Positions 1-64,000 of a stretch of DNA of 64,000 nt are shown here, one piece after another. Under the pieces are notes generated by a model. The model saw only the letters and a program-made list of their open reading frames with translations, was not told the DNA's origin and did not search any database. The stretch spans positions 946 to 64,945 of the forward strand of contig JAHCLE010000002.1 of NCBI GenBank assembly GCA_026125445.1, given 5' to 3'. This DNA comes from Burkholderiales bacterium. GTDB taxonomy: Bacteria; Pseudomonadota; Gammaproteobacteria; Burkholderiales; Usitatibacteraceae. Position 1 is the stretch's first letter, and each line of letters begins with the position of its first letter. The translations under genes were made by a program, and so were the position numbers.

Positions 1-50
1 GTGGTGAAGCCGAGATCGAGGGGAGCGAGGAGGTTCGGGTAGGCGGTCAC
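1..50 (-). CDS. 5' end (16 codons) of a FadH-like 2,4-dienoyl-CoA reductase / Old-Yellow-Enzyme family gene; continues off the window
   Basis: GTG at 50 overlaps the hoxW stop (GTGA). Translation VTAYPNLLAPLDLGFTT resembles my recollection of the E. coli FadH N-terminus (MSYPSLFAPLDLGFTT). Only 16 codons are visible. Confidence 0.3.
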   Translation of the reverse strand, partial: MTAYPNLLAPLDLGFT

Positions 51-580
51 GGGGCGGGATCGGGCGGGCAGTCCCGCGGCGCGCGGGCGACGGAGGCCAT
101 TGTCTGCCATTCGGCGTGCCCTGGACAACGCGCCAGCTCGCGAAGCATCGCCCACCCTTCCTCCAGCGCCCGGCCCGCGTCCTCCGAGAGCGGCGCTCCC
201 AGCTCGAACGCGGTGCCGCGCACGGCCAGGAGGTAGGCCGGGGGAGCGGCCTCGGCCGACACGCGCGCGAAGACGCCCAGGACGCCGCCGGGCGGCAGCG
301 CATGCGTCGAGTGTCCCGCGAGGCCAGGCGCGGCCGCCACGGGACCGAAGGCCACCGGCACGGGGGAGTCGCGGCAGGCGTCGATGAAGAGCGCGAGGCG
401 GCGCCCCTCGAGGTCGAGGGCATTCTCCACCTGCAGCTGGTATTCCTCGAAGAGCTCGAAGCCCTCGGCGAGGCCCTGCTCGTCCAGCCAGCGGCGCAGC
501 CGGTCGAGGAGCAGCGGTCCCAGCGCGTCGTCGCCGCGGCTGCGGTTGCCGATGCCGAAGACCGCGACGGCGGGCGTCAC
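47..580 (-). CDS. hoxW: hydrogenase maturation endopeptidase (HoxW/HybD family)
   Basis: Last 177 aa of ORF 47..1852. GTG at 580 overlaps the hoxH stop (GTGA). N-terminal 'AVFGIGNRSRGDDALG' is typical of [NiFe] maturation proteases. Sits directly after the large subunit. Confidence 0.8.
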   Translation of the reverse strand: MTPAVAVFGIGNRSRGDDALGPLLLDRLRRWLDEQGLAEGFELFEEYQLQVENALDLEGRRLALFIDACRDSPVPVAFGPVAAAPGLAGHSTHALPPGGVLGVFARVSAEAAPPAYLLAVRGTAFELGAPLSEDAGRALEEGWAMLRELARCPGHAEWQTMASVARAPRDCPPDPAP

Positions 581-2070
581 GGGCGGTCGCGGCTCACGCG
601 CCCGTCGCCGTGGCGGGCCAGGCGGTCGACTTCTGCGCCGCCGGCGTCCACCAGCGTCACCTCGAGCGCCATCTTCCCGAGGGCGTGCGTGGCGCACGAC
701 AGGCACGGGTCGAAGGCGCGGATCGCCACCTCGATGTGGTTGAGGAGGCCCTCGGTGAGCTCGTGGCCGGAGAGGTAGCGCTTGGCCACGTGGCGGATGG
801 CCTCGTTCATCGCCTGGTTGTTGTGCGTGGTCGAGACGATGAGGTTGCACATCGTGACGAGGTCGTCGTCGTCGACGCGGTAGTGGTGGATGAGCGTGCC
901 GCGCGGGGCCTCGATGACGCCCACGCCCTCGCGGGCGCGCTCGCCCGTGCAGACGAGGTCGTCGCCCACGATGTCGTCGTCGTGCAGGAGGTCCTTGATC
1001 GTCTCCGCCGCGTGCAGCATCTCGATCATGCGCGCCCAGTGGTAGGCGAGCGGGGCGTGGATGGGCGCGCCGCCGGCGTAGTCGACGAACTCGCGCCGCT
1101 CCGCGTCGGCGAGCGGCGTCGGGATGTGGTCGCAGTTCTGCACGCGCGCGAGCGGGCCCACCTTGTACCAGCCCTTCTCGGCGCCCAGTTGCGCGAGGAA
1201 CGGGAACTTCATGTAGCTCCAGGGCTTCACTTCCTCGCGGATGTAGGTGCGGTAGTCGCGGTAGTCGACCTGGTCGAAGAGGATGTCGCCCGCGTCGTCG
1301 CGCGCCCGCAGCCGGCCGTCGTAGAAGTCCATCGCCCCGTCGGGCGCGACCAGGGACATGAAGCCGGAGCGGAAGACGCCGAAGCTGTTGTAGAGCGCCG
1401 GGTCCTTGCCGTGCAGCTCCTTGGCGAGCGCCACCGCGTCGCGGGACCACGCCACCATGTCGTAGATGTCGGCCAGCAGCGCGGCGCGCTCCTCGGCCGA
1501 TAGCGCCTTGTTCACGCCGCCGGGGATGGATCCCGTGCCGTGGATGCGCTTGCCCGCCGTGAGCCGGATCACCTCCTGGCCGAAGCGGCGCAGCAGCACC
1601 CCGCGCCGGGCGGTCTCCGGGTGCGCCGCGGCCACGCCCACGATGTTGCGGCGCGCGACGTCGCTCGCGAAGCCGAAGAGCAGGTCCGGCGAGCACAGGT
1701 GGAAGAAGTGCAGCGCGTGCGACTGCAGCATCTGGCCGTAGTGCATGAGGCGGCGGATCTTCTCCGCGGCGGGCGTGAGGCGGTGCGCGCCCACGATCGC
1801 GTCCATGGCCTTGGAGGCCGCCAGGTGGTGGCTCACGGGGCAGATCCCGCACAGGCGCTGCACCATGACCGGCACCTCCCAGTACGGCCGGCCCTGGATG
1901 AAGCGCTCGAAGCCCCGGAACTCCACGACGTGCAGGCGCACCTGCCGCACCTTGCCCTCGTCGTCCAGCAGGATCGTGACCTTGCCGTGGCCCTCGACGC
2001 GCGAGACCGGATCGATCGCCACGCGGCGCAGCTTCTCGGGGTGCTCGGCGGTTTCCAGGCCGTAGGTCAT
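577..2070 (-). CDS. hoxH: NAD-reducing [NiFe] hydrogenase large subunit
   Basis: 497 aa. N-terminal 'RLCGICPVSH' and C-terminal 'DPCLSCATH' Ni-Fe ligand motifs, followed by a cleavable C-terminal extension. Confidence 0.95.
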   Translation of the reverse strand: MTYGLETAEHPEKLRRVAIDPVSRVEGHGKVTILLDDEGKVRQVRLHVVEFRGFERFIQGRPYWEVPVMVQRLCGICPVSHHLAASKAMDAIVGAHRLTPAAEKIRRLMHYGQMLQSHALHFFHLCSPDLLFGFASDVARRNIVGVAAAHPETARRGVLLRRFGQEVIRLTAGKRIHGTGSIPGGVNKALSAEERAALLADIYDMVAWSRDAVALAKELHGKDPALYNSFGVFRSGFMSLVAPDGAMDFYDGRLRARDDAGDILFDQVDYRDYRTYIREEVKPWSYMKFPFLAQLGAEKGWYKVGPLARVQNCDHIPTPLADAERREFVDYAGGAPIHAPLAYHWARMIEMLHAAETIKDLLHDDDIVGDDLVCTGERAREGVGVIEAPRGTLIHHYRVDDDDLVTMCNLIVSTTHNNQAMNEAIRHVAKRYLSGHELTEGLLNHIEVAIRAFDPCLSCATHALGKMALEVTLVDAGGAEVDRLARHGDGRVSRDRP

Positions 2071-2080
2071 GGTGGTGGCG

Positions 2081-2632
2081 TCAGTCGAAGTGGATGAGCC
2101 CGTGGCCGAGGGCGGGTTCCTTCCCCTCGAGGAGCCCGGTGAGCACCTTCCAGATGGCGTCGGCCGGCGGCGGGCAGCCCGGGATGAAGTGGTCGATGCG
2201 CACCACCTCGTGCAGCGGGTGCACCTTGTTCAGCGGCAGCGGCAGCTCCGGATCGTTGGGGATGAGGCCGTAGCGCGCGCCCGGCTCGCTGCGGTAGACC
2301 TCCTGCAGGATGAGCGGCAGGCTGAGCGTGTTCCTCTGCGCCGGCAGCCCCCCGTTCACCGCGCAGGCGCCCAGCGCGATGAGCACCTTGCAGCGGCGGC
2401 GGAACTCGCGCAGCACCTCGACGTTCTCGGCGTTGCAGACCCCGCCCTCGATGATGCCGAGGTCGCACTGGCCCACTTCCTTGATGTCGGTGATCGGCGA
2501 GCGGTCGAACTCGACCTTCTCGAGGAGCGCGAAGAGGCGCTCGTCGATGTCCAGGATCGACATGTGGCAGCCGAAGCAGCCGGCGAGCGACGTCGTGGCG
2601 ACCTTGAGCTTGCGGGGGGCGGTTCCGTCCAT
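2081..2632 (-). CDS. hoxY: NAD-reducing hydrogenase small (delta) subunit
   Basis: 183 aa short small subunit with 'LAGCFGCHMS' and 'ALGACAVNGG' cluster motifs, located between hoxU and hoxH. Confidence 0.9.
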   Translation of the reverse strand: MDGTAPRKLKVATTSLAGCFGCHMSILDIDERLFALLEKVEFDRSPITDIKEVGQCDLGIIEGGVCNAENVEVLREFRRRCKVLIALGACAVNGGLPAQRNTLSLPLILQEVYRSEPGARYGLIPNDPELPLPLNKVHPLHEVVRIDHFIPGCPPPADAIWKVLTGLLEGKEPALGHGLIHFD

Positions 2633-2638
2633 GGCGTC

Positions 2639-3370
2639 CTAGCTCCCGTCGGCCTCGACCGCGGCGATCTCGGCCGTGGAATCCGCCCGCGCGGAGATGG
2701 GCTTCCGGTCGAAGACGCGGCTCCCGAAGGGCGTCTCGAAGCCGCGGCGCTTGTGCAGGATCACCCCCACGGGGCAGACGTGCGCGGCCTTGTCCTGGTG
2801 CGAGAAGCTCGTGTCGACGAGCCTGCCGGTGCGCGAGTTGGCGATGAGGCGCGTGCGGATCCCGCGCCCGGCCAGCGCGAACACGTTCTTGCCGTCCACG
2901 TCGCGGCTGGCGCGCACGCACAGCGAGCAGAGGATGCAGCGGTTGAAGTCGAGCAGCATGTCCGGGTGGGAGGCGTCCACCGGGCGGTCGGGATAGAAGT
3001 GGTCGAAGTGCGGCGTGCTCATCCCGAGGTCGTAGGCCGTGGCCTGCAGCTTGCAGTCGCCGCTCTTCTCGCACGACGGGCAGAAGTGGTTGCCCTCGAC
3101 GAAGAGCATCTGCACCAGCGCCCGGCGCTCGGCATTGAGCTCGGGCGTGTCGCTCTCCACCACCGCCCCGGCCGTGGCGCGCGTGGTGCAGGAAGCCGCG
3201 TGCCGGCCGCCCACCTTCACCGTGCACACCTTGCACGAGCCGTGCGGCTTGAAGTCGGGGTGGAAGCACAGGTGCGGGATGTAGGCGCCCGCGGCCACCG
3301 CCGCCTGCAGGATCGTCTGGCCCTCGCTGAAGGCGACGGGCCGGCCGTCGAGGGTGAAGGTCGCGTTCAT
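2639..3370 (-). CDS. hoxU: hydrogenase diaphorase Fe-S subunit (NuoG N-terminal-like)
   Basis: 243 aa from the ATG at 3370 (ATGA overlap with the hoxF stop). 2Fe-2S 'CFHPDFKPHGSCKVC', 'CPSCEKSGDCKLQ' and 'CILCSLCVRAS' motifs. Confidence 0.9.
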   Translation of the reverse strand: MNATFTLDGRPVAFSEGQTILQAAVAAGAYIPHLCFHPDFKPHGSCKVCTVKVGGRHAASCTTRATAGAVVESDTPELNAERRALVQMLFVEGNHFCPSCEKSGDCKLQATAYDLGMSTPHFDHFYPDRPVDASHPDMLLDFNRCILCSLCVRASRDVDGKNVFALAGRGIRTRLIANSRTGRLVDTSFSHQDKAAHVCPVGVILHKRRGFETPFGSRVFDRKPISARADSTAEIAAVEADGS

Positions 3371-5187
3371 GCGGTCTCTTCCGTCTCCGGGCGCACGTGC
3401 GCGGCCGCGTCGTCGCGCCCCGTCATCTGGCGGGCGGCGGCGAGCGCGCGGTCCAGGTCGAAGGCCGGCTCGAACTCCTCGTGCGCCAGGCGCCGCTGGT
3501 AGGCGCCGCGGAACTTGGCGATGGTGCCCAGCACGGGGTTGCAGGCCGAGTGCCCCAGCCCGCAGTGGCTCATCGACTGCAGCAGGAGGTTGAGCTTCCC
3601 GATCTCGGCGAAGTCGTAGGGCGAGCCGTGCCCGTTGGCGAGCTTGTCCATCATGTTGCGCAGGAGCGAGGTGCCCACGCGGCACGGGGTGCAGAACCCG
3701 CAGCTCTCGTGCGCGAAGAAGTGCACGAAGTTCCTCGCCACCTCGAACATGTCGCGGCGCTCGTTGAACACCATGAGCGCGCCGGCCGTGGGCAGGTCCT
3801 CGAAGGCGAGGCGGCGGCCGAACTCCGCGGCCGGGACGGTCGCGCCCGAGGGCCCGCTCACCTGCACGGCCTGCGTGAGCCGCGCGCCGCAGTCGGCGAG
3901 CACCTGGCGAACCTCGACCCCGAAGGGATACTCGTAGATCCCCGGCTGCTCGCAGTCGCCCGAGACGCACACGAGCTTCGTGCCGGTCGATTCGGGCGTG
4001 CCGATGCCGGCGTACCAGGCGCCGCCCTTCAGGGCCACGAGGCAGGAGGCGGCGAAGGTCTCCACGTTGTTCACCGCCGTGGGCTGGCCGAGGTAGCCTT
4101 GGGTCACGGGATAGGGCGGGCGGTTGCGCGGCGTGCCGCGCTTGCCCTCCAGGCTCTCGATGAGCGCGGACTCCTCGCCGCAGACGTAGGCGCCGGCGCC
4201 CACGTGGATGGCCACGTCGAAGTCGAATCCCTCGCGGCCGAGGATGGACTCGCCCAGGAGGCGCGCCGCGCGACGGCGCTCCAGCACGGCCTCGAGGTGA
4301 TCGAGCAGGAAGCGGTACTCGCCGCGCAGGTAGAGGAAGCCGCGCCTGGCGCCCGTGGCCCAGGCGCCCAGGGCCATGCCCTCGAAGATCGCGTCGGCCG
4401 CGTTGGCGAGGAGGACCCGGTCCTTGAAGTTGCCGGGCTCGCCCTCGTCGGCGTTGGCCACCAGGTAGCGCGCCTTGCCCGGCGCCTCGCGGCAGGCCTG
4501 CCACTTGAGCCCCGCGGGAAAGCCCGCGCCGCCCCGCCCGCGCAGCTTCGAGGCCTTCATCTCGGCGACGAGGTCCTCGGGCGAGCGCGCGAGCGCCGCC
4601 TCGAGGGCCCTGCCCGGAAGCCAGGGCGTGCCCAGGAGGGCGTCGCGGCGGTGGATGTTGTCCTCGACGCGGAAGAAGTCCGCGGGCCACTCGCCGGGCG
4701 GAACCTCGTCGCGGACCAGCTCGCAGATGTCGTCGACGCGGCGCTCGGTGAGGCGGGTCACCGCCAGGCCGTTCACGAGGATGGCCGGGCCCTGGTCGCA
4801 CAGCCCCGTGCACGAGGTCGTGTCCACGCTCACCAGCCCGTCCTCGGAGACCTTGCCGCGCTCGACCCACAGGCCGCGGCACATGCGGTCCAGGAGGCCG
4901 AGGCTTCCCAGCATGCGGTCCGTGATGTTGTCGCTGAAGAGGATGCGGTAGCGGCCGGCGCGCTTGAGGTGCAGGAAGGAGTAGAAGGACGCCACCCCGA
5001 GGATCTTGGCGCGCGGCAGCGCGAGCCGCGCCTCGATGCAGTCGATGGCTTCCGGCGGTATCCAGCCGCAGGCCTCCTCGACGTCGCGCAGCATCTGCAG
5101 CAGTTCCAGCGGATCGTGGCGGTGGCGCGCCATCGCCGTCGCCGCCGCTTGGGCGGGGTCGGGGGCGTTGCGCACCTTGGAGGGCAT
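3367..5187 (-). CDS. hoxF: hydrogenase diaphorase NAD/FMN subunit (NuoE-NuoF fusion)
   Basis: 'GRGGAGFPAGLKW' FMN/NADH site and 'ESCGFCTPCR' 4Fe-4S motif. The start is uncertain: ATGs at 5235, 5196 and 5187. 5187 has an AGGA 8 nt upstream. Confidence 0.9.
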   Translation of the reverse strand: MPSKVRNAPDPAQAAATAMARHRHDPLELLQMLRDVEEACGWIPPEAIDCIEARLALPRAKILGVASFYSFLHLKRAGRYRILFSDNITDRMLGSLGLLDRMCRGLWVERGKVSEDGLVSVDTTSCTGLCDQGPAILVNGLAVTRLTERRVDDICELVRDEVPPGEWPADFFRVEDNIHRRDALLGTPWLPGRALEAALARSPEDLVAEMKASKLRGRGGAGFPAGLKWQACREAPGKARYLVANADEGEPGNFKDRVLLANAADAIFEGMALGAWATGARRGFLYLRGEYRFLLDHLEAVLERRRAARLLGESILGREGFDFDVAIHVGAGAYVCGEESALIESLEGKRGTPRNRPPYPVTQGYLGQPTAVNNVETFAASCLVALKGGAWYAGIGTPESTGTKLVCVSGDCEQPGIYEYPFGVEVRQVLADCGARLTQAVQVSGPSGATVPAAEFGRRLAFEDLPTAGALMVFNERRDMFEVARNFVHFFAHESCGFCTPCRVGTSLLRNMMDKLANGHGSPYDFAEIGKLNLLLQSMSHCGLGHSACNPVLGTIAKFRGAYQRRLAHEEFEPAFDLDRALAAARQMTGRDDAAAHVRPETEETA

Positions 5188-5268
5188 CGCCGGCATCCTG
5201 TGGGCGGGCCGCCGGACCGGCGGTCCCGCGACCACGCTTCCACCCTACCCCGGCGCGGCGACGCTTTC

Positions 5269-5282
5269 TTGACGCCGATCTA
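5269..5282. promoter_or_regulatory. FNR/CRP-family box-like site TTGAC-GCCG-ATCTA upstream of hoxF
   Basis: 9 of 10 half-site positions match TTGAC-N4-ATCAA. Centre is about 80-90 nt upstream of the candidate hoxF starts. Confidence 0.35.
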
Positions 5283-5314
5283 AAGGCCAGCGCAAAAACG
5301 CGGACGGAAGGCGG

Positions 5315-5399
5315 TGGTACCCGGGGCCGGGGTCGAACCGGCATGCCTCGCGGCTGCGGATTTTAAGTCCGCTGCGTCTACCAATTTCGCCACCCGGGC
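5315..5399 (-). tRNA. tRNA-Leu (anticodon UAA), CCA encoded
   Basis: Reverse complement GCCCGGGTGGCGAAATTGGTAGACGC..CTTAAAA..long variable arm..GGTTCGACCCCGGCCCCGGGTACCA. Cloverleaf readable, with a class II long variable arm. Confidence 0.9.
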
Positions 5400-5416
5400 G
5401 AAGGACCCGCGCCAGT

Positions 5417-6022
5417 CTACACCGGCGGGCGGGCGGCGCCCTCGGCCTGCTCGATGATGGCGAGCGCCACCTCGTCCACGGGCAGGCCAGAGGCCACGGC
5501 GCGGTCGTGCAGCATGCGCACGGCCACGTCGCAGTTGACCTTGTGCCGCTCGACGAGGATGCCGAGCGCGATGAGGGCCTGCGGGCCGTGGTCCCCGCCC
5601 AGGGCCTCCAAGAGGAGATCGGCTCCCCCGGCCGCTTTCGCGGGGGCCGCCGGGCGCTCCAGCGCGGCGCGTACCGCGGGCACGAGGCGCGACAGGTCCA
5701 CGGGCTTGGCGACCACGCCCACGGCGCCGAAGGAGGCGGCCTGGCGCCGCACCTCGGGCTCGTCGCGCGGGGGAGCGAGCAGCAGGAAGGGCACGTGCGT
5801 CTCGTGCGCGAGGAACCGCGCCACCTCCAGGCCGCTGCCCTCCGCCATGGTGACGTCGAGGATCGCGAGCGCCGGGCGGGTGTCGACGGCAACCCGCATG
5901 GCCTCGTCGGCGTTGGTGGCCACGACCACGTCGAAGCCCGCGCGCGAAAGCCCGGAAAGCAGCGTGGACAGGACGACGCGGTCGTCGTCCACGACCAGGA
6001 GGCGGGGCCTTGCCTGCATCAT
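5417..6022 (-). CDS. response regulator with ANTAR RNA-binding output domain
   Basis: Receiver domain ('LVVDDD', phospho-acceptor in 'AILDVTM', 'VVAKP'). C-terminal ANTAR-like 'ALIALGILVERHKVNCDVAVRMLHDRAVASGLPVDEVA'. Confidence 0.85.
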   Translation of the reverse strand: MMQARPRLLVVDDDRVVLSTLLSGLSRAGFDVVVATNADEAMRVAVDTRPALAILDVTMAEGSGLEVARFLAHETHVPFLLLAPPRDEPEVRRQAASFGAVGVVAKPVDLSRLVPAVRAALERPAAPAKAAGGADLLLEALGGDHGPQALIALGILVERHKVNCDVAVRMLHDRAVASGLPVDEVALAIIEQAEGAARPPV

Positions 6023-6045
6023 GGTAGCCTCATGCTGTCTCGATT

Positions 6046-6438
6046 ATGCCGGACCCCCGACCGGGTCCGGGGACCGCCTTGAACGCCCTTCGACTGCTGC
6101 CCGTGGTGCTCGCCTTCGGCGTCCTCGCCGCCCACTTCTACCGCGCCTACGCGTGGGTGCCGTTCGGCATCACGATCGGGCTGCTGCCCCTGCTCTTCGT
6201 GCGCGCCCCCTGGGCCGCGCGCGTGCTGCAGGGGGCGCTCCTCCTGGGCGCGCTGGAGTGGCTGCGCACCGCGGCGGTCCTCATCGCGATGCGCCAGTCC
6301 ATGGGCCAGCCCTGGACGCGGCTCGCCGTCATCCTCGGCGTCGTGGCGCTGGCCACGGCGGGCTGTGCCCTGCTCTTCCAGTGGCGGCCGGTACGGGAGC
6401 GCTTCGCGATGGGCAAGGCGGATCATCCCGGCTCCTAG
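6046..6438 (+). CDS. hypothetical small integral membrane protein (about 4 TM segments)
   Basis: 130 aa hydrophobic ORF with normal composition, divergent from the ANTAR regulator. No family recognised. Confidence 0.5.
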   Translation: MPDPRPGPGTALNALRLLPVVLAFGVLAAHFYRAYAWVPFGITIGLLPLLFVRAPWAARVLQGALLLGALEWLRTAAVLIAMRQSMGQPWTRLAVILGVVALATAGCALLFQWRPVRERFAMGKADHPGS

Positions 6439-7913
6439 CGCACCTGGCCGTAGAGGCACACGCGGTTGCGGCCGGAGCGCTTGGCGTCGTAGAGGGCGTC
6501 GTCGGCCTGGCTCATGAGCGTGTCGAGGTTCGCGTTGCCGGCGAGCGTGGCCACGCCGAGCGAGACGGTCACCCGCAGCGGGACGCCCTCCTCGCGCGCC
6601 ACCTCGGAGGCTTCCACCGCGGCGCGCAGCCGCTCGGCCACCTCCACCGCGCCCTCGATCGCCGTCTCCGGCAGCAGGATGGCGAATTCCTCGCCCCCCA
6701 CGCGCCCCACGACGTCGACGGCCCGCAGCACCTCGAGGCAGGTGCGGGCGAGCTGCTGCAGGACGCGGTCGCCGGCGCGGTGGCCGTGGGTGTCGTTCAC
6801 TTCCTTGAAGCGGTCGATGTCGAGCATCAGGATCGAGAGCGGCGTCTCGTAGCGCCGGCTGCGCGCGAGCTCCGCGTCGGCGACCTCGAAGAAGTGCCGC
6901 CGGTTGGCCAGTCCCGTGAGCGGGTCGGTGTGCGCCTGCGTCTCGAGGATGTGGGCGATGCGCCGCTGCCGGCGCCAGGCGCGGTCCACCATGAGGGTGG
7001 CGCCGATGGCCACGGCGAAGAGCACGCTCGAGAGCACGGCCACCACGCCCATGTCGCGGCGCCAGTGCCCCATGTACTCGGCCGTGGCGCGCCCCACGGT
7101 CACGTGCAGGGGGTAGCCCGTCACCTTGCGGTACGAGTAGAGACGGTCGGTCCCGTCCACCGGCGACACGTCGTGGAAGGTTCCCGAGATCTCGCCGCGC
7201 GAGACCAGTTCGCGCAGGCCGGCCGGCACCTCGTAGGCCTGTCCGCGTTCCGGGAACGGGGGATGGCGCGCGATGAGGCCGAGGTCCTCGCCGCGCACGC
7301 TCACCGCCCCGGTGGGGCCCACGTCGGCCGCCGCGAGCATCGTCACCAGGCGCTCCACCGGAACGGGCGCGACCACCGCGCCGGCGAATCTCCCGTCCGG
7401 GTACTCGTAGCGGCGCGCGACGTCCACGACCCAGGGGCCGTCGGGACTGTCGCGGTGCGCCTCCGAGATCGCGAGCCCGGAGAAGTGCCCGTCGCGCAGC
7501 TTGCGGAAATAGGGGTGGTTCTCGATTCCCGGGGCCGGGGCGTCGGCGAATTCGCTCTGGAGGATCGGGTGGCCGGCGGCGTCGGTGACCCGGATCGCGA
7601 GGACGTCCGGCAGGTTGGCGTGGATGGCGGCGATGTAGGCGCGCGCGGCCTGCTCGTCCGTTCCCCGTCCCGCGAGGCGCCGCTCCTGCTCCGTGGCCAC
7701 CGTGTGGATGGCGAGCCGCACCTTGTCCACCAGGTTGCCGATGTCGCTCTCGAGGACGCGCGCGACGCTGTAGGTCTCGACGACCGCCTGCTCCTCGTGC
7801 TGCTGCCGGCTGGTGTAGATCGACTGGCCGATGAGGATGGCGATGAGAAGCAGCAACGAGGCCACCACGCGCCACAGGCGCGTGACGAAGCGGCCCGCGT
7901 GAAGCTGTTCCAA
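6435..7913 (-). CDS. diguanylate cyclase with N-terminal TM and Cache-like periplasmic sensor
   Basis: 492 aa. 'RAVDVVGRVGGEEFAILL' gives an active-site GGEEF plus an RxxD I-site. Large extracytoplasmic region lies between two TM segments. Confidence 0.85.
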   Translation of the reverse strand: MEQLHAGRFVTRLWRVVASLLLLIAILIGQSIYTSRQQHEEQAVVETYSVARVLESDIGNLVDKVRLAIHTVATEQERRLAGRGTDEQAARAYIAAIHANLPDVLAIRVTDAAGHPILQSEFADAPAPGIENHPYFRKLRDGHFSGLAISEAHRDSPDGPWVVDVARRYEYPDGRFAGAVVAPVPVERLVTMLAAADVGPTGAVSVRGEDLGLIARHPPFPERGQAYEVPAGLRELVSRGEISGTFHDVSPVDGTDRLYSYRKVTGYPLHVTVGRATAEYMGHWRRDMGVVAVLSSVLFAVAIGATLMVDRAWRRQRRIAHILETQAHTDPLTGLANRRHFFEVADAELARSRRYETPLSILMLDIDRFKEVNDTHGHRAGDRVLQQLARTCLEVLRAVDVVGRVGGEEFAILLPETAIEGAVEVAERLRAAVEASEVAREEGVPLRVTVSLGVATLAGNANLDTLMSQADDALYDAKRSGRNRVCLYGQVR

Positions 7914-7987
7914 GTGCGCCTCCTCCTCGGCCCATCCTGCGCCCCTCCCCGGCCGGGGAATTGTCGGGCGTCAGGAACCGGCGCGAT

Positions 7988-8380
7988 TCAGTAGCACTGC
8001 GCGCGGCACAGCCGGGCGATGTCGGCGTCCGTGAGCGGCCCGCCGTCCCAGGAACGGGCGTCGGACGGGAGGTAGCAGGAACACATCCGCACCACCTCGC
8101 GGCCGCCGGGAGCGAGCGGAACGCTGCGCCACCGGCTCTCCGAGGGCGTGCCGTAGGTGTTGGCCCAGGGGTTCTGGTCCCTCGCGTCCCACGTCCGCGG
8201 TCCCCGGGAGGCGGGCTCGACGTAGCGCGGCGGGCGGGAAACCATGTCGGTCCAGTAGGACGACGGGCGGTCGTAGCGCAGCTGCTCGCCCAGCCAGGCG
8301 TTCCCGTAGTAGTCGGCGCAGGCCGTTCCCGCGCCGCAGAGGGCGCCCAGGAAGGCGATGGTGGCGAACGCGAGCTTCAT
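7988..8380 (-). CDS. hypothetical secreted Cys-containing protein
   Basis: 130 aa with signal peptide MKLAFATIAFLGALCGAGTACA and C-terminal cysteines (CSC...C..C). No family recognised. Confidence 0.5.
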   Translation of the reverse strand: MKLAFATIAFLGALCGAGTACADYYGNAWLGEQLRYDRPSSYWTDMVSRPPRYVEPASRGPRTWDARDQNPWANTYGTPSESRWRSVPLAPGGREVVRMCSCYLPSDARSWDGGPLTDADIARLCRAQCY

Positions 8381-8440
8381 TCCGGTCGTACCGTGCGCAA
8401 TGACCCAGAGCCCATGCTACCCCCGCGCGGGCCGCGAATC

Positions 8441-8456
8441 TGTGGCCTGCGTCACA
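8441..8456. promoter_or_regulatory. CRP-like box TGTGG-CCTGCG-TCACA
   Basis: 9 of 10 match to TGTGA-N6-TCACA, about 68 nt upstream of the ATG at 8380. Confidence 0.35.
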
Positions 8457-8458
8457 GG

Positions 8459-8482
8459 AAAAGGGCGCCCGCGGGCGCCCTT
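8459..8482 (-). terminator. Rho-independent terminator of hsp20
   Basis: Perfect 22-nt palindrome AAGGGCGCCCGCGGGCGCCCTT. On the minus strand the GC stem is followed by TTTT. Lies 24 nt after the hsp20 stop. Confidence 0.6.
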
Positions 8483-8505
8483 CCGGGCCCGGCGGCCGGG
8501 TCGCC

Positions 8506-8946
8506 TCAGTGGACCTCGACCCGGTGCGCCGCGGAGCCCTTCGCCTTCGGCAGCGTGAGCCGCAGCACGCCCTCGGCGTACTTCGCCTCCGCCTTTGCGA
8601 ACTCGACCTCGGTCGGCAGCGTGAACGAACGCGTCATCGCCCCGTAGTAGCGCTCGCTGCGAAGGACCTTGCCTTCCTTCTCGTCCTTCTTCTCGCGGCG
8701 CACCTCGGCGGAGATCGTGACCCGGTTGCCGTCGACGTCCACGCGGATGTCGTCCTTCGTCACGCCCGGCATGTCGGCCTTCACCATGAACTTGTCGGCA
8801 GCCTCTTCGACGTCCAGCCTGATGACGGGAGCCATGCTCTCCGTTTCCATCCACATCGGCGGAAGCAGGCCCTTGAAAACGGAGGGTACGTCGAACGCCG
8901 GATCGAAGAGGGTGAGGGGCTTGAGGGTTCCCATGGCATCCTCCAT
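8506..8946 (-). CDS. small heat-shock protein, Hsp20/alpha-crystallin family
   Basis: 'DMPGVTKDDIRVDVDGNRVTISAE...GAMTRSFTLP...A.YAEGVLRLTLPK' alpha-crystallin domain. Start ATG 8946 or 8934. Confidence 0.85.
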   Translation of the reverse strand: MEDAMGTLKPLTLFDPAFDVPSVFKGLLPPMWMETESMAPVIRLDVEEAADKFMVKADMPGVTKDDIRVDVDGNRVTISAEVRREKKDEKEGKVLRSERYYGAMTRSFTLPTEVEFAKAEAKYAEGVLRLTLPKAKGSAAHRVEVH

Positions 8947-9046
8947 CGCGATTCCTGGCCGCGGCGGCGTCAGCACCACCGCCGCACGGGGCGCCATCGC
9001 ATCCCGCCCCGCAGCGATAGCCTAGGACGGCCGCGCGCGGGGCGTG

Positions 9047-9060
9047 TTGCCGGGAGTCAA
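9047..9060. promoter_or_regulatory. FNR/CRP-family box-like site TTGCC-GGGA-GTCAA upstream of hsp20
   Basis: 9 of 10 match to TTGAC-N4-GTCAA. Overlaps the stop codon of the ACP-like gene, about 107 nt upstream of the hsp20 start. Confidence 0.3.
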
Positions 9061-9311
9061 GAATCCTGCGGATTTCGTGCCACGACGTAGGCGGCGATCT
9101 GGTCGAGCGTGGCGAGCGTGGCGTAGTCGGACTCGGCGATCTCGACCTTGAAGCGCTGGTGGACGGCGATGAGGAAGTTGAGCCAGTCCATGGAGTCGAG
9201 GTCGACCTGGTCGCGCAGCAGCTTGTCGGGGGCCACGTCGCCCTCCTCCAGCTCGGGGGCGATCTTGCGCAGCTCCTGGAAGAGGAGCGGGACGAGTTCC
9301 TTCGCGTTCAT
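9057..9311 (-). CDS. acyl/peptidyl carrier protein-like (phosphopantetheine-binding) protein
   Basis: 84 aa. 'DQVDLDSMDWLNFLIAV' matches the DSL/DSM phosphopantetheine attachment motif and its helix II context. ATGA overlap with the E2 stop. Confidence 0.75.
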   Translation of the reverse strand: MNAKELVPLLFQELRKIAPELEEGDVAPDKLLRDQVDLDSMDWLNFLIAVHQRFKVEIAESDYATLATLDQIAAYVVARNPQDS

Positions 9312-10420
9312 AGTTTTTCCGGCTCCTGGAGTCGGCGGGAGAGCTCGGCGAGGAAGGCGGCGCCGCGGTGGCCGTCGCTCACGCGGTGGTCCGCCGAAAG
9401 GGTCGCGACGACCACGGGCCGCGCGACCACGGCCCCCTCCTCCACCCACGGCCGCAGGGCGATCCTGCCGAGGCCGACGATCGCCACCTGCGGGGGATAG
9501 ATGACGGGATAGGTCGCCTCGACGCCGGTGTCGCCGAGGTTGGTGATCGTGATGGTGGGATCGGAAAACTCGGAGCTGCGCAGGCTCCCCGCCCGCGCGC
9601 GCTTCACGAGGTCGGCGAGCTTCGCCATCAGGTCGTCGATGGCGAGGTCCTGCACGTCGCGGATGCCGGGCGCCACCAGTCCCCCCTGGCGCAGCGAGAT
9701 GGCCACGCCCGTGTTCACCGAGGCGGAAGGCTGGTAGGCGCCGTCGCGCCAGGTGCCGTTCAGCTCCGGGAAGCCGCGCAGGGCGAGCGCCACCGCCTTG
9801 AGCTGCACGGCGGCCATGAGGATGCGCCCGGTGAGCGGGCGGCGGGCGTTCTCGGCAGAGAGCCAGTCCTGCGCCCGCTGCATCGGGATGGACTCCGCGA
9901 GGTAGTAGTGCGGGATCTCGCGCTTGGAGCGGCTCATGGCGGCGGCGATGGACTTGCGCATCTCGGCCCCGCGGTCGACGGGGGCCGCGGCCGGCACCGC
10001 CTTCGTCGCCCTCTCGACGTCCTCGATCGTCACGGCGCCGTGCGGCCCGGTGCCCGGGATGCCCTCGGGGTCGATGCCCAGCTCGCGCGCCCGGCGGCGG
10101 GCCGCGGGAGACACGGGCCGGCGTTCGCCCGCGACGGGAGGACCGGGCGGCAGCGGGACCGCGGGCGCCGCGCCGGGCTTCTCGCCCGGGGCGAGGAAGC
10201 GCGCGATCGTGGTGCCCACCGGGATCGTCGTGCCCGGCTCGACGAGGAGCGACTCCACCACGCCTTCCTGCCAGGTCTCGACCTCGACCGCGGCCTTCGT
10301 GGTGTCCACGACCGCCACCACGTCGCCCTTCCTCACCGCGTCCCCGGGCTTCACCTTCCACTCGAGGAGCTTGCCCTCGTCCATGTCGGCGCCGAGGGAC
10401 GGGAGCTTGAACTCGATCAT
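9308..10420 (-). CDS. 2-oxo acid / acetoin dehydrogenase E2 (dihydrolipoamide acyltransferase)
   Basis: 370 aa. N-terminal lipoyl domain ('[12 protein letters not shown]'), E3/E1-binding domain ('[28 protein letters not shown]') and catalytic 'DHRVSDG'. Confidence 0.9.
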
Positions 10421-11382
10421 TGGAAGAGGCCCCTCGCGGCCGCCACGATCTTCTCGGGTTGCGGCAGGGCCGCCTCCTCGAGGTGCTTCGGGTACGGGAT
10501 GGGCACTTCCTCGCGGCAGACGCGAGCCACCGGGGCGTCGAGGTCGTAGAAGGCCTGCTCCATGATGCGGGCCACGATCTCGGCCGAGAGGCTGCCGCTC
10601 CTCCAGCCCTCGTCCACGATCACCGCGCGCCGCGTCTTGCGGACCGAGGCGAGCACGGTGTCCATGTCCAGGGGCCGCAGGACGCGCAGGTCCACGACCT
10701 CGGCGTTGATCCCCTCCGCGGCGAGCTTCTCCGCCGCCGAGAGCGCCTTGGGCACGCAGCCGCCGTAGGCCACGATCGTCACGCGCGTGCCCTGGCGGCG
10801 CACGGCCGCGTGGGCGATGTCGACCGGGGTGCTGGACAGGTCGCCCGCGGTCTCGAAGAGCGCCGGATACTCGAAGACGAGCACGGGGTTGTCCTCGGCG
10901 AGCGCCGCGCCCAGCATGCCGTGCGCATCGTCGATGGTGGCGGGCGCCACGATCTTGAGTCCCGGCACGTGCGCGTACCAGCCCTCGAAGCTGTGAGAGT
11001 GCTGGGCCGCGAGCTGGCGCCCGGCGCCCGTGGCCATGCGGATGACGAGCGGGACGGCGAACTGGCCTCCCGACATGTGGCGCAGGATCGCGGCGGTGTT
11101 CACGATCTGGTCGAGCGGCAGCAGGCTGAAGTTCACCGTCATCACCTCGACGATGGGCTTCATTCCCCCCAGGGCGGCGCCGATGCCGGCGCCCACGAAG
11201 GCGAGCTCGGAGAGCGGCGCGTCGCGCACGCGCTCGGGCCCGAACTCCTCCAGCAGCCCCTTGCTCACGGCGTAGGTGCCGCCGTAGCGGCCCACGTCCT
11301 CGCCCACCAGGAAGACGCGCGGGTCGCCCGCCAGCGCCTCGCGCAACCCCTGTCTCAATGCCTCGCGGTAGGTGATCGTCAT
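10417..11382 (-). CDS. 2-oxo acid / acetoin dehydrogenase E1 beta subunit
   Basis: 321 aa from the ATG at 11382. Typical '[20 protein letters not shown]...RVRDAPLSE' transketolase-Pyr domain. ATGA overlaps at both ends. Confidence 0.9.
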
Positions 11383-12377
11383 GGCGCGTACACGTCCTTC
11401 GTGAGGTCCTCGACCGGCTCCCAGTCCCCGGCCTCGGCGAAGGCGACGGCGCGCTCGACCTCCGCGGCCACCTGGGAGTCGATGTCGAGGAAGCGCTCCT
11501 CGGTGAGGTGGCCCTGCTCCTTGAGGCGCGCGGTGAAGGTGTGGATGGGCCCGCGCTTCTTCCACTCCTCGACCTCGGCCTTTTCGCGGTAGAGCTCTGG
11601 GTCGAACATCGAGTGGGCGCGGAAGCGGTAGGTGCGGAACTCCACGAAGACGGGCCCGCCGCCGGCCATCACGCGCTCGCGCGCGCGCCGCGCCCCCTCG
11701 TAGCAGGCCACCACGTCCATCCCGTCCACGGCGAAGGCTTCGATGCCGTAGGAGGCCGCCTTCACGGCGAGGTCCGTCTGCGACTCCGAGCGCTCGATGG
11801 CCGTGCCCATCGCATAGAGGTTGTTCTCGCAGAAGAAGGCGACCGGCAGCTTCCAGAGCGCCGCGAGGTTCACGGACTCGTGGAAGGCGCCCTCGGCCAT
11901 CGCGCCCTCGCCGAAGAAGCAGGCGGTGAGCCGCTCCTCGCCGCGCAGCTTCGCGGCCAGGGCGAATCCCACGGCGAGCGGAAGCCCTCCACCGACGATG
12001 GCATTGCCCCCGTAGAAGCGCGCGTGCGCGTCGAAGAGGTGCATGGAGCCGCCGCGGCCGCGCGAGCAGCCCTCCTTCTTGCCGAACATCTCGGCCATGA
12101 TGCGTTCCATGGGAACGCCCTTGAGGAGCGCGTGCCCGTGCTCCCGGTAGGTGGCCACCACGTTGTCGCCGCGCGCGAGCGCGTGCATCGCGCCCGTGGC
12201 CACCGCCTCCTCGCCGATGTACAGGTGCAGGAAGCCGCGGATCTTCGCCGCGCCGTAGAGCTCGGCGCACTTCTCCTCCATGCGCCGGATGCGCAGCATG
12301 TCCTTCAGGAGTTTCAGGGAATTCTCGCGCGCGAACGGAACGGGCCCGGAAGGCGGCGCGCTGGCGGCGTGGCTCAT
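11379..12377 (-). CDS. 2-oxo acid / acetoin dehydrogenase E1 alpha subunit (ThDP-binding)
   Basis: 332 aa from the ATG at 12377. ThDP motif '[38 protein letters not shown]', with GEG in place of the usual GDG. Confidence 0.9.
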
Positions 12378-14080
12378 GATCCTCCCTCCAGGGTGGAGAG
12401 GTCTCCCTCGGGCAGGCCCAGCTCGCGCGCCTTGAGCAGCCTGCGCATGATCTTGCCGCTCCTCGTGCGCGGCAGCGTCGTGGCGAACGCGATCTCCTTG
12501 GGCGCGATGGCGGCCCCCAGGCGCTTCCTCACGTGGCCCAGGATCTCCATGCGCAGCGCCTCGTCCGGGACGAACCCGGTCTTTAGCGAGACGAAGGCCT
12601 TCACGATCTCGCCCACCACCGGGTCGGGCTTGCCGATGACGCCCGCCTCGGCCACGGCGCGGTGCTCCATGAGCACGCTCTCGACCTCGAAGGGGCCGAT
12701 GAGGTGGCCGGCGGACTTGATCACGTCGTCGGCGCGGCCCACGAACCAGAAGTAGCCGTCGGCGTCGCGGCGCGCGAGGTCGCCCGTGAGGTACCAGCCG
12801 TCGACGAAGCACTTGCGGTAGCGCTCGTCCTGGTCGAGGTAGCCGCGGAACATCGAGGGCCAGCCCGGGCGCAGCGCGAGCTCGCCCTCGGTGCCGGGGG
12901 CGGCCACGATCTCCAGGCCGTCGTCCTTTCGGTGCACGATAGCCGCCTCCACGCCCGGCAGGGGCTTGCCCATGGAGCCGGGCTTCACGTCCATGGCGGC
13001 GGTGTTGGCGATCATGATCCCGCCGGTCTCCGTCTGCCACCAGTTGTCGTGGATCGGCATGCCGAACGCGTCCATCCCCCACCACACGGCCTCGGGGTTG
13101 AGCGGCTCGCCCACGCTCGCCACGAAGCGAAGCCGCGGGAAGGCGTGCGTTCGCGCGAGCTCGGCCCCGGCCTTCATGAGCATGCGGATCGCCGTGGGCG
13201 CCGTGTACCAGACGCTCACCCGCTCCTCCTCGAGGATGCGGTACCAGCGCTCGGCGTCGAAGTCGGCCTCGTCCACGATGCTGGTCACGCCGTGCACCAG
13301 GGGCGTCACGATGCCGTAGGAGGTGCCGGTGACCCAGCCGGGATCGGCCGTGCACCAGAACACGTCGTCCGGGTGAAGGTCGAGCGCGACCTTGCCGGTG
13401 GCGCAGTGCATCACCACGGCGCCGTGCACGTGCACCGCCCCCTTGGGCATGCCCGTCGTGCCGCTCGTGAAGTGCAGGAAGGAGGTGTCCTCGGCCGTCG
13501 TGGCCGCCACTTCGCATTGCGGCGAGGCCGCGGCGAATTGCGCGCGGAAGTCTGCCGAGTCCACGCGCAGCACGTTCGCGAGCGTGGGCATCGGCACCGC
13601 GATCTTCGCCACCTTCTTCTGGTAGAGCGCCTCGGTGGTCACGAGCACCTTGCCGCGGCCCATGGCGATGCGCGTGGCGATGGGCTCGGGCCCGAAGGCC
13701 GAGAAGAGCGGCGAGACGGCCGCCCCCAGCTTGAGCGCGCCCAGCACCGCGAAGTAGAGCTCCGGCACTCGCCCGCACAGCACGAAGACGACGTCGCCCC
13801 TGCCCACGCCCAGCCCGCGCAGCAGGTTGGCGAAGCGGCTCGAGGACTCGTCGAGCTCGCGGTAGGTGATAGGGCGAACCTCGCCCGTGGCCGGGTGCCA
13901 GCGGATGGCGACGCGATCGGCGAGCGCGCCGCGCGCGTGCCTCGCGACCGCCTCCCACGCGATGTTCAGGCCTCCGCCGGGCAGCCCGTCGAGGAGCCGG
14001 CGCGCCTCGTCCCAGCCCATCGCGGGGTTTGGGGGCGCCGGCAGCGCCGCGAGATCCTTGTGGATGACGGCCGGTCTCAT
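12374..14080 (-). CDS. AMP-forming acetyl-CoA synthetase family ligase (short AcsA-like form)
   Basis: 568 aa from the ATG at 14080 (AAGGAG RBS). '[10 protein letters not shown]', 'WWQTETGG' and C-terminal 'SGKIMRR' adenylate-forming motifs. Confidence 0.85.
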
Positions 14081-14129
14081 GGTCCGTGCTCCTTGGCTGC
14101 CGGACGATGCGCCCGGCGCGCGAGAGATC

Positions 14130-14143
14130 GTGGACGAGTCCAC
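14130..14143. promoter_or_regulatory. perfect palindrome GTGGAC-GA-GTCCAC in the acs/ppdK divergent region
   Basis: 6-bp arms with a 2-nt spacer. Candidate operator; no matching regulator identified. Confidence 0.3.
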
Positions 14144-14167
14144 TGTAGGAGCGCCCGCGCCGGCACC

Positions 14168-14183
14168 GTTGACCCCGGTCAAC
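14168..14183. promoter_or_regulatory. FNR/CRP-family box GTTGAC-CCCG-GTCAAC
   Basis: Perfect TTGAC-N4-GTCAA inverted repeat with the FixK/FNR core TTGA-N6-TCAA. About 77 nt from the ppdK ATG and about 95 nt from the ligase ATG. Confidence 0.5.
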
Positions 14184-14252
14184 AGGGCTGCCGATGCCGG
14201 GCGCCACACTGGTCTGCAACCACCGCCGCACGTCGGCCATAAGGTCAATGCC

Positions 14253-17003
14253 ATGACATCCCGCACCGCCAGGAAAGCTCGCGCGCCGCAGCCCCGCCGC
14301 GCCGCGACCGAGAAGTGGGTCTACCTGTTCTCCGAAGGCAACGCGCGCCGCAAGGACCTCCTCGGCGGCAAGGGCGCGAACCTCGCCGAGATGACGCGCA
14401 TGGGCCTTCCGGTCCCGCCGGGATTCATCGTGAGCACGCGCGCGTGCAACGCCTACCTCGCCGCCGGCGGCTTCCCCGCCGGCATGTGGGCGCAGGTCGA
14501 GCGGGCGCTCGCCAAGGTCGAGCGCCTGGCCGGCAAGCGACTGGGCGACGCCGCGAACCCGCTCCTCGTCTCGTGCCGCTCCGGCGCGCGATTCTCGATG
14601 CCGGGGATGATGGACACGGTCCTCAACATCGGCATGAACGACGCCGTGGCCGCCGGCATCGCGAAGCTCACCGGCGACGAGCGCTTCGTGAACGACGCCT
14701 ACCGGCGCCTGGTGCAGATGTTCGGCACCGTGGTGCTGAACCTCCCGGACGAGCCCTTCGAGGAGGTGCTCGCGCGCGCGCGGAAGGCCCACGGCGTGGC
14801 GAACGACGCCGACCTGGGCGCGGCCACGCTGCTGGAGGTGACCGCGGAATTCAAGCGCATCGTGAAGGCGCGCGCGAAGCGCCCGTTCCCGGACGATCCG
14901 CTCGAGCAGCTGAAGCTCGCGACGGAGGCGGTCTTCAGGTCGTGGAACGGCAAGCGCGCCATCGACTACCGCAACGCCGCGGGCATCGCGCACGACCTGG
15001 GCACGGCGGTCAACATCCAGACCATGGTCTTCGGCAACATGGGCGCGGGCTCGGGCACGGGCGTGCTCACCACCCGCAACGTCACCACGGGCGAGGCGCG
15101 CCTCGAGGGCGACTGGCTTTCCAACGCGCAGGGCGAGGACGTGGTGGCCGGCACGCGCGCCACCCGCCGGATCGAGGAGCTCAAGGGCGAGATGCCGCGC
15201 ATCCACGCCGAGCTCGCGCGCCACTGCCGCACCCTGGAACGGCACTTCCGCGAGGTGCAGGACGTCGAGTTCACCATCGAGCGCGGCAGGCTCTGGATGC
15301 TGCAGACGCGCGACGCCAAGCGCACGGCGCAGGCCGCGGTGAGGATCGCCGTCGATCTCGCCGGCGAGAAGCTCATCACCCGCGACGAGGCGGTCATGCG
15401 CGTCTCGCCCGACCACGTGGACGCCTTCCTGCACCCGCAGTTCGACCCGCGCGAGAAGACGGCGGCGAAGAAGCGAGGCGACCTGCTCGCCTCGGGGCTG
15501 AACGTCTCGCCGGGCGCGGCGAGCGGCATCCTCGCCTTCGACGCCGACACCGCCGAGCAGTGGGGCGCCCGCGACGGCAAGGCCGTGATCATGGTTCGCC
15601 CCGAGACCAAGCCCGACGACGTGCACGGCATGCTCGCCGCCAGGGGGATCCTCACCAGCCGCGGGGGACGCACCAGCCACGCGGCGCTCGTGGCGCGCCA
15701 GTTCGGCAAGCCCGCCGTCGTCGGCGTGTCCGCGATGGAGGTCGACGCCGAGGCGCGGACCTTTACGATCGACGGCCGCCTCTTCCGCGAGGGCGACGCG
15801 GTCTCCATCGACGGCACCACGGGCGAGGTGTTCGCCGGGAGCCTGAAGACGGTGGTGCCCGAGTTCACCGACCCCTACCTCGCGAAGCTGCTGGGCTGGG
15901 CCGACGGCTTCCGCCGCCTGGGGGTCTGGGCCAACGCCGACTACCCGCGCGATGCCGAGAGAGCCCGCGGCTACGGGGCGCAGGGCATCGGCCTGTGCCG
16001 CACGGAGCACATGTTCTTCGAGACCGAGCGCCTGCCGCTGGTGCAGCAGATGATCCTCGCCACGACCGACGCCGAGCGCGAGGGGCCGCTCGCGAAGCTC
16101 CTGCCCTTCCAGAGGAGCGACTTCGTCGGGCTCTTCCGCGCCATGGACGGCCTGCCGGTCACCATCCGTCTCATCGACCCGCCGCTGCACGAGTTCCTGC
16201 CGGCGCACGACGAGCTCCTGCGCGACGTGACCGAGATGCAGACGCGGGCGACGCTGGCCCCCGGGGGCGACCCGCTGGGCCTCGCCGGCACGCTCGAGCA
16301 GAAGAAGCGCCTGCTGGCGGCCGTGGAGGCGATGCGCGAGGCGAACCCCATGCTGGGGCTTCGCGGCGTGCGCCTGGGCATCCACCTGCCGCAGCTCGTG
16401 CGCATGCAGGTGCGCGCCATCGTAGAGGCCGCCTGCCGCTGCAAGCGCGAGGGCGTCAAGGTGAAGCCCAAGATCATGATCCCCCTCACCGCGCACAACA
16501 ACGAGCTCAAGGTCGAGGAGGCGATCCTCGAGGCCGAGGCGCGCGCGGTGATGAAGGAGCAAGGCGTGCGCGTGGACTACCAGTTCGGCACGATGATCGA
16601 GATCCCGCGCGCGGCGCTCACCGCCGGCGAGATCGCCCGCTACGCCCAGTTCTTCTCCTTCGGCACCAACGACCTCACCCAGACCACCTTCGGCATCTCG
16701 CGAGACGACGCCGAGACCGGCTTCCTGCAGGAGTACCTCGAGCGCCGCATCCTGCCCGAGAACCCCTTCGCGACCCTGGACCAGGCCGGCGTGGGCAAGC
16801 TCATGGAGATGGGCGTGCGGCTGGGGCGCGAGGTGCGCCCCGACCTGGAGGTGGGCATCTGCGGCGAGCACGGCGGCGACCCGGCGACCATCCGCTTCTG
16901 CCACCGCATCGGGCTGGACTACGTGAGCTGCTCGCCCTACCGCGTGCCCGTGGCGCGGCTTGCCGCCGCCCAGGCGGCCCTGGCCGACGCCGGCCGGCGT
17001 TAG
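14253..17003 (+). CDS. ppdK: pyruvate, phosphate dikinase
   Basis: 916 aa. '[10 protein letters not shown]' ATP-grasp N-terminus, catalytic His in '[18 protein letters not shown]', and PEP-utilising TIM domain '[11 protein letters not shown]'. Confidence 0.95.
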
Positions 17004-17008
17004 GGACA

Positions 17009-17031
17009 AAGGGGCCTGGAAGGGCCCCTTT
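17009..17031 (+). terminator. candidate terminator after ppdK
   Basis: AAGGGGCC-tggaag-GGCCCCTT hairpin followed by TTC. The T-tract is short. Confidence 0.45.
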
Positions 17032-17042
17032 CGGGCCGATTT

Positions 17043-17058
17043 TGTGAACTGGTTCACA
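17043..17058. promoter_or_regulatory. CRP/Clp-type box TGTGAAC-TG-GTTCACA
   Basis: Perfect 7-bp inverted repeat matching TGTGA-N6-TCACA exactly. Centre is about 91 nt upstream of the ATG at 17142. Confidence 0.5.
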
Positions 17059-17141
17059 GTCAGGGCGTGTATTCCGGCGCATGTTGCAGTTGTAGCGTCC
17101 ATAGTCCCGGGACCAGGGGCACGGCGCGACAGGAGGCCCAC

Positions 17142-18086
17142 ATGAGCCAAGGCGCGCAGGCGGAAGCATCCCTCTCTCCCCGTATCGGCATCTACGGGAT
17201 CTTCGACCGCATCCCCTTCCTGAAGGGCAAGTACGCGCAGAAGTTCGCGGCCGCGACCGTCATCGCCGTGGTGCCGCCGCTGGTGATCCTGCTCTCCTAC
17301 CTGCTCTTCGCGAACGACGTCTCCGAGAACGCCAAGAAGCTGCTGCCGGCCCTGGGGCTCACCTATCTCGGCGGCTTCATGGCCATGCTCTGGTTGCACC
17401 AGGGGCTGCTCGCCCCGGTGGTCATGTCCTCGACGGCCATGAAGAAGTACCTCGACGACGGCCGCGCGCCGCAGATGAACGCCCCCGCCGGCTTCTACGA
17501 CGAGGCCGGGCGCCTCATGGGCCGCACGCAGTACGTGCTGGAGCTCCTCGAGCGCTGGGGCGCGCGCATCGAGAGCCTCACGGACCTCGACGACATCACC
17601 GGCGTCTACACGCGGCGCGCGGGCGAGAAGCGCCTGGGCGAGGAGATCGCCCGCAGCGAGCGCGACGACACCACCTTCCACGTCCTGCTGGTGGACATGC
17701 GGGCCTTCGGCGCGGTGCGCGAGGAGCACGGCTACGGCGCGGGCGACGTCTGCCTCGTCCAGATCGCCGCGGACCTCATCGCCAACACCCGCAAGGGCGA
17801 CTGGATCGCGCGCTGGGGCAACGACCGCTTCCTCGTCGGCCTGCACCGCAACCGCAGCGCCAAGCTCGTCACCGACCGCATCCTGCACGCCATCGACTCG
17901 GTGCCCTGCCAGGTGGCCCCCGGCAAGGAGATCGCGGTGCGCGTGTCCTGCGCGGTGATGGAATACCGCCTCGGGCTCGGCCCGGAAAGGCTCCTGCAGC
18001 GGCTCGACGAGGCGCTGGCGGAAGCCAAGTTCAAGAGCGTTCCCGGCGGGCCCTCGCGGGCCGTCTTCCGGCTGGGCGAGCGCTAG
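17142..18086 (+). CDS. membrane-anchored degenerate GGDEF-domain protein (GNDRF active site, RxxD retained)
   Basis: AGGAGG RBS. Two TM segments, then a GGDEF fold '[16 protein letters not shown]...[18 protein letters not shown]'. Confidence 0.75.
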
Positions 18087-18092
18087 CGCGCC

Positions 18093-19232
18093 TTACTCCG
18101 GCGCAGCCGCCGCAGGCGGCCGCCGCCTCTCGATGTGGAAGCGCACGAGTGCGGCGAGGCGGTAGAGCGCGTGCGCGAACTTCCCGTAGGGCATGGTCGC
18201 GAAGAGCGCCAGCACCACGCCCAGGTGCGCGACGAGGAGGATCCCCATCGCCCGCGTCTCGCGCAGGGCCAGGAGCGCAAGCCCCGTGAGGCTCGCGAGA
18301 AAGAGGAGCGCGAGGAAGCCCGACTCCATGCCGCGCTGCGCGGGATCCGCCAGCTCCGGATCGCGCCTGCGCTTGAGCCAGGCGAGTCCCGCCGTCCCCA
18401 CGAGGAGCCCGATGCCCCCCAGGGTGCCCAGCACCACCGGCAGGCTCCAGAACGCGTAAGGCGCCTTCCAGCCGAACGCGTAGTGGTAGACCGTCGCCGT
18501 GCTCGTGGCCGCGAAGCACAGCAGGAACCCGTAGAGCGTGAAGTGGTGGAAGCTGCGGCGGGCGAACGAGGGCTCGTCGTCCGGATACGTGCACCCGTCC
18601 CCTCCCCCGTCCAGGTACCTGAGGACCGCGGCGTCGTGGATGGCGACGGCGGCGGGCCCGGGGGCCGAAAACGGCGACTCCTCCTCCCCGGTGTCCTTCC
18701 AGAAGCGCGCGAAGCCGATCGCGAACGCGAGGATCACGAAGAGCGACACCGCACCGAACACCGCGACCATGGCCCCGTGCGGAACGACCGCGTAGAAGGA
18801 GCCCTGCGCGTCGGAGTGGGCCGCGAGGAGCCTTTCCGGTCCCGCGAGCCAGGCGGCGAAGAGGAGGAAGAAGACGAGGCCCGCCGCGGTGGCGAGGCTT
18901 GCGGCGAGCCCGCCCGCGTCGAAGGCGCGCGCCAGGAACCCGGGCCACGCATACCGGCGCCAGGTGCCAACCCGCGCCTGCGCCATGAGCCGCGGGAAGT
19001 TGAGCGCGAACTCGTGCGGCGGCGCGTACTGGCAGGCGTAAAGGCAGGAGCCGCAGTTGTGGCAGAGGTTGGCGAGGTAGTGCACGTCGCCTTCCGTGAA
19101 CGACAGCCGGCGCTGCAGCGCCGGGAAGACGGCGCAGTAGCCCTCGCAGTAGCGGCAGGCGTTGCAGATGGCCAGCTGCCTCTGCGCCTCCTCGACGAGG
19201 TCGGGCAGGGTGCGCGGCTCAGGCGCGTGCAT
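18093..19232 (-). CDS. tcuB: tricarballylate utilisation Fe-S membrane protein
   Basis: 379 aa from the ATG at 19232. 'CNACRYCEGYC' and 'CHNCGSCLYAC' cluster motifs followed by multiple TM helices. Follows tcuA. Confidence 0.85.
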   Translation of the reverse strand: MHAPEPRTLPDLVEEAQRQLAICNACRYCEGYCAVFPALQRRLSFTEGDVHYLANLCHNCGSCLYACQYAPPHEFALNFPRLMAQARVGTWRRYAWPGFLARAFDAGGLAASLATAAGLVFFLLFAAWLAGPERLLAAHSDAQGSFYAVVPHGAMVAVFGAVSLFVILAFAIGFARFWKDTGEEESPFSAPGPAAVAIHDAAVLRYLDGGGDGCTYPDDEPSFARRSFHHFTLYGFLLCFAATSTATVYHYAFGWKAPYAFWSLPVVLGTLGGIGLLVGTAGLAWLKRRRDPELADPAQRGMESGFLALLFLASLTGLALLALRETRAMGILLVAHLGVVLALFATMPYGKFAHALYRLAALVRFHIERRRPPAAAAPE

Positions 19233-20616
19233 GGCGCGCGGCCTCCTCGCCCGCGATGCGTCCGAAGGTGGTGCCGATGGCCATGCCGATGCCGGCGAGG
19301 TAGCCCTTGCCGAGGATGTTGCCGGCCATGATCTCGCCCGCGGCCCAGGCGTTGGCCGCCGGCCGGCCGTCGGCGAGCTGCATGCGCGAGCGCTCGTCCA
19401 CGGCCACCCCCAGGTAGGTGAAGGTGATGCCCGGCCGCAGCGCGTAGGCGTAGAAGGGCGGCGTGTCGATGGCGCGCGCCCAGTGCGTCTTGGGCGGCGC
19501 GAGCCCCTCGGTGCGGCAGTCGTCCTGGACCGTGTGGTCGAAGGTGCCGGGGCGCACCGACGCATTGAATTCGGCCACGGTCTTCTCGAGCGCGGCCGGG
19601 TCGAGACCCAGCTTGCCCGCGAGCTCGCGCAGCGTGTTCGCCTTCTCGGGCGGAAAGACGGGCGGCATGAACTTGCCCATGGACTTCGAGTCGATGATGG
19701 AGAAGCCGATCTGGTCCGGCTGCCCCGCCACGAGCCGGCCCCAGATTGCGTAGCGCTTGGGCCAGAAGTCCTCGCCCTCGTCGTAGAAGCGCCGGCCTTC
19801 CCTGTTGACCACGATCCCCAGCGACACCGCGTCCACGCGCGTGACGATGCCGCCGTCGTAGCGCGGGCTGCGGGCGTCGATGGCCACGCAGTGCCCCTGC
19901 GTGGCGTCGCTCACCTGCCTGGCGCCCTGCGCCAGCAGGAGCTTCAGGACCACGCCCATGTTGTACGGCGTGCCGCGCACGATGAAGTTGTCCGCCGGCG
20001 GCCCCCAGGCCTCGCGCAGCCACTCCAGGTTCGACTCGAAGCCGCCGGAGGCCACCACCACGGCCTTCGCGCGGATCTCGCGGCGCTCGCCCTTGCACTC
20101 CACGGTGACCGACTCGATGCGCCCGTCGCGAAGAACGAGGTCCACGACCTGCGTCTCGTAGGCGATCTCCACGCCCAGCGCCGCGGCCGAGCGGTAATAG
20201 GCGTTCACCAGCGCCTTGCCGCCTCCAAGAAAGAAGGCGTTGGTGCGCGAGAGGTGCAGCGTCCCCCCGAGGGGCGGCTGGAAGCGCACGCCGTGCGCGA
20301 GCATCCAGGGCACGTGCTTCTCGGTGCTGCGGATGGCCAGGCGCGCGAGGCGCTCGTCGGTGAGGCCGCCCGTCACCTTGAGGAGGTCCTGCCAGTACTC
20401 CTCCTCGGGATAGGCGTCGGTGAGGGGCGGCAGCGGCCCCTCGTGCATGGTGCGCATGTTGCGCGTGTGCCGGCTGTTGCCGCCGCGCATGGGGACCGTG
20501 GCCGCCTCCAGCATCAGCACCGAGGCGCCGGCCTCGCGCGCCGTGATGGCCGCGCAGAGCGCGGCGTTTCCGCCGCCGATCACCAGCACGTCCCACGCGC
20601 GCGAGGAATCCGCCAA
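19219..20616 (-). CDS. tcuA: FAD-dependent tricarballylate dehydrogenase
   Basis: 465 aa, near-colinear with my recollection of Salmonella TcuA ('DVLVIGGGNAALCAAITARE.GASVL', 'RGGNSRHTRN', 'FIVRGTPYN', 'PGITFTYLGV'). Confidence 0.9.
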   Translation of the reverse strand: MADSSRAWDVLVIGGGNAALCAAITAREAGASVLMLEAATVPMRGGNSRHTRNMRTMHEGPLPPLTDAYPEEEYWQDLLKVTGGLTDERLARLAIRSTEKHVPWMLAHGVRFQPPLGGTLHLSRTNAFFLGGGKALVNAYYRSAAALGVEIAYETQVVDLVLRDGRIESVTVECKGERREIRAKAVVVASGGFESNLEWLREAWGPPADNFIVRGTPYNMGVVLKLLLAQGARQVSDATQGHCVAIDARSPRYDGGIVTRVDAVSLGIVVNREGRRFYDEGEDFWPKRYAIWGRLVAGQPDQIGFSIIDSKSMGKFMPPVFPPEKANTLRELAGKLGLDPAALEKTVAEFNASVRPGTFDHTVQDDCRTEGLAPPKTHWARAIDTPPFYAYALRPGITFTYLGVAVDERSRMQLADGRPAANAWAAGEIMAGNILGKGYLAGIGMAIGTTFGRIAGEEAARHARA

Positions 20617-21315
20617 TCAGCCCTCCAGCATCAGCCCGAGGCGGGCTCGGTAGGCGGCCCGGATGTGGGCGCGCGCGGCGGCGGAGGCGGCTTCGGCGTC
20701 GTGGCGCGCGATGGCCTGCACGATGGCGTCGTGCTCGGCGCGAGCCGTCTTGGGGCGCCCCGGCACGGCGAGCGTGGTCTGCCCCAGCAGCACCATCGAC
20801 TGGCGCAGCGCGTGCACGGCGCGCATGAGGAAGCGGTTGTGGGCGCAGCGGAACATCGCCTCGTGGAAGTGGCGGTTCAGGCGCGCGAGCCGGACGGCGT
20901 CGTCGCCCGCCTCGCGGTCGCGCTGGGCCAGCTCGCGCAGGGCGTCGATCTCGGCATCGGACGCGTGCCGTGCCGCGAGGGCCGCAGCCGTGCCCTCCAG
21001 CACCTCGCGCATCACGTAGAGCTCGGCCACCATCCCGTGGTCCAGCTCGGCCACCACCATGCCGCGGGAGGGATCGCGGGTGACGAGGCCCTCGGCCTCC
21101 AGGCGCCCGAGCGCCTCGCGGATGGGCGTGCGGCTCGCACCCACCCATTCCGAGAGCTCGATCTCGCGAAGCCGCGCGCCGGGCTTGAGCGTGCCCTTCT
21201 CGATGGCGCCGAAGAGCGCCTCGTAGGCCGCATCCCCCATGGACGCGCGCGGCCCCGCCGGCTTCGCCTTGCGGACGGGCGCGCGGGACGCTCTTGCCCT
21301 GGGCTTCGCGCTCAT
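20617..21315 (-). CDS. GntR family (FadR/FCD subfamily) transcriptional regulator
   Basis: wHTH 'LREIELSEWVGASRTPIREALGRLEAEGLV' plus an FCD-like C-terminal domain. Start is ATG 21315, alternatively 21240. Confidence 0.8.
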   Translation of the reverse strand: MSAKPRARASRAPVRKAKPAGPRASMGDAAYEALFGAIEKGTLKPGARLREIELSEWVGASRTPIREALGRLEAEGLVTRDPSRGMVVAELDHGMVAELYVMREVLEGTAAALAARHASDAEIDALRELAQRDREAGDDAVRLARLNRHFHEAMFRCAHNRFLMRAVHALRQSMVLLGQTTLAVPGRPKTARAEHDAIVQAIARHDAEAASAAARAHIRAAYRARLGLMLEG

Positions 21316-21350
21316 GGAAGGAGTAGACTCGAATTGACTTCGGAAGGCCT

Positions 21351-21370
21351 TTGTATACAATCGTATACTG
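21351..21370. promoter_or_regulatory. GntR-type operator candidates TTGTATACAA + TCGTATACTG
   Basis: A perfect 10-bp palindrome fits the GntR-family nGT-Nx-ACn pattern, followed by an adjacent degenerate copy. Lies in the 92-bp divergent region between the GntR gene and the Bug gene. Confidence 0.45.
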
Positions 21371-21407
21371 CTTTCGTCCCACCGACAACAAGCCCGAGGA
21401 GAGCCCC

Positions 21408-22367
21408 ATGAAGAAGCTTCTCGCCGCCTGCGCGGCGCTCGCGTTCGCCGGCGCCGCCGCGGCGCAATCCGACTTCCCGTCGCGCACCGTGACCATGCTC
21501 GTGGGCTTCGCCCCCGGCGGCGCCACGGACACGGCCGCGCGCATCATCGCGAAGAAGCTTTCCGAGAACCTCGGCCAGACGGTGGTGGTGGAGAACAAGG
21601 CCGGCGCCGGCGGCAACATCGCGCACCAGGCCGTGGCCATCGCCCCGCCCGACGGCTACACGATCCTGCTGGGCTCCGTGGGACCTCTCGCCGTCGCCCC
21701 GCACCTCATGAAGCTCCCCTACGACCCGTTCAAGGACCTGGCCCCGCTCACCATGGCGGTCACCTTCCCGAACGTGCTGGTCGTGCACGCGGGCGTGCCG
21801 GCGAAGACCTTCGCCGAGTACGTCGCGCTCGCCAAGGCCAAGCCCGGCGCGCTGGACTTCGCCTCCACCGGCGTGGGCAGCGCTTCCCACCTCGCGGGAG
21901 AGCTCCTCAACCAGAAGGCCGGCATCAACGTCGTGCACATCCCGTACAAGGGCGGCGGCCCGGCCATGACGGACCTGCTGGGCGGGCGCGTCGGCGCGTA
22001 CTACTCCACGCCCTCCACCGCCGGCCCGCACATCGAGGCGGGCAAGCTCAGGGCGCTCGCCGTGACGAGCCTGAAGCGCTCCTCGTTCCTCCCCAACGTG
22101 CCCACCATCGCCGAATCCGGCTATCCCGGCTTCGAGGCCGAGAACTGGTACGCCTTCGTGACATCGTCAAAAGTACCTGCCGCCCTCCTCGACCGCTGGA
22201 ACAAGGAACTCGTGAAGGCGCTGAACGACCCGTCGGTCAAGGAGCAGCTCGCCAAGCACTTCCTCGAGCCCGCCCCCGGCACGCGCGAGGAGCTCGCCAA
22301 CTACATCAAGCGCGAGTACGACACCTGGGGCAAGGTCGTGAAGACGGCCGGCATCAAGGCGGAGTGA
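21408..22367 (+). CDS. Bug family (TctC-like) periplasmic tricarboxylate-binding protein
   Basis: Signal peptide MKKLLAACAALAFAGAAAAQ. 'VENKAGAGGNI', 'ASTGVGSASHL' and 'IPYKGGGPA' Bug signatures. Confidence 0.85.
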   Translation: MKKLLAACAALAFAGAAAAQSDFPSRTVTMLVGFAPGGATDTAARIIAKKLSENLGQTVVVENKAGAGGNIAHQAVAIAPPDGYTILLGSVGPLAVAPHLMKLPYDPFKDLAPLTMAVTFPNVLVVHAGVPAKTFAEYVALAKAKPGALDFASTGVGSASHLAGELLNQKAGINVVHIPYKGGGPAMTDLLGGRVGAYYSTPSTAGPHIEAGKLRALAVTSLKRSSFLPNVPTIAESGYPGFEAENWYAFVTSSKVPAALLDRWNKELVKALNDPSVKEQLAKHFLEPAPGTREELANYIKREYDTWGKVVKTAGIKAE

Positions 22368-23407
22368 CGAAGACCTTCACCGAGGCCGCGCTTTCGCGGC
22401 TCGCCACCCGGGCCCTCGTCGGGCTGGGGCTCGACGAGCGCGACGCGGCCGACGCGTCACGCATCCTCGTGCTGGGCGAGCTCATGGGGCTCTCCACGCA
22501 CGGCGTGGGACGCATCGAGTCCTACGGCGAGCGCCTGGACCTGGGCGGCATCAAGGCGCGCCCCGACATCCGCGCCGACAAGGTCGCGCCGGCCATCGCC
22601 AAGGTGGACGGCGACAACGGCGTGGGCCCGCTCGTGGGCATGCGCTCCCTGGAGGCGGCGATGACGATGGCGCGCGAGACGGGCGTGGGCATCATCTTCG
22701 CCCGGGCGAGCAACCATTTCGGCCCCGTGGCGCCCTACTGCCTCATCGCGGCCGAGGCGGGGTTCGCGAGCATCATCGGCAGCAACGCCACCACCACGAT
22801 CGCGCCCACCGGCGGGCGCGACGCGCGCCTGGGCAACAGCCCCGTGGGATTCTGCGTGCCGAACCCGGGCGGGCAGCCGATCATCCTCGACATGGCGCTC
22901 TCCGTGGTGGCGCGCGCCAAGATCCGCAATGCCGCGAAAAAGGGCGAGGCGATCCCGCCTACCTGGGCCACGGACAAGGACGGCGGGCCCACCACCGATC
23001 CGCAGGCCGCTCTCGACGGCTTCCTCCTTCCGATCGGCGGCCACAAGGGCTACGGCCTGGCGCTCATCGTTGATCTCTTCGCGGGCCTGCTCTCGGGCGC
23101 GGCCTTCCTCACGAAGGTGAGCTCCTGGTCGGAGAACCCGGAGGCGCCGCAGGACTTGGGACACTTCTTCTTCGTGATCGACGCTTCCCGCCTGGGGCCG
23201 CCCGAGTGGCTGGCGCAGCGCATGCGAGAGTTCGCGGCGATCATCCACGACACGCCGCCCGCCGATCCCGCCTCCCCCGTCCTTCTGCCCGGTGAGATCG
23301 AGCTGGGGCGTCTCGAGCGACACCGGCGCGATGGCATCGCCCTGGACCCGGCGCTGGTCGCGAAGCTGGAGGCCCTCGCCTCGCGGAATTCCCCGGCGGG
23401 CCCCTAG
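22364..23407 (+). CDS. Ldh_2 family (malate/L-lactate/sulfolactate-type) dehydrogenase
   Basis: 347 aa. GTG start overlaps the Bug stop (GTGA). 'STHGVGR', 'NHFG' and 'GGHKGYGLAL' family motifs. Confidence 0.85.
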   Translation: MTKTFTEAALSRLATRALVGLGLDERDAADASRILVLGELMGLSTHGVGRIESYGERLDLGGIKARPDIRADKVAPAIAKVDGDNGVGPLVGMRSLEAAMTMARETGVGIIFARASNHFGPVAPYCLIAAEAGFASIIGSNATTTIAPTGGRDARLGNSPVGFCVPNPGGQPIILDMALSVVARAKIRNAAKKGEAIPPTWATDKDGGPTTDPQAALDGFLLPIGGHKGYGLALIVDLFAGLLSGAAFLTKVSSWSENPEAPQDLGHFFFVIDASRLGPPEWLAQRMREFAAIIHDTPPADPASPVLLPGEIELGRLERHRRDGIALDPALVAKLEALASRNSPAGP

Positions 23408-24588
23408 CCTCCGCGCACGCGGCGCAGGCTCGCGGCGCCGAGCTCGTCGAGCCGGTTGATGCCCATCATCGCCATGTCGCGGTCGATCTCCACGCGCAGG
23501 ATGTCGATGGCGTGGCGCACGCCCGCCTCGCCGCCCACGCTCGCCGCGTAGCCGAAGGAGCGGCCCAGGAAGACGAACTTCGCGCCCAGCGCCAGCGCCT
23601 TGAGGATGTGGGTGCCGCGGCGGATACCACTGTCGAACATGACAGGGACCGACGGGCACGCTTCCACGATCTCGGGCAGCACGCGAAGCGGCGAGATGGA
23701 GCCGTCGAGCTGCCTCCCGCCGTGGTTGGAGACGATGATCCCGTCGGCGCCGCGGTCCACCGCGATGCGCGCGTCCTCCGCGGCGAGGATTCCCTTCACC
23801 ACCACGCGGCCCTTCCACATCGCGCGGATCTTCGAGAAGTGGTTCCAGTCGAGGTCGCCTCGATCCGAGAAGTCGCGCAGGACGCTCGGCGAGAGGATCG
23901 GGGCGCCGCGCGTGGCGAAGTTGTTCTCGAAGTGCGGCATGCCGTATTGCGCGATCGTCCGAAGGAACGTCCCGAACGTCCAGCGAGGCCGCACCAGGCC
24001 GTCCCACGCCATGCGAAGGCTGGGACGCAGCGGCGTGGAGAAACCGGCGCGCACGTTGTTTTCGCGATTGCCCGACATCGGCACGTCGACGGTCACCACG
24101 AGCGTCCTGTAGCCCGCGGCGGCGATGCGCTCGACGAGCGGCACGAAGCGCGCCTCGTCGCCCGTGAGGTAGGCCTGGAACCAGGCGTCCGGCGAGGCCA
24201 GCGCGACCTCCTCCAGCCGGATGAGCGACGAGCCGCTCATCGCGAAGGGGATGTCGGCCTCGCGCGCGGCCTTCGCCAGCACCAGGTCGCCGCGGTAGGC
24301 GTAGAGCGCCGCGATGCCGATGGGCGCGATGCCGAAGGGCGCGGCGTACTCGTGGCCGAAGAGCGTGGTGGCCTGCGCGCGCTTCGCCACGCCACGCAAC
24401 ACGCGCGGGATGAACTGCCACTCGTCGAAGACGGCGCGGTTGTCCTCGCGCGAGACGTTGTCCTCCACGCCGCCGCTCACGTAGGCGAACACGGGGCGCG
24501 GCAGGTGGCTTCGGGCGGCCTGCTCGAAATCGTCGAGGGAGAGGATGTGGCGAAGGCGGGGCGGGACGGGGGCGGTGGCGATGGGCAT
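23404..24588 (-). CDS. FMN-dependent alpha-hydroxy acid dehydrogenase/oxidase (LldD/glycolate oxidase family)
   Basis: 394 aa. 'VVKGILAAEDA', 'IIVSNHGGRQLD' and 'DSGIRRGTHILKALALGA' motifs. Confidence 0.85.
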   Translation of the reverse strand: MPIATAPVPPRLRHILSLDDFEQAARSHLPRPVFAYVSGGVEDNVSREDNRAVFDEWQFIPRVLRGVAKRAQATTLFGHEYAAPFGIAPIGIAALYAYRGDLVLAKAAREADIPFAMSGSSLIRLEEVALASPDAWFQAYLTGDEARFVPLVERIAAAGYRTLVVTVDVPMSGNRENNVRAGFSTPLRPSLRMAWDGLVRPRWTFGTFLRTIAQYGMPHFENNFATRGAPILSPSVLRDFSDRGDLDWNHFSKIRAMWKGRVVVKGILAAEDARIAVDRGADGIIVSNHGGRQLDGSISPLRVLPEIVEACPSVPVMFDSGIRRGTHILKALALGAKFVFLGRSFGYAASVGGEAGVRHAIDILRVEIDRDMAMMGINRLDELGAASLRRVRGG

Positions 24589-24722
24589 GCTTCGGGACGG
24601 AGGAATCGGGCTGCGGTGCCGCCATGTTACGCAATGCCGCCGGGGCTTTCCTAGTGATAGCCTTGATTGCGCCCGCCTTCCCGCACCGACACACCCGGAG
24701 AACCGCCTTGCTCGCCCGATCG

Positions 24723-25631
24723 ATGAGAGCCGCCCTCGCCTGCGCCGCCCTCCTGCTCCCCGCCGCCACGCTGGCGCAGTCCCCCATGCGCATCGTCGTT
24801 CCCGCCGAGGCGGGCACGGCGTGGGACCGCGCGGGCCGCGCGCTGGGCGCCGCCCTCCTCTCCGTGAAGGCCGCGACCCGCGTCGAGTACGCCAACCGCG
24901 GCGGCGCCGGCGGCACGCAGGCGCTGGCGGGCTTCCTGCAATCGGCGAAGGACGATCCGGACACCCTCTTCGTGGCCGGCCAGGACCTCGTCATCGCGGC
25001 CGAGCTCGACGCCACCGCGCCACGGCTCCAGGATGCCGCGCCGCTCGCGCGCCTGGCGGTGAGCCATTTCGCCGTCTTCGTTCCCGCGAGCTCCCCCCAC
25101 CGCTCCATGGCCGACCTCGCACGCGCGTTCAAGGCCGATCCCGCCGCCGTCGCCTGGGACGCAGGAGCGAGCGGCAGTGCCGGTCACCTCCTGGTCGCCT
25201 ACCTGGCGAAGACCGTCGGCGCGAACCCCGCGAAGGTTCGCCTGGCGGCCTCCCCGCAGGCGGCAAGTGCGGGCGTGGGCCGGCTGCGCGACGTCGTCGA
25301 GGCGGTGAAGTCCGGGCGCGTGCGGGCTCTCGCCGTGACCTCCCCCGCGGCCACGGGCGGGATCGCCTCGCTCAAGGAACAGGGCATCAACGTCGTGTTC
25401 GCCCACTGGCACGGGCTCTTCGCCGCGCCGGGGCTTCGGCCCTCGCAGCGCGACGAGCTGCTCGCCAAGGTGAAGGCCGCGCTCGAGACGCCTGGCTGGA
25501 AGGCGCTCCTCGCCGCCGAGGGCTGGACGCCCGTGTGGCTGCAGGGCTCCGACTACGCCCGCTTCCTCGACGAGGAGACGCGAAGCCTCAACTACCTCGC
25601 CCGGTCCGTGGGCCTGAACCCGCGCCGCTGA
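24723..25631 (+). CDS. Bug family (TctC-like) periplasmic binding protein, divergent paralogue
   Basis: Signal peptide MRAALACAALLLPAATLAQ. 'ANRGGAGGTQA' and 'DAGASGSAGHL' correspond to the Bug motifs. Start is inferred. Confidence 0.75.
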   Translation: MRAALACAALLLPAATLAQSPMRIVVPAEAGTAWDRAGRALGAALLSVKAATRVEYANRGGAGGTQALAGFLQSAKDDPDTLFVAGQDLVIAAELDATAPRLQDAAPLARLAVSHFAVFVPASSPHRSMADLARAFKADPAAVAWDAGASGSAGHLLVAYLAKTVGANPAKVRLAASPQAASAGVGRLRDVVEAVKSGRVRALAVTSPAATGGIASLKEQGINVVFAHWHGLFAAPGLRPSQRDELLAKVKAALETPGWKALLAAEGWTPVWLQGSDYARFLDEETRSLNYLARSVGLNPRR

Positions 25632-25638
25632 TACGACC

Positions 25639-26157
25639 ATGCCCGGGAGCGTATTGCTTCGCTTCTACCGCCGCGCCTGGGACGACCACCGCGGCCGCAG
25701 CCTGGACGCCATCCGCGCCTTCGACACCGAACGGCTGGAGGGCACGCACGATTTCATCCAGTGGCTCTTCCCCCTGCCGGAGCCCAGCGGCGCCAGCGCC
25801 CACGCCCCCATCCTCTCCCGCGACGACATCGCCGCCTTCCTGGCCGATCCGGCGCTTCGCGACGAGCTTCGCAAGTCGCTGGACGTGATGCTCGCCTTCT
25901 ACGGGCTCGCGCGAAGCGGTTCCGGGGAGGAGACGGCGATCGCGCGCGGCGCCAACTACGCCACCCGGAGCGCCGAGTGGCTGGACCGCCCGCACAACTT
26001 CCTGCGCTTGAGCCGCATCCTGCGCAGCCTGGCACTCCTGGGATGCAAGCCGGAAGCGCGCGCGCTCCTCGCCTGCCTGGAGGAGATCGCGAAGGAGAAC
26101 GGCTGGGCCCTGGGCTCCGACACGCTGAGCTACTGGCGCAGGGCCGCCGCTTCCTAG
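25639..26157 (+). CDS. opioid-growth-factor-receptor (OGFr) N-terminal-domain-like protein
   Basis: 172 aa. 'LEGTHDFIQWLFPL' resembles the conserved core of bacterial OGFr-like proteins as I recall it. Confidence 0.55.
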   Translation: MPGSVLLRFYRRAWDDHRGRSLDAIRAFDTERLEGTHDFIQWLFPLPEPSGASAHAPILSRDDIAAFLADPALRDELRKSLDVMLAFYGLARSGSGEETAIARGANYATRSAEWLDRPHNFLRLSRILRSLALLGCKPEARALLACLEEIAKENGWALGSDTLSYWRRAAAS

Positions 26158-26663
26158 CGCCGGCCGCGCTCGCGCGGCAGCGGCAGGTGGATGGTGGTGT
26201 CGTTCTTCACCTCCTCGATCACCGCGAAGGTGTGCGTCTCGCGCACCGCCGGCAGCTCCACCAGCACCTTCGTGAGCACGTCGCGGTAGACCGCCATGCT
26301 CTCGACGCGCACCTTGATGAGGTAGTCGAAGCCGCCGGCCACCATGTGGCACTCGACGATCTCGGGAATGCCCGCCACCGCGCTCGCGAAGCGCTTGAAG
26401 GCGTCGCTCGTGGTGCGGTCGAGCCGGATCTCGACGAAGACCACCATCGCCTGCCCCAGCTTCGCCGGGTCGAGGATGGCGCGGTATCCCTGGATGTAGC
26501 CCGACTGCTCCAGCGCGCGCACGCGCACGAGGCAGGCGGCCGGGCTCAGGTGGCAGCGGCCCGCCAGCTCGACGTTGGTGATGCGTCCGTTCCTCTGCAG
26601 CTCGGCCAGGATGCGCCGGTCAGTGGCGTCGATCGTTCGGTCAATAAGCTTTTTTTCCGTCAT
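26154..26663 (-). CDS. Lrp/AsnC family regulator (PutR-like, divergent from putA)
   Basis: 169 aa. 'LDATDRRILAELQRNGRITNVELAGRCHLSPAACLVRVRALEQSGYI' HTH plus an RAM domain. Confidence 0.9.
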   Translation of the reverse strand: MTEKKLIDRTIDATDRRILAELQRNGRITNVELAGRCHLSPAACLVRVRALEQSGYIQGYRAILDPAKLGQAMVVFVEIRLDRTTSDAFKRFASAVAGIPEIVECHMVAGGFDYLIKVRVESMAVYRDVLTKVLVELPAVRETHTFAVIEEVKNDTTIHLPLPRERGRR

Positions 26664-26760
26664 ATCTCTTGTTCATGGTGAGCCGTTGCCTGCGATTCTA
26701 CGGCAATCACCCCTCATTACCAGACAACATCCCGCGAGACGCATGATAGTCTGCCGCCCC

Positions 26761-29700
26761 ATGACCTCCGATCCCGCGCCCCCGCCGCCCCGCCTCGCCC
26801 GCACGCTGCCGCCGCTTCGCGAGGCCATCGCCGCCGCCTACCGCCTGCCCGAGGCCGAGGCGCTGGCGCCGCTCACCCCGGCCGCCACCTTCGACGAGGC
26901 CGCGCTCGAGCGCATCCGCGCCCGCGCCGGCTCTCTCGTGGCGCGCGTTCGCGCCGAGCGTGCCGGTTCCTCCGGCGTGGACGCGCTCATGAGCGAGTTC
27001 GACCTCTCCTCCGAGGAGGGCGTGGCGCTCATGTGCCTGGCAGAGGCGCTCCTTCGCATCCCGGACGCTGAAACCGCCGACCGCCTCATCCGCGACAAGC
27101 TCTCGCGCGGCGACTGGCGAGCGCACGTGGGCGCGAGCGACTCCCTCTTCGTGAACGCCGCCTGCTGGGGCCTCGTGGTCTCCGGCACCCTCGCGCGCGC
27201 GGAGTCGAGCCCGAAGGGGCTGGACGGCGCCCTCACCGCGCTCCTCGCGCGCGCCGGCGAGCCGGTGATCCGCGCGGCCACCAAGGCGGCCATGGGCTAC
27301 CTCGGCTCGCAGTTCGTGCTGGGCGAGACGATCGACGAGGCCCTGGAGCGCGCCCGGCGCAAGGAAGCGCGCGGCTACCGCTACTCCTTCGACATGCTGG
27401 GCGAGGCCTCGATGACGAGGGAGGACGCCGCGCGCTACCAGACGATCTACCTCGCCGCCATCGACGCGGTGGGGCGCTCCTCGGCCGGGCGCGGCATCTA
27501 CGCCGGCCCCGGCGTCTCGGTGAAGCTCTCGGCGCTGCACCCGCGCTATTCGCGCGCCAAGCACGGGCGCGTGATGGCCGAGCTCCTGCCCCGCCTGGTG
27601 GAACTCGCCACCCGCGCCAAGGCCCGGGGCATCGGCCTCACCATCGACGCCGAAGAGGCCGACCGCCTCGACATCTCGCTCGACCTCTTCGAGGCGCTGG
27701 CCCGCGATCCGGCGCTCGCCGGATGGGACGGGCTCGGGTTCGTGATCCAGGCGGTGCAGAAGCGCGCGCCCCTGGTGACGGACTGGGTGCTCGACCTCGC
27801 GAAGGCGAGCGGCCGGCGCATCATGGTCCGCCTCGTGAAGGGCGCCTACTGGGATTCGGAGGTGAAGCGCGCGCAGGTGGCCGGCCACGCGGACTACCCG
27901 GTGTTCACGAGGAAGAGCCACACCGACGTCGCCTACCTCGCCTGCGCGAGGAAGCTGCTGGCCGAGCCCTCCCTCGTCTACGCGCAGTTCGCCACCCACA
28001 ACGCCTCCACCCTGTGCCAGGTGGCGGAGATCGCGGGGACCAACCGCGACTTCGAGTTCCAGTGCCTGCACGGCATGGGCGAGACGCTCTACGACCAGGT
28101 CGTGGGCTCGCCCGACTTCGGCCTGCCCTGCCGCATCTACGCGCCCGTGGGCACGCACGAGACGCTGCTCGCCTACCTCGTGCGCCGGCTCCTGGAGAAC
28201 GGCGCCAATTCGTCCTTCGTGAACCAGATCGTCGACCCGGAGGTGCCGCTGGAGAAGCTCCTCGAGGATCCGGTCGCCACGGCACGGCCCTTCGGCGCCA
28301 CGCCACACCCGCGCGTGCCGGTCCCGCCGGCGATCTACCCCGACCGGCGCAATTCCCGCGGCATCGATTTCGCCGACGAGCTCGCGCTCGCCCGCCTCGA
28401 GGCCGCGCTTTCGCAGGCGGCGGCGAGGCAGTGGACGGCGGCGCCGATGGTGGCCGGCGAGAGCGTGGTCGTCGATGCCGCCCGCGCCGTGGCCGTGCGA
28501 AGCCCCGCGGACACCCGCGTGGTGGTCGGCCGAGTGGTCGAGGCCACGGCCGGCGAAGTCGATCGCGCGCTCGCGCGCGCCCGCGACGCCCGGGCCTGGC
28601 GCTCGACGCCGGTCGCCGAGCGTGCACGCCTGCTGGAGCGCGCCGCCGATCTTCTCGAGGATCGCGAGCCGGGCCTGCTGCACCTCGCGGTGCACGAGGC
28701 CGGCAAGACGCTTCCCAACGCCGTGGGCGAGGTGCGCGAGGCGGTGGACTTCTGCCGCTACTACGCGCGGCGCATCCGCGACGAGGACCCGGGAACGCCC
28801 CTCGGGGTGGTGGCCTGCGTGAGCCCGTGGAACTTCCCGCTCGCCATCTTCCTGGGCCAGGTGGCCGCCGCGCTCGCCGCCGGCAACGCGGTGGTGGCCA
28901 AGCCCGCCGAGCAGACTCCGCTCATCGCGGCGGAGGCGGTGCGGCTGCTTCACGAAGCCGGGTTTCCGCCCGATGCGATCCAGCTCCTGCCGGGCACGGG
29001 AGAGAGCGTGGGCGCGAGCCTCGTGGCCGACGCGCGCGTGGACGGCGTGGTCTTCACGGGCTCCACCGAGGTGGCCGAGATCATCCACCGCACGCTCGCG
29101 CGGCGCGGCAACGTGCCGCTGGTGGCCGAGACGGGCGGGCAGAACGCGATGGTGGTCGACTCCTCCGCCCTGCCGGAGCAGGTCGTGTCGGACGCGATCT
29201 CGAGCGCCTTCGACAGCGCGGGGCAACGCTGCTCGGCGCTTCGCGTGCTGTGCCTGCAGGAGGAGATCGCCGACCGGGTGCTGCCGATGCTCGCCGGCGC
29301 CATGGCGGAGCTCGCCGTCGGCGACCCCGCGGATCTCGCCACCGACGTGGGACCCATCATCGACGCGGCGGCGCGCGCCGGGCTCGAGGCGCACGTCGCG
29401 CGGCTGGAGAAAAACGCGAAGCTCGTCGCGCGGGCTCCTGCACCGGCAGCGACGCACGGGCACTTCATGGCGCCCGTCGCCTTCGAGATCGGCTCCCTCG
29501 GCGAGCTGGGGCGCGAGGTGTTCGGCCCCGTGCTGCACGTGGTGCGCTTCAGGGGCGGCGAGCTCGCGCGCGTGGTCGGGGAGTTGAACGCCACGGGCTA
29601 CGGCCTCACCTTCGGCATCCACAGCCGGCTGGACTCCACGATCGACTTCCTCTCGGGACGCATCCGCGCCGGCAACGTCTACGTGAACCGCAACATCGTG

Positions 29701-30486
29701 GGCGCGGTCGTGGGCGTGCAGCCCTTCGGTGGCGAAGGCCTGTCGGGCACGGGGCCCAAGGCCGGCGGGCCGCGCTACCTGCGGGCGCTCGTGCGCGCCT
29801 CCGCGGCCGCGTCGGTTGCCGGCGAGCCGCCGCTGCCGCACGGCGCGGTCGAGGCCCATGCCGACTGCGCGGTCGCCGAGGCCGAGGTCCACAAGGCGGC
29901 GACGCACGGCATCGACCGGCGCGAAGTCCTCGCCACGATCGCCTGGCAGGCGGGGAGCGATTTCGCCTCCCATGCCGAGGTGCTCGTTCATGCGATCCCG
30001 GACGGAGCCGAGCGCGAGCTGCCCGGTCCCACGGGCGAACGCAACACCTGGCGCGCGCATCCGCGCGGGCTGACCGTGGCCCTCGGCGACGCATCCGATC
30101 GCGCCTCCCCGTGGCTGCTGCAGGCGATGGCCGCGGTGGCGGCCGGCAACCCGGTCCTGCTCGTCACCGCCGGAGATCCCACGCATGCGGCGCAAGTGGC
30201 CGCCTGGGTGCGCGGCGCGGGATGGCCGGCCATCGCGGCGGTGAAGGCGACGACGCCGCAATGGGCGGGGATCGCTTCGCTCGCCGCGGTGATGGCCGCC
30301 GACCCCGCGCAGGCCGCCGATGCGGCACGCGCCGTGGCCTCCCGCGCCGGAACCCGCATCCCCGTGATCGAGCCCGAAGGCTCGCCCGCGCGCTACCCCG
30401 TGTGGCGCCTGGAGTGCGAGCGCACCGTCTCCGTCAACACCGTCGCCGCCGGCGGCAACGCCCACCTCCTCGCCCAGATGGATTGA
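26761..30486 (+). CDS. putA: bifunctional proline dehydrogenase / 1-pyrroline-5-carboxylate dehydrogenase
   Basis: About 1240 aa. PRODH barrel ('VRLVKGAYWDSE'), ALDH domain ('ETGGQNAMVVD', 'GQRCSALR') and a C-terminal domain. Start is ATG 26761 or 26743. No N-terminal RHH domain is evident. Confidence 0.95.
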   Translation: MTSDPAPPPPRLARTLPPLREAIAAAYRLPEAEALAPLTPAATFDEAALERIRARAGSLVARVRAERAGSSGVDALMSEFDLSSEEGVALMCLAEALLRIPDAETADRLIRDKLSRGDWRAHVGASDSLFVNAACWGLVVSGTLARAESSPKGLDGALTALLARAGEPVIRAATKAAMGYLGSQFVLGETIDEALERARRKEARGYRYSFDMLGEASMTREDAARYQTIYLAAIDAVGRSSAGRGIYAGPGVSVKLSALHPRYSRAKHGRVMAELLPRLVELATRAKARGIGLTIDAEEADRLDISLDLFEALARDPALAGWDGLGFVIQAVQKRAPLVTDWVLDLAKASGRRIMVRLVKGAYWDSEVKRAQVAGHADYPVFTRKSHTDVAYLACARKLLAEPSLVYAQFATHNASTLCQVAEIAGTNRDFEFQCLHGMGETLYDQVVGSPDFGLPCRIYAPVGTHETLLAYLVRRLLENGANSSFVNQIVDPEVPLEKLLEDPVATARPFGATPHPRVPVPPAIYPDRRNSRGIDFADELALARLEAALSQAAARQWTAAPMVAGESVVVDAARAVAVRSPADTRVVVGRVVEATAGEVDRALARARDARAWRSTPVAERARLLERAADLLEDREPGLLHLAVHEAGKTLPNAVGEVREAVDFCRYYARRIRDEDPGTPLGVVACVSPWNFPLAIFLGQVAAALAAGNAVVAKPAEQTPLIAAEAVRLLHEAGFPPDAIQLLPGTGESVGASLVADARVDGVVFTGSTEVAEIIHRTLARRGNVPLVAETGGQNAMVVDSSALPEQVVSDAISSAFDSAGQRCSALRVLCLQEEIADRVLPMLAGAMAELAVGDPADLATDVGPIIDAAARAGLEAHVARLEKNAKLVARAPAPAATHGHFMAPVAFEIGSLGELGREVFGPVLHVVRFRGGELARVVGELNATGYGLTFGIHSRLDSTIDFLSGRIRAGNVYVNRNIVGAVVGVQPFGGEGLSGTGPKAGGPRYLRALVRASAAASVAGEPPLPHGAVEAHADCAVAEAEVHKAATHGIDRREVLATIAWQAGSDFASHAEVLVHAIPDGAERELPGPTGERNTWRAHPRGLTVALGDASDRASPWLLQAMAAVAAGNPVLLVTAGDPTHAAQVAAWVRGAGWPAIAAVKATTPQWAGIASLAAVMAADPAQAADAARAVASRAGTRIPVIEPEGSPARYPVWRLECERTVSVNTVAAGGNAHLLAQMD

Positions 30487-30487
30487 A

Positions 30488-30522
30488 GGGGACGGGTCCA
30501 TTCCGGACCCGTCCCCTTTTTT
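30488..30522 (+). terminator. Rho-independent terminator after putA
   Basis: 12-bp stem GGGGACGGGTCC / GGACCCGTCCCC, 5-nt loop, then TTTTTT. Confidence 0.8.
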
Positions 30523-32588
30523 CAGGCGGGCTGGGGCTCGGGGACGAGGCCGCGCTTGGCGAGCATCGGGGTGACGGAGGGGTCGCGGCCGCGGAAGGCG
30601 CGGTAGGCCTCCGACGGGTCGCGCGAGCCGCCCGCGGAATAGACGTAGCGCAGCAGCCTCTCGGCGACGGCGGGGTCGAAGCAGCTGCCCGCCTCCTTGA
30701 ACGCCCCGTAGCCGTCGGCGTCCAGCACCTCGGCCCACATGTAGACGTAGTAGCCCGCCGCGTAGCCCGAGCTCGCGAAGAGGTGGCCGAAGTGCGGCAG
30801 GCGGTGGCGCATGACGATCTCGCGCGGCATGCCGATGCGCGCCAGTTCCGCCGACTCGAACGCGTCGATGTCCACCCCCGCCGGGTCGGTGCTGGCGTGC
30901 AGCGCCATGTCCACCAGCGCGCAGGAGGTGTACTCCACCGCCTCGAACCCCTGGTTGAAGCGCCGCGCCCGCGCGAGCTTCTCCATCGCCTCGGCCGGCA
31001 GCGCCTCGCCCGTGAGGTGGTGGCGCGCGTGGCGGGCGAGCACCTCCGGCTCGAAGGCCCAGTGCTCGAAGATCTGCGAGGGCAGCTCCACGAAGTCGCG
31101 CAGCACCTGCGTGCCCGAGAGCCGCTCGAAGGTCACCTGCGAGAGCAGCCCGTGCAGCCCGTGGCCGAACTCGTGGAAGAGCGTGCGCACGTCGTCGGTG
31201 GAGAGCAGCGTCGGCTCGCCCGCGGGCGCCTTGGCGAAGTTGTTGTTGTTGACGATGATGGGCAGCGTGTCCCCGCCCACCTTCGACTGCCAGCGGTAGG
31301 CGCTCATCCAGGCCCCGCCGCGCTTGGTGGGGCGCGCGAAGTTGTCGCTGAGGAACAGGCCCACGGGCTTGCCGTCGCGCCCGCGCACCTCGAAGGCGCG
31401 CACGTCGGGGTGGTACGCGCGCACGTCGGGGCGCTCGACGAAGGCGATGCCGAAGAGGCGCTGCGCCGTGTCGAAGGCCGCCGCCAGCATGCGGTCGAGC
31501 GAGAAATAGGGCTTGAGCTGCGCGTCGTCGAAGCCGTAGCGCGCCGAGCGGACCTTCTCGGCGTAGTGGCGCCAGTCCCAGGGCTCGATGGCGTGCGACT
31601 GCCCCAGCGAGCGGGCCATCTCGGCGAGAGCCCGGCATTCCTCGGCGGCCTTGGCCTTCGCGGGCTCCCAAACCTGGCGCAGGAGATCGGCGACGGCCGC
31701 CGGCCTTCCCGCCATGCGGTCCACCAGCGCGTAGTCGGCGTAGTTGGCGTAGCCGTGCAGGCGGGCCTGCTCGTTTCGCAACGCGAGGATCTCGCGCGCG
31801 ACGGGCCGGTTGTCGCGCTCCCCGGGATTGCCGCCGCGCCGCACCCAGGCCTTGAAGGCCTTCTCGCGCAGGTCGCGCCGGCTGGAGAAGGTGAGAAAGG
31901 GAACGATGAGCGAGCGCGAGAGGGTCACCACGCCCGCGTGCGGCAGTCCCGCCGCCTGCGCCGCCTCGCGGAGCGCCGAGCGCAGCCACGCCGGCAATCC
32001 CTCGAGGTCGCGCTCGTCCTCGAGCGGCAGGCGATACTCGGCCTCGTCGGCGAGCACGTTCTGGCTGAAGCGCGTGGTGAGCTCGGCCAGCCGCTCGGCG
32101 ATCTGCGCGTGCCGCTGGCGGGCCTCGCCCGAGAGCCGTGCCCCCTCGAGGACGAAGTCGAGGTGCACGCGCTCCAGCAGCCGCCGCTCCTCGGGCGCGA
32201 GCCCCAGCTCGCCGCGGCGCGCGTGCAGCGCGTCGATGCGGCGGAAGAGGCCCTCGTGCAGGTTCACCGCGCTCTCGTGCGCCGCGAGCTTCGGCGCCAT
32301 CTCGCGCTCCACCGCCTGCAACGCGGGGGAAGTCTCCGACTTGGTGAGGTTCCCGAAGACGGCGGCCACGCGCGCCAGGTCGCGCCCGCTCGCGTCGAAG
32401 GCCGCCACCGTGTTGGTGAAGGTGGGAGAAGCCGGTTGCGCCGCGATGGCGTCGACTTCCGCGAGGTGGCGGCGCATCGCCTCCTCCAGCGCGGGCGCGA
32501 AGTGCTCGGGGCGCAGGCGGTCGAAGGGCGGAAGGCCGAAGGGCGTGTCCCAGCGCTGCAGCAGGGGATTGGATGCGATGTCGTTCAT
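30522..32588 (-). CDS. dcp: M3 family peptidyl-dipeptidase
   Basis: 688 aa. 'HEFGHGLH' zinc motif with overall Dcp/oligopeptidase A architecture. Confidence 0.9.
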   Translation of the reverse strand: MNDIASNPLLQRWDTPFGLPPFDRLRPEHFAPALEEAMRRHLAEVDAIAAQPASPTFTNTVAAFDASGRDLARVAAVFGNLTKSETSPALQAVEREMAPKLAAHESAVNLHEGLFRRIDALHARRGELGLAPEERRLLERVHLDFVLEGARLSGEARQRHAQIAERLAELTTRFSQNVLADEAEYRLPLEDERDLEGLPAWLRSALREAAQAAGLPHAGVVTLSRSLIVPFLTFSSRRDLREKAFKAWVRRGGNPGERDNRPVAREILALRNEQARLHGYANYADYALVDRMAGRPAAVADLLRQVWEPAKAKAAEECRALAEMARSLGQSHAIEPWDWRHYAEKVRSARYGFDDAQLKPYFSLDRMLAAAFDTAQRLFGIAFVERPDVRAYHPDVRAFEVRGRDGKPVGLFLSDNFARPTKRGGAWMSAYRWQSKVGGDTLPIIVNNNNFAKAPAGEPTLLSTDDVRTLFHEFGHGLHGLLSQVTFERLSGTQVLRDFVELPSQIFEHWAFEPEVLARHARHHLTGEALPAEAMEKLARARRFNQGFEAVEYTSCALVDMALHASTDPAGVDIDAFESAELARIGMPREIVMRHRLPHFGHLFASSGYAAGYYVYMWAEVLDADGYGAFKEAGSCFDPAVAERLLRYVYSAGGSRDPSEAYRAFRGRDPSVTPMLAKRGLVPEPQPA

Positions 32589-32624
32589 GCCGTCGTCCTC
32601 GTGGGTGGCGGTTCGGAGTGCCGC

Positions 32625-33248
32625 TCAGCGCGGCGCGCGGGTGGCGCGCACCGTGCCGGGCGAGGCGGCGGGATCGGCCTCGAGGGCTTCCCGCCAGGCC
32701 CGTTGCGGAAGATAACCTCGCAGGCGCTCGAGCACCAGCGCGGCCATCTCGTCGGTGACCTCGTGGCCCGTGAACGGCAGCACGTCGGCCGTGACGTCGG
32801 CGCCCAGGTCGAGCAGGCGCTGCGCGGCGGCGATGGTGCCCGCGTACGGGGTGACGGGGTCTTCCTTGCCGTGGAAAAGGTGGATCGTGATGTCGGGCGA
32901 GGCCCGCGTCGGCAGCGTCTCGAAGCCGCCCGCGAGCGCGACCACGCGACCCGCGGCCGCCCGCTCCTCCCGGGTGGCCTCGAGGGCCATCGCCGCACCG
33001 CGCGCGAACCCGACCAACGCCGTCGCCGCCACCGCCACCCCGGCCAGCGCCTGCCAGTGGGCGATGGCCGCCAGGAAGTCGGCCATGGCCGCCGGCGCCG
33101 GCTGCACCACCACGAATCCTTCCGGGAAAGCCGCCGCGAGCCGCCGGCCCAGCGGGGCCAGCGCCGCCGCGTCGGCATCGTTGCCGTGGAAGAGGACGAA
33201 GAGCTGGCGCGCCGCCGCCGGCCGCTGCACGACGATGGAGGCGATCAC
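32625..33248 (-). CDS. YpfH-like phospholipase/carboxylesterase-fold protein lacking the nucleophile serine
   Basis: 207 aa. GTG at 33248 overlaps the upstream stop (GTGA). Colinear with my recollection of E. coli YpfH, but GFSQG is GFARG and about 25 aa are deleted. The Asp ('HGKEDPV') and His ('TGHEV') are retained. Confidence 0.6.
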   Translation of the reverse strand: MIASIVVQRPAAARQLFVLFHGNDADAAALAPLGRRLAAAFPEGFVVVQPAPAAMADFLAAIAHWQALAGVAVAATALVGFARGAAMALEATREERAAAGRVVALAGGFETLPTRASPDITIHLFHGKEDPVTPYAGTIAAAQRLLDLGADVTADVLPFTGHEVTDEMAALVLERLRGYLPQRAWREALEADPAASPGTVRATRAPR

Positions 33249-34030
33249 CGCGACAGGCGCTCCACGAGGCGCGCGTGCAGCACCGGGTCGCCGCAGGCAA
33301 TGACGGCACCGCCGTGCTGGGCGCTCTCGCCGTCCCAGGTGCTCATGCGCCCGCCCGCCCCGTCGACGATGGGGATGATCGCCTGCGTGTCGTAGGGCTT
33401 GAGTCCCGCCTCGATCACCACGTCCACGAAGCCCGAGGCCACCATGCAGTAGGCGTAGCAGTCGCCGCCGAAGCGCACGAGCTGCGCCTCGGCCGCCACC
33501 GCGTCGAAGGCCGCGCGCAGCTCCGGGGTGTCGAAGAGGTAGGGGCTCGTGCACATCACGCGCGCCTGCGCGAGTCCGTTGCAGCCGCGCGTGCGGATGG
33601 GCTCGCCGTTTCGCCAGGCGCCCGTGGCGATGCCCTCGTAGCGCTCGCCGGTGAAGGGCTGGTTCATGACGCCCAGGATGGGGCCGGTGCCGTCGTTCAG
33701 CGCGATGAGCGTCCCCCACAGGGGGATCCCGGTGATGAAGGCGCGCGTGCCGTCGATGGGATCGAGCACCCAGGTGTACCGGGAGCTGCCGGCGACGGTT
33801 CCGTCCTCCTCGCCCAGGATGCCGTGTTCCGGGAAGTGCTCGCGGATGAGCGCGCGCATGGCGCGCTCCGCGGCGCGGTCCGCCTCGGTCACGGGATCGT
33901 AGCGGCCCGTGCCCTTGTCCTCCACGGCGAGCGGCGCGCGGAAATACGGCTCGATCGCGCGCGCGGCGGCGTCGGCCAATACCCCTGCGAATCGTCGGAA
34001 TTCCTCGAGCTGCGGGTCGGGCGCGGGCAT
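33245..34030 (-). CDS. inositol monophosphatase family protein (HisN-like histidinol-phosphatase candidate)
   Basis: 261 aa. 'DPVTEADR', 'WVLDPIDGTRAF' and 'GGDCYAY' IMPase motifs. Confidence 0.85.
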   Translation of the reverse strand: MPAPDPQLEEFRRFAGVLADAAARAIEPYFRAPLAVEDKGTGRYDPVTEADRAAERAMRALIREHFPEHGILGEEDGTVAGSSRYTWVLDPIDGTRAFITGIPLWGTLIALNDGTGPILGVMNQPFTGERYEGIATGAWRNGEPIRTRGCNGLAQARVMCTSPYLFDTPELRAAFDAVAAEAQLVRFGGDCYAYCMVASGFVDVVIEAGLKPYDTQAIIPIVDGAGGRMSTWDGESAQHGGAVIACGDPVLHARLVERLSR

Positions 34031-34097
34031 CGCCGGATTATACGGGCGCCCGGCGGGCAGGAATCGCGCTACCCGCCCGCGGGGAAGAAGCCGCCCC

Positions 34098-35810
34098 TCA
34101 CCGCACGAGCGTCTCGCCCGGCTTCACGCGGGTGAAGCGCACGGGCTCGCGGGCGAGCTCGAGGCGGCCGTCGCGGCTTCGCACGACGGTGTAGTCGGAG
34201 CCCTCGCGCGACCCCGGCGCGGGGAAGTCCTCGCGGAAGTGCGCGCCGCGCGAGTCCTCGCGCGCGAGCGCCGCCGTGGCGATGACGCGGCTCACGGCGA
34301 CGAGGTTCGAGAGGTTCATCCAGTCGTGCCAGGCGAGGTTGAAGGCGCGGTCGCCGCCGTCCACGCCGCAGGCCGCGAGCTCGCCCTGCAGCGCTTCCAG
34401 CCGCCCGATCCCGCGCCTCAATCCCTCGGCGGTGCGCAGGATCCCCACGTCGTCCCACATGCAGGCGAGGAGCGCCTCGCGGATCGCCTCGAGGTCGCCG
34501 GGGCGCTTCGCGAAGGGCGCCTCGTGGGCCGCGATGGCCGCGTCGATGGCCTCCTGGTCGGGCTCGCGCACCGGCCGTCCGCCCGCGAGCCGGCTCGCCA
34601 TCGTCTCGCCCGCGATGCCGCCGAACACCGTGGAGTTGGCCACGCCGTTGCCGCCCAGGCGGTTGGCGCCGTGCACGCCGCCGGTGTCCTCGCCCGCGGC
34701 GTAGAGGCCCTCGAGCTCCGTGGTGCAGTCGGGCCGGAAGACGACGCCGCCCATGAGGTAGTGCGCGGTGGGCACGACCTCCACGAGGCCGCCGGCGAGG
34801 TCGAAGCCGCAGTCGGCGCAGCGCTCGACCATGCCCTTGAACTGGCGCCGCACGCTCTCCGGGCCCAGGTGGTGCATCTGCAGGTAGACGCCGCCGTGGG
34901 GCGTGGTGCGCCCCTCGCGCATCTCGCGGAAGATGGACCGCGAGACCACGTCGCGCGTGGCACGCTCGCCGCGCGCGTCGTACTTCTGCATGAAGCGGTT
35001 GCGCTCGCCGTCGAGCAGCCAGCCGCCGGCGCCGCGCAGCCCTTCCTCCAGCACCGTGCCCGTCATGCGCGTGTGCGGCCCGGCGAGCAGCCCCGTGGGG
35101 TGGAACTGCACCATCTCCATGTCGCGCAGGGGCAGCCCCGCGCGCAGCGCCATGGCGAGGCCGTCGCAGGTCTTGTCGCCCGACGGCGTGTGGAAGCGGT
35201 ACATCGTGGGCCCGCCGCCCGTGGCGAGCAGCACCGCGGAAGCGCGCACGAGGACGTACTCGCCGCTTCGCATGTCGATCATCAGCACGCCCGCGAGGGC
35301 GTCGCCCCCGCGCGTGCGCACCAGCTCGATGGCGCGGTGCTCCTCGAGGCGGTGGATGCCGCGCGCCCACACCTGCTCCGCGAGCCGGTTGATGATCTCG
35401 ATCCCCGTGAGGTCGCCCTTGTGCACGGTGCGGTCGAAGGTCTGGCCGGCGAAGGCCTTCTGGTGCACCGTGCCGTCGGGGTTGCGGTCGAAGAAGCAGC
35501 CCAGCTCGTTCTCCAGCTCGTGGATGCGCTCGACCGCCCCGGTGACGAGCGTCCAGGCGAGCTCCTGGTCCGGAAGCCACTGCCCGCCCTCGATCGTGTC
35601 CATGAAGTGGCGCTCGACGGAGTCCCCCTCGGCAAGCGCCACGTTGTACCCGCCCTGCACCATGCGCGTGCAGCCGCACTTTCCCAGCAGTCCCTTCACC
35701 GCGACCGTGATCACGAGGCCCGGGTCGGCCTGGTGCGCGTGCAGGGCCGCGAAGAGCCCGGCGCCGCCGGAGCCCAGGACGAGGATGTCGGTGCGGACCT
35801 GCCGGATCAT
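34098..35810 (-). CDS. succinate dehydrogenase/fumarate reductase-type flavoprotein subunit
   Basis: 570 aa from the ATG at 35810. 'ILVLGSGGAG' FAD fold, with 'FHPTG', 'GLRGAGG', 'HYLMGG' and 'SRGAHFR' active-site motifs. Cys occupies the position of the covalent-FAD His. Confidence 0.9.
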   Translation of the reverse strand: MIRQVRTDILVLGSGGAGLFAALHAHQADPGLVITVAVKGLLGKCGCTRMVQGGYNVALAEGDSVERHFMDTIEGGQWLPDQELAWTLVTGAVERIHELENELGCFFDRNPDGTVHQKAFAGQTFDRTVHKGDLTGIEIINRLAEQVWARGIHRLEEHRAIELVRTRGGDALAGVLMIDMRSGEYVLVRASAVLLATGGGPTMYRFHTPSGDKTCDGLAMALRAGLPLRDMEMVQFHPTGLLAGPHTRMTGTVLEEGLRGAGGWLLDGERNRFMQKYDARGERATRDVVSRSIFREMREGRTTPHGGVYLQMHHLGPESVRRQFKGMVERCADCGFDLAGGLVEVVPTAHYLMGGVVFRPDCTTELEGLYAAGEDTGGVHGANRLGGNGVANSTVFGGIAGETMASRLAGGRPVREPDQEAIDAAIAAHEAPFAKRPGDLEAIREALLACMWDDVGILRTAEGLRRGIGRLEALQGELAACGVDGGDRAFNLAWHDWMNLSNLVAVSRVIATAALAREDSRGAHFREDFPAPGSREGSDYTVVRSRDGRLELAREPVRFTRVKPGETLVR

Positions 35811-36421
35811 CGCGGCGCCGCCCCCAGGGAGGCGAGGACCTCGTCGCGCCTCGCCTGCGCCCGGGCGGCGACGTCGCGGAAGAGGTCGCCGCCGTGCGCG
35901 TCCATGCCCACCAGCAGGGGGCCGAAGCCGCGCACGCGGAACTTCCACAGCGACTCGGGGTTGACGTCGTCCAGGTCCACGTCCTCGATGGCCTCGATCC
36001 AGGTCGTCTCCAGCGCCGCGGCGCCGCCGACGATGGCGAGGTAGGCCCCGCCCAGGTCGGCGAAGGCCTTGTGCGACTGCTCCTGCAGGCCGCCCTTGCC
36101 GATCACGAAGCGCACGCCGCAGCGCTCCATGAGCGGGCGGGTGAAGCGCTCCATGCGCGCCGAGGTCGTGGTGCCCACGCAGACGGGCTCGTAGCCGGCG
36201 GGGAAGCGCGCGCAGCGCTCCACGCGGCGCACGTTGGGCGCGGTGTGGATGACCGCGTGCCCGGCCAGGTCGAAGCGCGTGCTGCGGCCGCGGTCGAACA
36301 TCTCGATCTGCGTGCGGTCGCGGATGCCGTAGAGGGTGCCGTGGAGCGTCACCGTGTCGCCCACCCGCAGCGCGCGCGCCTGCGCCTCGGTGACCGGCAT
36401 CGTGAAGTCGTGGTGCGCCAT
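35807..36421 (-). CDS. Fe-S type hydro-lyase beta subunit (class I fumarate hydratase / L-tartrate dehydratase beta type)
   Basis: 204 aa. 'GTLYGIRDRT', 'VGTTTSARME' and 'IGKGG' are typical of the FumA C-terminal / TtdB family. Confidence 0.85.
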   Translation of the reverse strand: MAHHDFTMPVTEAQARALRVGDTVTLHGTLYGIRDRTQIEMFDRGRSTRFDLAGHAVIHTAPNVRRVERCARFPAGYEPVCVGTTTSARMERFTRPLMERCGVRFVIGKGGLQEQSHKAFADLGGAYLAIVGGAAALETTWIEAIEDVDLDDVNPESLWKFRVRGFGPLLVGMDAHGGDLFRDVAARAQARRDEVLASLGAAPR

Positions 36422-36423
36422 GC

Positions 36424-37302
36424 TCAGTCCTCGTAGTGGATGCCGGCGGGCGTGAGCCGGGCGGTGGCGCGACGCGCCGCGTGGCACTGCATGTTCACGG
36501 CCACCGGGTTCATGGTGATGTGGGTCGCCGCGAGCTCGACGTGCACCGCGAAGGCCGTGGAATCGCCGCCCAGGCCCTGCGGCCCCACCCCCAGGCGGTT
36601 GACGGCCGCCGTGAGCTCCTCCTCGAGCTTCGCGCCCTCGGTGTCGGCGCAGCGGCTTCCCAGGGGCCGGGAGGTGGCGGCCACCTTCGCCAGGTGCACG
36701 CACAGGTCCGCGGAGCCGCCGATGCCCACGCCCACGATCGTGGGCGGGCAGGTCTTGCCGCCGGCCGAGAGCACGCTGTCGATCACGAAGGCCTTCACCG
36801 CCGCGATGCCCTCGGCCGGCACCGCCATGCGCAGGAAGGTGTTGTTCTCCGAGCCGCTGCCCTTGGGCACCATCTCGATGGCGAGCTCCTCCGGCGCCTC
36901 CGAGAAGGAGACGTGAACCACGGGCACGCGGATGCCGCAGGAGCTGTGCTGGTTCACGCGCGTGATCGGGTGCACGACGGAGGAGCGCAGCGGGTGCTCG
37001 CGCGTCGCACGCTCGCAGCCGCGGCGAATGGCGGCCTCCAGGTCCACGCCGTCGACCTGCACGCCGCGGCCCAGGGTCACGTTGTAGATCGGGATGCCCG
37101 TGTCCTGGCAGGTGAGGTTGTCGGTGGCCTCGGCCACCTCGATGTTCCTCACCAGGGTGGCGAGGATGCCGCGGGCGCCGGCCTGCGTCTCCGTTCCCGA
37201 GAGCCGCTCGAAGCCCGCCTTCACGTCCGCCGGCAGCACCTTCACCGCGCGGATGTAGAGCGCCTTCGCGATCTCCTCCACTGCCTGCAGGTCGACCCGC
37301 AT
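36424..37302 (-). CDS. Fe-S type hydro-lyase alpha subunit (class I fumarate hydratase / L-tartrate dehydratase alpha type)
   Basis: 292 aa. 'CQDTGIP', 'PKGSGSEN' and 'CPPTIVGVGIGGS' are typical of the FumA N-terminal / TtdA family. Confidence 0.85.
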   Translation of the reverse strand: MRVDLQAVEEIAKALYIRAVKVLPADVKAGFERLSGTETQAGARGILATLVRNIEVAEATDNLTCQDTGIPIYNVTLGRGVQVDGVDLEAAIRRGCERATREHPLRSSVVHPITRVNQHSSCGIRVPVVHVSFSEAPEELAIEMVPKGSGSENNTFLRMAVPAEGIAAVKAFVIDSVLSAGGKTCPPTIVGVGIGGSADLCVHLAKVAATSRPLGSRCADTEGAKLEEELTAAVNRLGVGPQGLGGDSTAFAVHVELAATHITMNPVAVNMQCHAARRATARLTPAGIHYED

Positions 37303-37321
37303 GTCCGATGTCTCCTTGCGA

Positions 37322-37678
37322 TCAGCCGATGAGCGCCAGCGCGAACGCGAGGCCCGCGAGGACGCCGAAGCCCGCCGTGGCCGCCACGAGGTCCTTGCGC
37401 AGCCCCGACCAGGCGCCGAACTCGATCACCAGCAGGCGAACGCCGCCCGCCGCGTGCAGGGCGAGCAGCACCACGAGTCCCCATTCCGCGGCCTTCACCA
37501 GCGGCTGGTCCGCGAAGCGCAGGAACGCGTCCAGCGCCGCCTCGCCCTCGAGCGCGCGCCCCAGGGCCCAGAAGTGCAGCGGCAGGAACGCGGCCAGCGC
37601 GAGCCCCGAGAGCCGGTGCACGAGGAAGGCCCACCACGCCGGGTGGGCGCGCGCGCGAAAGTCGATGGCCGGCCTCAT
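37322..37678 (-). CDS. small membrane anchor subunit (FrdD/SdhD-like), 3 TM
   Basis: 118 aa hydrophobic protein. ATGA overlap with the preceding anchor gene. Called from position within the frd-like operon. Confidence 0.6.
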   Translation of the reverse strand: MRPAIDFRARAHPAWWAFLVHRLSGLALAAFLPLHFWALGRALEGEAALDAFLRFADQPLVKAAEWGLVVLLALHAAGGVRLLVIEFGAWSGLRKDLVAATAGFGVLAGLAFALALIG

Positions 37679-38016
37679 CCCGCCACCACCGCCCAGACGG
37701 CGCGCAGTCCCAGCACCGCCACCGCGAGCCCGAAGGCCATCGCCAGCGCCCTCGCGGGCCGGCCCTCCAGCCGCAGCCACTCCTCGGCGATGGTCGCGAG
37801 CCCCAGGGAGGCGTGCACGGCCGCGGCCAGCACGAAGGCCGAATAGAAGGCGCCGGCGAGCACGCTCCCGCGCGTGCGCCCGAGGATCTCGGCGGCCGAG
37901 AGCCCCCCGCGCACGGCGAGCACCATCGTGGCGAGGTGCACCAGCACGAGGACGGCGAGCGCCATCGCGGTGAGGCGCTGCCAGTACCAGCGCTTCGCCC
38001 CCGCCACGCCGCTCAC
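37675..38016 (-). CDS. small membrane anchor subunit (FrdC/SdhC-like), 3 TM
   Basis: 113 aa hydrophobic protein. GTG at 38016 overlaps the Fe-S subunit stop (GTGA). Confidence 0.6.
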   Translation of the reverse strand: MSGVAGAKRWYWQRLTAMALAVLVLVHLATMVLAVRGGLSAAEILGRTRGSVLAGAFYSAFVLAAAVHASLGLATIAEEWLRLEGRPARALAMAFGLAVAVLGLRAVWAVVAG

Positions 38017-38729
38017 AGCTTCCCCCGGATGGCCGCGCGCGCCACGAGGCGCTTCAGGCCCGCGATCCCCGCCGTGGGCTCGATGCCCTTGGGGCAGCGC
38101 TCGCTGCAGGAGCCCTGCGTGTGGCAGGCGTGGCAGCCCGCGTCGCCGGCCACGGCCCGCAGGCGCTCGGCGCCCGCGGTGTCGCGCTCGTCGTTCACCA
38201 GCGTCCAGGCGCGGTTCAGGGCGGCCGGCCCGAGGAAGGCCGGGCGCCAGGCCACCACGTCGCACGAGGCGTAGCACACGCCGCAGCCGATGCACTCGAT
38301 GCCCGCGTCGGCGGCCCGGCGCGCGCTCGAGGCGGGGTCCACGCGCGCGAAGCCGTCGCGGCGGGTGGCCGCGCCCGAGAAGCGGCCGCGCGCGCGCGCC
38401 CACTTGTCGAAGAAGCCGCTCATGTCGGTGGCGAGGTCGCGGATCACCGGCAGGTTCGCGAGCGGGGCGATCTCGAGCTCGCCGTCGCGGGCGACCTTCG
38501 AGACGTGGGTGCGGCAGGTCCAGCGCGCCACGCCGTTCACGCTCATGGCGCAGGAGCCGCACATGCCCACGCGGCAGGCGTAGCGGTAGGCGAGCGAGGG
38601 CTCGAGGTTGCGCTGGATCCAGGTGACCACGTCGAGCACCGTCTGGCTCTCGCGGCGCGGCACGCGGTAGGTCGCGAACTCGCCGCTCTCGCGCCCCCGC
38701 CAGATCCGTACGACCAGCTCAGCGTCCAC
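38013..38729 (-). CDS. succinate dehydrogenase/fumarate reductase iron-sulfur subunit
   Basis: 'CRVGMCGSCAMSVNG' 2Fe-2S, 'CIGCGVCYASC' and 'CHACHTQGSCSERCP' cluster motifs. GTG 38729 has a GGAG RBS. The longest ORF reaches 38771. Confidence 0.85.
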   Translation of the reverse strand: MDAELVVRIWRGRESGEFATYRVPRRESQTVLDVVTWIQRNLEPSLAYRYACRVGMCGSCAMSVNGVARWTCRTHVSKVARDGELEIAPLANLPVIRDLATDMSGFFDKWARARGRFSGAATRRDGFARVDPASSARRAADAGIECIGCGVCYASCDVVAWRPAFLGPAALNRAWTLVNDERDTAGAERLRAVAGDAGCHACHTQGSCSERCPKGIEPTAGIAGLKRLVARAAIRGKL

Positions 38730-38850
38730 CCTCGCTCCCCCATACCCGGCCCAGGCACGGGCCGCGGCCATTGTGGCAAACCGCCCTCCCGGAAGGAAGG
38801 GGCCGGCCGATCGCCGTCGCCGGCTACGCTCCCATGATGGCCCAGGAAAT

Positions 38851-38895
38851 TTGTAAACAAAAGTGTTGACAGTTTCGCGGCAAACACGCTAGCGT
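38851..38895 (+). promoter_or_regulatory. GntR-type box TTGTAAACAA followed by candidate sigma70 promoter TTGACA-N18-TAGCGT
   Basis: Box at 38851-38860, TTGACA at 38866-38871, TAGCGT at 38890-38895. Lies upstream of the GntR gene start (GTG 38922, GGAGGA RBS). Confidence 0.4.
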
Positions 38896-38921
38896 CGGGC
38901 ATACCCCCCAGGAGGACGACG

Positions 38922-39617
38922 GTGGCCCGAGCCGCCCCGAAATCGCGACCCGCCGCCGGGCGGACCCGGCGCTCGCCCGCGAGCGTGGCCCAGATCGTGG
39001 CCGCGCTGCGCGCGCGCATCGCCGCGCAGGACATTCCCCCGGGGGCGAAGCTTCGCGAGTCGGACCTCGCCGAGGAGTTCGGCGTGCCGCGCACGCGCGT
39101 TCGCGACGCGCTCGCCGCCCTGGAGCAGCGCGGCCTCGTCGAGCGCATCCCCAACCGCGGCGCCGTGGTGATGCGGCTGGACCTCTCCCAGGTGTTCGAC
39201 ATCTACGAGCTGCGCGAGGTGCTGGAGGGGCTCGCCGCGCGCCTGGCCACCGAGCGCGGTCCCCGCGAGCGCTGGCGCCGGGAGCTCGATCTCTTCCAGG
39301 GCCCGATGAAGGATCTCGTGGCGAGGAACGAGCTCGACCCCTACATCGAGCGCTACGAGGCGCTTCGCCGCAGCATCATCGAGGCGGCCGGCAACCCGGT
39401 GCTCGCCGAGATGCTCGACACCATCTACGAGAAGACGCAGGCGCTCATCCGCCGCATCCTCATCCTCCCCGGGCGCGCGGAGGTGGGCCGCCAGCAGCAC
39501 GTGGCCCTGCTCGAGGCCATGGTCCAGGGCAAGGCCGAGCTCGCGGAGCAGCGCCGCCGCGAGGGCCTGAGGAGCGCCCGCGCCCACCTCGAGAAGTTCC
39601 AGAAGTACATCCTCTGA
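38922..39617 (+). CDS. GntR family (FadR/FCD subfamily) transcriptional regulator
   Basis: 231 aa. wHTH 'LRESDLAEEFGVPRTRVRDALAALEQRGLVERIPNRGA' plus an FCD domain. Confidence 0.85.
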   Translation: MARAAPKSRPAAGRTRRSPASVAQIVAALRARIAAQDIPPGAKLRESDLAEEFGVPRTRVRDALAALEQRGLVERIPNRGAVVMRLDLSQVFDIYELREVLEGLAARLATERGPRERWRRELDLFQGPMKDLVARNELDPYIERYEALRRSIIEAAGNPVLAEMLDTIYEKTQALIRRILILPGRAEVGRQQHVALLEAMVQGKAELAEQRRREGLRSARAHLEKFQKYIL

Positions 39618-39625
39618 GGCCATCC

Positions 39626-40879
39626 GTGGACGCCGCGCCGACCCCTGCCTCCTCTCCCGACGGACCGCTCTCGGGCTACCGCGTCCTCGAGCTGGGCTCG
39701 ACCGTCGCGGGCCCGTTTTGCGGCCGCCTGCTCGCGGACTTCGGCGCCGAGGTGATCAAGGTGGAGCCGGCCGAGGGCGACCCGGTGCGCACCATGGGCA
39801 AGCGCTTCCACGGCAAGTCGCTCTACGCCGCCAGCATCTTCCGCAACAAGTCGCTCATCGGCGTGGACCTGCGAAAGCCCGAGGGCCAGGCGATCGTGGC
39901 GGGCCTGGCCGCGAAGAGCGACGTGCTGGTGGAGAACTTCCGCCCCGGCGCGCTCGAGAAGTGGGGCCTGGGCTACGAGGCGCTGAGCGCGCGCAATCCC
40001 GGGCTCGTGATGGTGCGCATCAGCGGCTTCGGCCAGGACGGGCCCTACAGCCAGCGCGCGGGCTACGGCGTGATCGGCGAGGCGGTGAGCGGGCTTCGCC
40101 ACCTCACCGGCGACCCGGACCGGCCGCCCGCGCGCGTGGCCGTCTCCATGACCGACTACATCACCGGGCTCTACGCCGCCTTCGGCACCACCCTCGCCCT
40201 CCTCGCCCGCGGCCGGACGGGGCGCGGGCAGGTGATCGACGCCGCGCTCTACGAGTGCGCCTTCAGCTTCATGGAGCCGTGGATCCCGGCCTACGAGAAG
40301 ATGGGACACGTCGCGAACCGCTGCGGCTCGCGCCTGCCCGAGAGCACGCCCAACAACCTCTACGCCACCGGCGACGCGGGCTTCATCCACATCACCGCCA
40401 TGGGCGACGCCGTCTTCGGCCGCCTGTGCGCCGCCATGGGCCAGCCCGGGCTCGCGCAGGACGAGCGCTTCCGCGCGGCCACCGCGCGCTCCGCCAACCA
40501 CGAGGCGCTCGACGACGCGATCGGCCGCTGGACCGCGAGCCTGCCACTGGCCACGCTCGAGAAGGTCCTCGAGGAGGCCGGCGTGCCCGCCACCCGCATC
40601 TTCACCATCGCCGACATCTTCGGCGACCCGCACTACCGCGCCCGCGGCTCCATCGTGCAGGCCCCCGACCCCGACTTCGGCTCGGTGGCGATGGCCACGC
40701 CCGTGCCGCGCCTGTCGGCCACGCCGGGCGCGGTCCGCCACGCCGGCCACCGCGTCGGCGAGGACACGCGCGAAGTCCTCGCCACGCTCCTCGGCCTGGA
40801 CGAGGCGCGCCTCGATGCCCTCGCGGCCGCCGGCGTCATCGCCTCCCCCGCCACCCGCGCCACCGAAAGCACGCCATGA
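39626..40879 (+). CDS. family III (CaiB/BaiF) CoA-transferase
   Basis: 417 aa. 'GYRVLELGSTVAGPFCGRLLADFGAEVIKVE', 'VENFRPG' and 'SMTDYITG' (catalytic Asp context). Confidence 0.9.
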   Translation: MDAAPTPASSPDGPLSGYRVLELGSTVAGPFCGRLLADFGAEVIKVEPAEGDPVRTMGKRFHGKSLYAASIFRNKSLIGVDLRKPEGQAIVAGLAAKSDVLVENFRPGALEKWGLGYEALSARNPGLVMVRISGFGQDGPYSQRAGYGVIGEAVSGLRHLTGDPDRPPARVAVSMTDYITGLYAAFGTTLALLARGRTGRGQVIDAALYECAFSFMEPWIPAYEKMGHVANRCGSRLPESTPNNLYATGDAGFIHITAMGDAVFGRLCAAMGQPGLAQDERFRAATARSANHEALDDAIGRWTASLPLATLEKVLEEAGVPATRIFTIADIFGDPHYRARGSIVQAPDPDFGSVAMATPVPRLSATPGAVRHAGHRVGEDTREVLATLLGLDEARLDALAAAGVIASPATRATESTP

Positions 40880-42450
40880 ACGCCCCGCACACCCCCTCCC
40901 CGCCCGATCCCCTTCAGGAGCGCGCCGACCGCATCGAGCGGGAATTCGCCGCACGCGAGGCGACCGCGCTCGCCATGGGCGGCCCCGCCAAGCTCGAGCG
41001 CCGGCGCGCCGCGGGGCTTCTCAACGCCCGCGAGCGCCTGGCGAAGCTCGTCGACGAGGGCAGCTTCATCGAGTCCGGCCGCTTCACCACCTCGACCAAT
41101 CCCCCCGACCGCGAAAAGTCGCCCTGCGACGGCAAGATCGCCGGCTTCGGCCGCATCGACGGGCGCGAGGCCGCCATCGTCTCCAACGACTTCACCGTGT
41201 TCGGCGCCTCCAGCGGCGCCACCAACGGCCGCAAGATCGCGCACATGAAGCGCGTGGCCACCGAGCGCGGCATCCCGCTCGTGTTCCTGGGCGAGTCCTC
41301 GGGGGCGCGCATGCCCGACCACATGGGCTCGCGCGGCATGGGCACGCTGCTGGGCAACGACGGCCTGCAGTACCGGCGCATGCGCGAGGTGCCGTGGGTG
41401 TCCGCGACGCTGGGCTACTCCTACGGGTCGTCGTCCTGGTACGCGGTGCTCTCCGACTTCAACGTGATGCGCAAGGGGGCGGTGATGGCGGTGTCCTCGT
41501 CGCTTCTCGCCTCGCTCGCGATCAAGGAGGAAGTGGACCCCGAGGAGCTGGGCGGCTGGCGCCTGCACGCGGAGGTGACGGGCTTCGCCGACCAGGTGGT
41601 GGACAGCGACGAGGAGGCGATGGAGGCCATCAAGCGCTTCCTCTCCTACCTGCCGAGCCACCACAACGAGGCCCCGCCCGTGCGCGCGGTGCCGGCGGGC
41701 TCCGGGGCCGGGATGAAGGACATCCTGCGCCACCTGCCGGCGAAGCGAACGCAGGTCTACGACGTGAGGAAGATCATCCGCGACGTGGTGGACGCCGACA
41801 GCTTCCTCGAGCTCAAGCCGCGCTTCGGCAAGGTGGCCGTCACGGGGCTCGCCCGGCTGGACGGGCGCACGGTGGGGATCGTGGCCAACAACCCGCTGCA
41901 CAAGGGCGGGGCGATGGACACCGAGGCCTGCGAGAAGATGACGAGCTTCGTGGTGCTGTGCGACTCCTTCAACATCCCGCTGGTGATGTTCGTCGACACG
42001 CCCGGCTTCGTGATCGGCACCGACGCCGAGAGGAAGCGCGCCCCCGGCAAGATCATGAACCACATGAACGCGCTCTCGCTCACCACGGTGCCCAAGATCT
42101 CGGTGATCCTGAGGAAGAGCTACGGCCAGGCCTACCTCAACATGGGCGGCGGCCGGAACTCCGACGAGGTCGCCGCCTGGCCCACCGCGGAGGTGAGCTT
42201 CATGGACGCCAACTTCGCCGTGAAGATCGTGCACGGCCTGGAGCCCGGCCAGCCGGGCTTCGAGGAGGCCTACGCGAAGATGGGCCGCGACAGCGAGGTG
42301 TGGGACATCGCCTCGGTCTTCGCGGTGCAGTCCGTCATCCGCCCGGAGGAGACGCGCGACTACCTCGTGCGCATGCTGGAAGTGCACCGGCTGCGGCTCA
42401 CCCACGGCGTCGGCCAGCGCCTCATGCGCGCCTGGCCCACGAGCTACTGA
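40876..42450 (+). CDS. acyl-CoA carboxylase carboxyltransferase (beta) subunit, copy 1
   Basis: 524 aa from the ATG at 40876 (ATGA overlap). PccB/AccD5-like, two crotonase-fold halves ('GRIDGREAAIVSNDFTVFGAS', 'VGIVANNP'). Confidence 0.9.
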   Translation: MNAPHTPSPPDPLQERADRIEREFAAREATALAMGGPAKLERRRAAGLLNARERLAKLVDEGSFIESGRFTTSTNPPDREKSPCDGKIAGFGRIDGREAAIVSNDFTVFGASSGATNGRKIAHMKRVATERGIPLVFLGESSGARMPDHMGSRGMGTLLGNDGLQYRRMREVPWVSATLGYSYGSSSWYAVLSDFNVMRKGAVMAVSSSLLASLAIKEEVDPEELGGWRLHAEVTGFADQVVDSDEEAMEAIKRFLSYLPSHHNEAPPVRAVPAGSGAGMKDILRHLPAKRTQVYDVRKIIRDVVDADSFLELKPRFGKVAVTGLARLDGRTVGIVANNPLHKGGAMDTEACEKMTSFVVLCDSFNIPLVMFVDTPGFVIGTDAERKRAPGKIMNHMNALSLTTVPKISVILRKSYGQAYLNMGGGRNSDEVAAWPTAEVSFMDANFAVKIVHGLEPGQPGFEEAYAKMGRDSEVWDIASVFAVQSVIRPEETRDYLVRMLEVHRLRLTHGVGQRLMRAWPTSY

Positions 42451-42451
42451 C

Positions 42452-43822
42452 ATGGCCGTCTTCTCCAAGGTCGTCGTCGCCAACCGCGGAGCCGTGGCCG
42501 CGCGGGTGCTGCGGGCCCTGAACGCCCTGGGCGTGCACTCCCTCGCCGTTTATTCCGACGCCGACCGCGGCGCCCCCTGGCTGGGGATGGCGAGCGAGAC
42601 GGCGCACATCGGCGGCTCCCCGGCCCGCGAGAGCTACCTCAACCAGGAGGCGATCCTGGAGGCCGCGCGCCACGCCCACGCCGACGCGCTGCACCCGGGC
42701 TACGGCTTCCTCTCGGAGAACGCCGGCTTCGCCGCGCGCGTCGAGGAGTGCGGGCTTCGCTTCATCGGGCCCTCGCCGCGCTGGATCGACGCCATGGGCC
42801 ACAAGACGCGCGCCCGCGTGCTGGCCGGCGAGCACGGCCTGCCGGTGGGGCACGGCTCCGGCGTGCTGCCCGCCGAGCCCGACGCGATCCTGCGCGCGGC
42901 CGAGGCCATCGGCTATCCCGTGCTGGTGAAGCCCGCGGCCGGCGGCGGCGGCATCGGCATGCTCCCCGCGAGGACGCCGGAGCAGCTGCTCGCGGCCGTG
43001 GAGCGCGCCGCCTCCATGGCCGAGCGCGGGTTCGCGAGCCGCGAGGTCTACCTGGAGCGCCTCGTGGACCGGCCGCGGCACGTCGAGATCCAGCTCCTGG
43101 GCGACCGCCACGGCCGCGTGGCCCACGTCTTCGAGCGCGACTGCTCGGTGCAGCGCCGGCACCAGAAGATCCTCGAGGAGGCCGCCGCCCCGAACCTCGC
43201 GCGCGAGGCGATCGACCCGCTGCTCGAGCGCGTGGCGGCCACCTTCGGCAGGCTGGGCTACGACAACCTGGGCACGGTGGAGATGCTGCTCGCCCCCGAC
43301 GGCGAGTTCCGCTTCCTGGAGATGAACACCCGCCTGCAGGTCGAGCACGGCGTCACCGAGGAGGTGACCGGCATCGACCTCGTGGCCGCCCAGGTGCGCT
43401 CGGCCGCCGGCGCTCCGCTCACGGAGGTCCTGCCCGACGCGCCGCGGCTTCGCGGCCACGCCATCCAGGCGCGCGTCTACGCCGAGGACCCGAAGCGCTT
43501 CCTCCCCTCCCCCGGCCGGCTCGTGGAATTCGAGCCGCCGGTCGCGCGCGGCATTCGCGTCGACACGGGCTACGCGGCCGGCCGCGAGGTCACCCCGCAC
43601 TACGACCCGCTGGTGGCCAAGGTGATCGCCCACGGGGCGAGCCGCGCCGAGGCGATCGACCGGCTCGTCGACGCCCTCGCGAGCTTCCGCATCTCGGGGA
43701 TCAAGCACAACATCCCGGCGCTCGTCGCGATCCTCGACTCCGGGGAGTTCCGCGCGGGCGACGTCCACACCGGGCTCGCGGCCGAGGTGGTGGCCCGCGC
43801 CGCCCCGCAGCCCGTCACCTGA
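42452..43822 (+). CDS. biotin carboxylase
   Basis: 456 aa. 'KVVVANRGAVA', 'GYPVLVKPAAGGGGIGM' and 'EMNTRLQVEHGVTE' motifs. Confidence 0.95.
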   Translation: MAVFSKVVVANRGAVAARVLRALNALGVHSLAVYSDADRGAPWLGMASETAHIGGSPARESYLNQEAILEAARHAHADALHPGYGFLSENAGFAARVEECGLRFIGPSPRWIDAMGHKTRARVLAGEHGLPVGHGSGVLPAEPDAILRAAEAIGYPVLVKPAAGGGGIGMLPARTPEQLLAAVERAASMAERGFASREVYLERLVDRPRHVEIQLLGDRHGRVAHVFERDCSVQRRHQKILEEAAAPNLAREAIDPLLERVAATFGRLGYDNLGTVEMLLAPDGEFRFLEMNTRLQVEHGVTEEVTGIDLVAAQVRSAAGAPLTEVLPDAPRLRGHAIQARVYAEDPKRFLPSPGRLVEFEPPVARGIRVDTGYAAGREVTPHYDPLVAKVIAHGASRAEAIDRLVDALASFRISGIKHNIPALVAILDSGEFRAGDVHTGLAAEVVARAAPQPVT

Positions 43823-43833
43823 AGGAGCGACCC

Positions 43834-44055
43834 TTGGCAACGATCGAAGTGCAATCCGTGGTAACCGGCTCGGTCTGGAAGATCGAGGCGGCCGTCGGCC
43901 AGCGGCTCGAGCCCGGCGACGTGATCATGATCCTCGAGTCCATGAAGATGGAGATCCCGGTGATCGCGGAAGACGGCGGCACGCTCAGGGAGCTGCGCGT
44001 CGCCGAGGGCGTGCCCGTGACCGAGGGACAGGTCGTGGCGGTGGTCGAGGAATGA
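43834..44055 (+). CDS. biotin carboxyl carrier protein (biotinyl domain only)
   Basis: 73 aa from a TTG start with a GAAGGAG RBS. 'ILESMKMEIPV' biotinylation motif. Confidence 0.8.
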   Translation: MATIEVQSVVTGSVWKIEAAVGQRLEPGDVIMILESMKMEIPVIAEDGGTLRELRVAEGVPVTEGQVVAVVEE

Positions 44056-45662
44056 GCGCGAAGCCCGAATCGCCGGCGGCGCCCCCGCCGACCGAGCCGG
44101 CCGACTGGAGCGCGGAGCTCGACGAGCTGCGGCTGCGCCGCGAGCAGTCGCTGGCGCTGGGCGGGACCGAGGCCGTGCAACGCCACCATGACCAGGGCCG
44201 CCTCACCATCCGCGAGCGTATCGGCTCGCTCGTCGACGCGAACTCCTTCCAGGAGGTCGGACGCCTCACCGGCTCCGGCCGCTACGAGAACGGCCGCCTC
44301 GCGGGCGTGACGCCGGCCCCGTACGTGATGGGCCTCGCCTCGATCGGCGGGCGGCCCGTGGCCATCGGAGGGGAGGACTTCACGATCCGCGGCGGAACGA
44401 GCTGGAGCGGCGACCGCAAGAAGGGCGGCCAGGGCGGTTTCGTGGAGGATCTCGCCCACGAGTACCGCATCCCGCTGGTGAACCTCATCGACGGCGCCGG
44501 CGGCAGCGTCACCTCCATCCAGCGCCGCGGGCACGCGGTCTTCCCCGGCGTGCACGGCTTCGAGCAGTCGGTGCGCCTCATGGGCGAGGTGCCCGTGGTG
44601 TGCGCGGTGATGGGCACCGCGGCCGGCGGCCCGGCCGGGCGCGCGATCCTCGCGCACTGGTCGGTCATGGTGAAGGGCACGAGCCAGGTGTTCGCCGCCG
44701 GCCCGCCGGTGGTGGAGCGCTCGCTGGGCCAGAAGATCGACAAGGAGGCGCTGGGCGGCGCGGCGCTCGCCGCCGACCTCGCCGGCACCATCGACCAGGT
44801 GGCCGCGAGCGAGGCCGAGTGCTTCGACATGATCCGCCGGTACCTGAGCTACATGCCGCAGAACGTCTGGGAGCTGCCGCCCGTGGTGAAGACGGGCGAC
44901 CCCGTGGACCGCTGCGAGGACGGCCTCAAGGACATCGTGCCCCGCAACCGGCGCCGGCCCTACGACATGCGGAAGATCGTGCGCTGGATCGCCGACCGCG
45001 ACTCGGTGTTCGAGCTGCAGCCCTCCTTCGGCAAGGCGGTGATCACGAGCCTCGCGCGCATGAACGGGCGCGTGGTGGGCATCATCGCCAACAACCCCAT
45101 GGTCTACGGCGGCGCCATCGACGTGAAGGCCGCGCGCAAGCAGACGCACTTCGTGGAGCTGTGCGACTGCTTCCACATCCCCATCGTCTTCCTCGTCGAC
45201 GTTCCGGGATTCATGGTCGGGCGCGACGCCGAGGCCGCGGCCACGCTGCGCGAGGGCATGAGGAGCGTCTACGTGAGCCTGCAGGCCACGGTGCCCATGT
45301 ACACGGTGGTGATCCGCAAGTGCTACGGCATGGCCGGGATGGGCGCCACCGACAAGAACGGGCTGGACCTCAAGATCGCGTGGCCCTCGGCCGAGTGGGG
45401 ATCGCTGCCGATCGAGGGCGGGGTCGCCGCCGCCTTCCGCAAGGAGATCGCGGCCGCCCCGGACCCCAAGGCCCGCGAGGCCGAGATCGAGGCATCATTG
45501 CGCGCGGACGCCTCCCCCTTCAGGACCGCCGAGGCCTTCGGCGTGGAGGAGATCGTCGACCCGCGCGAGACCCGTCCGTACCTGTGCCGATTCATCGACG
45601 CGGCGCAGGCCCGCCTTGCCACGCACGTGGGACCGAAACCCAAGTACGGCGTCAGACCGTAA
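44052..45662 (+). CDS. acyl-CoA carboxylase carboxyltransferase (beta) subunit, copy 2
   Basis: 536 aa. ATGA overlap with the BCCP stop. Same fold as copy 1 but clearly divergent ('GGRPVAIGGEDFTIRGGT', 'VGIIANNP'). Confidence 0.9.
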   Translation: MSAKPESPAAPPPTEPADWSAELDELRLRREQSLALGGTEAVQRHHDQGRLTIRERIGSLVDANSFQEVGRLTGSGRYENGRLAGVTPAPYVMGLASIGGRPVAIGGEDFTIRGGTSWSGDRKKGGQGGFVEDLAHEYRIPLVNLIDGAGGSVTSIQRRGHAVFPGVHGFEQSVRLMGEVPVVCAVMGTAAGGPAGRAILAHWSVMVKGTSQVFAAGPPVVERSLGQKIDKEALGGAALAADLAGTIDQVAASEAECFDMIRRYLSYMPQNVWELPPVVKTGDPVDRCEDGLKDIVPRNRRRPYDMRKIVRWIADRDSVFELQPSFGKAVITSLARMNGRVVGIIANNPMVYGGAIDVKAARKQTHFVELCDCFHIPIVFLVDVPGFMVGRDAEAAATLREGMRSVYVSLQATVPMYTVVIRKCYGMAGMGATDKNGLDLKIAWPSAEWGSLPIEGGVAAAFRKEIAAAPDPKAREAEIEASLRADASPFRTAEAFGVEEIVDPRETRPYLCRFIDAAQARLATHVGPKPKYGVRP

Positions 45663-45702
45663 GCCAGCGAGCGAAGCACCGACAACGACAGGAGGATTCG
45701 AC

Positions 45703-46713
45703 ATGAAGGCATGGAAGCTCTGGAGCATCGCGGGAGCCGCCGCGGTGGGCCTCGCCGCCAGCACGCTGGCGGCGGCCGAAGTGGACGAGGTCAAGATGAT
45801 GCAGCAGTACGGCATCGGCTACATGCAGCTCACGCTCATGAAGCACGACAAGCTGGTCGAGAAGCACCTGGCCAAGGCGGGGATGCCCGGCACGAAGGTC
45901 ACGTGGGCGACCCTGGGCGCGGGCGCCGCGGCCAACGACGCGCTGCTCGCCGGCGGCCTGCACTTCGCCGCGGGCGGCACGGGGCCCGCCTTCATCCTCT
46001 GGGACCGCACGCGCACCAACGTCCAGGTGCACGGCGTGGCGGCGCTCTCCTCGATGCCCAACATGCTGATCACGCGCAACCCGAACGTGAAGAGCCTCAA
46101 GGACTTCACCGACAAGGACCGCATCGCGATGGCGGGCGCCGGCTCCTCGGTGCAGACCATCTTCCTGCAGATGGCCGCGGCCAAGGAGTTCGGCATCGAG
46201 AACTACAAGAAGATGAATCCCCTGATGGTGAACCTGCCGCACCCCGAGGGGCTGCGCGCGCTGCTCTCCGGGCAGGGCGAGGTCACCGCGCAGTTCACCT
46301 CGCCGCCGTTCCAGAACACGGCCCTGCAGAACCCGGGCATCCACAAGGTCCTCGACTCCTACGAGATCATGGGCGGGCCCAACACCTTCCTCATGGTCTG
46401 GGCGACGAAGAAGTTCCGCGACGAGAACCCGAAGACGTACAAGGCCGTTCTCGACGCGATGAAGGAGGCGACCGCCGCCATCAACGCCGACATGAAGCGC
46501 GCCGCCGAGGTGTACGTGAAGGAAGGCGGCGGCAAGCAATCGGCCGAGGACATCCTCAAGATCATGCAGGCCCCCGGCATCAAGTACACGCTGGCGCCGG
46601 AGGGAGTGCTGCCCTTCGCGCAGTTCATGCACAGGATCGGCACGCTCAAGACCGAGCCGAAGTCGTGGAAGGATCTCTTCTTCCCCGACATCCACGACCT
46701 GCAGGGCAGCTGA
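45703..46713 (+). CDS. ABC transporter periplasmic substrate-binding protein, NMT1/THI5 (NitT/TauT) type
   Basis: GGAGGA RBS and a signal peptide, followed by matching ATPase and permease genes. Confidence 0.85.
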   Translation: MKAWKLWSIAGAAAVGLAASTLAAAEVDEVKMMQQYGIGYMQLTLMKHDKLVEKHLAKAGMPGTKVTWATLGAGAAANDALLAGGLHFAAGGTGPAFILWDRTRTNVQVHGVAALSSMPNMLITRNPNVKSLKDFTDKDRIAMAGAGSSVQTIFLQMAAAKEFGIENYKKMNPLMVNLPHPEGLRALLSGQGEVTAQFTSPPFQNTALQNPGIHKVLDSYEIMGGPNTFLMVWATKKFRDENPKTYKAVLDAMKEATAAINADMKRAAEVYVKEGGGKQSAEDILKIMQAPGIKYTLAPEGVLPFAQFMHRIGTLKTEPKSWKDLFFPDIHDLQGS

Positions 46714-46754
46714 CGGCCGCGCGCGGGAACCGCGCGCACCGAGGAGGAGAAGGC

Positions 46755-47555
46755 ATGCAAGCCGCCGAGCAGCCGCCGGCCCTGCTCCGGGTCGACGGCG
46801 TCACGCTGCAGTACAAGACCCGGGAGCACCTCGTCACGGCCACCTACCGGGTGAGCTTCGAGGTGCTCCCGTCCGACCGCTTCGTGCTGCTGGGCCCGTC
46901 GGGCTGCGGCAAGTCGACGCTGCTCAAGGCGGTCGGGGGCTACCTCAACCCGGTCGAGGGCCGCATCACGCTCAAGGGCGCGACCGTGACGCGCCCGGGC
47001 CCGGACCGGGTGATGGTCTTCCAGGAGTTCGACCAGCTTCTGCCGTGGAAGACGGTGAAGCAGAACGTCATGTTCGCGCTGGAATCCTCGGGGCGCCTGA
47101 AGGGCCCCGAGGCGGCCGACCGCGCCATGGCCTACATCGAGAAGGTGAAGCTCACCCGCTTCGCCGACAGCTACCCGCACATGCTCTCGGGCGGGATGAA
47201 GCAGCGCGTGGCCATCGCGCGCGGAATGGCGATGGAGCCCGACATCCTGCTCATGGACGAGCCCTTCGCGGCGCTGGACGCCCTCACGCGCCGCAAGATG
47301 CAGGACGAGCTGCTGCAGCTCTGGGAGGGCACGCGCTTCACGGTGCTCTTCGTCACCCACTCCATCCCGGAGGCCATCCGCATCGGCAACCGCATCCTGC
47401 TGCTCTCCCCCCACCCCGGGCAGGTGAAGGCGGAGCTGAACAGCGACGGTACCGACCCCGAGGACCCCGCCACGAGCGAGCGGCTCTCGGAGCGCATCCA
47501 CCGCATGCTCTTCGCCGAGCACGACGCCATCGAGGAGCCGCCCGTCCATGTCTAG
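46755..47555 (+). CDS. ABC transporter ATP-binding protein (NitT/TauT family)
   Basis: Walker A 'GPSGCGKST', signature 'LSGGMKQR' and Walker B 'LLMDEPF'. Confidence 0.9.
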   Translation: MQAAEQPPALLRVDGVTLQYKTREHLVTATYRVSFEVLPSDRFVLLGPSGCGKSTLLKAVGGYLNPVEGRITLKGATVTRPGPDRVMVFQEFDQLLPWKTVKQNVMFALESSGRLKGPEAADRAMAYIEKVKLTRFADSYPHMLSGGMKQRVAIARGMAMEPDILLMDEPFAALDALTRRKMQDELLQLWEGTRFTVLFVTHSIPEAIRIGNRILLLSPHPGQVKAELNSDGTDPEDPATSERLSERIHRMLFAEHDAIEEPPVHV

Positions 47556-48417
47556 CCCCCCCATCGCCCGCCCCGAGTACGTCCGCGAGCAGGTCCAGGA
47601 GCACGATTTCGACGTCGTCAACAAGCCGCTCACGGCCTGGGAGCGCGTGCGCGACAACACGCTGGTGCGGCGCCTCTTCATCCTGGCGGTCCTCGCGGGC
47701 ATCTGGCAGGCCTACGCGGCGTACCTGGACAACGCGCTGGTCCTGCCCACCTTCGTCGAGACGATGCGCTCCTTCGTCGCGCGGGTGTGGAGCGGCGAGC
47801 TCCTCCTCAAGAGCTGGGTCTCCCTCAAGGTGCTCATGCAGGGCTACGCCCTCGGGCTCGCGCTGGCACTCGTCTTCACCATCCTCGCCATGAGCTCGCG
47901 GCTGGGCAACGACCTGCTGGAGACGCTCACCGCGATGCTCAACCCCCTGCCCGCCATCGCGCTGCTGCCGCTCGCGCTCATCTGGCTGGGCCTGGGCAAC
48001 CCCAGCATCGTCTTCGTGCTCGTGCACGCCGTGATGTGGCCGATCGCGCTCAACACCCACTCCGGCTTCATGGGGGTGTCGGGCACGATGCGCATGGTGG
48101 GCCGCAACTACGGCCTCACCGGCGTGCGCTACGTCGGCATGATCCTCATCCCGGCCGCCTTCCCCTCGATCCTCGCGGGCCTGAAGATCGGCTGGGCCTT
48201 CGCCTGGCGCACGCTCATCGCCGCCGAGCTCGTCTTCGGCACCACCTCGGGATCCGGCGGGCTGGGCTGGTTCATCTACGAGAACAAGAACCTGCTCGAC
48301 ATCCCGGCCGTCTTCTCCGGGCTCTTCGCGGTGATCATCATCGGCCTCGCGGTCGAGAACCTCGTCTTCCGGATCATCGAGCAGCGCACGATCCTCAAGT
48401 GGGGCATGCACTCCTGA
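47548..48417 (+). CDS. ABC transporter permease (NitT/TauT family)
   Basis: 289 aa with about 6 TM segments. 8-nt overlap with the ATPase gene. Confidence 0.9.
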   Translation: MSSPPIARPEYVREQVQEHDFDVVNKPLTAWERVRDNTLVRRLFILAVLAGIWQAYAAYLDNALVLPTFVETMRSFVARVWSGELLLKSWVSLKVLMQGYALGLALALVFTILAMSSRLGNDLLETLTAMLNPLPAIALLPLALIWLGLGNPSIVFVLVHAVMWPIALNTHSGFMGVSGTMRMVGRNYGLTGVRYVGMILIPAAFPSILAGLKIGWAFAWRTLIAAELVFGTTSGSGGLGWFIYENKNLLDIPAVFSGLFAVIIIGLAVENLVFRIIEQRTILKWGMHS

Positions 48418-48470
48418 GCGCCGGCGCCCTCGAGCGCCTGGCACCTGCCTCCGCGCTCCTCCTCGGCACC

Positions 48471-49763
48471 GTGTGGATCGCGGAGATGGTGCGCATCTTC
48501 CACCCCTCGCCAGGGCTGGGCCGGCTCGCCGCGGCGTGCCTGGCGGCCTACGCGCTGCTGGCGCTCGCGCGCGCGAGCGCGCACATCCGCGGCCTCTTCT
48601 TCCTCGCCCTGGGCCTCGCGGCCGCGGCGGCCTTCTGGGTGGGCTCGGCCGCGGCGCTCGCCGCCGGCTTCGCCAAGGCGCAGGTCTTCGGCGCCTTCCT
48701 GCCCTCCGTGCTGATGCTTCGCGCCACGGTCGAGGCGAGCCCGCGCATCGAGAGCCTGCGCACGGACCTGGGAGGCCTCGGGCACGAGGCGGCGCTCAAC
48801 TGGACGCAGTACGGCTCGCACGCACTGGGCGCGGTCCTCAACGTCGGGGCCACGGCGATCCTCGCGCCCGTCGTCTCGCGCGTGGCCGAGCCCGCCCGCA
48901 TGGCCGACGTGGCCTGCAGCGCCGCGCGCGGCGTGGGCGGCGCCGTGCTCTGGTCGCCCTTCTTCCTCGCGCTCGCCTTCACGAGCCAGCTCGTCCCCAA
49001 GGCCCCCCTGTGGCAGTCGATGCTCGTGGGTCTCGGCCTGGCGGCCATCGGGCTCGCGCTCTCCTACGCGCTCTTCACGCCGGGGCTGGGCTGGAAGGGC
49101 TGGCGCGCGAGCCTCGCGCGCCTGGCGCCGCTCGCCGGCCCGATGCTCGCGGTGATCGGCGCGGTGGTGGGCGCCACCTTCCTCTTCGGCCTGAGCGGCC
49201 TGCAGTCGGTGGCGGTCGTGGTGCCGCTGCTGTGCATCGCCTGGCTCGCCACGTGCGGGCCGTCCGCGACGGCGGGCGTGGTGCGGCGGACCGTCACCAA
49301 CTTCGCGCGGCTCTCCGACGAGCTGCTGATCGTCCTCGGGGCCACCCTGCTCGGCGCCGCGGTGGCCTCCCTTCCGGCGGTGCAGTCGCTCGGCACCGCC
49401 ATGACCCCGGAGCTCGTCTCCGGTCCCGCGCTCCTCGCCGCGCTCGTGATCGTGCTGCTGGTGCTGGGCCAGGCGGGCCTGCACCCGATGATCGGCTCGA
49501 GCATCGTGATCCCGGTGGTGGCCGCGGGAGGCTTCGGCGTGTGCGGCGTGGCCGTCGTCTCGGCCGGCGTCTTCGCCTGGGCCCTCAACGCGAGCGTGTC
49601 CATCTGGACGCTGCCGGTGGCCGTGGCCGCGAGCGCCTTCGGGGTGCCGGCGCGGCAGATGCTCACGGCCCGGACGCTGCGCTTCGCCGCGCTGCACGCG
49701 CTGGCCGGCATCGCCTTCCTCGGGATCGCCAACGCGATCCTCCTGCGGCTGGGATGCCCCTAG
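48471..49763 (+). CDS. hypothetical polytopic membrane protein (about 430 aa)
   Basis: Continuous hydrophobic ORF downstream of the permease, with 10 or more predicted TM segments. Start is uncertain (GTG 48471 or ATG 48486). No family recognised. Confidence 0.5.
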   Translation: MWIAEMVRIFHPSPGLGRLAAACLAAYALLALARASAHIRGLFFLALGLAAAAAFWVGSAAALAAGFAKAQVFGAFLPSVLMLRATVEASPRIESLRTDLGGLGHEAALNWTQYGSHALGAVLNVGATAILAPVVSRVAEPARMADVACSAARGVGGAVLWSPFFLALAFTSQLVPKAPLWQSMLVGLGLAAIGLALSYALFTPGLGWKGWRASLARLAPLAGPMLAVIGAVVGATFLFGLSGLQSVAVVVPLLCIAWLATCGPSATAGVVRRTVTNFARLSDELLIVLGATLLGAAVASLPAVQSLGTAMTPELVSGPALLAALVIVLLVLGQAGLHPMIGSSIVIPVVAAGGFGVCGVAVVSAGVFAWALNASVSIWTLPVAVAASAFGVPARQMLTARTLRFAALHALAGIAFLGIANAILLRLGCP

Positions 49764-49798
49764 CCGCCCCTCTCGTGCCCACGACCCTGGAGCAGCCC

Positions 49799-50188
49799 AT
49801 GACCGCCGAACCCACGCCCGTCACCGACGACTACATCCGCCGCGGCGAATTCAATCCGCTCTGGGAGCAGATGCGCGCCCTCGACCCGCAGTTCATGGAG
49901 GCCTACCTGCGCTTCCGCGACGTGCCGCACAAGACGGGGCCGCTGCCGCCGAAGTTCAAGGAACTCGTCCTCGTGGCGGTGAACGCCGCGACCACGCACC
50001 TGTACGCGCCCGGCGTGCGCCGGCACATCGCCAACGCGCTGCGCGCCGGGGCCACGCGCGAGGAGGTGCTCGAGACCATCGAGCTGGTCACCGTCATGGG
50101 GATCCACTCGTGCAACCTCGCGATCCCCATCCTGTGCGAGGAGTACGAGAAGTTCGCCGCCGGCCAGGCGCCGGCGCGGGCCGGCTGA
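49799..50188 (+). CDS. carboxymuconolactone decarboxylase (AhpD-like) family protein
   Basis: 129 aa with a GGAG RBS. 'LPPKFKELVLVAVNAATTHLYAPGVRRHIANALRAGATREEVLE' CMD-domain pattern. Confidence 0.7.
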   Translation: MTAEPTPVTDDYIRRGEFNPLWEQMRALDPQFMEAYLRFRDVPHKTGPLPPKFKELVLVAVNAATTHLYAPGVRRHIANALRAGATREEVLETIELVTVMGIHSCNLAIPILCEEYEKFAAGQAPARAG

Positions 50189-50200
50189 GCGGAGGGCGCG

Positions 50201-51898
50201 ATGGCGAGGATGAGCGGCGGGAAAGCGGTGGTGGCGGCGCTGGAGGCCGAGGGCGTGCGGCACGTCTTCGGGCTCATCGGCTCGGCCGGCATGGAGATCT
50301 TCGACGCCCTGCACGATTCGCGGGACATCCGCTTCGTGGGCGTGCGCGACGAGCGCACCGGCGTGCACATGGCCGACGGCTACGCGCGCGCCTCGGGCGC
50401 GGCCGGCGTCTTCCTCGCCGGCCAGAATGGCCCGGGGGTCACCAACCTCGTGACCGGGCTCGCGCAGGCGAACGCCGCGTACTCGCCCGTGGTGGCGCTG
50501 GCCGGATCGCTCTCCTCGGCCCACGTCTGGCGCGACGCCTTCCAGGAAGTGGACCAGCAGGCGCTGCTCCGCCCCGTCACCAAGAAGACCTGGACGGTGA
50601 CGCAGGCCGCGCGAATCCCGGAGATGGTGCGCGAGGCCTTCTCGACGGCGCTCGCTCCCCGGCGCGGGCCCGTGGCCCTCAACCTGCCCCGCGACCTGCT
50701 CGCGGAGGTGGCCGACATACCCGACCCGCCTTCGCCCGCCGCCTGGCGCGCCGCCGGCGCCGCCGCGGGAGACGCAGACCTGGTGCGCGAGGCCGCGAAG
50801 CTGCTGGCCAGCGCTTCGCGTCCCCTCGTCATCGCGGGCGGCGGGGTGAAGAACGGCCGCTCGCACGGTGCGGCGCTGGCGCTGGCGGAGATCCTCGGCG
50901 CCCCCGTGGCGCTCTCGCCCGGGCACGGCGACGCGGTGCCCTGCGACCACCCGCTGTACGCCGGGCAGGTGGGCCCGCGCGGCAACGCCGTGGCTTCGCG
51001 CCTTGCGCGCGAGGCCGACGTGATCCTGGCGCTGGGAACGCGGCTGGGCTTCAACACCACCTTCTACAGCTACGACAACCTCAGCCGCGACGCGCGCATC
51101 GTGCACGTGGAGCAGGAGCCCACGGCCGTGGGCCGCTTCTTCCCCGTGGCACTGGGCGTGGTGGGCGACGCGGGGCGCATCGCCGGGCAGCTCGCCGCGG
51201 CGCTCGCCGGCCACCGGCCCGGCGCCGCGACCGCCGCGTGGACCGCAGCCTTTCGCGAGGAGCGCGCGAAGCTGCTGGCCGATCGCGAGGCCGCCGGACG
51301 AGCCCGCGGCGACCCCATCCAGCCGGCCTCGCTCTACCACGCGCTGCGGCAGGCGGCGCCCGCCGACGCGATCTTCACCATGGACGCGGGAACGCTGTGC
51401 CTGCAGGCCACCGACCAGATGCCCTACCGCACGCCGCCCTCGCTCTTCACGCCGCTCGACTTCGGCCTGGTGGGCTTTTCCTACGCGGCGGGCCTCGGTG
51501 CGAAGCTCGCCTGCCCCGGGCGCACGGTGGTGAGCCTCATGGGCGACGGCGGCTTCGGCATGACGGCGAGCGAGATCGGCACCGCGGTCGCGAACGGCAT
51601 CGCCACCGTCTGCGTCGTGATGAACAACGGCTGCTGGGGCGCCGAGAAGGCCTACCAGCGCGACTTCTTCGACGGCCGCTACATCGGCGCCGACGTTCCG
51701 AACCCGCCCTACGACCGGCTGGCCGAGCTGTGGGGCGCCGCGGGGTTCCGCGTCGATCGCGCTTCCGAGCTCGACGCGGTGCTGCGCGAGGCGATCGCCT
51801 GCGGCCGCCCGGCGATCGTGGACGTCGCGGTTGACCCGAACGCGCTCTACAGCTTCCGCCGCGATTCCTTCAAGCACCGCGACAAGGGCGCGAAGTAG
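50201..51898 (+). CDS. thiamine-diphosphate enzyme of the acetolactate synthase / sulfoacetaldehyde acetyltransferase superfamily
   Basis: 565 aa. N-terminal Pyr domain ('GQNGPGVTNLVTGLAQA') and C-terminal 'GDGGFGMTASEIGTAVANGIATVCVVMNN' ThDP motif. Confidence 0.9.
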   Translation: MARMSGGKAVVAALEAEGVRHVFGLIGSAGMEIFDALHDSRDIRFVGVRDERTGVHMADGYARASGAAGVFLAGQNGPGVTNLVTGLAQANAAYSPVVALAGSLSSAHVWRDAFQEVDQQALLRPVTKKTWTVTQAARIPEMVREAFSTALAPRRGPVALNLPRDLLAEVADIPDPPSPAAWRAAGAAAGDADLVREAAKLLASASRPLVIAGGGVKNGRSHGAALALAEILGAPVALSPGHGDAVPCDHPLYAGQVGPRGNAVASRLAREADVILALGTRLGFNTTFYSYDNLSRDARIVHVEQEPTAVGRFFPVALGVVGDAGRIAGQLAAALAGHRPGAATAAWTAAFREERAKLLADREAAGRARGDPIQPASLYHALRQAAPADAIFTMDAGTLCLQATDQMPYRTPPSLFTPLDFGLVGFSYAAGLGAKLACPGRTVVSLMGDGGFGMTASEIGTAVANGIATVCVVMNNGCWGAEKAYQRDFFDGRYIGADVPNPPYDRLAELWGAAGFRVDRASELDAVLREAIACGRPAIVDVAVDPNALYSFRRDSFKHRDKGAK

Positions 51899-51901
51899 CC
51901 G

Positions 51902-53518
51902 ATGGCGCCGGCGCACGACTACATCGTGGTGGGCGCGGGATCGGCCGGCGCGGCGCTGGCCGCGCGGCTTTCGGAGTCGGGCCGCTTCCGCGTGCTGCTC
52001 GTCGAGGCCGGCGGCCCGGATTCCAACCCGTGGATCCACGTCCCCCTGGGCGTGGGCAAGCTCCTCACGAACGATCGCCTCGCCTGGAGGTTCGAGACCG
52101 AACCGCAGCCGGAGCTCAAGGGGCAGCGGGTCTACTGGCCGCGCGGCAAGGTGCTGGGCGGCTCGAGCGCCCTGAACGGCATGGCCTACGTGTGGGGCGA
52201 CCCGCGCGAGTTCGACCGCTGGCGCGAGGCGGGCCTCGCAGGATGGGGCTGGTCCGACGTGGCGCCCTACTTCGCGCGCCTGGAGAACAACCCGTTCGCG
52301 AGCCTTCCGGGGCGCGGCCATTCCGGGCCCCTTCGCATCACCGACCGCGCCGCGCGCGACCGCGACGCGCTCTCCGACGGCTTCGTGGCGGCCTGCCGCG
52401 ACGCGGGCATCGCCGACACCCCGGACTACAACGCGGGGAGCTACGAGGGAGTGCGCTACCTGGAACAGACGGCGCACGCCGGCCGTCGCTGGAGCACGGC
52501 CACCGCCTACCTGCGCGAGGCCCGGCGGCGCCCGAACCTGCGCATCGAGACGGGCGCCGTCGTCTCGCGCGTGCTCTTCGAGGGCGGTCGCGCGGTCGGC
52601 GTCGAGATCCTCCAGGGGAGCGCCCGCCGCGAGGAGCGGGCCGCGCGCGAGGTGATCCTGTGCGCGGGCGCCATCCAGTCGCCGCAGCTGCTGGAGCTCT
52701 CCGGCGTCGGGGACGCGGCGCGCCTGCAGGCGCTGGGAATCCCGGTGGTGGCGCACCGCCCCGCGGTGGGCGAGAACCTCATCGACCACCTGCAGCTTCG
52801 CTGCACCTACGAGACGCGCCTGCCGATCACCATCAACGACGTGATGCGAAGCCCCTGGCGGCGGCTCGCGGTCGGGCTGCAGTACCTGCTCACGCGGCGC
52901 GGCCTCATGGCCGGCACCTCCTCGACGGCGCACGCGATCACCCGAACCTCGGCGCAGCGGGACCGGCCCGACGTGATGATCCGCATCTACCACATCAGCG
53001 GCAAGGACCGTTACTCGCGCTCGCCCGGCGCGGGCATCGACCCCTTCTCCGGCTTCTCGCTGGGCGGCTTCCAGCTGCACCCGGCCTCGCGCGGCTCCAT
53101 CCACGCCCGCTCGCGCGACCCGCTCGAGCACCCGCGCATCGAGCCCAACTACTTCGCCGCCGAGGACGACCGGCGCACGGGGGTCGCGATGCTGCGTCTC
53201 ATCCGCCGCGTGGCCGCGCAGCCCGCGATCGCCTCGCTCATCGTGCGCGAGACGCGCCCCGGCCCCGAGGTCGAGGACGACGAGGCCCTGCTCGACTACG
53301 CGCGCGGCTGCGGCCAGACCGCCTGGCACACGGTGGGCACGTGCCGCATGGGCCCTGAGGCCGACTCTGTGGTGGACGCGCGGCTGCGCGTGCACGGCGT
53401 TCAGGGCCTGCGGGTGGCCGACGCCTCCGTGATGCCCACGATCCCCTCGTCAAACACCAACGCGCCGGCCATCATGATCGGCGAGAAGGCCTCCGACCTC
53501 GTCCTCGCCGACGCCTAG
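51902..53518 (+). CDS. GMC family (choline dehydrogenase-like) FAD oxidoreductase
   Basis: 538 aa. 'DYIVVGAGSAGAALAARLSE', 'GKVLGGSSALNGM' and C-terminal 'HTVGTCRMG' / 'LRVADASVMP' motifs. Confidence 0.9.
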   Translation: MAPAHDYIVVGAGSAGAALAARLSESGRFRVLLVEAGGPDSNPWIHVPLGVGKLLTNDRLAWRFETEPQPELKGQRVYWPRGKVLGGSSALNGMAYVWGDPREFDRWREAGLAGWGWSDVAPYFARLENNPFASLPGRGHSGPLRITDRAARDRDALSDGFVAACRDAGIADTPDYNAGSYEGVRYLEQTAHAGRRWSTATAYLREARRRPNLRIETGAVVSRVLFEGGRAVGVEILQGSARREERAAREVILCAGAIQSPQLLELSGVGDAARLQALGIPVVAHRPAVGENLIDHLQLRCTYETRLPITINDVMRSPWRRLAVGLQYLLTRRGLMAGTSSTAHAITRTSAQRDRPDVMIRIYHISGKDRYSRSPGAGIDPFSGFSLGGFQLHPASRGSIHARSRDPLEHPRIEPNYFAAEDDRRTGVAMLRLIRRVAAQPAIASLIVRETRPGPEVEDDEALLDYARGCGQTAWHTVGTCRMGPEADSVVDARLRVHGVQGLRVADASVMPTIPSSNTNAPAIMIGEKASDLVLADA

Positions 53519-54534
53519 GCGTGCAGCTCCACGACGTCGCCATCGGCGACGGCGTGCTCCGGCCCCACCTGCTGGCCGTCGTGCCCGGACTTGCCCCACA
53601 GGCGGGCGTAGCGAAGCGAGTGCTCGAGGTCGCGGTGGATGAGGCGCGCGACGTCGGCCACGGTCTGGCCGCGGCGAAGCGCGTAGGGACGCGACTTGTC
53701 GGGGGCGTGGCCCGGCGCCTTCGTGTACACGCGCACGATGCCGAGGTGGGCGAACAGCCACGGCCCCAGTTCTCCCAGGCCCCTTCCCGTCAGCGCCGAG
53801 ACGACCATCGCCGGAAAGCGAAGCCCCGAGAGATCGAGGAACGCGCGCAGCTCGCCTTCGGGGTCGGCGAGGCGGTCGGCCTTGTTGGCCAGCAACAGCG
53901 CCGGCAGGCGGATGGCGAAGGGATCGTCGGCCGCCGCTTCGCTGCCGTCTTCGCCTCCAGGCCAGCGCGCGGCGAGCGTCACCCGCTTCTTCGCGAGGAT
54001 CTCCGCGATGGCGCGAACCTGCTCCAGACAATCCGGCTCCGCGAGGTCGAGGACGAGGATCGCGGCGTCCGCGCCCTGCAGCGTGGCGGCGAGCCAGGGC
54101 ACCGCGTGCTCCGGCGAGACGGCGGGCAGGTCCACGAGCTGGAAGGCGATGTCCTCGTGCGGCATCATCCCCGGCTCCGGAAACTGGGTGGTGAAGGGAT
54201 AGTCGGCCACCCCCGCGTGCGAGCCGGTGAGCCGAACGTGCAGCGACGACTTGCCCGCGTTAGGAGGCCCGATGAGCGCGACCTGCGCCGCCCCCTCGGG
54301 CCGCACCACGAGCGAAGGTCCCCCGCGCGCCCCGCCCTTGTGCGCGCCGCCCTCGAGCTCCTCGCCCAGGTCCTTGATGCGCGCCTTGATGTCGGCCTGC
54401 AGGTGCTCGGTGCCCTTGTGCTTGGGGATCGTGCGAAGCATCTCGCGCAGGCACTCGAGGCGCTCGCGCGGGTCGCGCGCCTCGCGGAAGGCGGCCTCGG
54501 CGGACTTGTACTCGGGGGAGAGGTTGGCGGGCAT
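53515..54534 (-). CDS. DRG-family (developmentally regulated GTP-binding protein-like) GTPase with C-terminal TGS domain
   Basis: 339 aa. G1 'GPPNAGKSS', G2 'YPFTT', G4 'NKAD', TGS region 'IVRVYTKAPGHAPD...YARLWGKS'. N-terminal helix 'PKHKGTEHLQADIKARIKDLGEEL' is as in DRG proteins. Confidence 0.8.
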   Translation of the reverse strand: MPANLSPEYKSAEAAFREARDPRERLECLREMLRTIPKHKGTEHLQADIKARIKDLGEELEGGAHKGGARGGPSLVVRPEGAAQVALIGPPNAGKSSLHVRLTGSHAGVADYPFTTQFPEPGMMPHEDIAFQLVDLPAVSPEHAVPWLAATLQGADAAILVLDLAEPDCLEQVRAIAEILAKKRVTLAARWPGGEDGSEAAADDPFAIRLPALLLANKADRLADPEGELRAFLDLSGLRFPAMVVSALTGRGLGELGPWLFAHLGIVRVYTKAPGHAPDKSRPYALRRGQTVADVARLIHRDLEHSLRYARLWGKSGHDGQQVGPEHAVADGDVVELHA

Positions 54535-54595
54535 GGCGTCGCTCGATCCTACCGGTCGGCCTTGCCGCCGTCGCGCCGGTCGCGGACCGGAAAAC

Positions 54596-54669
54596 TGGAG
54601 GCAGGGAGCGGAATCGAACCGCTGTACACGGCTTTGCAGGCCGCTGCATAACCACTCTGCCACCCCGCC
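54596..54669 (-). tRNA. tRNA-Cys (anticodon GCA), CCA encoded
   Basis: Reverse complement GGCGGGGTGGCAGAGTGGTTATGCAGCGGCCTGCAAAGCCGTGTACAGCGGTTCGATTCCGCTCCCTGCCTCCA. Confidence 0.9.
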
Positions 54670-54709
54670 CGGGGTGCCCGGCCGGGGACGGCCGGGGCCG
54701 AAACGCATC

Positions 54710-54732
54710 GGGGGGAGGATCGACCTCCCCCC
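54710..54732. repeat. hairpin GGGGGGAGG-atcga-CCTCCCCCC (left copy of a flanking hairpin pair)
   Basis: The stem sequence is identical to that of the hairpin at 59442-59468. Confidence 0.6.
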
Positions 54733-54752
54733 GAAGGGAATCTGGAAGGTGA

Positions 54753-54782
54753 ATTATACATCGCGCCGCCGGGTGCGAGGAA
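54753..54782 (-). promoter_or_regulatory. candidate sigma70 promoter for tRNA-Cys (TTCCTC-N18-TATAAT)
   Basis: Perfect TATAAT (minus strand, 54758-54753) in an otherwise GC-rich spacer, about 84 nt upstream of the mature tRNA 5' end. The -35 element is weak. Confidence 0.35.
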
Positions 54783-54838
54783 GCCGCGGCCCTGCCCCAA
54801 GGGCCAATGCCCCGAATTGCGCCAGATCAAGGCATTGC

Positions 54839-54854
54839 GTTGACTCCAGTCAAC
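54839..54854. promoter_or_regulatory. FNR/CRP-family box GTTGAC-TCCA-GTCAAC
   Basis: Perfect TTGAC-N4-GTCAA. TCAAAT lies where a class II -10 element would be expected. 86-113 nt upstream of the candidate starts of the phosphatase-like gene. Confidence 0.5.
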
Positions 54855-54959
54855 ATGGACAATGCGCGCGGCTGGTCAAATACGACATATAGGTATCAAC
54901 GGCTCGGCCCATCCGCTGCCGGGCAGTCTGCGATGGCCGGGCCCGATCAGAAGCGGGCC

Positions 54960-56651
54960 ATGCGCACCCTATATCGATTTGCGGTCGCCGCCTTGATGGC
55001 GATCATCCCTTCCCTCCCCGCGTTCGCGGCGGCGGAGACGGCTTCCCCGAATTACCAGGGCCTGTGGTGGAACTCCCCGCCGGAGTCGGAATCGGGCTGG
55101 GGCATCAACCTCGCGCACCAAGGCGACATAATCTTCGCCACCTGGTACACGTACGATGCGGACGGCAAGGGTTGGTGGCTGTCCATGACGGCCTACAAGA
55201 CCGCGGAACGGACCTACAGCGGCACGCTCATCGAGGCTTCCGGGCCGGCGTTCAGCGCCGTCCCCTTCAATCCCGACAGGGTGACCCGCAACGCCGTCGG
55301 CGTCGGCACCTTCGTGTTCCGCGATCTCGACAGCGGCACTTTCACCTACACGGTGAAGGGCGAGCAGCAGACGAAGTTCATCACGCGGATGGCGTACGGC
55401 CCGGTGCCTACCTGCACCGAGGGCACCCGGGCTGAGCTCGTGGCCGCGAAGAACTACCAGGATCTGTGGTGGGTCCCGGACGGGACGGAATCGGGGTGGG
55501 GGATCAACCTGGCGCATCAGGGTGACATCGTCTTCGCCACCTGGTACACCTATGGCGGCGACGGCAGGCCCCAGTGGCTTTCCGCGACGGCATTTCCGAT
55601 CGGACAGGGCATCTACAGCGGCCAGCTGATCCGGACCACCGGCCCGGCCTTCAAGGCATCGCCTTTCGATCCCGCGATGGTGACCCGCTCGGTCGTGGGC
55701 ACCGCGACCTTCACCTTCGCCAATGGCAATTCGGGTCAGTTCGAGTACACGCTGGACGGGGTGCATCAGGCCAAGGCGATCACGCGCCTCATGTTCAGCG
55801 CAACCACCGGGACGCGATGCGGCGAGCCCCATCGCAACGTGGCACCGGTCACGGTCGTGGCGGTGGGCGACATCGCCGAGTGCGGTGACAAGCCGGCAGG
55901 ACAGAGCGGCGCGGCCCGCACGGCGGAGCTCGTGCGCGACAGCGACAGCCTCATCCTGACGCTGGGCGACAACGCGTACCAGACCGGAACGCCCGACGAG
56001 TTCGCGAACTGCTACCACCCCACCTGGGGCCGCTTCAAGGACAGGACCCGCCCCACTCCCGGCAATCACGATTACTACACCACCGGCGCCGAGGGCTACT
56101 TCGACTATTTCGGCGACCGGGCAGGGCCGGACCGGCGGGGATACTACAGCTTCGACCACGGCAGCTGGCACTTCATCTCGCTCAACAGCATGGCCGACCT
56201 CTCGCCGCAGTCCGAGCAGTACCGCTGGCTCCTCGCCGACCTCGAGAAGTCGCGCGACAGCCTGTGCACCATCGCCGTCCTGCACTACCCTGCATTCAAT
56301 TCGGGCGCCGCACACGGCAGCAACGCGACTTCGAAGCAGGTCTTCGAAACGCTGCGCAACGCGGGCGTCGAATTGCTGCTTTCCGGGCACGAGCACGTCT
56401 ACGAGCGCTTCGGGCCACAGAAAGGCGACGGGACCTCGGACCCGGCTCGGGGCGTGCGCCAGTTCGTCGTCGGCACCGGCGGCGCGTCCCTCCACCAATT
56501 CAGCGCGACCCTTCCCCACAGCCAGTTCCGCCTCGCGACCAGTTGGGGAATCCTGCGCCTCGCGCTGGGCCATGGCAGCTACAGCTGGCAATTCGTGCCC
56601 GCAGGCGGCGGAACGCCCCTCGACGCGGGCAGCGCGAACTGCCACCGGTAG
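54960..56651 (+). CDS. secreted protein: signal peptide + two copies of an unassigned ~116-136 aa domain + purple-acid-phosphatase-like metallophosphoesterase domain
   Basis: Signal peptide MRTLYRFAVAALMAIIPSLPAFAAA. Phosphoesterase motifs 'GDIAECG', 'GDNAY', 'GNHDY' and 'GHEHVYER'. Alternative start at ATG 54933. Confidence 0.8.
   Translation: MRTLYRFAVAALMAIIPSLPAFAAAETASPNYQGLWWNSPPESESGWGINLAHQGDIIFATWYTYDADGKGWWLSMTAYKTAERTYSGTLIEASGPAFSAVPFNPDRVTRNAVGVGTFVFRDLDSGTFTYTVKGEQQTKFITRMAYGPVPTCTEGTRAELVAAKNYQDLWWVPDGTESGWGINLAHQGDIVFATWYTYGGDGRPQWLSATAFPIGQGIYSGQLIRTTGPAFKASPFDPAMVTRSVVGTATFTFANGNSGQFEYTLDGVHQAKAITRLMFSATTGTRCGEPHRNVAPVTVVAVGDIAECGDKPAGQSGAARTAELVRDSDSLILTLGDNAYQTGTPDEFANCYHPTWGRFKDRTRPTPGNHDYYTTGAEGYFDYFGDRAGPDRRGYYSFDHGSWHFISLNSMADLSPQSEQYRWLLADLEKSRDSLCTIAVLHYPAFNSGAAHGSNATSKQVFETLRNAGVELLLSGHEHVYERFGPQKGDGTSDPARGVRQFVVGTGGASLHQFSATLPHSQFRLATSWGILRLALGHGSYSWQFVPAGGGTPLDAGSANCHR
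55044..55799 (+). repeat. tandem intragenic domain repeat (copy 1 55044-55451, copy 2 55452-55799), paralogous to 56867-57619
   Basis: Both copies start NYQ(G/D)LWW..ESGWGINLAHQGD..F..W.TY. One run shared with 56867-57619 (tcggaatcgggctggggcatcaacctcgcgcacca) is identical at DNA level. Confidence 0.85.
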
Positions 56652-56678
56652 GACCTAGGTCGCCTCCTGCAGCACCCG

Positions 56679-56694
56679 CTTGACCCCCGTCAAC
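56679..56694. promoter_or_regulatory. FNR/CRP-family box cTTGAC-CCCC-GTCAAc
   Basis: Perfect TTGAC-N4-GTCAA, about 105 nt upstream of the ATG at 56792. Confidence 0.5.
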
Positions 56695-56791
56695 ACGGGG
56701 CCTTCCCTCGACGCGCCGAATGGGGGGGTTGACTCATTGGCCCGGCTACCCGCGGCCATGCGGTTCAGCTGCCGGGCAGGAAGGAGTGATC

Positions 56792-59407
56792 ATGCGCTCT
56801 GCGTCCCGCCTTCTGTCCGGCTTCGCCCTCACGATCCTGCTGTCCTTTCCCGCGATCCCGGCGGCATCCCCCAACTACCAGGGCCTTTGGTGGAATTCGC
56901 CGGCCGGCTCGGAATCGGGCTGGGGCATCAACCTCGCGCACCAGGGCGACGTCGTCTTCGCCAGCTGGTTCACCTACGACGCCGGCGGCAAAGGATGGTG
57001 GCTGTCCATGACCGCCACCAAGGCGTCGGAGGGAACCTACAGCGGTGCCCTGATCGAGACCACGGGGCCGGCGTTCTACTCGATGCCCTTCGATCCCGCG
57101 AAGGTGGCGCGCACCGTGGTCGGCAGCGGCACGCTTGCCTTCCAGGACGCGGACAACGGCACCTTCAGCTACACCGCGAAGGGCGTCCAGCAGTCCAAGT
57201 CCATCACGCGCCTGGTCTTCGGCTCGATGCCCACCTGCGCCGGGGCGTCGCAGGCGGAACTCGCGACCGCAACCAACTACCAGGATCTGTGGTGGGCAGC
57301 CGGCGGCACCGAGTCGGGCTGGGGCCTCAACCTCGCGCACGAGGGCGACATCATCTTCACGTCCTGGTTCACGTACGGCACGGACGGCAGGCCGGCGTGG
57401 CTGTCGGCCACGCAAACGAAGGTCGCCCCCAATGTCTACACGGGACAGCTGATCCGGACCACCGGCCCGGCCTTCGGCACGCCCTTCGATCCCGCGAACG
57501 TCGCGCGCACGGTGGTGGGCTCGGCGACGCTCTCCTTCTCCAACGGAAACGCCGCGGCGTTCACCTACACGCTGGACGGCATCACCCAGACCAAGCCGAT
57601 CACCCGCGTCCTGTTCGTTCCGCCCGTGGGCACCTGCTGCGGGCCGAAGCTCGCGACGACGATCACGGGCAAGGTCTTCGACGGCGCCATCGACAAGGCG
57701 ATCGTCTGCGCGGACGCCGACGGCGACGGCCGGTGCGGGCCGGGCGAGTCCCAGGCGCTGACCGATGCCACGGGTGCGTATGCGCTCGCGGCGCCGGATG
57801 GCTACAAGGGCCCGCTCGTCGCGGAGGTGGTCGCCGGCCAGTCGCGCGACGCGGACCAGCCGACGGCGGTGGAGCGCTCCTACCGCATGGCCTCCCCGTC
57901 GCGGGAATACAGCACGAACATCACGCCCTTCACCACGCTGGTGCGGCTTGCCGGGGACGCCGACTACCGGCTCGCCGAGGAAATCGTGCGCAACGAGCTG
58001 GGGCTCCCCCCGCGATTCGTCATCAACCTCGCCGCCGCTCCCGCCGCCGGGACCCTGACGAAATCGGTGTCGAGGTCGATCGTCGCCGCGCTCAAGGATG
58101 CGCCCTCGACCCTCGATTTCTCCTCGCCCGATGCGCTGGCAACGGTGGTCGCGCACTTCCCCACCCCCCTCGCGCAACTGCCGAGGATCGACATCAACAC
58201 CCACGGGGATCCGATCACCTCGCGCGAGACCTACGTCGACGGCCACTTCACCCTTGCCAACCCGGCTTCCGACGCGCCGCCGGTGCTGCTCAACGGCAAG
58301 ATCCGCGGCCGCGGCAACAGCACGTGGTGGGAGGCCAAGAAGCCCTACAAGGTCCAGATCACCAACGACGACGCCTATGCGGGCATCGCGGACTTCTTCG
58401 GCATGAGGAAGAACCGCAACTGGGTGTTGCTCGCCGACCACCTAGACCACTCGCTGCTGCGCAACAAGCTGGCGTACTCGCTGGGCAACAGCAGCGTCTT
58501 CAGCGACGGGCTGAAGTGGAACCCGTCCGGCCAGCACGTCGAGGTCACCCTCAACGGCGAGTACATCGGCGTATACCTCTTCGCCGAGGACATCCGCATC
58601 GACTCGACGCGCCTGAACATCAAGAAGATGAGTTCGTCGGCTTCCGCCAACCAGGTCGACGGAGGCTACATCGTCGAGGTGGACTACCCGCAGGATTGCG
58701 ACGTGATCCTGCAGTACACCACGCCGAAGGGCGTGCGCTTCTGCATCGACACCCCCGACGAGACGGCGATCACCCCGGCGCAGAACCAGTACGTCCGGGA
58801 CTACCTGAAGGCGGTGGAGTCCGACATCTACGGCAGCGGGAGCCTCGCCCGCATCAACGCCGCGAGCTTCGCCGACTGGTACCTGCTGCAGGAGCTCTTC
58901 CGAAACCAGGACGCCGTCTTCTACTCGAGCGACCGCATGTGGAAGGACACCGACTCCGCGGCGATCCCCGGCGACCGCGTCCTCAACATCGGCCCCATCT
59001 GGGACTTCGACATCTCCGCAGGCAACAGCGACCAGTACCAGACGGAGGGATGCTGGGTGAACAAGGGCCTGGACGACATGATTCCCAACTGGCCCAACTG
59101 GTACCGCAGGATCTTCGACCACCGCGAGTTCCTGGACCTCACGATCGCGCGCTGGAAGGACAAGCGGCCGGCGCTCGAAAGGTTCGTCAACGCGAGCATC
59201 GCCACCTATGCCCGGAGGCTCGAGAGCGCGCAGGCCCGCAACTTCGAGCGCTGGCCGGTGCTCGGAACGGACACGTGGAACAACCACTACCTCTTCGAGT
59301 CCTGGGAGGAGGAAGTGGCCTTCGTGAGGCGCTTCCTGAACGATCGGATGGCCTGGATGGACAGGGCCTTCGCGAGCCCCGAGGCCTACGTCGCGCTTTG
59401 CAAGTAG
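56792..59407 (+). CDS. secreted protein: signal peptide + the same two unassigned domains + linker with DADGDG motif + CotH kinase-like domain
   Basis: AAGGAG RBS. Signal peptide MRSASRLLSGFALTILLSFPAIPAA. C-terminal 'IRGRGNSTWWEAKKPYKVQI...NWVLLADHLDHSLLRNKLAYSLG...VTLNGEYIGVYLFAEDI' matches the CotH family pattern as I recall it. Confidence 0.8.
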   Translation: MRSASRLLSGFALTILLSFPAIPAASPNYQGLWWNSPAGSESGWGINLAHQGDVVFASWFTYDAGGKGWWLSMTATKASEGTYSGALIETTGPAFYSMPFDPAKVARTVVGSGTLAFQDADNGTFSYTAKGVQQSKSITRLVFGSMPTCAGASQAELATATNYQDLWWAAGGTESGWGLNLAHEGDIIFTSWFTYGTDGRPAWLSATQTKVAPNVYTGQLIRTTGPAFGTPFDPANVARTVVGSATLSFSNGNAAAFTYTLDGITQTKPITRVLFVPPVGTCCGPKLATTITGKVFDGAIDKAIVCADADGDGRCGPGESQALTDATGAYALAAPDGYKGPLVAEVVAGQSRDADQPTAVERSYRMASPSREYSTNITPFTTLVRLAGDADYRLAEEIVRNELGLPPRFVINLAAAPAAGTLTKSVSRSIVAALKDAPSTLDFSSPDALATVVAHFPTPLAQLPRIDINTHGDPITSRETYVDGHFTLANPASDAPPVLLNGKIRGRGNSTWWEAKKPYKVQITNDDAYAGIADFFGMRKNRNWVLLADHLDHSLLRNKLAYSLGNSSVFSDGLKWNPSGQHVEVTLNGEYIGVYLFAEDIRIDSTRLNIKKMSSSASANQVDGGYIVEVDYPQDCDVILQYTTPKGVRFCIDTPDETAITPAQNQYVRDYLKAVESDIYGSGSLARINAASFADWYLLQELFRNQDAVFYSSDRMWKDTDSAAIPGDRVLNIGPIWDFDISAGNSDQYQTEGCWVNKGLDDMIPNWPNWYRRIFDHREFLDLTIARWKDKRPALERFVNASIATYARRLESAQARNFERWPVLGTDTWNNHYLFESWEEEVAFVRRFLNDRMAWMDRAFASPEAYVALCK
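56867..57619 (+). repeat. tandem intragenic domain repeat (copy 1 56867-57274, copy 2 57275-57619), paralogous to 55044-55799
   Basis: Copy 1 is the same length (136 aa) as copy 1 of the upstream gene. Copy 1 resembles copy 1, and copy 2 resembles copy 2. Confidence 0.85.
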
Positions 59408-59441
59408 GCAGGCGGACGCGCCGGAAGGGTTGCCAAAGGAA

Positions 59442-59468
59442 GCGGGGGGAGGCATGGCCTCCCCCCGC
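59442..59468 (-). terminator. hairpin GCGGGGGGAGGC-atg-GCCTCCCCCCGC; likely terminator of tRNA-Gly (and of the convergent CotH gene)
   Basis: 12-bp GC stem placed 9 nt after the tRNA-Gly 3' end. On the minus strand it is followed by TTCCTTTGG. Right copy of the flanking hairpin pair. Confidence 0.55.
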
Positions 59469-59476
59469 GGGGTGTC

Positions 59477-59552
59477 TGGAGCGGCAGAAGAGTCTCGAAC
59501 TCTCGACCTCAACCTTGGCAAGGTTGCGCTCTACCAACTGAGCTACTGCCGC
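59477..59552 (-). tRNA. tRNA-Gly (anticodon GCC), CCA encoded
   Basis: Reverse complement GCGGCAGTAGCTCAGTTGGTAGAGCGCAACCTTGCCAAGGTTGAGGTCGAGAGTTCGAGACTCTTCTGCCGCTCCA. Confidence 0.9.
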
Positions 59553-59564
59553 GTGAAGCCCCGC

Positions 59565-59594
59565 ATTATAGCGGCTTCGGTCGCCGCGGGGCAA
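59565..59594 (-). promoter_or_regulatory. candidate sigma70 promoter for tRNA-Gly (TTGCCC-N18-TATAAT)
   Basis: Perfect TATAAT (59570-59565, minus strand) 12 nt upstream of the mature tRNA 5' end. TTGCCC at 59594-59589. Confidence 0.55.
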
Positions 59595-59758
59595 CCGAGC
59601 GCCTCCTCGCGACGCAGCGCCGGGAAAATCGCCGCGCCTCCGGAGGGCCGGCGTCCGGAGCCGCGATCCGGGCGGCACATTACCTCAAGCACAACTTGAA
59701 GTTTGCCTTGTAATCTATTGTTCTACCTGTATTAAATAGGTCGCCACCGAGGCCTTGC

Positions 59759-60343
59759 TCACCCCGGCGGGGCCGCCGGAGGCCGCAGCGCCGCCTTGAG
59801 GTAGACGATCATCGACCACAGCGTGATCAGGGCGGCGACCCAGATCAGGATGCGCCCGACCGGGTTGGTGTGGAACAGCCCGAAGAGGACGCCGTTGAAC
59901 AGCAGGAACGGGATCGCCACGAGCTGGGTCACCGTCTTCACCTTGCCCAGCATGTTCACCGCCACGCTCTTCGCGTTGCCCAGCTGGGCCATCCACTCCC
60001 GCAGCGCCGAGATGGTGATCTCGCGCGAAATGATGATCAGGGTGGCGAGCGGGTCCACGAAGCCCTTCTCGGTGAGGACGATGAGGGCGGCGGCCACCAT
60101 GAGCTTGTCGGCCACCGGGTCGAGGAAGGCGCCGAAGGGCGTGGTCTGGTTCCACTTGCGCGCGAGGTAGCCGTCGGCCCAGTCGGTGATGGCCGCCAGG
60201 ATGAAGATCCACATCGAGATCAGGCTCGCGGTGCGCTCGGCGATCCACGACTCCGGCACGTAGAGCACCGCCACGAACAGCGGGATCGCGAGGATCCGCA
60301 GGTACGTGAGGATGAGCGGGAGGGTGTGCTCCTTCGGCAGCAT
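59759..60343 (-). CDS. pgsA: CDP-diacylglycerol--glycerol-3-phosphate 3-phosphatidyltransferase
   Basis: 194 aa. CDP-alcohol phosphatidyltransferase motif 'DWADGYLARKWNQTTPFGAFLDPVADK'. uvrC-pgsA-tRNA-Gly synteny. Confidence 0.9.
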   Translation of the reverse strand: MLPKEHTLPLILTYLRILAIPLFVAVLYVPESWIAERTASLISMWIFILAAITDWADGYLARKWNQTTPFGAFLDPVADKLMVAAALIVLTEKGFVDPLATLIIISREITISALREWMAQLGNAKSVAVNMLGKVKTVTQLVAIPFLLFNGVLFGLFHTNPVGRILIWVAALITLWSMIVYLKAALRPPAAPPG

Positions 60344-62146
60344 TCAGTGCAGCTCGTTGTAGATGCGTTCCGCCAGTTTACGGCTGATCCCCTCGACGCG
60401 CGCGAGGTCGTCGACGCTCGCGGCCATCACGCCCTGCAATCCTCCGAAATGGGCGAGGAGCCTCTGGCGTCGCTTCGGCCCGACGGAGCCGATGTCCTCC
60501 AGCCGCGAGGCGGTGCGGGCCTTGCCGCGGCGGGCGCGGTGGCCGGTGATGGCGAAGCGGTGGGCCTCGTCGCGGACCTGCTGGATCAGGTGCAGCGCCG
60601 GGTGGTCGTGGGGAAGCCGCCGCGCGCCCTCCTCGCCCGCCACGAAGAGCTGCTCGAGCCCCGGCTTCCTCTCCTCGCCCTTGGCCACGCCCACCATGGC
60701 GATGTCGGCGAGCCCGAGATCCTGCATCACCCCGATCGCGGCATTGAGCTGCCCGGCGCCGCCGTCGACGAGGACGAGGTCCGGCACCCGGCCCTCGCCC
60801 TCGGCGAGCTTGCGGTAGCGCGCCTCCAGGGCGTAGCGCATGGCGCCGTAATCGTCGCCGGCGGCCACGTCCTTCACGTTGAAGCGGCGGTACTCGGAAG
60901 GCTGCATGCCGCCCTTGTCGTAGACCACGCAGGAGGCCACGGTGGCCTCCCCCATCGTATGGCTGATGTCGAAGCACTCGATCCTCGCCACCGGCGACTG
61001 GGCGCCCAGGAACTCGGTGAGGGCCGCCCCCCTCGCCTCCTGCGTGGCCTGCGCGGCGAGGCGCCCGGCGAGCGAGATCTCGGCGTTCTTGCGCGCCATC
61101 TCCAGCCACAGGCGGGCCTCCCCCTGCGGGCGGGTGACGATGGCCACCGGGCGCGCGGCGATGGCCGCGAGGAGCTCGCCCATGGCGGGGGCGTCCTGCA
61201 GGGCGTCGGCGATCACGCGCGAGGGCACGGGCTGCACGGCGTAGTGCTGGGCCAGGAAGGCCTCGACGACCGTGGCCGCGTCGCTGCCGCCGGCGTTCTG
61301 CGGGAAGAAGCTGCGGTCGCCCAGGTGGCGGCCGGAGCGGACCATGGCGAGCGTCACGCACCAGGCCCCCTCCTTCTCGACCGCCGCCACGATGTCGGCG
61401 TCGCGCGCGCCGGCCGCCTCCACCGCCTGCCCGGAGAGGATGCGCTGCAGCATGCGGATCTCGTCGCGGAAGCGCGCGGCGGCCTCGTAGTCCTGGCGGT
61501 CGGAGGCGTCCTGCATCTTGCGCGTGAGGTCGGCGACCACGTCGTCCTCGCGGCCCTCGAGGAACTTGGCGGCGTGCTCGACGTCGCGGCGGTAGTCCTC
61601 CTCGCCCACCGCGCCCACGCACGGGGCCGAGCAGCGGCGGATCTGCGCCAGCAGGCAGGGGCGCGAGCGGTGGCTGAACACCGTGTCGTCGCAGGTGCGA
61701 AGGCGGAATATCTTCTGCAGGTGGCCGATGGTCTCGCGCGCCGCCCAGGTGCTGGGGAACGGGCCGAAATAGCGGTTGGCCTTGTCCTGCACGCCCCGGT
61801 AGAAGCGGATCTGCGGGAAGCGGTGGCCGGTCACCAGGATGTAGCCGTAGCTCTTGTCGTCGCGGAAGAGGACGTTGTAGCGAGGCTGCAGCGCCTTGAT
61901 GAGGTTGTTCTCGAGGATGAGCGCCTCGGCCTCGGTGCGCGTGACGGTGGTCTCGGCGCCGGCGACCTGCTGGACCATGAGGGCGGTGCGGGGGCTCGCG
62001 AGCGTCTTCTGGAAGTACGACGACACGCGCTTCCTGAGCTCGCGCGCCTTGCCGACATAGATCACCTCGCCGGCCGCGTTCAGGAACCGGTAGACCCCGG
62101 GAAGGCTGGGCAGCCCGGCGAGGAACGCCTTCGGCTCAAACGCCAC
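60344..62146 (-). CDS. uvrC: excinuclease ABC subunit C
   Basis: 600 aa. GIY-YIG N-terminus 'PGVYRFLNAAGEVIYVGKA', UVR domain and C-terminal (HhH)2. Confidence 0.95.
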   Translation of the reverse strand: MAFEPKAFLAGLPSLPGVYRFLNAAGEVIYVGKARELRKRVSSYFQKTLASPRTALMVQQVAGAETTVTRTEAEALILENNLIKALQPRYNVLFRDDKSYGYILVTGHRFPQIRFYRGVQDKANRYFGPFPSTWAARETIGHLQKIFRLRTCDDTVFSHRSRPCLLAQIRRCSAPCVGAVGEEDYRRDVEHAAKFLEGREDDVVADLTRKMQDASDRQDYEAAARFRDEIRMLQRILSGQAVEAAGARDADIVAAVEKEGAWCVTLAMVRSGRHLGDRSFFPQNAGGSDAATVVEAFLAQHYAVQPVPSRVIADALQDAPAMGELLAAIAARPVAIVTRPQGEARLWLEMARKNAEISLAGRLAAQATQEARGAALTEFLGAQSPVARIECFDISHTMGEATVASCVVYDKGGMQPSEYRRFNVKDVAAGDDYGAMRYALEARYRKLAEGEGRVPDLVLVDGGAGQLNAAIGVMQDLGLADIAMVGVAKGEERKPGLEQLFVAGEEGARRLPHDHPALHLIQQVRDEAHRFAITGHRARRGKARTASRLEDIGSVGPKRRQRLLAHFGGLQGVMAASVDDLARVEGISRKLAERIYNELH

Positions 62147-63161
62147 GGACGCGGGCGAGGTTCTCGGTGGCGGCGAGGTAGGCGGCGCTCGCCTTGAGGG
62201 CCGCGGTGGAGATGGCGCGGCCGCGCATCGTCTCCAGGCGCTTGGCGAGCGTGGGCGCCACGGGGCGGCGCTCCAGGCCCTCGAGCATCGCGTCCTGGGC
62301 GCGCGGGTCGTTGCAGACCACCACCACGTCGCAGCCCGCGTTGAGCGCCGCGTTGGCGCGGGCGATCATGCCGCCAGCGGTGCTCGCCCCCTCCATCGAG
62401 AGGTCGTCGGAGAAGACGAGGCCGTCGAAGTGGAGCTTGTCGCGCAGCACCTTCTGCAGCCAGGCGGAGGAGAAGCCCGCGGGCTTCGAGTCCACCTTGG
62501 GGTAGATCACGTGCGCCGGCATCACCCCGCCCATCCCCGCGCGCGCCAGGCGCTGGAAGGGCACGAGGTCCTTCGCGGCGATCTCCGCCATGGGCCGGTC
62601 GTCCACGGGCACCTCGAGGTGGGAATCGGCCCGCACGTAGCCGTGGCCGGGGAAATGCTTGCCCACGGAGGTCATGCCGGCCGCGAAGAGCCCGGCCTGC
62701 AGCGCCTCGGCGAGGGTGGCGACCACGTCGGGATTGCGGTGCAGCGCCCGGTCGCCGATGACGCTCGATTCGCCGTAGTCCACGTCGAGGACCGGCGCGA
62801 AGGTGAAGTCCACGCCGTGGGCCTGCAGCTCGCTCGCGATCACGAAGCCGCAGCCGCGCGCGGCCGCCAGCGCCTGCGCGGGGTCGCGGTCGAAGAGCTT
62901 GCCCAGCTCGCGCATCGCGGGGATCGCCGTGAAGCCGTGGCGGAAGCGCTGCACGCGCCCGCCCTCGTGGTCCACGGCGACGAGGAGCGAGGGCTTGCGG
63001 ATCTCGCGGATGGAGTGGCAGAGCTGGATGAGCTGCAGGGGTGCCGCGAAGTTCCTCGCGAAGAGGATCACGCCGCCGACCTGCGGGTGCTGAAGGCGCT
63101 CGACGTCGTCGGCCGTGAGCTCCAGCCCCGAGACGTCCACCATCACCGGTCCGAGTCGCAT
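62136..63161 (-). CDS. nagZ: beta-N-acetylhexosaminidase (GH3, peptidoglycan recycling)
   Basis: 341 aa. 'VAVDHEGGRVQRF', 'KHFPGHG' and 'VFSDDLSM' motifs. Confidence 0.9.
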   Translation of the reverse strand: MRLGPVMVDVSGLELTADDVERLQHPQVGGVILFARNFAAPLQLIQLCHSIREIRKPSLLVAVDHEGGRVQRFRHGFTAIPAMRELGKLFDRDPAQALAAARGCGFVIASELQAHGVDFTFAPVLDVDYGESSVIGDRALHRNPDVVATLAEALQAGLFAAGMTSVGKHFPGHGYVRADSHLEVPVDDRPMAEIAAKDLVPFQRLARAGMGGVMPAHVIYPKVDSKPAGFSSAWLQKVLRDKLHFDGLVFSDDLSMEGASTAGGMIARANAALNAGCDVVVVCNDPRAQDAMLEGLERRPVAPTLAKRLETMRGRAISTAALKASAAYLAATENLARVRGV

Positions 63162-63170
63162 CTGTCCTTC

Positions 63171-63548
63171 CTATCCTTCGAGGACGACGAAGGCCATGGC
63201 CACTCCCGCGTCGTCGGTGAGCGAGAGGTGCGAGGCCTTCACCCCGAGGTCCTCGAGGTGGCGCGCCATTTCCGGGCTGGGCACCAGGCCCGGCTTGCCG
63301 CGCCCGTCGCGCCCCACGGAGACCGCGTGCCAGCGGAAGGGCGCGCGGATGCCGGTGCCGATCGCCTTGGAGAAGGCCTCCTTGGCGGCGAAGCGCTTGG
63401 CGAGGTGGCTCGCCTTCTGGCGCGTGTGGGCGTAGCGCGCGCGCTCCTCCGGGGTGAGGATGCGCTCGACGAAGCGCTCGCCCCAGCGCTCGATCGCCGC
63501 CGCCACGCGCCGGATCTCCACCACGTCGGTGCCCACGCCGAGGATCAC
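63171..63548 (-). CDS. acpS: holo-[acyl-carrier-protein] synthase
   Basis: 125 aa. 'ILGVGTDVVEIRR' and 'AKRFAAKEAFSKA' motifs. pdxJ-acpS synteny. Confidence 0.9.
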   Translation of the reverse strand: MILGVGTDVVEIRRVAAAIERWGERFVERILTPEERARYAHTRQKASHLAKRFAAKEAFSKAIGTGIRAPFRWHAVSVGRDGRGKPGLVPSPEMARHLEDLGVKASHLSLTDDAGVAMAFVVLEG

Positions 63549-64000
63549 CCTGCGCGCCCCCGGGCCAGCGCGTGGCCGGAGGCCGCGAGCATGAGGGACT
63601 TCATCTCGCGCACGGCCTCGCGCATGCCCACGAAGACGGCGCGGCTCACGATGGCATGCCCGATGTGCAGCTCGCGCACCCCCGGAAGCGCCGCCACGGG
63701 CTCGACGTTGAAGTAGTTGAGGGCGTGGCCGGCGTTGAAGCGCATGCCGAGCGCGCGGATGGCCTCGCCGGCGGCACGGATCTTCGCGAGCTCGGCGACC
63801 ACCGGCGCGCTCTCCGGGTCGCGCCCCTTGGAGTGGAAGGCGTGGGCGTAGGGCCCGGTGTGGATCTCGCAGACGCGCGCGCCCACGCGGGAGGCGGCCT
63901 CGACCTGCCTCGGGTCCGCGTCGATGAAGACGCTGGTCACGATCCCGGCGCCGGCGAGCCGCGACACGACGTCCCGGACCCTCGCCTCCTGCCCGGCGAT
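63545..64000 (-). CDS. pdxJ: pyridoxine 5'-phosphate synthase, 5'-truncated by the window edge
   Basis: C-terminal part 'SVFIDADPRQVEAA...EIHTG.YA...NAGHALNY.N...ELHIGHAIV' is colinear with my recollection of E. coli PdxJ. Confidence 0.85.
   Translation of the reverse strand: MAGQEARVRDVVSRLAGAGIVTSVFIDADPRQVEAASRVGARVCEIHTGPYAHAFHSKGRDPESAPVVAELAKIRAAGEAIRALGMRFNAGHALNYFNVEPVAALPGVRELHIGHAIVSRAVFVGMREAVREMKSLMLAASGHALARGRAG

Follow-up and report, generated by a model that had tools for sequence, protein, structure and literature searches.

The TTGAC-N4-GTCAA-type palindromes of the window (the whole stretch of DNA analysed, 64,000 nucleotides) are very probably operator sites (FNR boxes) of an FNR-family transcription activator. 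We infer that FNR, and not one of its paralogues, is the protein which binds, and that it does so as an activator responding to oxygen. At low oxygen, FNR would dimerise with its [4Fe-4S] cluster in place and attach to the dyad, which is predicted to precede the transcription start by ~41 bp, in place of a -35 element; from there it would recruit RNA polymerase (class II activation). One common box would drive both ppdK and the divergent ligase/2-oxoacid-dehydrogenase-like operon, the secreted phosphatase and CotH genes would have one box each, and the NAD-linked Hox hydrogenase and hsp20 are predicted to be co-induced with these. The boxes, -10-like hexamers and predicted target genes are:

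577–5196, minus strand: hoxF-hoxU-hoxY-hoxH operon, NAD-linked bidirectional [NiFe] hydrogenase, predicted target (Pfam; HoxF: Complex1_51K, 2Fe-2S_thioredx, NADH_4Fe-4S; HoxU: Fer2_4, NADH-G_4Fe-4S_3; further matches in the operon: Oxidored_q6, NiFeSe_Hases)
5242–5247, minus strand: TAGGGT, putative -10 hexamer for hox, with its start 28.5 bp from the dyad
5269–5282: weak FNR box upstream of hoxF, TAGATCGGCGTCAA in gene orientation (14.3 bits, 8/10 positions)
8506–8979, minus strand: hsp20, small heat-shock protein, predicted target (Pfam HSP20, 3e-21)
9019–9024: -10-like TAGGCT of hsp20
9047–9060: imperfect FNR box upstream of hsp20, TTGACTCCCGGCAA in gene orientation (17.2 bits)
9057–14080, minus strand: operon of acyl-CoA ligase, E1 alpha, E1 beta, E2 and carrier protein, predicted target (Pfam AMP-binding, E1_dh, Transket_pyr/Transketolase_C, 2-oxoacid_dh, PP-binding)
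14142–14147, minus strand: TACAGT, putative -10 hexamer for the ligase operon, with its start 28.5 bp from the ppdK/ligase dyad on the opposite side
14169–14182: perfect FNR box TTGACCCCGGTCAA, common to the divergent promoters of ppdK and the ligase-E1-E2-ACP operon (23.9 bits, the genome's top score)
14205–14210, plus strand: CACACT, putative -10 hexamer for ppdK, with its start 29.5 bp from the ppdK/ligase dyad
14253–17003, plus strand: ppdK, pyruvate phosphate dikinase, predicted target (Pfam PPDK_N, PEP-utilizers, PEP-utilizers_C)
54840–54853: perfect FNR box TTGACTCCAGTCAA upstream of the metallophosphoesterase gene (20.5 bits)
54876–54881: -10-like TCAAAT of the metallophosphoesterase gene
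54933–56651, plus strand: secreted metallophosphoesterase, predicted target, with a duplicated N-terminal domain that it has in common with the CotH gene (Pfam Metallophos)
56680–56693: perfect FNR box TTGACCCCCGTCAA upstream of the CotH gene (23.3 bits)
56716–56721: weak -10-like CCGAAT of the CotH gene
56786–59407, plus strand: secreted CotH-kinase-like protein, predicted target (Pfam CotH, 3.7e-36)

The three perfect sites noted in the preliminary description are present, against 0.00 expected from 100 dinucleotide shuffles of the window. They are also the window's only matches to TTGA-N6-TCAA (0.10 expected); this core had been ascribed to all five sites, which is untrue because the two imperfect ones carry TCTA and TTGC. 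One of these, 9047–9060 (TTGCCGGGAGTCAA), does match nine of the ten positions as described, but 5269–5282 (TTGACGCCGATCTA) has two mismatches and so matches eight, where nine had been stated. By sequence alone the imperfect sites are at chance level (12 matches with up to two mismatches in the window, 7.9 expected); both are rescued because they are conserved in relatives. The hoxF and hsp20 boxes depart from the consensus at positions that are normally important for FNR binding, and the hoxF box lies 36 nt downstream of a tRNA gene.

The matrix scan that had been proposed was run on the 3.67-Mb genome (91% complete) of this uncultured betaproteobacterium, 92% of which is coding according to a codon-model caller made for this analysis, and a strong intergenic bias was found. 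All 24 perfect TTGAC-N4-GTCAA copies, where ~0.6 are expected from base composition, are intergenic, as are 63 of the 69 sites scoring at least 16 bits; 56 sites at this threshold lie wholly inside intergenic segments, compared with 1.1 in shuffled intergenic DNA. The matrix was trained on intergenic sites later counted with it, and counts between 14 and 16 bits are somewhat inflated for that reason. Genome-wide, neither the reversed-pattern control nor half-sites that were everted or had N3 or N5 spacers gave any match. Three perfect sites in a 64-kb window represent a mild local excess (Poisson P = 0.009). The box consensus is TTGAY-N4-RTCAA (38 copies in this genome) with C favoured at position 5, where it occupies 61 of 76 half-sites (80%; 65% expected from intergenic base composition, P = 0.002); TTGAT-N4-ATCAA occurs only once. 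Four of the sites of at least 14 bits are dispersed-repeat ends (TTGCCGCCGATCAA) and no operators. The predicted regulon comprises roughly 55–60 promoters.

Across the genome, box centres cluster 50–100 nt upstream of start codons. Those in the window lie 74.5–99.5 nt from predicted starts, near the 77–113 nt given before; since gene starts are the codon-model caller's own predictions, such distances are approximate. A -10-like TAnnnT starts 28.5 bp from the dyad (offset 29) in 14 of the 65 flanks that face a promoter, and at offsets 29–32 in 22 of them; the count for 28 control flanks is zero. This dyad-to-hexamer spacing fits class II geometry, in agreement with the -41.5 position that had been predicted. 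The ACAnGG right flank follows all three perfect sites, as had been remarked, but it is not conserved in orthologous promoters and is no family feature (CAnGG follows half-sites in 6 of 126 flanks).

All five window sites keep their position across same-genus genomes, with spacers free to vary. The ppdK box is present in 18/18 close same-genus orthologous loci, 60–80 nt upstream and with variable spacers; the block gACACTGG forms a conserved island, and the 22 nt between block and box vary. At the ligase-side offset, TAnAGT or GATACT occurs in the 13 genomes with a ligase match adjoining ppdK, and was not seen in the five ppdK loci without such a match. TTGAC-N4-GGCAA lies 68–82 nt upstream of hsp20 in 19/19 orthologues, again with free spacers; the GGCAA half-site departs from the consensus but is conserved as such. 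The hoxF box is a conserved island, TAGAY-N4-RTCAA, in 18/18 orthologous loci, and the 18-genome alignment has a second island, GGGGTAGGGTGG, around the -10 hexamer of the hox promoter. The CotH and phosphatase boxes recur at 7/8 paralogue loci in four other genomes; metallophosphoesterase orthologues keep the box upstream in other same-genus genomes, and CotH orthologues have it 98–108 nt upstream in four others.

The contig of the window carries no CRP/FNR gene, consistent with the earlier remark that none is in the window, and the suggested search for FNR, FixK or Dnr homologues found FNR homologues encoded elsewhere in the genome. Judged by its residues, one of these is a canonical oxygen-sensing FNR, with four Cys ligands (C-X2-C-X5-C and the cysteine of EVCVMPF) and an ETVSR recognition helix. 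One part of its gene stands at an end of contig C221 and the other at an end of C195; the gene is divergent from the adjoining hemN, and the region that separates them holds a box. An intact same-genus orthologue scores above the NCBIfam FNR cut-off (238.1 vs 228 bits) and aligns end to end with the solved ‘FNR type regulator’ chain 5cvr. FNR is kept at no less than 91% identity in 23 genomes searched (G000 included; all but G019), being split across contigs in G000 and G003, and these 23 have 5–27 perfect boxes. In G019, of the same genus and 98% complete, FNR was searched for and not found; this genome has the fewest perfect boxes, three, and 7 copies of TTGAY-N4-RTCAA vs 38 here, with boxes remaining at nrdJ/msrA and near the cco region. 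Box abundance tracks FNR, a correlation that rests on the one genome G019.

Two Cys-less FNR paralogues with the same E--SR recognition motif (C17:2829-3635 and C116:1534-2142) are also encoded, and either could bind the same boxes. It is possible, though unlikely, that the window promoters are bound mainly by the first, a FixK-/Dnr-like protein of 268 residues, the signal being a two-component cascade or NO and not direct oxygen sensing. Lacking all four Cys ligands, it has the LETVSR recognition helix of FNR, its best solved relative is FNR, and it is encoded by the last gene of an operon with an MBL-fold protein, a PAS histidine kinase, a NarL-type response regulator and a CheY-like protein. 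A perfect box (C17:7832) precedes this operon, and 17 related loci keep it, ~4.2 kb ahead of the gene for the regulator. The half-sites GGCAA at hsp20 and TAGAT at hoxF, deviant yet conserved, may reflect a preference of the paralogue, which, with a few boxes, remains in G019 after FNR loss. However, box abundance follows FNR and not the paralogue: G019 has this paralogue yet the fewest boxes, and G019 is without ppdK, hoxF and a close hsp20 orthologue. The paralogue is also far under the NCBIfam cut-offs for FixK (an equivalog model; 70 vs 300 bits) and FNR (129 vs 228 bits), and no sequence feature tells paralogue sites from FNR sites.

The arrangement resembles Bradyrhizobium FixLJ-FixK2 in that a Cys-less CRP/FNR regulator is encoded beside a PAS histidine kinase and a response regulator, and TTGA-N6-TCAA boxes lie at ccoN (fixN)-type genes; when both FNR and the C17 paralogue are compared with solved structures, the FixK2 structure 4i2o ranks directly behind FNR, counting distinct proteins. 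It differs in the paralogue's low FixK score and in the presence of a canonical FNR that tracks box abundance. In Pseudomonas, anr adjoins hemN, as the fnr-type gene does here. P. aeruginosa Anr and Dnr are likewise matched by boxes before universal stress protein, cbb3-oxidase and ribonucleotide-reductase genes, and by an FNR alongside a Cys-less paralogue predicted to recognise the same kind of box. P. aeruginosa belongs to a different class and family of bacteria, and, unlike Dnr, the paralogue here lies behind a PAS kinase and response-regulator operon, a response to NO being only putative. The Pseudomonas Anr box is written TTGac-N4-gtCAA (PMC4974557).

An identical predicted consensus, wyTTGACnnnnGTCAArw, was reported for HcpR of delta-proteobacteria and cyanobacteria (Rodionov et al. 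2005, PMC1274295); it is nevertheless very improbable that the motif is the site of such a nitrosative-stress CRP/FNR regulator, as the defining HcpR target hcp (Pfam Prismane) was not found in this 91%-complete genome and the genes that have boxes (ccoN, hemN, fnr) are typical of an oxygen regulon and not of NO detoxification. Operators of a non-CRP/FNR regulator (for example a DosR/NarL-type dormancy regulator, with a GAC-N4-GTC core in common), or merely back-to-back -35 hexamers of divergent promoters, are scarcely credible. The mycobacterial DosR regulon does resemble the targets hsp20, universal stress proteins, nitroreductase, ppdK and hydrogenase, and the sigma-70 -35 consensus begins TTGAC; but DosR-type GGGAC-N4-GTCCC is not enriched (5 genome sites, 3 intergenic), fnr, hemN and ccoN point to FNR, both half-sites are conserved though most boxes serve a single gene direction, and the -10 hexamers start 21–22 bp past the end of the 14-bp box, an atypically long spacer for a proximal half-site acting as -35 and a dyad-to-hexamer distance that is that of a class II activator site.

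The single oxygen- or redox-type regulon proposed in the preliminary description, which would respond to oxygen through FNR, is supported by the conservation of all five sites and by boxes at canonical FNR/Anr/FixK targets: ccoN (COX1), hemN (Radical_SAM and HemN_C), fnr, nrdJ, nqrA, universal stress protein genes and the genes for NosD, the HycI hydrogenase protease, a fumarate-reductase cytochrome b, multihaem cytochromes and an NrfA-like cytochrome c552. The computational tests suggested in that description all gave results in its favour. The Escherichia coli FNR box is TTGAT-N4-ATCAA, centred near -41.5 at class II promoters. The present system has in common with it the 14-bp dyad and TTGA-N6-TCAA core, the positions of the four Cys ligands, the E--SR recognition helix, a passed NCBIfam FNR model, the 28.5–29.5 bp dyad-to-(-10) spacing and a box at its own gene, and differs in preferring C at position 5 and in the presence of ppdK, the Hox hydrogenase, the CotH/phosphatase pair and PPK2 in the regulon. 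Regulons of this kind are already well known, and the only unusual members here are the secreted CotH-kinase/phosphatase pair.

The window (C112:946-64945; C-numbers denote contigs of the assembly, which comprises 3.67 Mb in 469 contigs) has a G+C content of 70–73%. The three perfect palindromes of the TTGAC-N4-GTCAA type claimed in the preliminary description are present; the pattern TTGACNNNNGTCAA matched at 14169, 54840 and 56680, with 0 matches in any of 100 dinucleotide-preserving shuffles, and the core TTGA-N6-TCAA occurs in the window at the same three sites, against 0.10 expected. Two further sites had each been described as matching at 9 of 10 positions, which is correct for that at 9047 (TTGCCGGGAGTCAA, one mismatch), whereas the site at 5269 (TTGACGCCGATCTA) has two mismatches. 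Relative to the inverted repeat TTGA-N6-TCAA (TTGAY-N4-RTCAA), the first three sites are thus exact and the others deviate at one (9047) and two (5269) positions. With up to two mismatches allowed, 7.9 matches are expected in the window and 12 are found; the 9047 and 5269 sites thus gain no support from sequence alone. The genes behind the five boxes, whose earlier names are borne out by Pfam matches, are as follows.

5269, box of hoxF: HoxF-like NuoE/NuoF fusion, then HoxU-, HoxY- and HoxH-type subunits
9047, box of hsp20: Hsp20
14169, box between two divergent units: pyruvate phosphate dikinase (ppdK) on one side; AMP-binding ligase, then E1 alpha, E1 beta, E2 and carrier protein (the ligase operon) on the other
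54840, box of the phosphatase gene: metallophosphoesterase
56680, box of the CotH gene: CotH protein

Across the genome there are 24 perfect copies, compared with ~0.6 predicted from base composition and 0 for a reversed-pattern control. All 24 are intergenic, bearing out the intergenic enrichment that had been anticipated, as are 34 of the 48 one-mismatch copies. The intergenic and coding assignments throughout use our own uncurated gene calls, from a codon-usage model trained on long high-GC3 open reading frames (3,757 genes, 92% coding density), which superseded an earlier GC3-based caller covering 70% of the genome. TTGAC half-sites with an N3 spacer, with an N5 spacer or in everted orientation number 0 each in the genome. 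TTGAT-N4-ATCAA occurs once and mixed C/T dyads 14 times (13 intergenic); of 76 half-sites, 61 have C at position 5, a modest excess over the 65% from intergenic composition (P = 0.002). The C-rich half-site TTGAC is common to the boxes here, to the Pseudomonas Anr box, given as TTGac-N4-gtCAA (PMC4974557), and to Dinoroseobacter FnrL/Dnr sites, where TTGAC half-sites lie at -39.5 to -41.5 (PMC5398030), which places this variant inside the known specificity of the FNR family.

A weight matrix of 22 columns, iterated on intergenic sites, gave 69 genomic sites at ≥16 bits, 63 of them intergenic; inside intergenic DNA, 56 sites reached ≥16 bits and 72 reached ≥14 bits, against 1.1 and 3.3, respectively, in first-order shuffles. 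The five window sites score 23.9, 23.3, 20.5, 17.2 (hsp20) and 14.3 (hoxF) bits, and the window contains no additional credible box. The box observation is real. The proposed ACAnGG right flank did not hold as a part of the motif, being unconserved in the orthologous ppdK, CotH and phosphatase promoters, with matrix flank positions of ≤0.5 bit. A weak second box (TTGCGCCAGATCAA, 54817-54830) scores 10.8 bits; its centre is 23 bp upstream of that of the phosphatase box. Four apparent sites reading TTGCCGCCGATCAA were rejected as operators, since they have in common an identical flank of ~45 nt made of GCCGAT units; they are the end of a dispersed repeat (GGAAACGCCGATGAACGCCGATGCCCCGCCGATTGCCGCCGATCAA, ~45 nt, at least four copies) which mimics an FNR box and produces weight-matrix false positives.

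C416:18399-18492, dispersed repeat copy
C257:24694-24787, dispersed repeat copy
C182:5-98, dispersed repeat copy
C37:3139-3232, dispersed repeat copy

Elsewhere in the genome, boxes are found at C96:590 for ccoN (cbb3 oxidase subunit I) and at C221:1650 between hemN and fnr, such that the canonical regulon members cbb3 oxidase, hemN and fnr carry the box in the same genome. Boxes also lie upstream of genes for a class II ribonucleotide reductase (nrdJ), a universal stress protein, NqrA, fumarate-reductase cytochrome b, an NrfA-like cytochrome c552, an NrfB-like multihaem cytochrome, the HycI hydrogenase protease, NosD, PPK2, a nitroreductase, formate-THF ligase and two TrpB-like proteins. Such a gene set is classic for an FNR/Anr/FixK regulon.

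The box centres are mostly located 50–100 nt upstream of predicted start codons. Among 65 gene-facing flanks, a TAnnnT hexamer begins at offset 29 from the dyad in 14 and at offsets 29–32 in 22, compared with 0 of 28 control flanks facing away from a gene; the maximum in A+T content falls at the same offset. These -10-like hexamers begin 28.5–29.5 bp from the dyad and are conserved in orthologues; the dyad would accordingly be centred near -40.5 to -41.5, in line with a class II geometry. In the window the candidate -10 elements are:

5242-5247, TAGGGT, hoxF
9019-9024, TAGGCT, hsp20
14142-14147, TACAGT, ligase operon
14205-14210, CACACT, ppdK
54876-54881, TCAAAT, phosphatase gene
56716-56721, CCGAAT (weak), CotH gene

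Orthologous promoters were taken from 24 same-genus genomes, the present one among them. Perfect boxes are enriched in each same-genus genome (3–27 per genome, against 0–2 in the control), 29 are present in one same-family genome, and enrichment extends to some other families of the order. Upstream of ppdK a box is located at 60–80 nt in 18 of 18 close orthologous loci; its spacers vary (CCCCGG, CCTCAG, CCGCGA, CCCCGA), G and A are freely swapped at position 10, and the only conserved islands in these promoters are the box and a downstream 'gACACTGG' block. Both deviant window sites are likewise kept. The hsp20 site reads TTGAC-N4-GGCAA in 19/19 orthologues, with free spacers, a conserved TAnnnT and conservation of the deviant half-site GGCAA itself, and the hoxF site reads TAGAY-N4-RTCAA in 18/18; a conserved 'GGGGTAGGGTGG' block comes after it at an invariant distance, with variable sequence between. 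The CotH/phosphatase pair is present in four other genomes, with a box in 7/8 of the paralogue loci fetched (six at -95 to -108, one at -49.5).

Three tRNA genes lie in the window:

5318-5399, minus strand, tRNA gene
54599-54669, tRNA gene
59480-59552, tRNA gene

The hox box starts 36 nt downstream of the 3′ end of the first of these (the gap being 5283-5317), a tRNA-to-hoxF layout kept in most same-genus genomes, and a tRNA gene also separates the phosphatase box from the upstream GTPase gene.

The ppdK dyad lies in the 172-bp intergenic region between ppdK and the ligase operon, and so also faces the latter. In the 13 genomes in which a ligase match adjoins ppdK, TAnAGT or GATACT is present on the ligase side 28.5 bp from this dyad, whereas no such hexamer occurs at that offset in the five ppdK loci lacking a ligase match. 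Taken with the hexamer on the ppdK side, a single dyad appears to serve both divergent promoters, as judged from these conserved elements. CRP has been described as activating divergent promoters from a single site. While the mechanism is textbook FNR biology and the system is of a well-known kind, this dyad, symmetrical between two conserved -10 elements, is a possible exception.

A Pfam scan of the genome gave seven HTH_Crp_2 matches, none of which is on the window's contig, in agreement with the earlier remark that the window has no fnr-like gene. Homologues were sought elsewhere, as the preliminary description had suggested, and three proteins with an FNR-type E--SR recognition helix were found. 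The gene for the first, fnr, is cut by an assembly gap, its first 187 residues being encoded at the end of one contig and its last 58, with LETVSR, at the end of another, which implies that C221 and C195 are adjacent in the real genome.

C221:1704-2264, plus strand, 5′ fragment of fnr
C195:2459-2635, minus strand, 3′ fragment of fnr

The cNMP-binding-type sensor domain (PF00027, C221:1836-2090) and the Crp-type helix-turn-helix (PF13545, C195:2489-2635) are split accordingly, with the recognition helix LETVSR in the latter fragment. The C221 fragment contains TACSQCNLRELCLP (C-X2-C-X5-C) and, with the central cysteine, SEVCVMPF; the four cysteines, which correspond to the cluster ligands C20, C23, C29 and C122 of the E. 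coli protein, are the same residues in an intact same-genus orthologue (P0001) and align with HCQDCSISQLCIP and SMVCEIPY of the solved chain 5cvr. The 246-aa orthologue is an exact join of both fragments and aligns over its full length with 5cvr ('FNR type regulator'; E = 2e-54), with all four cysteines aligned. Its score against NCBIfam NF008365 (Fnr subfamily) is 238.1 bits (cut-off 228), a value that belongs to the orthologue; the two fragments of the gap-split copy share 96% and 91% identity with it. On these features the predicted product of the split gene is a canonical, bona fide FNR. The gene and hemN are transcribed divergently and have the box TTGACAAGGATCAA between them, and a further box and a universal stress protein gene come after fnr. 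The presumed gene order is hemN, fnr (divergent), the universal stress protein gene and then two genes assigned, solely by reading their sequences, to a DksA-type zinc-finger protein and a CoA-binding/ADP-forming acyl-CoA synthetase.

Two paralogues may also contribute. The 268-aa protein encoded at C17:2829-3635 is without the FNR cysteines, although its best solved relative is FNR; it scores 70.2 bits against the NCBIfam FixK equivalog NF050806 (cut-off 300) and is also below the FNR model cut-off. Its gene stands last among the regulator genes of an operon (C17:2829-7783, minus strand), where inspection of the sequences also points to genes for an MBL-fold protein, a PAS histidine kinase, a NarL-type response regulator and a CheY-like protein. 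Upstream of this operon, a perfect box (C17:7832-7845) is kept in 17 related loci, and a multihaem cytochrome c gene is divergent from it; the arrangement looks like a putative FNR-to-FixK/Dnr-type cascade. The second, encoded at C116:1534-2142, is 202 aa long and has a C-terminal ETLSR; a box precedes the start of its gene by 22 nt.

FNR is ≥91% identical in every same-genus genome but one, G019 (98% complete), in which the best match is 35% identical and is the Cys-less paralogue; G019 thus forms a natural 'FNR-minus' lineage in the genus. The 23 genomes with FNR have 5–27 perfect boxes, whereas G019 has three, the fewest, and TTGAY-N4-RTCAA sites number seven in G019 against 38 here; ppdK, hoxF and a close hsp20 orthologue were not found in G019. 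Box abundance therefore follows regulator presence across genomes, weakly and through one contrast, and this single contrast favours FNR as the main regulator of the boxes. Those left in G019 are located, among other places, between nrdJ and msrA and near the cco region, several of the loci there being of atypical composition or having the box in coding sequence. Their persistence without FNR suggests that the Cys-less paralogue may read the same motif.

An extension of this would split the box family among FNR, the Cys-less paralogue of the PAS-kinase operon and the 202-aa protein, with the conserved GGCAA (hsp20, 19/19) and TAGAY (hoxF, 18/18) deviations acting as paralogue-selective or affinity-tuning codes and the CotH/metallophosphatase pair recruited, each gene with its own conserved box. 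We consider this elaboration improbable; were it true, low oxygen would switch on extracellular protein phosphorylation through the CotH-kinase/metallophosphatase pair.

With FNR retained as the favoured main regulator, two other families were considered. HcpR has a predicted consensus in delta-proteobacteria identical to the box here (PMC1274295), but hcp (Prismane family), the defining target of an HcpR regulon, is absent from this genome, which is 91% complete, and HcpR was rejected on that ground. A dormancy box of the DosR/NarL type, prompted by the hsp20, universal stress protein, ppdK and hydrogenase targets and by the common GAC-N4-GTC core, was dismissed, as GGGAC-N4-GTCCC is unenriched (five copies, three intergenic) and fnr, hemN and ccoN have the box.

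The FNR/FixK interpretation originally proposed is supported on five counts: the enrichment of the sites, their targets, the promoter geometry, the conservation and a bona fide FNR encoded in the genome. The genes behind the boxes would respond to oxygen, with each promoter predicted to be activated and not repressed; a division of labour among the three paralogues is likewise an inference. The outcome is a conserved predicted FNR regulon map of ~55–60 promoters for an uncultured genus allied to Usitatibacteraceae. The closest public records, with regulator identities of 86–98%, are metagenome-assembled genomes labelled Betaproteobacteria, Burkholderiales or Usitatibacteraceae, and two Lysobacter. 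Among the ten titles listed by a literature search on Usitatibacter, a genus with cultured species, most were species descriptions or community surveys and none concerned gene regulation. The regulon predicts a facultatively anaerobic or micro-oxic lifestyle, given the cbb3 oxidase, multihaem cytochromes and NrfA-like cytochrome c552, together with the bidirectional Hox hydrogenase, ppdK, formate-THF ligase and PPK2. By the same prediction the secreted CotH-kinase/phosphatase pair and the ligase-E1-E2-ACP operon become candidate oxygen-limitation genes, which narrows the hypotheses on their roles.

Other motifs were observed alongside the box. TGTGA-N6-TCACA occurs seven times in the genome, always in intergenic DNA, and these sites are probably used by two more proteins with CRP-type RE--R helices (C163:2071-2763 and C458:2229-2882). 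TTGAA-N4-TTCAA occurs six times, five of them intergenic, and could be either a sub-class of the FNR box or the motif of another regulator. Finally, the phosphatase and CotH proteins have a duplicated N-terminal domain of ~120–136 aa (window 54960-55700 and 56860-57620) which is greatly expanded in the genus, with 2 to at least 25 matches per same-genus genome in open frames of ~130 to >1,200 aa.

Follow-up and report, generated by a model that had tools for sequence, protein, structure and literature searches.

Why should an operon that encodes the E1 and E2 components of a 2-oxo-acid dehydrogenase end in a gene for an acyl carrier protein (ACP), and from where would it draw its E3 component? 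We addressed this question in a 64-kb window (the whole stretch of DNA analysed, 64,000 nucleotides) from a Burkholderiales bacterium, which contains the following features:

12374 to 14080, minus strand: AMP-forming acetate ligase, AcsA-type, 568 aa (NF003313; solved relative 9g79)
11379 to 12377, minus strand: E1 alpha, thiamine-diphosphate binding, PDH type, 332 aa (TIGR03182)
10417 to 11382, minus strand: E1 beta, 321 aa (Transket_pyr and Transketolase_C; NF006667)
9308 to 10420, minus strand: E2 acyltransferase, 370 aa (lipoyl, PSBD and catalytic domains)
9057 to 9311, minus strand: predicted acyl carrier protein, 84 aa (PF00550; AlphaFold model)
14253 to 17003, plus strand: pyruvate phosphate dikinase ppdK, context, 916 aa (Pfam PPDK_N, PEP-utilizers, PEP-utilizers_C)
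8506 to 8997, minus strand: Hsp20/alpha-crystallin gene hsp20, context (Pfam HSP20)
14169 to 14182, no strand: FNR/CRP-type palindrome TTGACCCCGGTCAA in the ligase-ppdK gap

The five minus-strand genes (ligase, E1 alpha, E1 beta, E2 and carrier) lie where a preliminary description of this DNA had placed them, with an ATGA overlap at each of the four junctions, and the motifs that it quoted are all present (WWQTETGG in the ligase, GEG in E1 alpha, DHRVSDG in E2 and DLDSMD in the carrier). The block is flanked by the divergent ppdK (ATG at 14253) on one side and hsp20 on the other. Neither promoter-like nor terminator-like sites were found inside it, and its gene order is conserved across phyla, which together mark the five-gene arrangement as more than chance. 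The complete set of five is colinear in 64 of the 80 best loci (most of the others are interrupted by contig ends), and hosts of the cassette include Alpha-, Beta- and Gammaproteobacteria, Desulfotalea (Thermodesulfobacteriota) and the Actinomycetota Mycobacterium, Rhodococcus and Streptomyces. A literature search found no paper describing the cassette.

The carrier matches PF00550 (30 bits versus a cut-off of 20.8), and its Ser40 sits in an invariant motif, QVDLDSMDWLN. Its AlphaFold model (pLDDT 87) predicts a canonical, confident ACP fold in which helix II begins at Ser40 and which resembles type II ACPs (TM-score ~0.8); given the invariant serine motif and this predicted fold, the carrier looks functional. 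The preliminary description held that the carrier belongs to the system and proposed a survey of how often an ACP gene follows E2 in other genomes. Such a survey bears the idea out: in 78 of the 80 best genome loci, the gene immediately upstream of the carrier is E2. Searches for the carrier family gave 1291 homologues, 726 clusters at E<=1e-10 and, in a survey of genomes, relatives in 507 species genomes. In 48 loci the E2 stop codon overlaps the start codon of the carrier by 4 or 1 bases, and the two genes stay side by side in loci that lack the ligase or E1 genes or have them elsewhere (L022, L060, L035 and L055). In the plasmid database PLSDB, the clades of E2 and of the ligase are both restricted to the cassette: every E2 match at >=42% identity is carrier-linked (next matches <=34.5%), and the ligase matches comprise 33 records at 59.7–68.6% identity, all from cassettes, followed by Bacillales AcsA at <=48.9%. 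Judged by this linkage, the carrier gene clearly belongs to the cassette as an integral and not an incidental member. E2 and the carrier appear to be the tightest pair, for which the partial correlation of evolutionary distances with the carrier (highest for E2, at 0.31, versus 0.10 for the ligase) is weak evidence.

E1 alpha carries an E1_dh domain, exceeds the cut-off of TIGR03182 (PDH_E1_alph_y; 456 versus 394 bits) and has human PDH E1 alpha as its closest solved structure (E 3e-73). The locus had been described as a 2-oxo-acid/acetoin dehydrogenase-like system; E1 and E2 are indeed accompanied by a ligase and a phosphopantetheine-type carrier, but E1 alpha scores as a PDH and not as an acetoin dehydrogenase. 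The GEG at residues 156–158, which had been set against the canonical GDG, marks no defect, since 60 members of the E1 alpha family have GEG and 12 have GDG. E1 beta (NF006667, 399 bits versus a cut-off of 321) is the most conserved protein of the cassette. E2 comprises one lipoyl domain, an E3_binding domain (PSBD, residues 103–136) and a 2-oxoacid_dh catalytic domain; its lipoyl Lys42 and DHR.SDG core (residues 344–350, with catalytic Asp344-His345 and Asp349) are invariant among 74 sequences, and the PSBD is conserved. The E2 C-terminus (...LQEPEKL) is 2–4 residues shorter than in solved E2s, with a short, polar 'knob' helix. This helix forms trimer-trimer contacts in E2 cores, which in their closed form normally admit CoA from the interior (PMC8421416). 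The short C-terminus is only suggestive of a core that may not be closed, in which case the acceptor site would be exposed to a protein substrate.

The reported lack of an E3 gene in the operon extends well beyond it: the block ends at ppdK and hsp20, and the disulfide motif of lipoamide dehydrogenase occurs nowhere in the window, nor in about 100 related loci. Because E3 is lacking family-wide while the E3/E1-binding domain is conserved, E3 is probably borrowed from elsewhere in the cell.

The ligase (AMP-binding and AMP-binding_C domains) exceeds the cut-off of the acetate--CoA ligase model NF003313 (888 versus 729 bits), and its best solved relative is the 572-aa AcsA 9g79 (E 3e-161). It has Trp347/348 at the acetate gate and Lys543, the A10 lysine, in an acetylatable motif, SGKIMRR. 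Arginines 191, 526 and 584 of Acs are highly conserved and required for the CoA step (PMC10455477). Arg518 of the ligase is the equivalent of Salmonella Acs Arg584, and the position of Arg526 is taken by Leu460, a leucine found without exception in 63 of 63 cassette ligases. Carrier-loading adenylating enzymes also usually have arginine at this position, so its loss is not a signature of carrier use.

Genomic context ties the carrier to the ligase as well as to E2, through a link to Pat-type GNATs that was not foreseen in the preliminary description. Among the 150 best representatives of the carrier family, at least 7 are fusions of the carrier to a GNAT, in which the GNAT is Pat-type (PDB 9isq, 9it0, 4nxy, 4oll, 4ava; NCBIfam 'acetyltransferase Pat'), and a Pat-type GNAT gene lies beside the cassette in 13 loci, leading a six-gene operon in L118. 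Members of the family thus occur joined to Pat-type lysine acetyltransferases or beside them, in some cases with only the ligase present: fusions without E1/E2 adjoin ligases 55–72% identical to the window's (L100, L107, L111, L112 and L115), which share the leucine signature wherever the region is present (L100, L111 and L112). Most cassettes, including that in the window, have no GNAT within 8–10 kb; the carrier is always kept. In our literature search, a fusion of a GNAT with a carrier domain from this family was found described nowhere.

The palindrome TTGACCCCGGTCAA falls within the 172 bp that separate the ligase start (14080) from the divergent ppdK start and is conserved in relatives, in agreement with the proposal that the operon and ppdK share an FNR-type box. 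Matches to TTGATNNNNATCAA with at most two mismatches number 15 in the window versus 3.0 expected, and no shuffle reached 15. Among related loci, 34 of 65 have the box TTGA[TC]N4[AG]TCAA upstream of the ligase gene, including most proteobacterial copies. A one-mismatch box, TTGCCGGGAGTCAA (9047–9060), precedes hsp20, which lies just downstream of the carrier gene in all close relatives and near the cassette in Cupriavidus, Sinorhizobium, Leisingera and Streptomyces. The divergent ppdK arrangement recurs in L007 and L010, with ppsA in its place in Rhodococcus DK17 and Leisingera. Neighbouring genes encode Usp, Hsp20, BON, CBS, Crp/Fnr, hemN, hemerythrin, nitroreductase and DosR/OsdR-like regulators, and low-oxygen and stress genes surround the cassette in every phylum examined. 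Control by oxygen limitation is supported by these predicted boxes and neighbours. Antibiotic biosynthesis and classical acetoin catabolism were rejected as settings, the surroundings being a low-oxygen/stress island.

The reading we prefer, and to which we give an even chance, is that the carrier is a dedicated acetyl carrier serving both E2 and the ligase. The five genes would form one transcription unit, which an FNR-type regulator would activate under oxygen shortage and whose product would be a self-contained acetyl-handling module. PDH-type E1 alpha/beta would decarboxylate pyruvate and reductively acetylate the single lipoyl domain of E2, whose intact His/Asp active site would hand the acetyl group to a thiol acceptor. 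This acceptor would be, at least partly, the phosphopantetheine arm of the 84-aa carrier translated along with E2, so that acetyl-S-ACP would form. The AcsA-like ligase would act on the same carrier, either loading it from acetate and ATP or unloading it, and the lipoamide dehydrogenase of housekeeping complexes, borrowed via the conserved PSBD, would re-oxidise the reduced lipoyl group. In relatives with a Pat-type GNAT, acetyl-ACP might be the GNAT's donor or regulatory input, with the conserved Lys543 of the ligase as its likely target. Gene linkage, from which we infer the acceptor, suggests that acetyl groups may travel on a private carrier and not only on CoA. The deviations of the cassette ligase and E2 from CoA-dependent enzymes (leucine for Arg526; a short, polar knob helix) would favour carrier use. 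Against it, the ligase passes the curated acetate--CoA ligase equivalog cut-off and keeps Arg518, whose Acs counterpart binds the CoA 3'-phosphate, a group that the carrier arm would lack. Furthermore, no E2-carrier fusion was found among the 120 best E2 homologues, nor a phosphopantetheinyl transferase as a conserved neighbour (ORF clustering, about 85 loci), and an NADH-producing PDH would be an odd choice at low oxygen unless the NADH is disposed of.

In a different account, which we consider rather unlikely, the enzymes would be ordinary CoA-dependent isoenzymes (a PDH and an acetyl-CoA synthetase, both for low oxygen) and the carrier a regulatory or sensor subunit with no pathway flux. 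Its holo or acetylated state would report acetyl supply to a Pat-type acetyltransferase, which would turn the ligase off at Lys543, by analogy with Pat enzymes elsewhere that so use nucleotide-, cAMP- or amino-acid-binding N-terminal domains. The GNAT fusions and neighbours fit this account, as do the ligase's SGKIMRR lysine motif, its CoA 3'-phosphate arginine and its score as an acetate--CoA ligase. However, most cassettes keep the carrier with no GNAT nearby, and the fact that E2 and the ligase form distinct clades, with a deviation peculiar to each, speaks for more than isoenzymes. Since a regulatory carrier would still need to be acetylated, whether by E2, by the ligase or by the GNAT, this account overlaps with that of a dedicated acetyl carrier and does not exclude it.

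We find it doubtful that the cassette is an Aco-like route for acetoin, or for another ketol or 2-oxo acid, with an acetate-activating enzyme (compare Cupriavidus acoE and Bacillus acsA-acuABC), in which E1 would cleave acetoin, acetaldehyde would be oxidised to acetate and the ligase would activate the acetate. The ligase most resembles Bacillus AcsA, which is encoded next to acetoin-utilisation genes, a heterotetrameric E1 with a single-lipoyl E2 is the Aco architecture, and in Streptomyces the cassette directly adjoins an alcohol dehydrogenase gene. Yet E1 alpha lies above the curated cut-off of the PDH equivalog TIGR03182, a model designed to leave out acetoin dehydrogenase; the acetoin E2 model NF011457 fits the lipoyl part only (75 bits versus a cut-off of 307); acoR, acoX and acoL-like genes are absent; the recurrent neighbours are PEP/pyruvate enzymes; and the carrier is left unexplained. 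Very improbable, finally, is a biosynthetic role in which E1/E2 would supply a C2 starter or extender, via the carrier, for the making of lipids, polyketides or non-ribosomal peptides. E1/E2-type loading of an ACP in naphthyridinomycin and quinocarcin biosynthesis is a precedent, and Sinorhizobium has a large acyltransferase gene at a distance of ~8 kb. However, ketosynthase, NRPS, PKS and acyltransferase genes did not emerge as conserved neighbours when the ORFs of about 85 loci were clustered, the surroundings consist of stress and low-oxygen genes in every phylum examined, and the Nap/Qnc E1-like parts are annotated as ketose-using transketolases whereas E1 here scores as a PDH.

Among known systems, the cassette can be compared with PDH complexes with a heterotetrameric E1 (alphaproteobacterial/mitochondrial; TIGR03182, NF006667, TIGR01349): E1 alpha and beta are above curated cut-offs, E2 has the same three domains and DHR...DG core, and human and fungal PDH E1 and E2 are the best solved relatives. 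Hosts of the cassette normally use a homodimeric AceE-type E1. The cassette differs from the PDH complex in the translational coupling of a carrier gene to E2, the lack of a nearby E3 gene at any of about 100 loci, a TIGR01349 score for E2 of only 223 bits (cut-off 445), a lipoyl motif T-[TSP]-K-A-A instead of DKA, a short, polar knob helix and probable low-oxygen control. Bacillus-type AcsA with a GNAT partner (AcuA; Pat elsewhere) resembles the ligase in length, domain order, gate Trp, A10 Lys and NF003313 score, and Pat-type GNAT genes likewise recur beside the cassette. However, Bacillales AcsA forms a separate clade (>=60% identity within the cassette versus <=49% to AcsA), Acs has Arg526 in place of the invariant leucine, and the GNAT of the cassette family is often fused to a carrier domain.

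Peng et al. (2012, PNAS 109:8540) reportedly described E2-type transfer to an ACP in the Nap and Qnc systems. According to PMC7570522, which cites Peng et al. 2012, the two-component transketolases of these systems pass a C2 unit to an ACP, so the tetrahydroisoquinoline precedent named in the preliminary description stands; NapB/NapD/NapC and QncN/QncL/QncM share with the cassette a thiamine-dependent E1-like part, lipoyl-dependent transfer and a small dedicated ACP acceptor. Compared by their descriptions, they differ in lying in NRPS clusters, drawing a glycolaldehyde unit from a ketose phosphate and having no acetate ligase, whereas the cassette has no NRPS/PKS neighbours, a PDH-type E1 and a low-oxygen stress setting. 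Citrate lyase has a gamma-subunit ACP with an acetate:SH-ACP ligase, CitC, and curacin CurA has a GNAT-ACP loading module. Although both belong to protein families unrelated to the cassette's, with another prosthetic group on the citrate lyase ACP and the order GNAT then ACP within a polyketide synthase in CurA, they show that an AMP-forming ligase or a GNAT can put acetyl on a carrier thiol, the chemistry proposed here for the cassette.

The five cassette genes lie in one block on the minus strand:

12374–14080, minus strand: acetate ligase, 568 amino acids
11379–12377, minus strand: E1 alpha, 332 amino acids
10417–11382, minus strand: E1 beta, 321 amino acids
9308–10420, minus strand: E2, 370 amino acids
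9057–9311, minus strand: carrier protein, 84 amino acids

At all four junctions (4/4) the start codon of a gene overlaps the preceding stop in an ATGA, and no promoter-like or terminator-like site was found inside the block. The five-gene operon with four such overlaps claimed in the preliminary description therefore stands, every ORF and junction reading at these positions, and the motifs it had singled out are each present (WWQTETGG in the ligase, GEG at E1 alpha residues 156–158, DHRVSDG in E2, and DLDSMD in the carrier). The cassette is flanked by a divergent pyruvate phosphate dikinase gene (ppdK, ATG at 14253) and an hsp20 gene (8506–8997) in DNA of 72% G+C, and proteins identical to those of the window are on record from Burkholderiales and Betaproteobacteria metagenome bins.

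The smallest product matches the carrier domain PF00550 (30.3 bits against a cut-off of 20.8) and has 1291 detectable homologues. Twenty-seven positions are invariant in an alignment of 24 homologues, including QVDLDSMDWLN around Ser40, and the AlphaFold model (pLDDT 87) is a four-helix ACP in which helix II spans residues 40–54 and Ser40 stands at its start. This conservation and the predicted fold reject a chance ORF in GC-rich DNA. Ser40 is the putative phosphopantetheine site; a phosphopantetheinyl transferase gene was not among the conserved neighbours when ORFs from about 85 loci were clustered. The model aligns to solved type II ACPs with TM-scores of 0.77–0.84 at 14–25% identity, and the best NCBIfam ACP models score 25–32 bits, below their cut-offs of 66–84; this identity and these scores do not support orthology to the fatty-acid-synthesis protein AcpP. 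Pipelines call the cassette genes acsA, pdhA, and "acyl carrier protein"; the GO term attached to the last, fatty-acid synthesis, is probably wrong for this protein.

The carrier belongs with the other four genes, and the set is conserved far beyond the window. In a scan of one genome per species, 507 species genomes held carrier relatives. E2 lies directly upstream of the carrier in 78 of the best 80 loci, and orthologous operons without the carrier, which the preliminary description had named as a ground for refutation, were not seen in the available data. The full set of five is colinear in 64 of these 80, with 12 of the other 16 cut by contig ends, and in 48 loci the E2 stop and the carrier start share 4 bases or 1. 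Among the hosts are many Burkholderiales as well as Rhodocyclaceae and some Gammaproteobacteria, and about a third of the best 80 loci come from Mycobacterium or Mycolicibacterium. Plasmid-database replicons bearing the cassette were found in Cupriavidus, Ralstonia, Burkholderia, Paraburkholderia, Azospirillum, Methylocystis, Sinorhizobium, Leisingera, Sulfitobacter, Tropicibacter, Photobacterium, Rhodococcus, Streptomyces, Embleya, and the strict anaerobe Desulfotalea psychrophila. All E2 matches of at least 42% identity in this database (PLSDB) are carrier-linked, the next best reaching at most 34.5%; as sampled there, the E2 clade is limited to the cassette. Clustering of the ORFs from about 85 loci gave no universal extra neighbour (E3, phosphopantetheinyl transferase, or ketosynthase), and yielded only lineage-specific ones, such as aldose epimerase and flavohaemoglobin in mycobacteria or MgtE and MFS proteins in some Betaproteobacteria. 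No E2–carrier fusion occurred among the 120 best E2 homologues.

Several individual copies depart from the common arrangement. The large conjugative plasmid of D. psychrophila LSv54 carries a full cassette (locus L096, 6207–12536) with a lipoate–protein ligase gene directly after the carrier gene; no other copy seen had a lipoylation enzyme of its own. On a Leisingera methylohalidivorans plasmid (L095, 8845–10842) a single 665-residue fusion protein combines E1 alpha and E1 beta. The E2 match covers residues 113–370 only in several records from Leisingera and Streptomyces, and one Leisingera aquaemixtae record (NZ_CP041158.1, H71) has a "biotin/lipoyl-containing protein" annotated separately. 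Among mycobacterial loci a conserved ORF (11340–13232 in locus L071) matches PF10712 (NAD-GH), a family that is often a shadow-ORF artefact in GC-rich DNA; it lies opposite an equally conserved cluster of 622-residue ORFs and was left out of the analysis.

Judged by their sequences, the cassette enzymes are intact, with three family-wide peculiarities. E1 alpha scores above the cut-off of the pyruvate dehydrogenase (PDH) E1 alpha model TIGR03182 (456 against 394 bits) and E1 beta above that of NF006667 (399 against 321 bits). PDH complexes act on pyruvate and pass the acetyl group to CoA; here pyruvate is the putative substrate. The thiamine diphosphate/Mg motif G[DE]G...NN of E1 alpha reads GEG...ENN. 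Since Glu and Asp interchange across the family (60 sequences with GEG, 12 with GDG), the Glu is, by this comparison, a tolerated variant of the Mg/ThDP ligand, and we rejected GEG as an E1-inactivating defect. E2 has one Biotin_lipoyl, one E3_binding (PSBD), and one 2-oxoacid_dh catalytic domain by Pfam; its lipoyl Lys42 and its Asp344 and His345 are invariant in 74 aligned sequences, and the DHR.SDG core is conserved. Whereas ordinary E2s carry the lipoyl lysine in DKA, cassette E2s have T-[TSP]-K-A-A. Their C-terminus (...LQ.PE.L, ...PEKL in the window) is polar family-wide, as are any residues beyond it, and is 2–4 residues shorter than that of every solved E2 with which it aligns. In canonical E2s, by contrast, a short hydrophobic C-terminal knob helix links trimers into closed 24- or 60-mers, and CoA approaches the active site from within the closed shell (PMC8421416). 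The shortened polar knob hints that the core is perhaps not closed, leaving the acceptor side open to a protein substrate.

PDH complexes have a third component, the lipoamide dehydrogenase E3, unlike the cassette with its flanks of 8–12 kb. The earlier claim that the operon has no E3 gene proved correct and extends further: the lipoamide-dehydrogenase disulfide motif is absent from the whole 64-kb window, and no E3 signature lies within 8–12 kb of any of about 100 related loci. Because the PSBD is nevertheless conserved across the cassette family, the simplest assumption is that E3 is borrowed from outside the cassette.

The ligase belongs with acetate–CoA ligases (NF003313, 888 bits against a cut-off of 729), and both its acetate gate WWQTETGG and its A10-lysine motif SGKIMRR are invariant in 63 cassette ligases. 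Arg191, Arg526, and Arg584 of Salmonella Acs, three arginines of the CoA step, have been described as highly conserved (PMC10455477). Arg584 corresponds to the invariant Arg518 of the cassette enzymes, and Arg191 falls in a segment without alignment to the short AcsA-type enzymes. At the position of Arg526, where Bacillus AcsA and enterobacterial Acs have Arg, all 63 of the 63 cassette ligases have Leu460; replacement of the equivalent Arg lowered kcat 130–326-fold in one enzyme and about 2-fold in another (PMC10455477). Among PLSDB ligase matches, 33 at 59.7–68.6% identity fall in the same records as the carrier-linked E2s, followed after a gap by Bacillales AcsA at no more than 48.9%, so that within the plasmid database this Leu-type ligase clade is limited to the cassette.

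Rearranged loci help to identify the partners of the carrier. E2 and carrier stay adjacent in a locus lacking ligase and E1 (L022), in one lacking the ligase (L060), and in two with other genes between E1 beta and E2 (L035, L055). Distance-matrix (mirror-tree) partial correlations with the carrier were 0.31 for E2, 0.23 for E1 beta, and 0.10 for the ligase, weakly favouring E2 as its partner. A profile search of 1.84 billion representatives returned 726 carrier-family clusters at E<=1e-10, and at least seven of the best 150 of these have the carrier domain joined to a C-terminal GNAT, a protein-lysine acetyltransferase of the Pat type. When metagenomes were scanned with the fusion, it stood directly after or before a ligase, with no E1/E2 (L100, L107, L111, L112, L115); the ligases adjoining fusions are 55–72% identical to that of the window, and the Leu signature of the cassette ligases, GHL[IV]G, recurs in those of L100, L111, and L112. 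Stand-alone Pat-type GNAT genes also adjoin the cassette in 13 loci of the initial collection. One locus (L118) is a six-gene operon in the order GNAT–ligase–E1 alpha–E1 beta–E2–carrier, and in another (L133) the cassette is followed by a second, GNAT-fused carrier. Thus, across these arrangements, the carrier family stands beside three acetyl-handling enzymes: E2, the Leu-type ligase, and the Pat-type GNAT. In some metagenome contigs (among L099 and L103–L116) the fusion has no E2 or ligase in the available flank, and it therefore also exists as a free-standing stress-island gene; that of L099 is surrounded by Usp, CBS-BON, glycogen phosphorylase, and BON genes.

We propose, with confidence evenly balanced between acceptance and doubt, that the carrier holds an acetyl thioester, that E2 loads it, that the ligase acts on the same carrier, and that the GNAT, where present, uses the acetyl-carrier. 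In the window's cassette the co-translated E2 would be the most likely loader, the acetyl group passing from pyruvate through E1 and the lipoyl group to the carrier. The ligase might serve as a second loader from acetate or work in reverse. In GNAT-bearing relatives the acetyl-carrier may be donor or signal for the GNAT, whose obvious target, by analogy with Pat/AcuA and Acs, would be the ligase's own conserved lysine. The main rival, which we consider rather unlikely, is that E1/E2 and ligase are both still CoA-dependent, with the carrier as no more than a regulatory partner for the GNAT; retention of Arg518 and a score at the acetate–CoA ligase equivalog level speak for it.

The palindrome TTGACCCCGGTCAA (14169–14182) sits between the ligase and ppdK starts, bearing out the earlier suggestion that operon and ppdK share an FNR-type box. 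Boxes of this form (TTGA[TC]N4[AG]TCAA), mostly perfect matches, precede the ligase gene in 34 of 65 loci, which take in essentially every proteobacterial one. Neighbouring genes vary by lineage and are alike in kind: ppdK, or ppsA with a PfkB-family kinase; universal stress proteins, Hsp20, BON, CBS, and DUF2267 proteins, and Lon or FtsH; Crp/Fnr regulators and GAF-kinase/LuxR-type pairs of the DosS/DosR kind; and hemN, hemerythrin, nitroreductase, nicotinate phosphoribosyltransferase, and alcohol dehydrogenase. In Bradyrhizobium, microoxia induces islands of a comparable kind (PMC6515984), and in actinomycetes such islands are under OsdR/DevR control (PMC5069765). The similar ppsA/pfkB/Usp/Hsp island of the Bradyrhizobium microoxia papers does not include the cassette, and the OsdR targets (PMC5069765) include ppdK and Usp and no PDH. 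The Streptomyces fungicidicus copy has an OsdR-like site 286 bp upstream. Directly upstream of the mycobacterial ligase genes there is no DosR box (GGGAC-N6-GTCCC), the nearest being a conserved near-match about 1.1 kb upstream; the DevR-like near-palindrome GGGACGGCACCGTCCT lies at about that distance (about 1085 bp) from seven mycobacterial copies. From gene context and boxes we conclude that the cassette is a predicted part of a low-oxygen or dormancy regulon.

Two improbable readings fit this context poorly. An acetoin cleavage system is the less improbable of them; the Aco-type E2 model NF011457 matches only the lipoyl part, at 74.7 bits against a cut-off of 307, and no acoL-type E3 is adjacent. 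A biosynthetic supply line is very improbable; neither the conserved neighbours of about 85 loci nor the annotated plasmid records include NRPS, PKS, or ketosynthase genes.

Further features surround the cassettes. In five mycobacterial loci (L053, L059, L070, L085, L090) a conserved small ORF (...AWEFLCSPYTGRIYWDWSLERRLDAYLRHQDR...) lies about 250 bp upstream of the ligase gene, directly before it, and a flavohaemoglobin-like gene comes before it in turn; the gene immediately upstream of acsA in Rhodococcus DK17 is that of a "dsRBD fold-containing protein". A one-mismatch FNR-type box in the window, TTGCCGGGAGTCAA (9047–9060, between the carrier stop codon and hsp20), suggests that hsp20 may have its own low-oxygen promoter. 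Other genes of the window are:

577–5235, minus strand: operon of a soluble, NAD-linked [NiFe] hydrogenase of the HoxFUYH kind, some 4 kb past the cassette
5417–6022: response regulator, a signalling gene near the cassette
6435–7913: dCache-GGDEF diguanylate cyclase, a signalling gene near the cassette
17139–18086: second GGDEF protein, after ppdK
54807–56651: metallophosphoesterase-domain gene
56720–59407: CotH-kinase-domain gene

The hydrogenase operon encodes a 51K/2Fe-2S/4Fe-4S subunit, an Fer2_4/NADH-G subunit, an Oxidored_q6 small subunit, and an NiFeSe large subunit, and has a two-mismatch FNR-type box just upstream (5269–5282); it could be a sink for PDH-made NADH under low oxygen. Its synteny with the cassette recurs in the close relatives L007 and L010, where the signalling genes around the cassette are also conserved. 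The metallophosphoesterase and CotH-kinase genes, each preceded by a perfect TTGAC-N4-GTCAA box (54840–54853 or 56680–56693), lie in a stretch of lower G+C (0.65–0.69 against about 0.72).

A bolder and unlikely extension of the acetyl-carrier proposal is that the carrier serves as a CoA-independent acetyl currency of oxygen-starved or dormant cells, charged from pyruvate by E1/E2 or from acetate by the Leu-type ligase. A Pat-type GNAT could spend acetyl-carrier on lysine acetylation, in which case a ligase–carrier–GNAT line would have no need of acetyl-CoA. Alternatively, the ligase could run in reverse, turning acetyl-carrier, AMP, and PPi into acetate and ATP; with the neighbouring PPDK or PpsA this would amount to substrate-level ATP synthesis directly from AMP.

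The cassette is widespread and mobile, on plasmids and chromids of Cupriavidus, Burkholderia, Rhodococcus, Sinorhizobium, Leisingera, Streptomyces, and Desulfotalea, and it shares islands with genes that are under study for hypoxic persistence in mycobacteria and Burkholderia, namely universal-stress, alpha-crystallin, and DosR/FNR-controlled ones. Tied by this setting to hypoxic persistence, it offers a directly testable entry to the pyruvate and acetate handling of non-fermenting aerobes once oxygen is gone, and the carrier–GNAT fusions point to an undescribed input into lysine acetylation of acetyl-CoA synthetase. If the carrier accepts acetyl, the cassette would show that a central step, the formation of an acetyl thioester from pyruvate, can run apart from the CoA pool.

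Each part is of a known kind: E1/E2 are PDH-type, the ligase is a Bacillus-type AcsA, the carrier has a type II ACP fold, and the GNAT of the relatives is Pat-type. A full-text literature search covering part of the relevant papers found no description of the five-gene combination, and a prior description is possible; a paper on the Burkholderia lxa locus makes no mention of the cassette. The nearest functional precedent is Nap/Qnc of the tetrahydroisoquinoline antibiotics, which differs in substrate, genomic setting, and partners: Nap/Qnc is located in an NRPS biosynthetic cluster, whereas the cassette has no NRPS/PKS neighbours. Should the carrier accept acetyl, the cassette would be a primary-metabolism counterpart of that rare antibiotic-pathway transfer in which a lipoyl enzyme hands a C2 unit to an ACP.

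Follow-up and report, generated by a model that had tools for sequence, protein, structure and literature searches.

Two adjoining genes on the forward strand, one phosphatase-like (gene 1) and one encoding a CotH kinase-family protein (gene 2), open with the same paired module of two ~117-aa repeats, which represents a domain family that is new, though of a familiar type, and has no database name. On a tentative reading, this module may well be a non-catalytic, disulfide-stapled targeting or retention tag. The genes lie in a 64,000-nt window, the whole stretch of DNA analyzed here, from a Burkholderiales bacterium (Usitatibacteraceae; assembly GCA_026125445.1, contig JAHCLE010000002.1, positions 946 to 64,945, forward strand). 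The sequence-only reading of this DNA covered these two genes; the wider view is of a family of thousands, in which the module is usually C-terminal.

Gene 1 (54960 to 56651, + strand) encodes a signal peptide, the didomain, and a purple-acid-phosphatase-like metallophosphoesterase, 563 aa in all when read from MRTLYRF; its start is uncertain and may be either 54960 or 54933, the latter being the JGI gene call. The Sec-type signal peptide MRTLYRFAVAALMAIIPSLPAFAAA (54960 to 55034) was read from the sequence by its basic N-terminus, hydrophobic core, and AxA-like end. It is followed by barrel A (copy 1, aa 29 to 146, 55044 to 55397), by a linker, GPVPTCTEGTRAELVA (55398 to 55445), that contains Cys152 (55413 to 55415), by barrel B (copy 2, aa 163 to 279, 55446 to 55796), and by the module tail SATTGTRCG (55797 to 55823), in which a second conserved cysteine, Cys287, occupies 55818 to 55820. 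Cys152 is invariant in both family alignments, A2 and A3, while Cys287 is invariant in A2 and nearly so in A3 (C262 of the A3 query). The catalytic domain lies at 55851 to 56402 (aa 298 to 481; Pfam Metallophos, PF00149, E = 2.5e-11) and also matches PDB sequences, the nearest of which are purple acid phosphatases (6gja, E = 5e-14). The NCBI protein for gene 1 has only 324 aa, its first residue falling inside the second barrel, an example of a gene model that the module corrects.

Gene 2 (56792 to 59407, + strand; 871 aa) has the same opening, with a Sec-type signal peptide and two motif copies at its N-terminus, then an unassigned region of ~230 aa and the CotH domain. Barrel A (copy 1, aa 26 to 143) spans 56867 to 57220, the linker GSMPTCAGASQAELAT spans 57221 to 57268 with Cys149 at 57236 to 57238, and barrel B (copy 2, aa 160 to 275) spans 57269 to 57616; the tail VPPVGTCCG (57617 to 57643) holds two adjacent cysteines, Cys282 and Cys283. 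The CotH domain was located by Pfam at 58301 to 59359 (aa 504 to 856; PF08757, E = 3.7e-36). The product is identical to MCW5590577.1, a "CotH kinase family protein" from a Burkholderiales MAG.

The count of four copies, two in each gene, that had been proposed from the sequence was borne out, each copy being ~117 aa long, and the earlier consensus (NYQ[GD]LWW .. ESGWG[IL]N .. F..W[YF]TY .. GPAF .. ITR) was correct. All copy pairs scored 24 to 36 standard deviations above 200 shuffles in alignment, and a tblastn search of the whole window with one copy returned the four sites at E-values of 1e-34 to 1e-80 and no further copies in the 64 kb; together these z-scores and E-values rule out a chance or low-complexity repeat. 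The two first copies had been said to resemble each other most, and the two second copies likewise, and global pairwise identities agree: 68.6% between the two first copies and 65.5% between the two second copies, against 50.9 to 59.8% for the four cross pairs. At the DNA level, the didomains of gene 1 and gene 2 are 76% identical over 764 nt. The first copies had also been described as exactly 136 aa in both genes. Their equal spacing stands: in gene 1 and gene 2 alike, successive NYQ motifs are 134 aa apart, a period made up by the 117-aa core and a linker of ~17 aa. The figure of 136 itself varies with the choice of boundary.

Searches of Pfam-A, NCBIfam, and the PDB upheld the earlier statement that the repeats match no named family. 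Among the window proteins, Pfam-A at E<=1 matched only the Metallophos and CotH domains, both outside the repeats, and lipocalin families gave no match to the repeats at the same cutoff. NCBIfam gave zero matches to the repeats, and the PDB gave none by sequence or by profile. Pfam-A returned only sub-threshold noise for 32 family members, including CBM_56 or CHRD matches in three of them (best E of ~0.004), with no carbohydrate-binding module (CBM) or lectin family above the cutoff; across 79 full-length members, no family was common to all and none exceeded threshold over the module. The only public name attached to the module itself is "hypothetical protein", and a description of the domain was absent from the literature searched by lineage and by motif strings.

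A profile search retrieved 8,289 representative proteins at E<=1e-3, of which 1,861 remained at E<=1e-30. Among the 150 best-scoring of the 8,289, exactly two copies were present in 149, the remaining protein having three. The unit is a fixed didomain, consisting of barrel A, a 17-aa linker with a conserved cysteine, barrel B, and a tail with the second conserved cysteine. The linker measured 17 aa in 158 of 234 modules, and exactly two cysteines were found in 229 of the 234; most likely, this pair is joined in a single disulfide by which linker and tail are stapled together. The two positions also carry their own signatures. Column 6 was G in 230 of 234 first copies and D in 210 of 234 second copies, and a simple classifier told the copy positions apart with 98% accuracy in the 234 didomain proteins. 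These column signatures were used to separate the copies because mean identity differs little between pairs from the same position (0.588 and 0.583) and cross pairs (0.543). In the window, the first copies of genes 1 and 2 carry the copy-1 signature (log-odds +38 and +29, respectively) and the second copies carry the copy-2 signature (log-odds -32 and -37). Such position-specific signatures, present across the family, support, and extend to the family as a whole, the earlier proposal that the two domains were already joined as a module when it was duplicated and its copies became linked to different catalytic domains. The modules of genes 1 and 2 group with others of the N-terminal type; for modules of this type, the nearest neighbor was again N-terminal in 30 of 37 cases.

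With regard to placement, the pair lay at the protein C-terminus in 130 of the best 150 representatives (of 8,289), directly after the signal peptide in 17, and internally in two. In genes 1 and 2, too, the pair sits directly behind the signal peptide. In the same set of 150, C-terminal modules shared a uniform 8-residue tail ending in ..PGTVC[QR]. The passengers were varied: Pfam identified Peptidase_S8, Lipase_3, GH113, BNR, GSDH, DUF1800, LRR, and CotH domains and RCC1, Kelch, NHL, and DUF5122 propellers in the 79 full-length members, and metallophosphoesterases were further partners. Applied to the representatives, a crude test for signal peptides was positive for about two-thirds; many of the others are fragments. 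Only 3 of the best 150 had a lipobox-like motif, which rules out a lipoprotein (SLP-like) reading. Two proteins, P0165 and P0183, consist of a signal peptide and the didomain alone.

The family occurs chiefly in Casimicrobiaceae, Usitatibacter, and MAGs of related Betaproteobacteria from soil and sludge, with several copies per genome. A plasmid transformation system is reported for Casimicrobium huifangae SJ-1 (PMC13515534). These carriers form an abundant and poorly studied betaproteobacterial group that includes a core activated-sludge family. A search for a more distant branch with one member, P0051, gave only 10 short, unnamed metagenome proteins. Thousands of exported proteins thus have a module of ~250 aa that no database names, and a profile of this module would allow their immediate annotation, with a flag for extracytoplasmic location.

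Structure prediction and Foldseek searches, which had been suggested as a check on the repeats, pointed to small beta-barrels with only weak structural matches. The AF2 model of the gene 1 single domain is an 8-stranded meander (pLDDT 87.8), and the didomain was modeled as two packed 8-stranded meander barrels (pLDDT 93.1, pTM 0.88) with one extra strand at each cysteine segment, the linker forming a strand and then a short helix and the tail a strand at query residues 258 to 263. For the single domain, Foldseek listed C8-gamma, nitrophorins, crustacyanin, CRABP-II, ApoD, anticalins, and designed ligand-binding barrels (probability ~1.0, E = 1e-3 to 2e-2, query-normalized TM of 0.46 to 0.59), with TM-scores normalized to the target of only 0.3 to 0.4; the top 50 contained only soluble calycin-type or designed barrels. 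The best match among viral structures (BFVD) was an unnamed protein (E = 2.4e-3, TM 0.44), and nothing useful was found there.

In their predicted 8-stranded antiparallel up-and-down barrel, the module domains thus resemble lipocalins, nitrophorins, C8-gamma, and the designed barrels 6czj and 9hag, and a calycin-like barrel could equally hold a small hydrophobic ligand inside. This likeness, in both topology and best single-domain matches, favors a role for each barrel as a lipocalin- or calycin-type carrier whose internal cavity holds a small hydrophobic ligand such as a lipid, polyisoprenoid, tetrapyrrole, or siderophore. The carrier might supply the passenger with a cofactor or substrate; alternatively, the ligand might serve to insert the protein into the outer-membrane lipid/LPS layer. 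We consider such a carrier improbable. At ~117 aa, the domain falls far below the 160 to 180 aa of lipocalins, and the target-normalized TM-scores are low; moreover, the domain is always paired, has the cysteine pair, and is fused to enzymes. Lipocalins pack a C-terminal helix on the barrel, whereas DSSP assigned to the module models only a 6-residue linker helix after strand 8 of barrel A, and the lack of a lipocalin Pfam match also counts against this role. The hydrophobic face of the strands is full of invariant F, Y, and W, and this strand pattern suggests a filled core rather than a cavity. Delivery of a cofactor is also hard to square with subtilases, LRR proteins, and propellers as passengers.

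Strict alternation of hydrophobic and polar residues in the strands, evident in the sequence and in the predicted secondary structure, together with the terminal position of the module and an aromatic end to its last strand (..ITRQVF), would also be in keeping with an anchor for the passenger made of two OmpX/OmpA-type barrels integral to the outer membrane. However, a 117-aa domain with strands of 5 to 14 residues and short turns at both ends looks too small for this purpose. To our knowledge, the smallest 8-stranded membrane barrels have ~150 aa and long external loops. None of the Foldseek top 50 is an outer-membrane protein, the conserved cysteine pair and rigid packing of the barrels (as reflected in the pTM) suit a soluble didomain, and the module also sits N-terminally, ahead of a large enzyme. 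On size, loop lengths, and Foldseek neighbors, we reject integral membrane barrels as highly implausible.

A binding function, as suggested earlier from the sequence, is plausible for the module, and the targeting or retention tag would work as follows. Two soluble 8-stranded barrels, predicted to pack rigidly against each other, are exported through Sec along with the fused passenger. The conserved Trp-rich and polar motifs (WW, ESGWG.N...Q, FATW.TY, and Q.K.I.R) would then contact a common extracytoplasmic ligand, probably a glycan or glycolipid from the envelope or matrix of the producing cell itself, and two sites per module would provide avidity. Diverse enzymes could be kept at one location in this way, here the purple-acid-phosphatase-like phosphoesterase and the CotH kinase-family protein. 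The range of passengers, from subtilases to propellers, is typical of a shared tag, and placement at either the N- or the C-terminus is as in carbohydrate-binding and anchoring modules. The stand-alone proteins are easier to explain by binding than by a tag that serves secretion only. In other settings, fusions of CotH domains to such portable modules, dockerins for example, are common. If the module does bind envelope or matrix, this would account for the retention of proteases, lipases, phosphatases, kinases, and adhesin-like repeat proteins at surfaces and in flocs.

Tandem CBMs, dockerins, the T9SS C-terminal domain, and PEP-CTERM likewise place one conserved terminal module on unrelated exported proteins of a single lineage. 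The module matches none of them in sequence or fold; it differs from these portable modules in being a fixed barrel pair with two cysteines that occurs at either end of the protein, and it lacks the transmembrane helix of PEP-CTERM.

The extreme C-terminal bias (87% of the best 150 of 8,289 representatives) and the expansion within a single lineage are also what would be expected of a sorting signal. The didomain might therefore be a secretion or sorting tag that is read by an outer-membrane translocon or a sorting enzyme and marks the surface and secreted proteome of the lineage, although we regard this as unlikely. It would be, with similarly low probability, a functional analogue of the cargo barrel of type 11 secretion (T11SS; Slam/DUF560) or of the T9SS C-terminal domain. 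The uniform 8-residue tail, the very diverse cargo, the several copies per genome in a lineage-concentrated family, and the dependence of the proteins on Sec all speak for such a tag. So does the best PDB match of the didomain in Foldseek, TbpB (E = 8e-4), a T11SS cargo with two 8-stranded barrels. As in the module, the barrels of T11SS cargo (the TbpB N- and C-lobe barrels, fHbp, and hemophilin) are small (~120 aa), soluble, and 8-stranded, and are Sec-exported to the surface or secreted; TbpB has two of them, as does the module, and a C-terminal beta-barrel, by which T11SS cargo is defined (PMC12282271), is also the usual arrangement across the module family.

The TbpB match was nevertheless taken only as a lead because its TM-score is only ~0.2 (rmsd above 20 Å), and the structural matches of the single barrel are to lipocalins and designed barrels rather than to TbpB or fHbp. 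Neither TbpB_B_D (PF01298) nor any other Pfam family matched the module, which also has no handle domains, and lipoproteins are almost absent among the module proteins. While the barrel of T11SS cargo forms the C-terminus, the window genes and 17 of the 150 representatives have the module at the N-terminus, ahead of the enzyme, and stand-alone didomain proteins occur as well. The short stretch after the last cysteine may be a mere module boundary. T11SS cargo genes usually adjoin their secretin, yet no DUF560 or recurrent outer-membrane protein gene adjoined the module genes in the window, in 80 loci, or in two 21-kb contexts. More generally, no neighboring gene family recurred across the 80 loci beyond orthologous loci, which explain the neighbor clusters observed (in one case, a parE-like gene and a topoisomerase gene flank the member), and the two Pfam-labeled 21-kb contexts held unrelated housekeeping genes and no secretion or receptor partner.

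It is likewise doubtful that the module is the address label of an unrecognized sorting or surface-anchoring pathway specific to Casimicrobiaceae, Usitatibacter, and related Betaproteobacteria, which count among the core taxa in soil and activated sludge. Such a pathway, with its putative receptor or translocon, would be the functional equal of the T9SS C-terminal domain, PEP-CTERM/exosortase, or dockerin/cohesin, a proposal to which we assign a comparably small chance. Were the module a sorting tag, it would reveal a new secretion or anchoring route, and as an address label it would define the whole surface and secreted proteome of the lineage, including thousands of unannotated public proteins.

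The two-gene block itself is bounded by tRNA genes, both on the reverse strand: tRNA-Cys (GCA; 54596 to 54669) on the left and tRNA-Gly (GCC; 59477 to 59552) on the right. Beyond these, the window flanks comprise a GTPase gene next to the tRNA-Cys gene and pgsA and uvrC next to the tRNA-Gly gene. The order tRNA-Cys, two-gene block, tRNA-Gly was also observed in two other loci, L001 and L005. This conserved synteny of a tagged CotH protein adjoining a tagged phosphatase-like protein suggests a candidate pair for extracellular phosphorylation and dephosphorylation.

Four copies of a repeat were found in the window, two in each of two adjacent, co-directional plus-strand genes (55044-55397 and 55446-55796 in gene 1; 56867-57220 and 57269-57616 in gene 2). 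Copy 1 of gene 1 shared 68.6% amino acid identity with copy 1 of gene 2, and the second copies shared 65.5%, versus 51-60% for cross pairs. Given these identities, scores of 24-36 standard deviations over shuffled controls for every copy pair, and an NYQ-to-NYQ period of 134 amino acids in both genes, the four-copy repeat, its consensus, and its copy-by-copy pairing, all proposed in the sequence-only reading, were confirmed. A tblastn search across the 64-kb window found no copies beyond the four, and at the DNA level the modules of the two genes were 76% identical over 764 nt.

That reading had also failed to place the repeat in a named family, and database searches bore this out. Over the repeats, Pfam-A gave nothing in the window proteins, 32 family members, or 79 full-length members, and neither NCBIfam nor all PDB sequences (phmmer and profile search) gave any matches. 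Homologues from public sources were named "hypothetical protein" in every case, and full-text literature searches by lineage and motif strings did not find a description of the domain. Small meander barrels are a familiar fold class, and portable accessory modules attached to exported enzymes are a familiar kind of protein part; the resources searched contain no description of this sequence family, of its obligate pairing and putative cysteine staple, or of its scale.

An exhaustive profile search of 1.84 billion representative proteins yielded 8,289 representatives at E ≤ 1e-3, with 1,861 at E ≤ 1e-30. Among the best 150 of the 8,289, exactly two copies were present in 149 and three in the remaining one (P0053). 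The resulting didomain lay at the extreme C-terminus in 130 of these 150 proteins, with a uniform 8-residue tail ending ..PGTVC[QR], after the signal peptide in 17, as in the window genes, and internally in 2. More than 580 matches were confirmed in genome assemblies, with several didomain loci per genome; the hosts were mostly Casimicrobiaceae, Usitatibacter, and unclassified Betaproteobacteria or Burkholderiales MAGs, so that the module is concentrated in one bacterial lineage.

Nearly all didomain proteins (229/234) carried exactly two cysteines in the module, the first in the linker (..PTC..) and the second downstream of the second barrel (..GTxC); neither varied when 79 full-length proteins were aligned. 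The linker was 17 amino acids long in 158/234. Positional signatures across the 234 proteins distinguished first from second copies, e.g., column 6 held G in 230 first copies and D in 210 second copies, and a simple classifier separated the two with 98% accuracy and assigned the window's four copies accordingly. These signatures indicate that the pair is an ancient fixed unit rather than a local tandem duplication. N-terminal-type modules had a nearest neighbour of the same type in 30/37 cases, and those of genes 1 and 2 grouped with them, alongside their own orthologues, consistent with the earlier proposal that duplication of a single module was followed by fusion of the copies to distinct catalytic domains.

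AlphaFold2, run with family alignments, modelled one domain alone as a meander of eight strands (pLDDT 87.8) and the didomain as two 8-stranded barrels whose fixed mutual arrangement was predicted with confidence (pLDDT 93.1, pTM 0.88). The didomain model placed an extra strand at each cysteine-bearing segment (query residues 126-131 and 258-263), from which we infer that the two strands pair and the cysteines form a disulfide. Foldseek searches of the PDB with a single barrel gave weak matches, all of them to soluble barrels, either calycin-type or designed (C8-gamma, nitrophorins, CRABP-II, 6czj, and 9hag; E 1e-3 to 2e-2, TM 0.46-0.59); a search of viral structures was uninformative. That each barrel is a small-ligand calycin carrier seems quite improbable. 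Integral outer-membrane barrels are very improbable: the domain falls short of the size needed, its turns are short at either end, and its Foldseek neighbours are all soluble. The best didomain matches were to TbpB, a two-barrel surface protein (E 8e-4), but with TM ~0.2 and rmsd >20 Å this resemblance is a lead, not a match.

The didomain is a fixed, cysteine-bearing pair of predicted small barrels at one end of many unrelated Sec-exported proteins. Its partner domains were highly diverse (Peptidase_S8, Lipase_3, GH113, BNR, GSDH, DUF1800, LRR, CotH, and the propellers RCC1/Kelch/NHL/YncE/DUF5122), and many passengers had no Pfam match. About two thirds of representatives passed a crude signal-peptide test, many of the failures being fragments; a lipobox-like motif occurred in only 3/150. 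Two metagenomic proteins, P0165 and P0183 (307 and 290 aa), consisted of a signal peptide and didomain standing alone.

Tentatively, the didomain is best read as a non-catalytic module for targeting or retention. Each barrel would bind a common extracytoplasmic ligand via one conserved Trp- and polar-rich site, and shared binding would co-localise the passengers, which in these two genes are a phosphatase-like enzyme and a member of the CotH kinase family. A sorting or secretion tag is unlikely. It would fit the bias towards the C-terminus, expansion within the lineage, and the resemblance to TbpB, a cargo of type 11 secretion (T11SS); a C-terminal beta-barrel is the unifying feature of T11SS cargo (PMC12282271). 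Against it, N-terminal forms exist, superposition on TbpB is poor, and both lipidation and an adjacent DUF560 gene are lacking. Binding is favoured over pure sorting because of the either-end placement, the stand-alone forms, and the lack of a dedicated partner gene nearby. Beyond orthology, no recurrent neighbour gene family was found across 80 loci, and the Pfam-labelled 21-kb contexts of two other members contained no DUF560, only unrelated genes. Such recurrence of neighbours as there was is explained by an orthologous group of C-terminal-type didomain proteins (~727 aa; L022 and ~9-11 other loci), located between parE/gyrB-like and topoisomerase genes in many MAGs.

Gene 1 (54960-56651; 563 aa counted from MRTLYRF) encodes a Sec-type signal peptide and both repeat copies, followed by a phosphoesterase domain of the calcineurin-like type (Pfam Metallophos, aa 298-481, window 55851-56402, E 2.5e-11); among solved structures, the protein comes closest to purple acid phosphatases (6gja, E 5e-14). 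The NCBI entry for gene 1, MCW5590576.1 (P0332 in our set; 324 aa), begins at Met240 (MVTRSVVG...), within the second barrel, so that the signal peptide and the greater part of the didomain are missing from it. In the JGI annotation the protein is 572 aa long and starts at 54933; a start at 54960, with the signal peptide, looks the most plausible. Gene 2 (56792-59407; 871 aa), whose product is identical to MCW5590577.1, a "CotH kinase family protein" from a Burkholderiales MAG, encodes a signal peptide, the two copies, ~230 residues without assignment, and a CotH domain (Pfam, aa 504-856, window 58301-59359, E 3.7e-36). The intervening residues (aa 276-503, 57617-58300) had zero Pfam matches at E ≤ 1 and open with a Cys-rich segment bearing an Asp/Gly-rich motif (..CADADGDGRCGPGE..). 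The two neighbouring secreted proteins, one purple-acid-phosphatase-like and one of the CotH kinase family, have an N-terminal tag in common and keep their synteny across species; together they may constitute an extracellular phosphorylation/dephosphorylation pair at one site.

No cargo other than the two tagged genes lies between the minus-strand tRNA-Cys (GCA; 54596-54669) and tRNA-Gly (GCC; 59477-59552) genes, i.e., within 54596-59552. The pair adjoins housekeeping genes, including a TGS-domain GTPase gene, pgsA, and an ORF read as uvrC. The order tRNA-Cys, phosphoesterase gene, CotH gene, tRNA-Gly recurred in at least two other MAG species (loci L001, 4161-9099, and L005, 1733-6756), and tRNA-Cys also lay upstream of the gene in L007 and L027; the gene pair is therefore conserved across species. 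G+C content at the pair was 0.65-0.69 versus ~0.72 elsewhere, which may point to an ancient insertion between the tRNA genes, or simply to amino acid composition.
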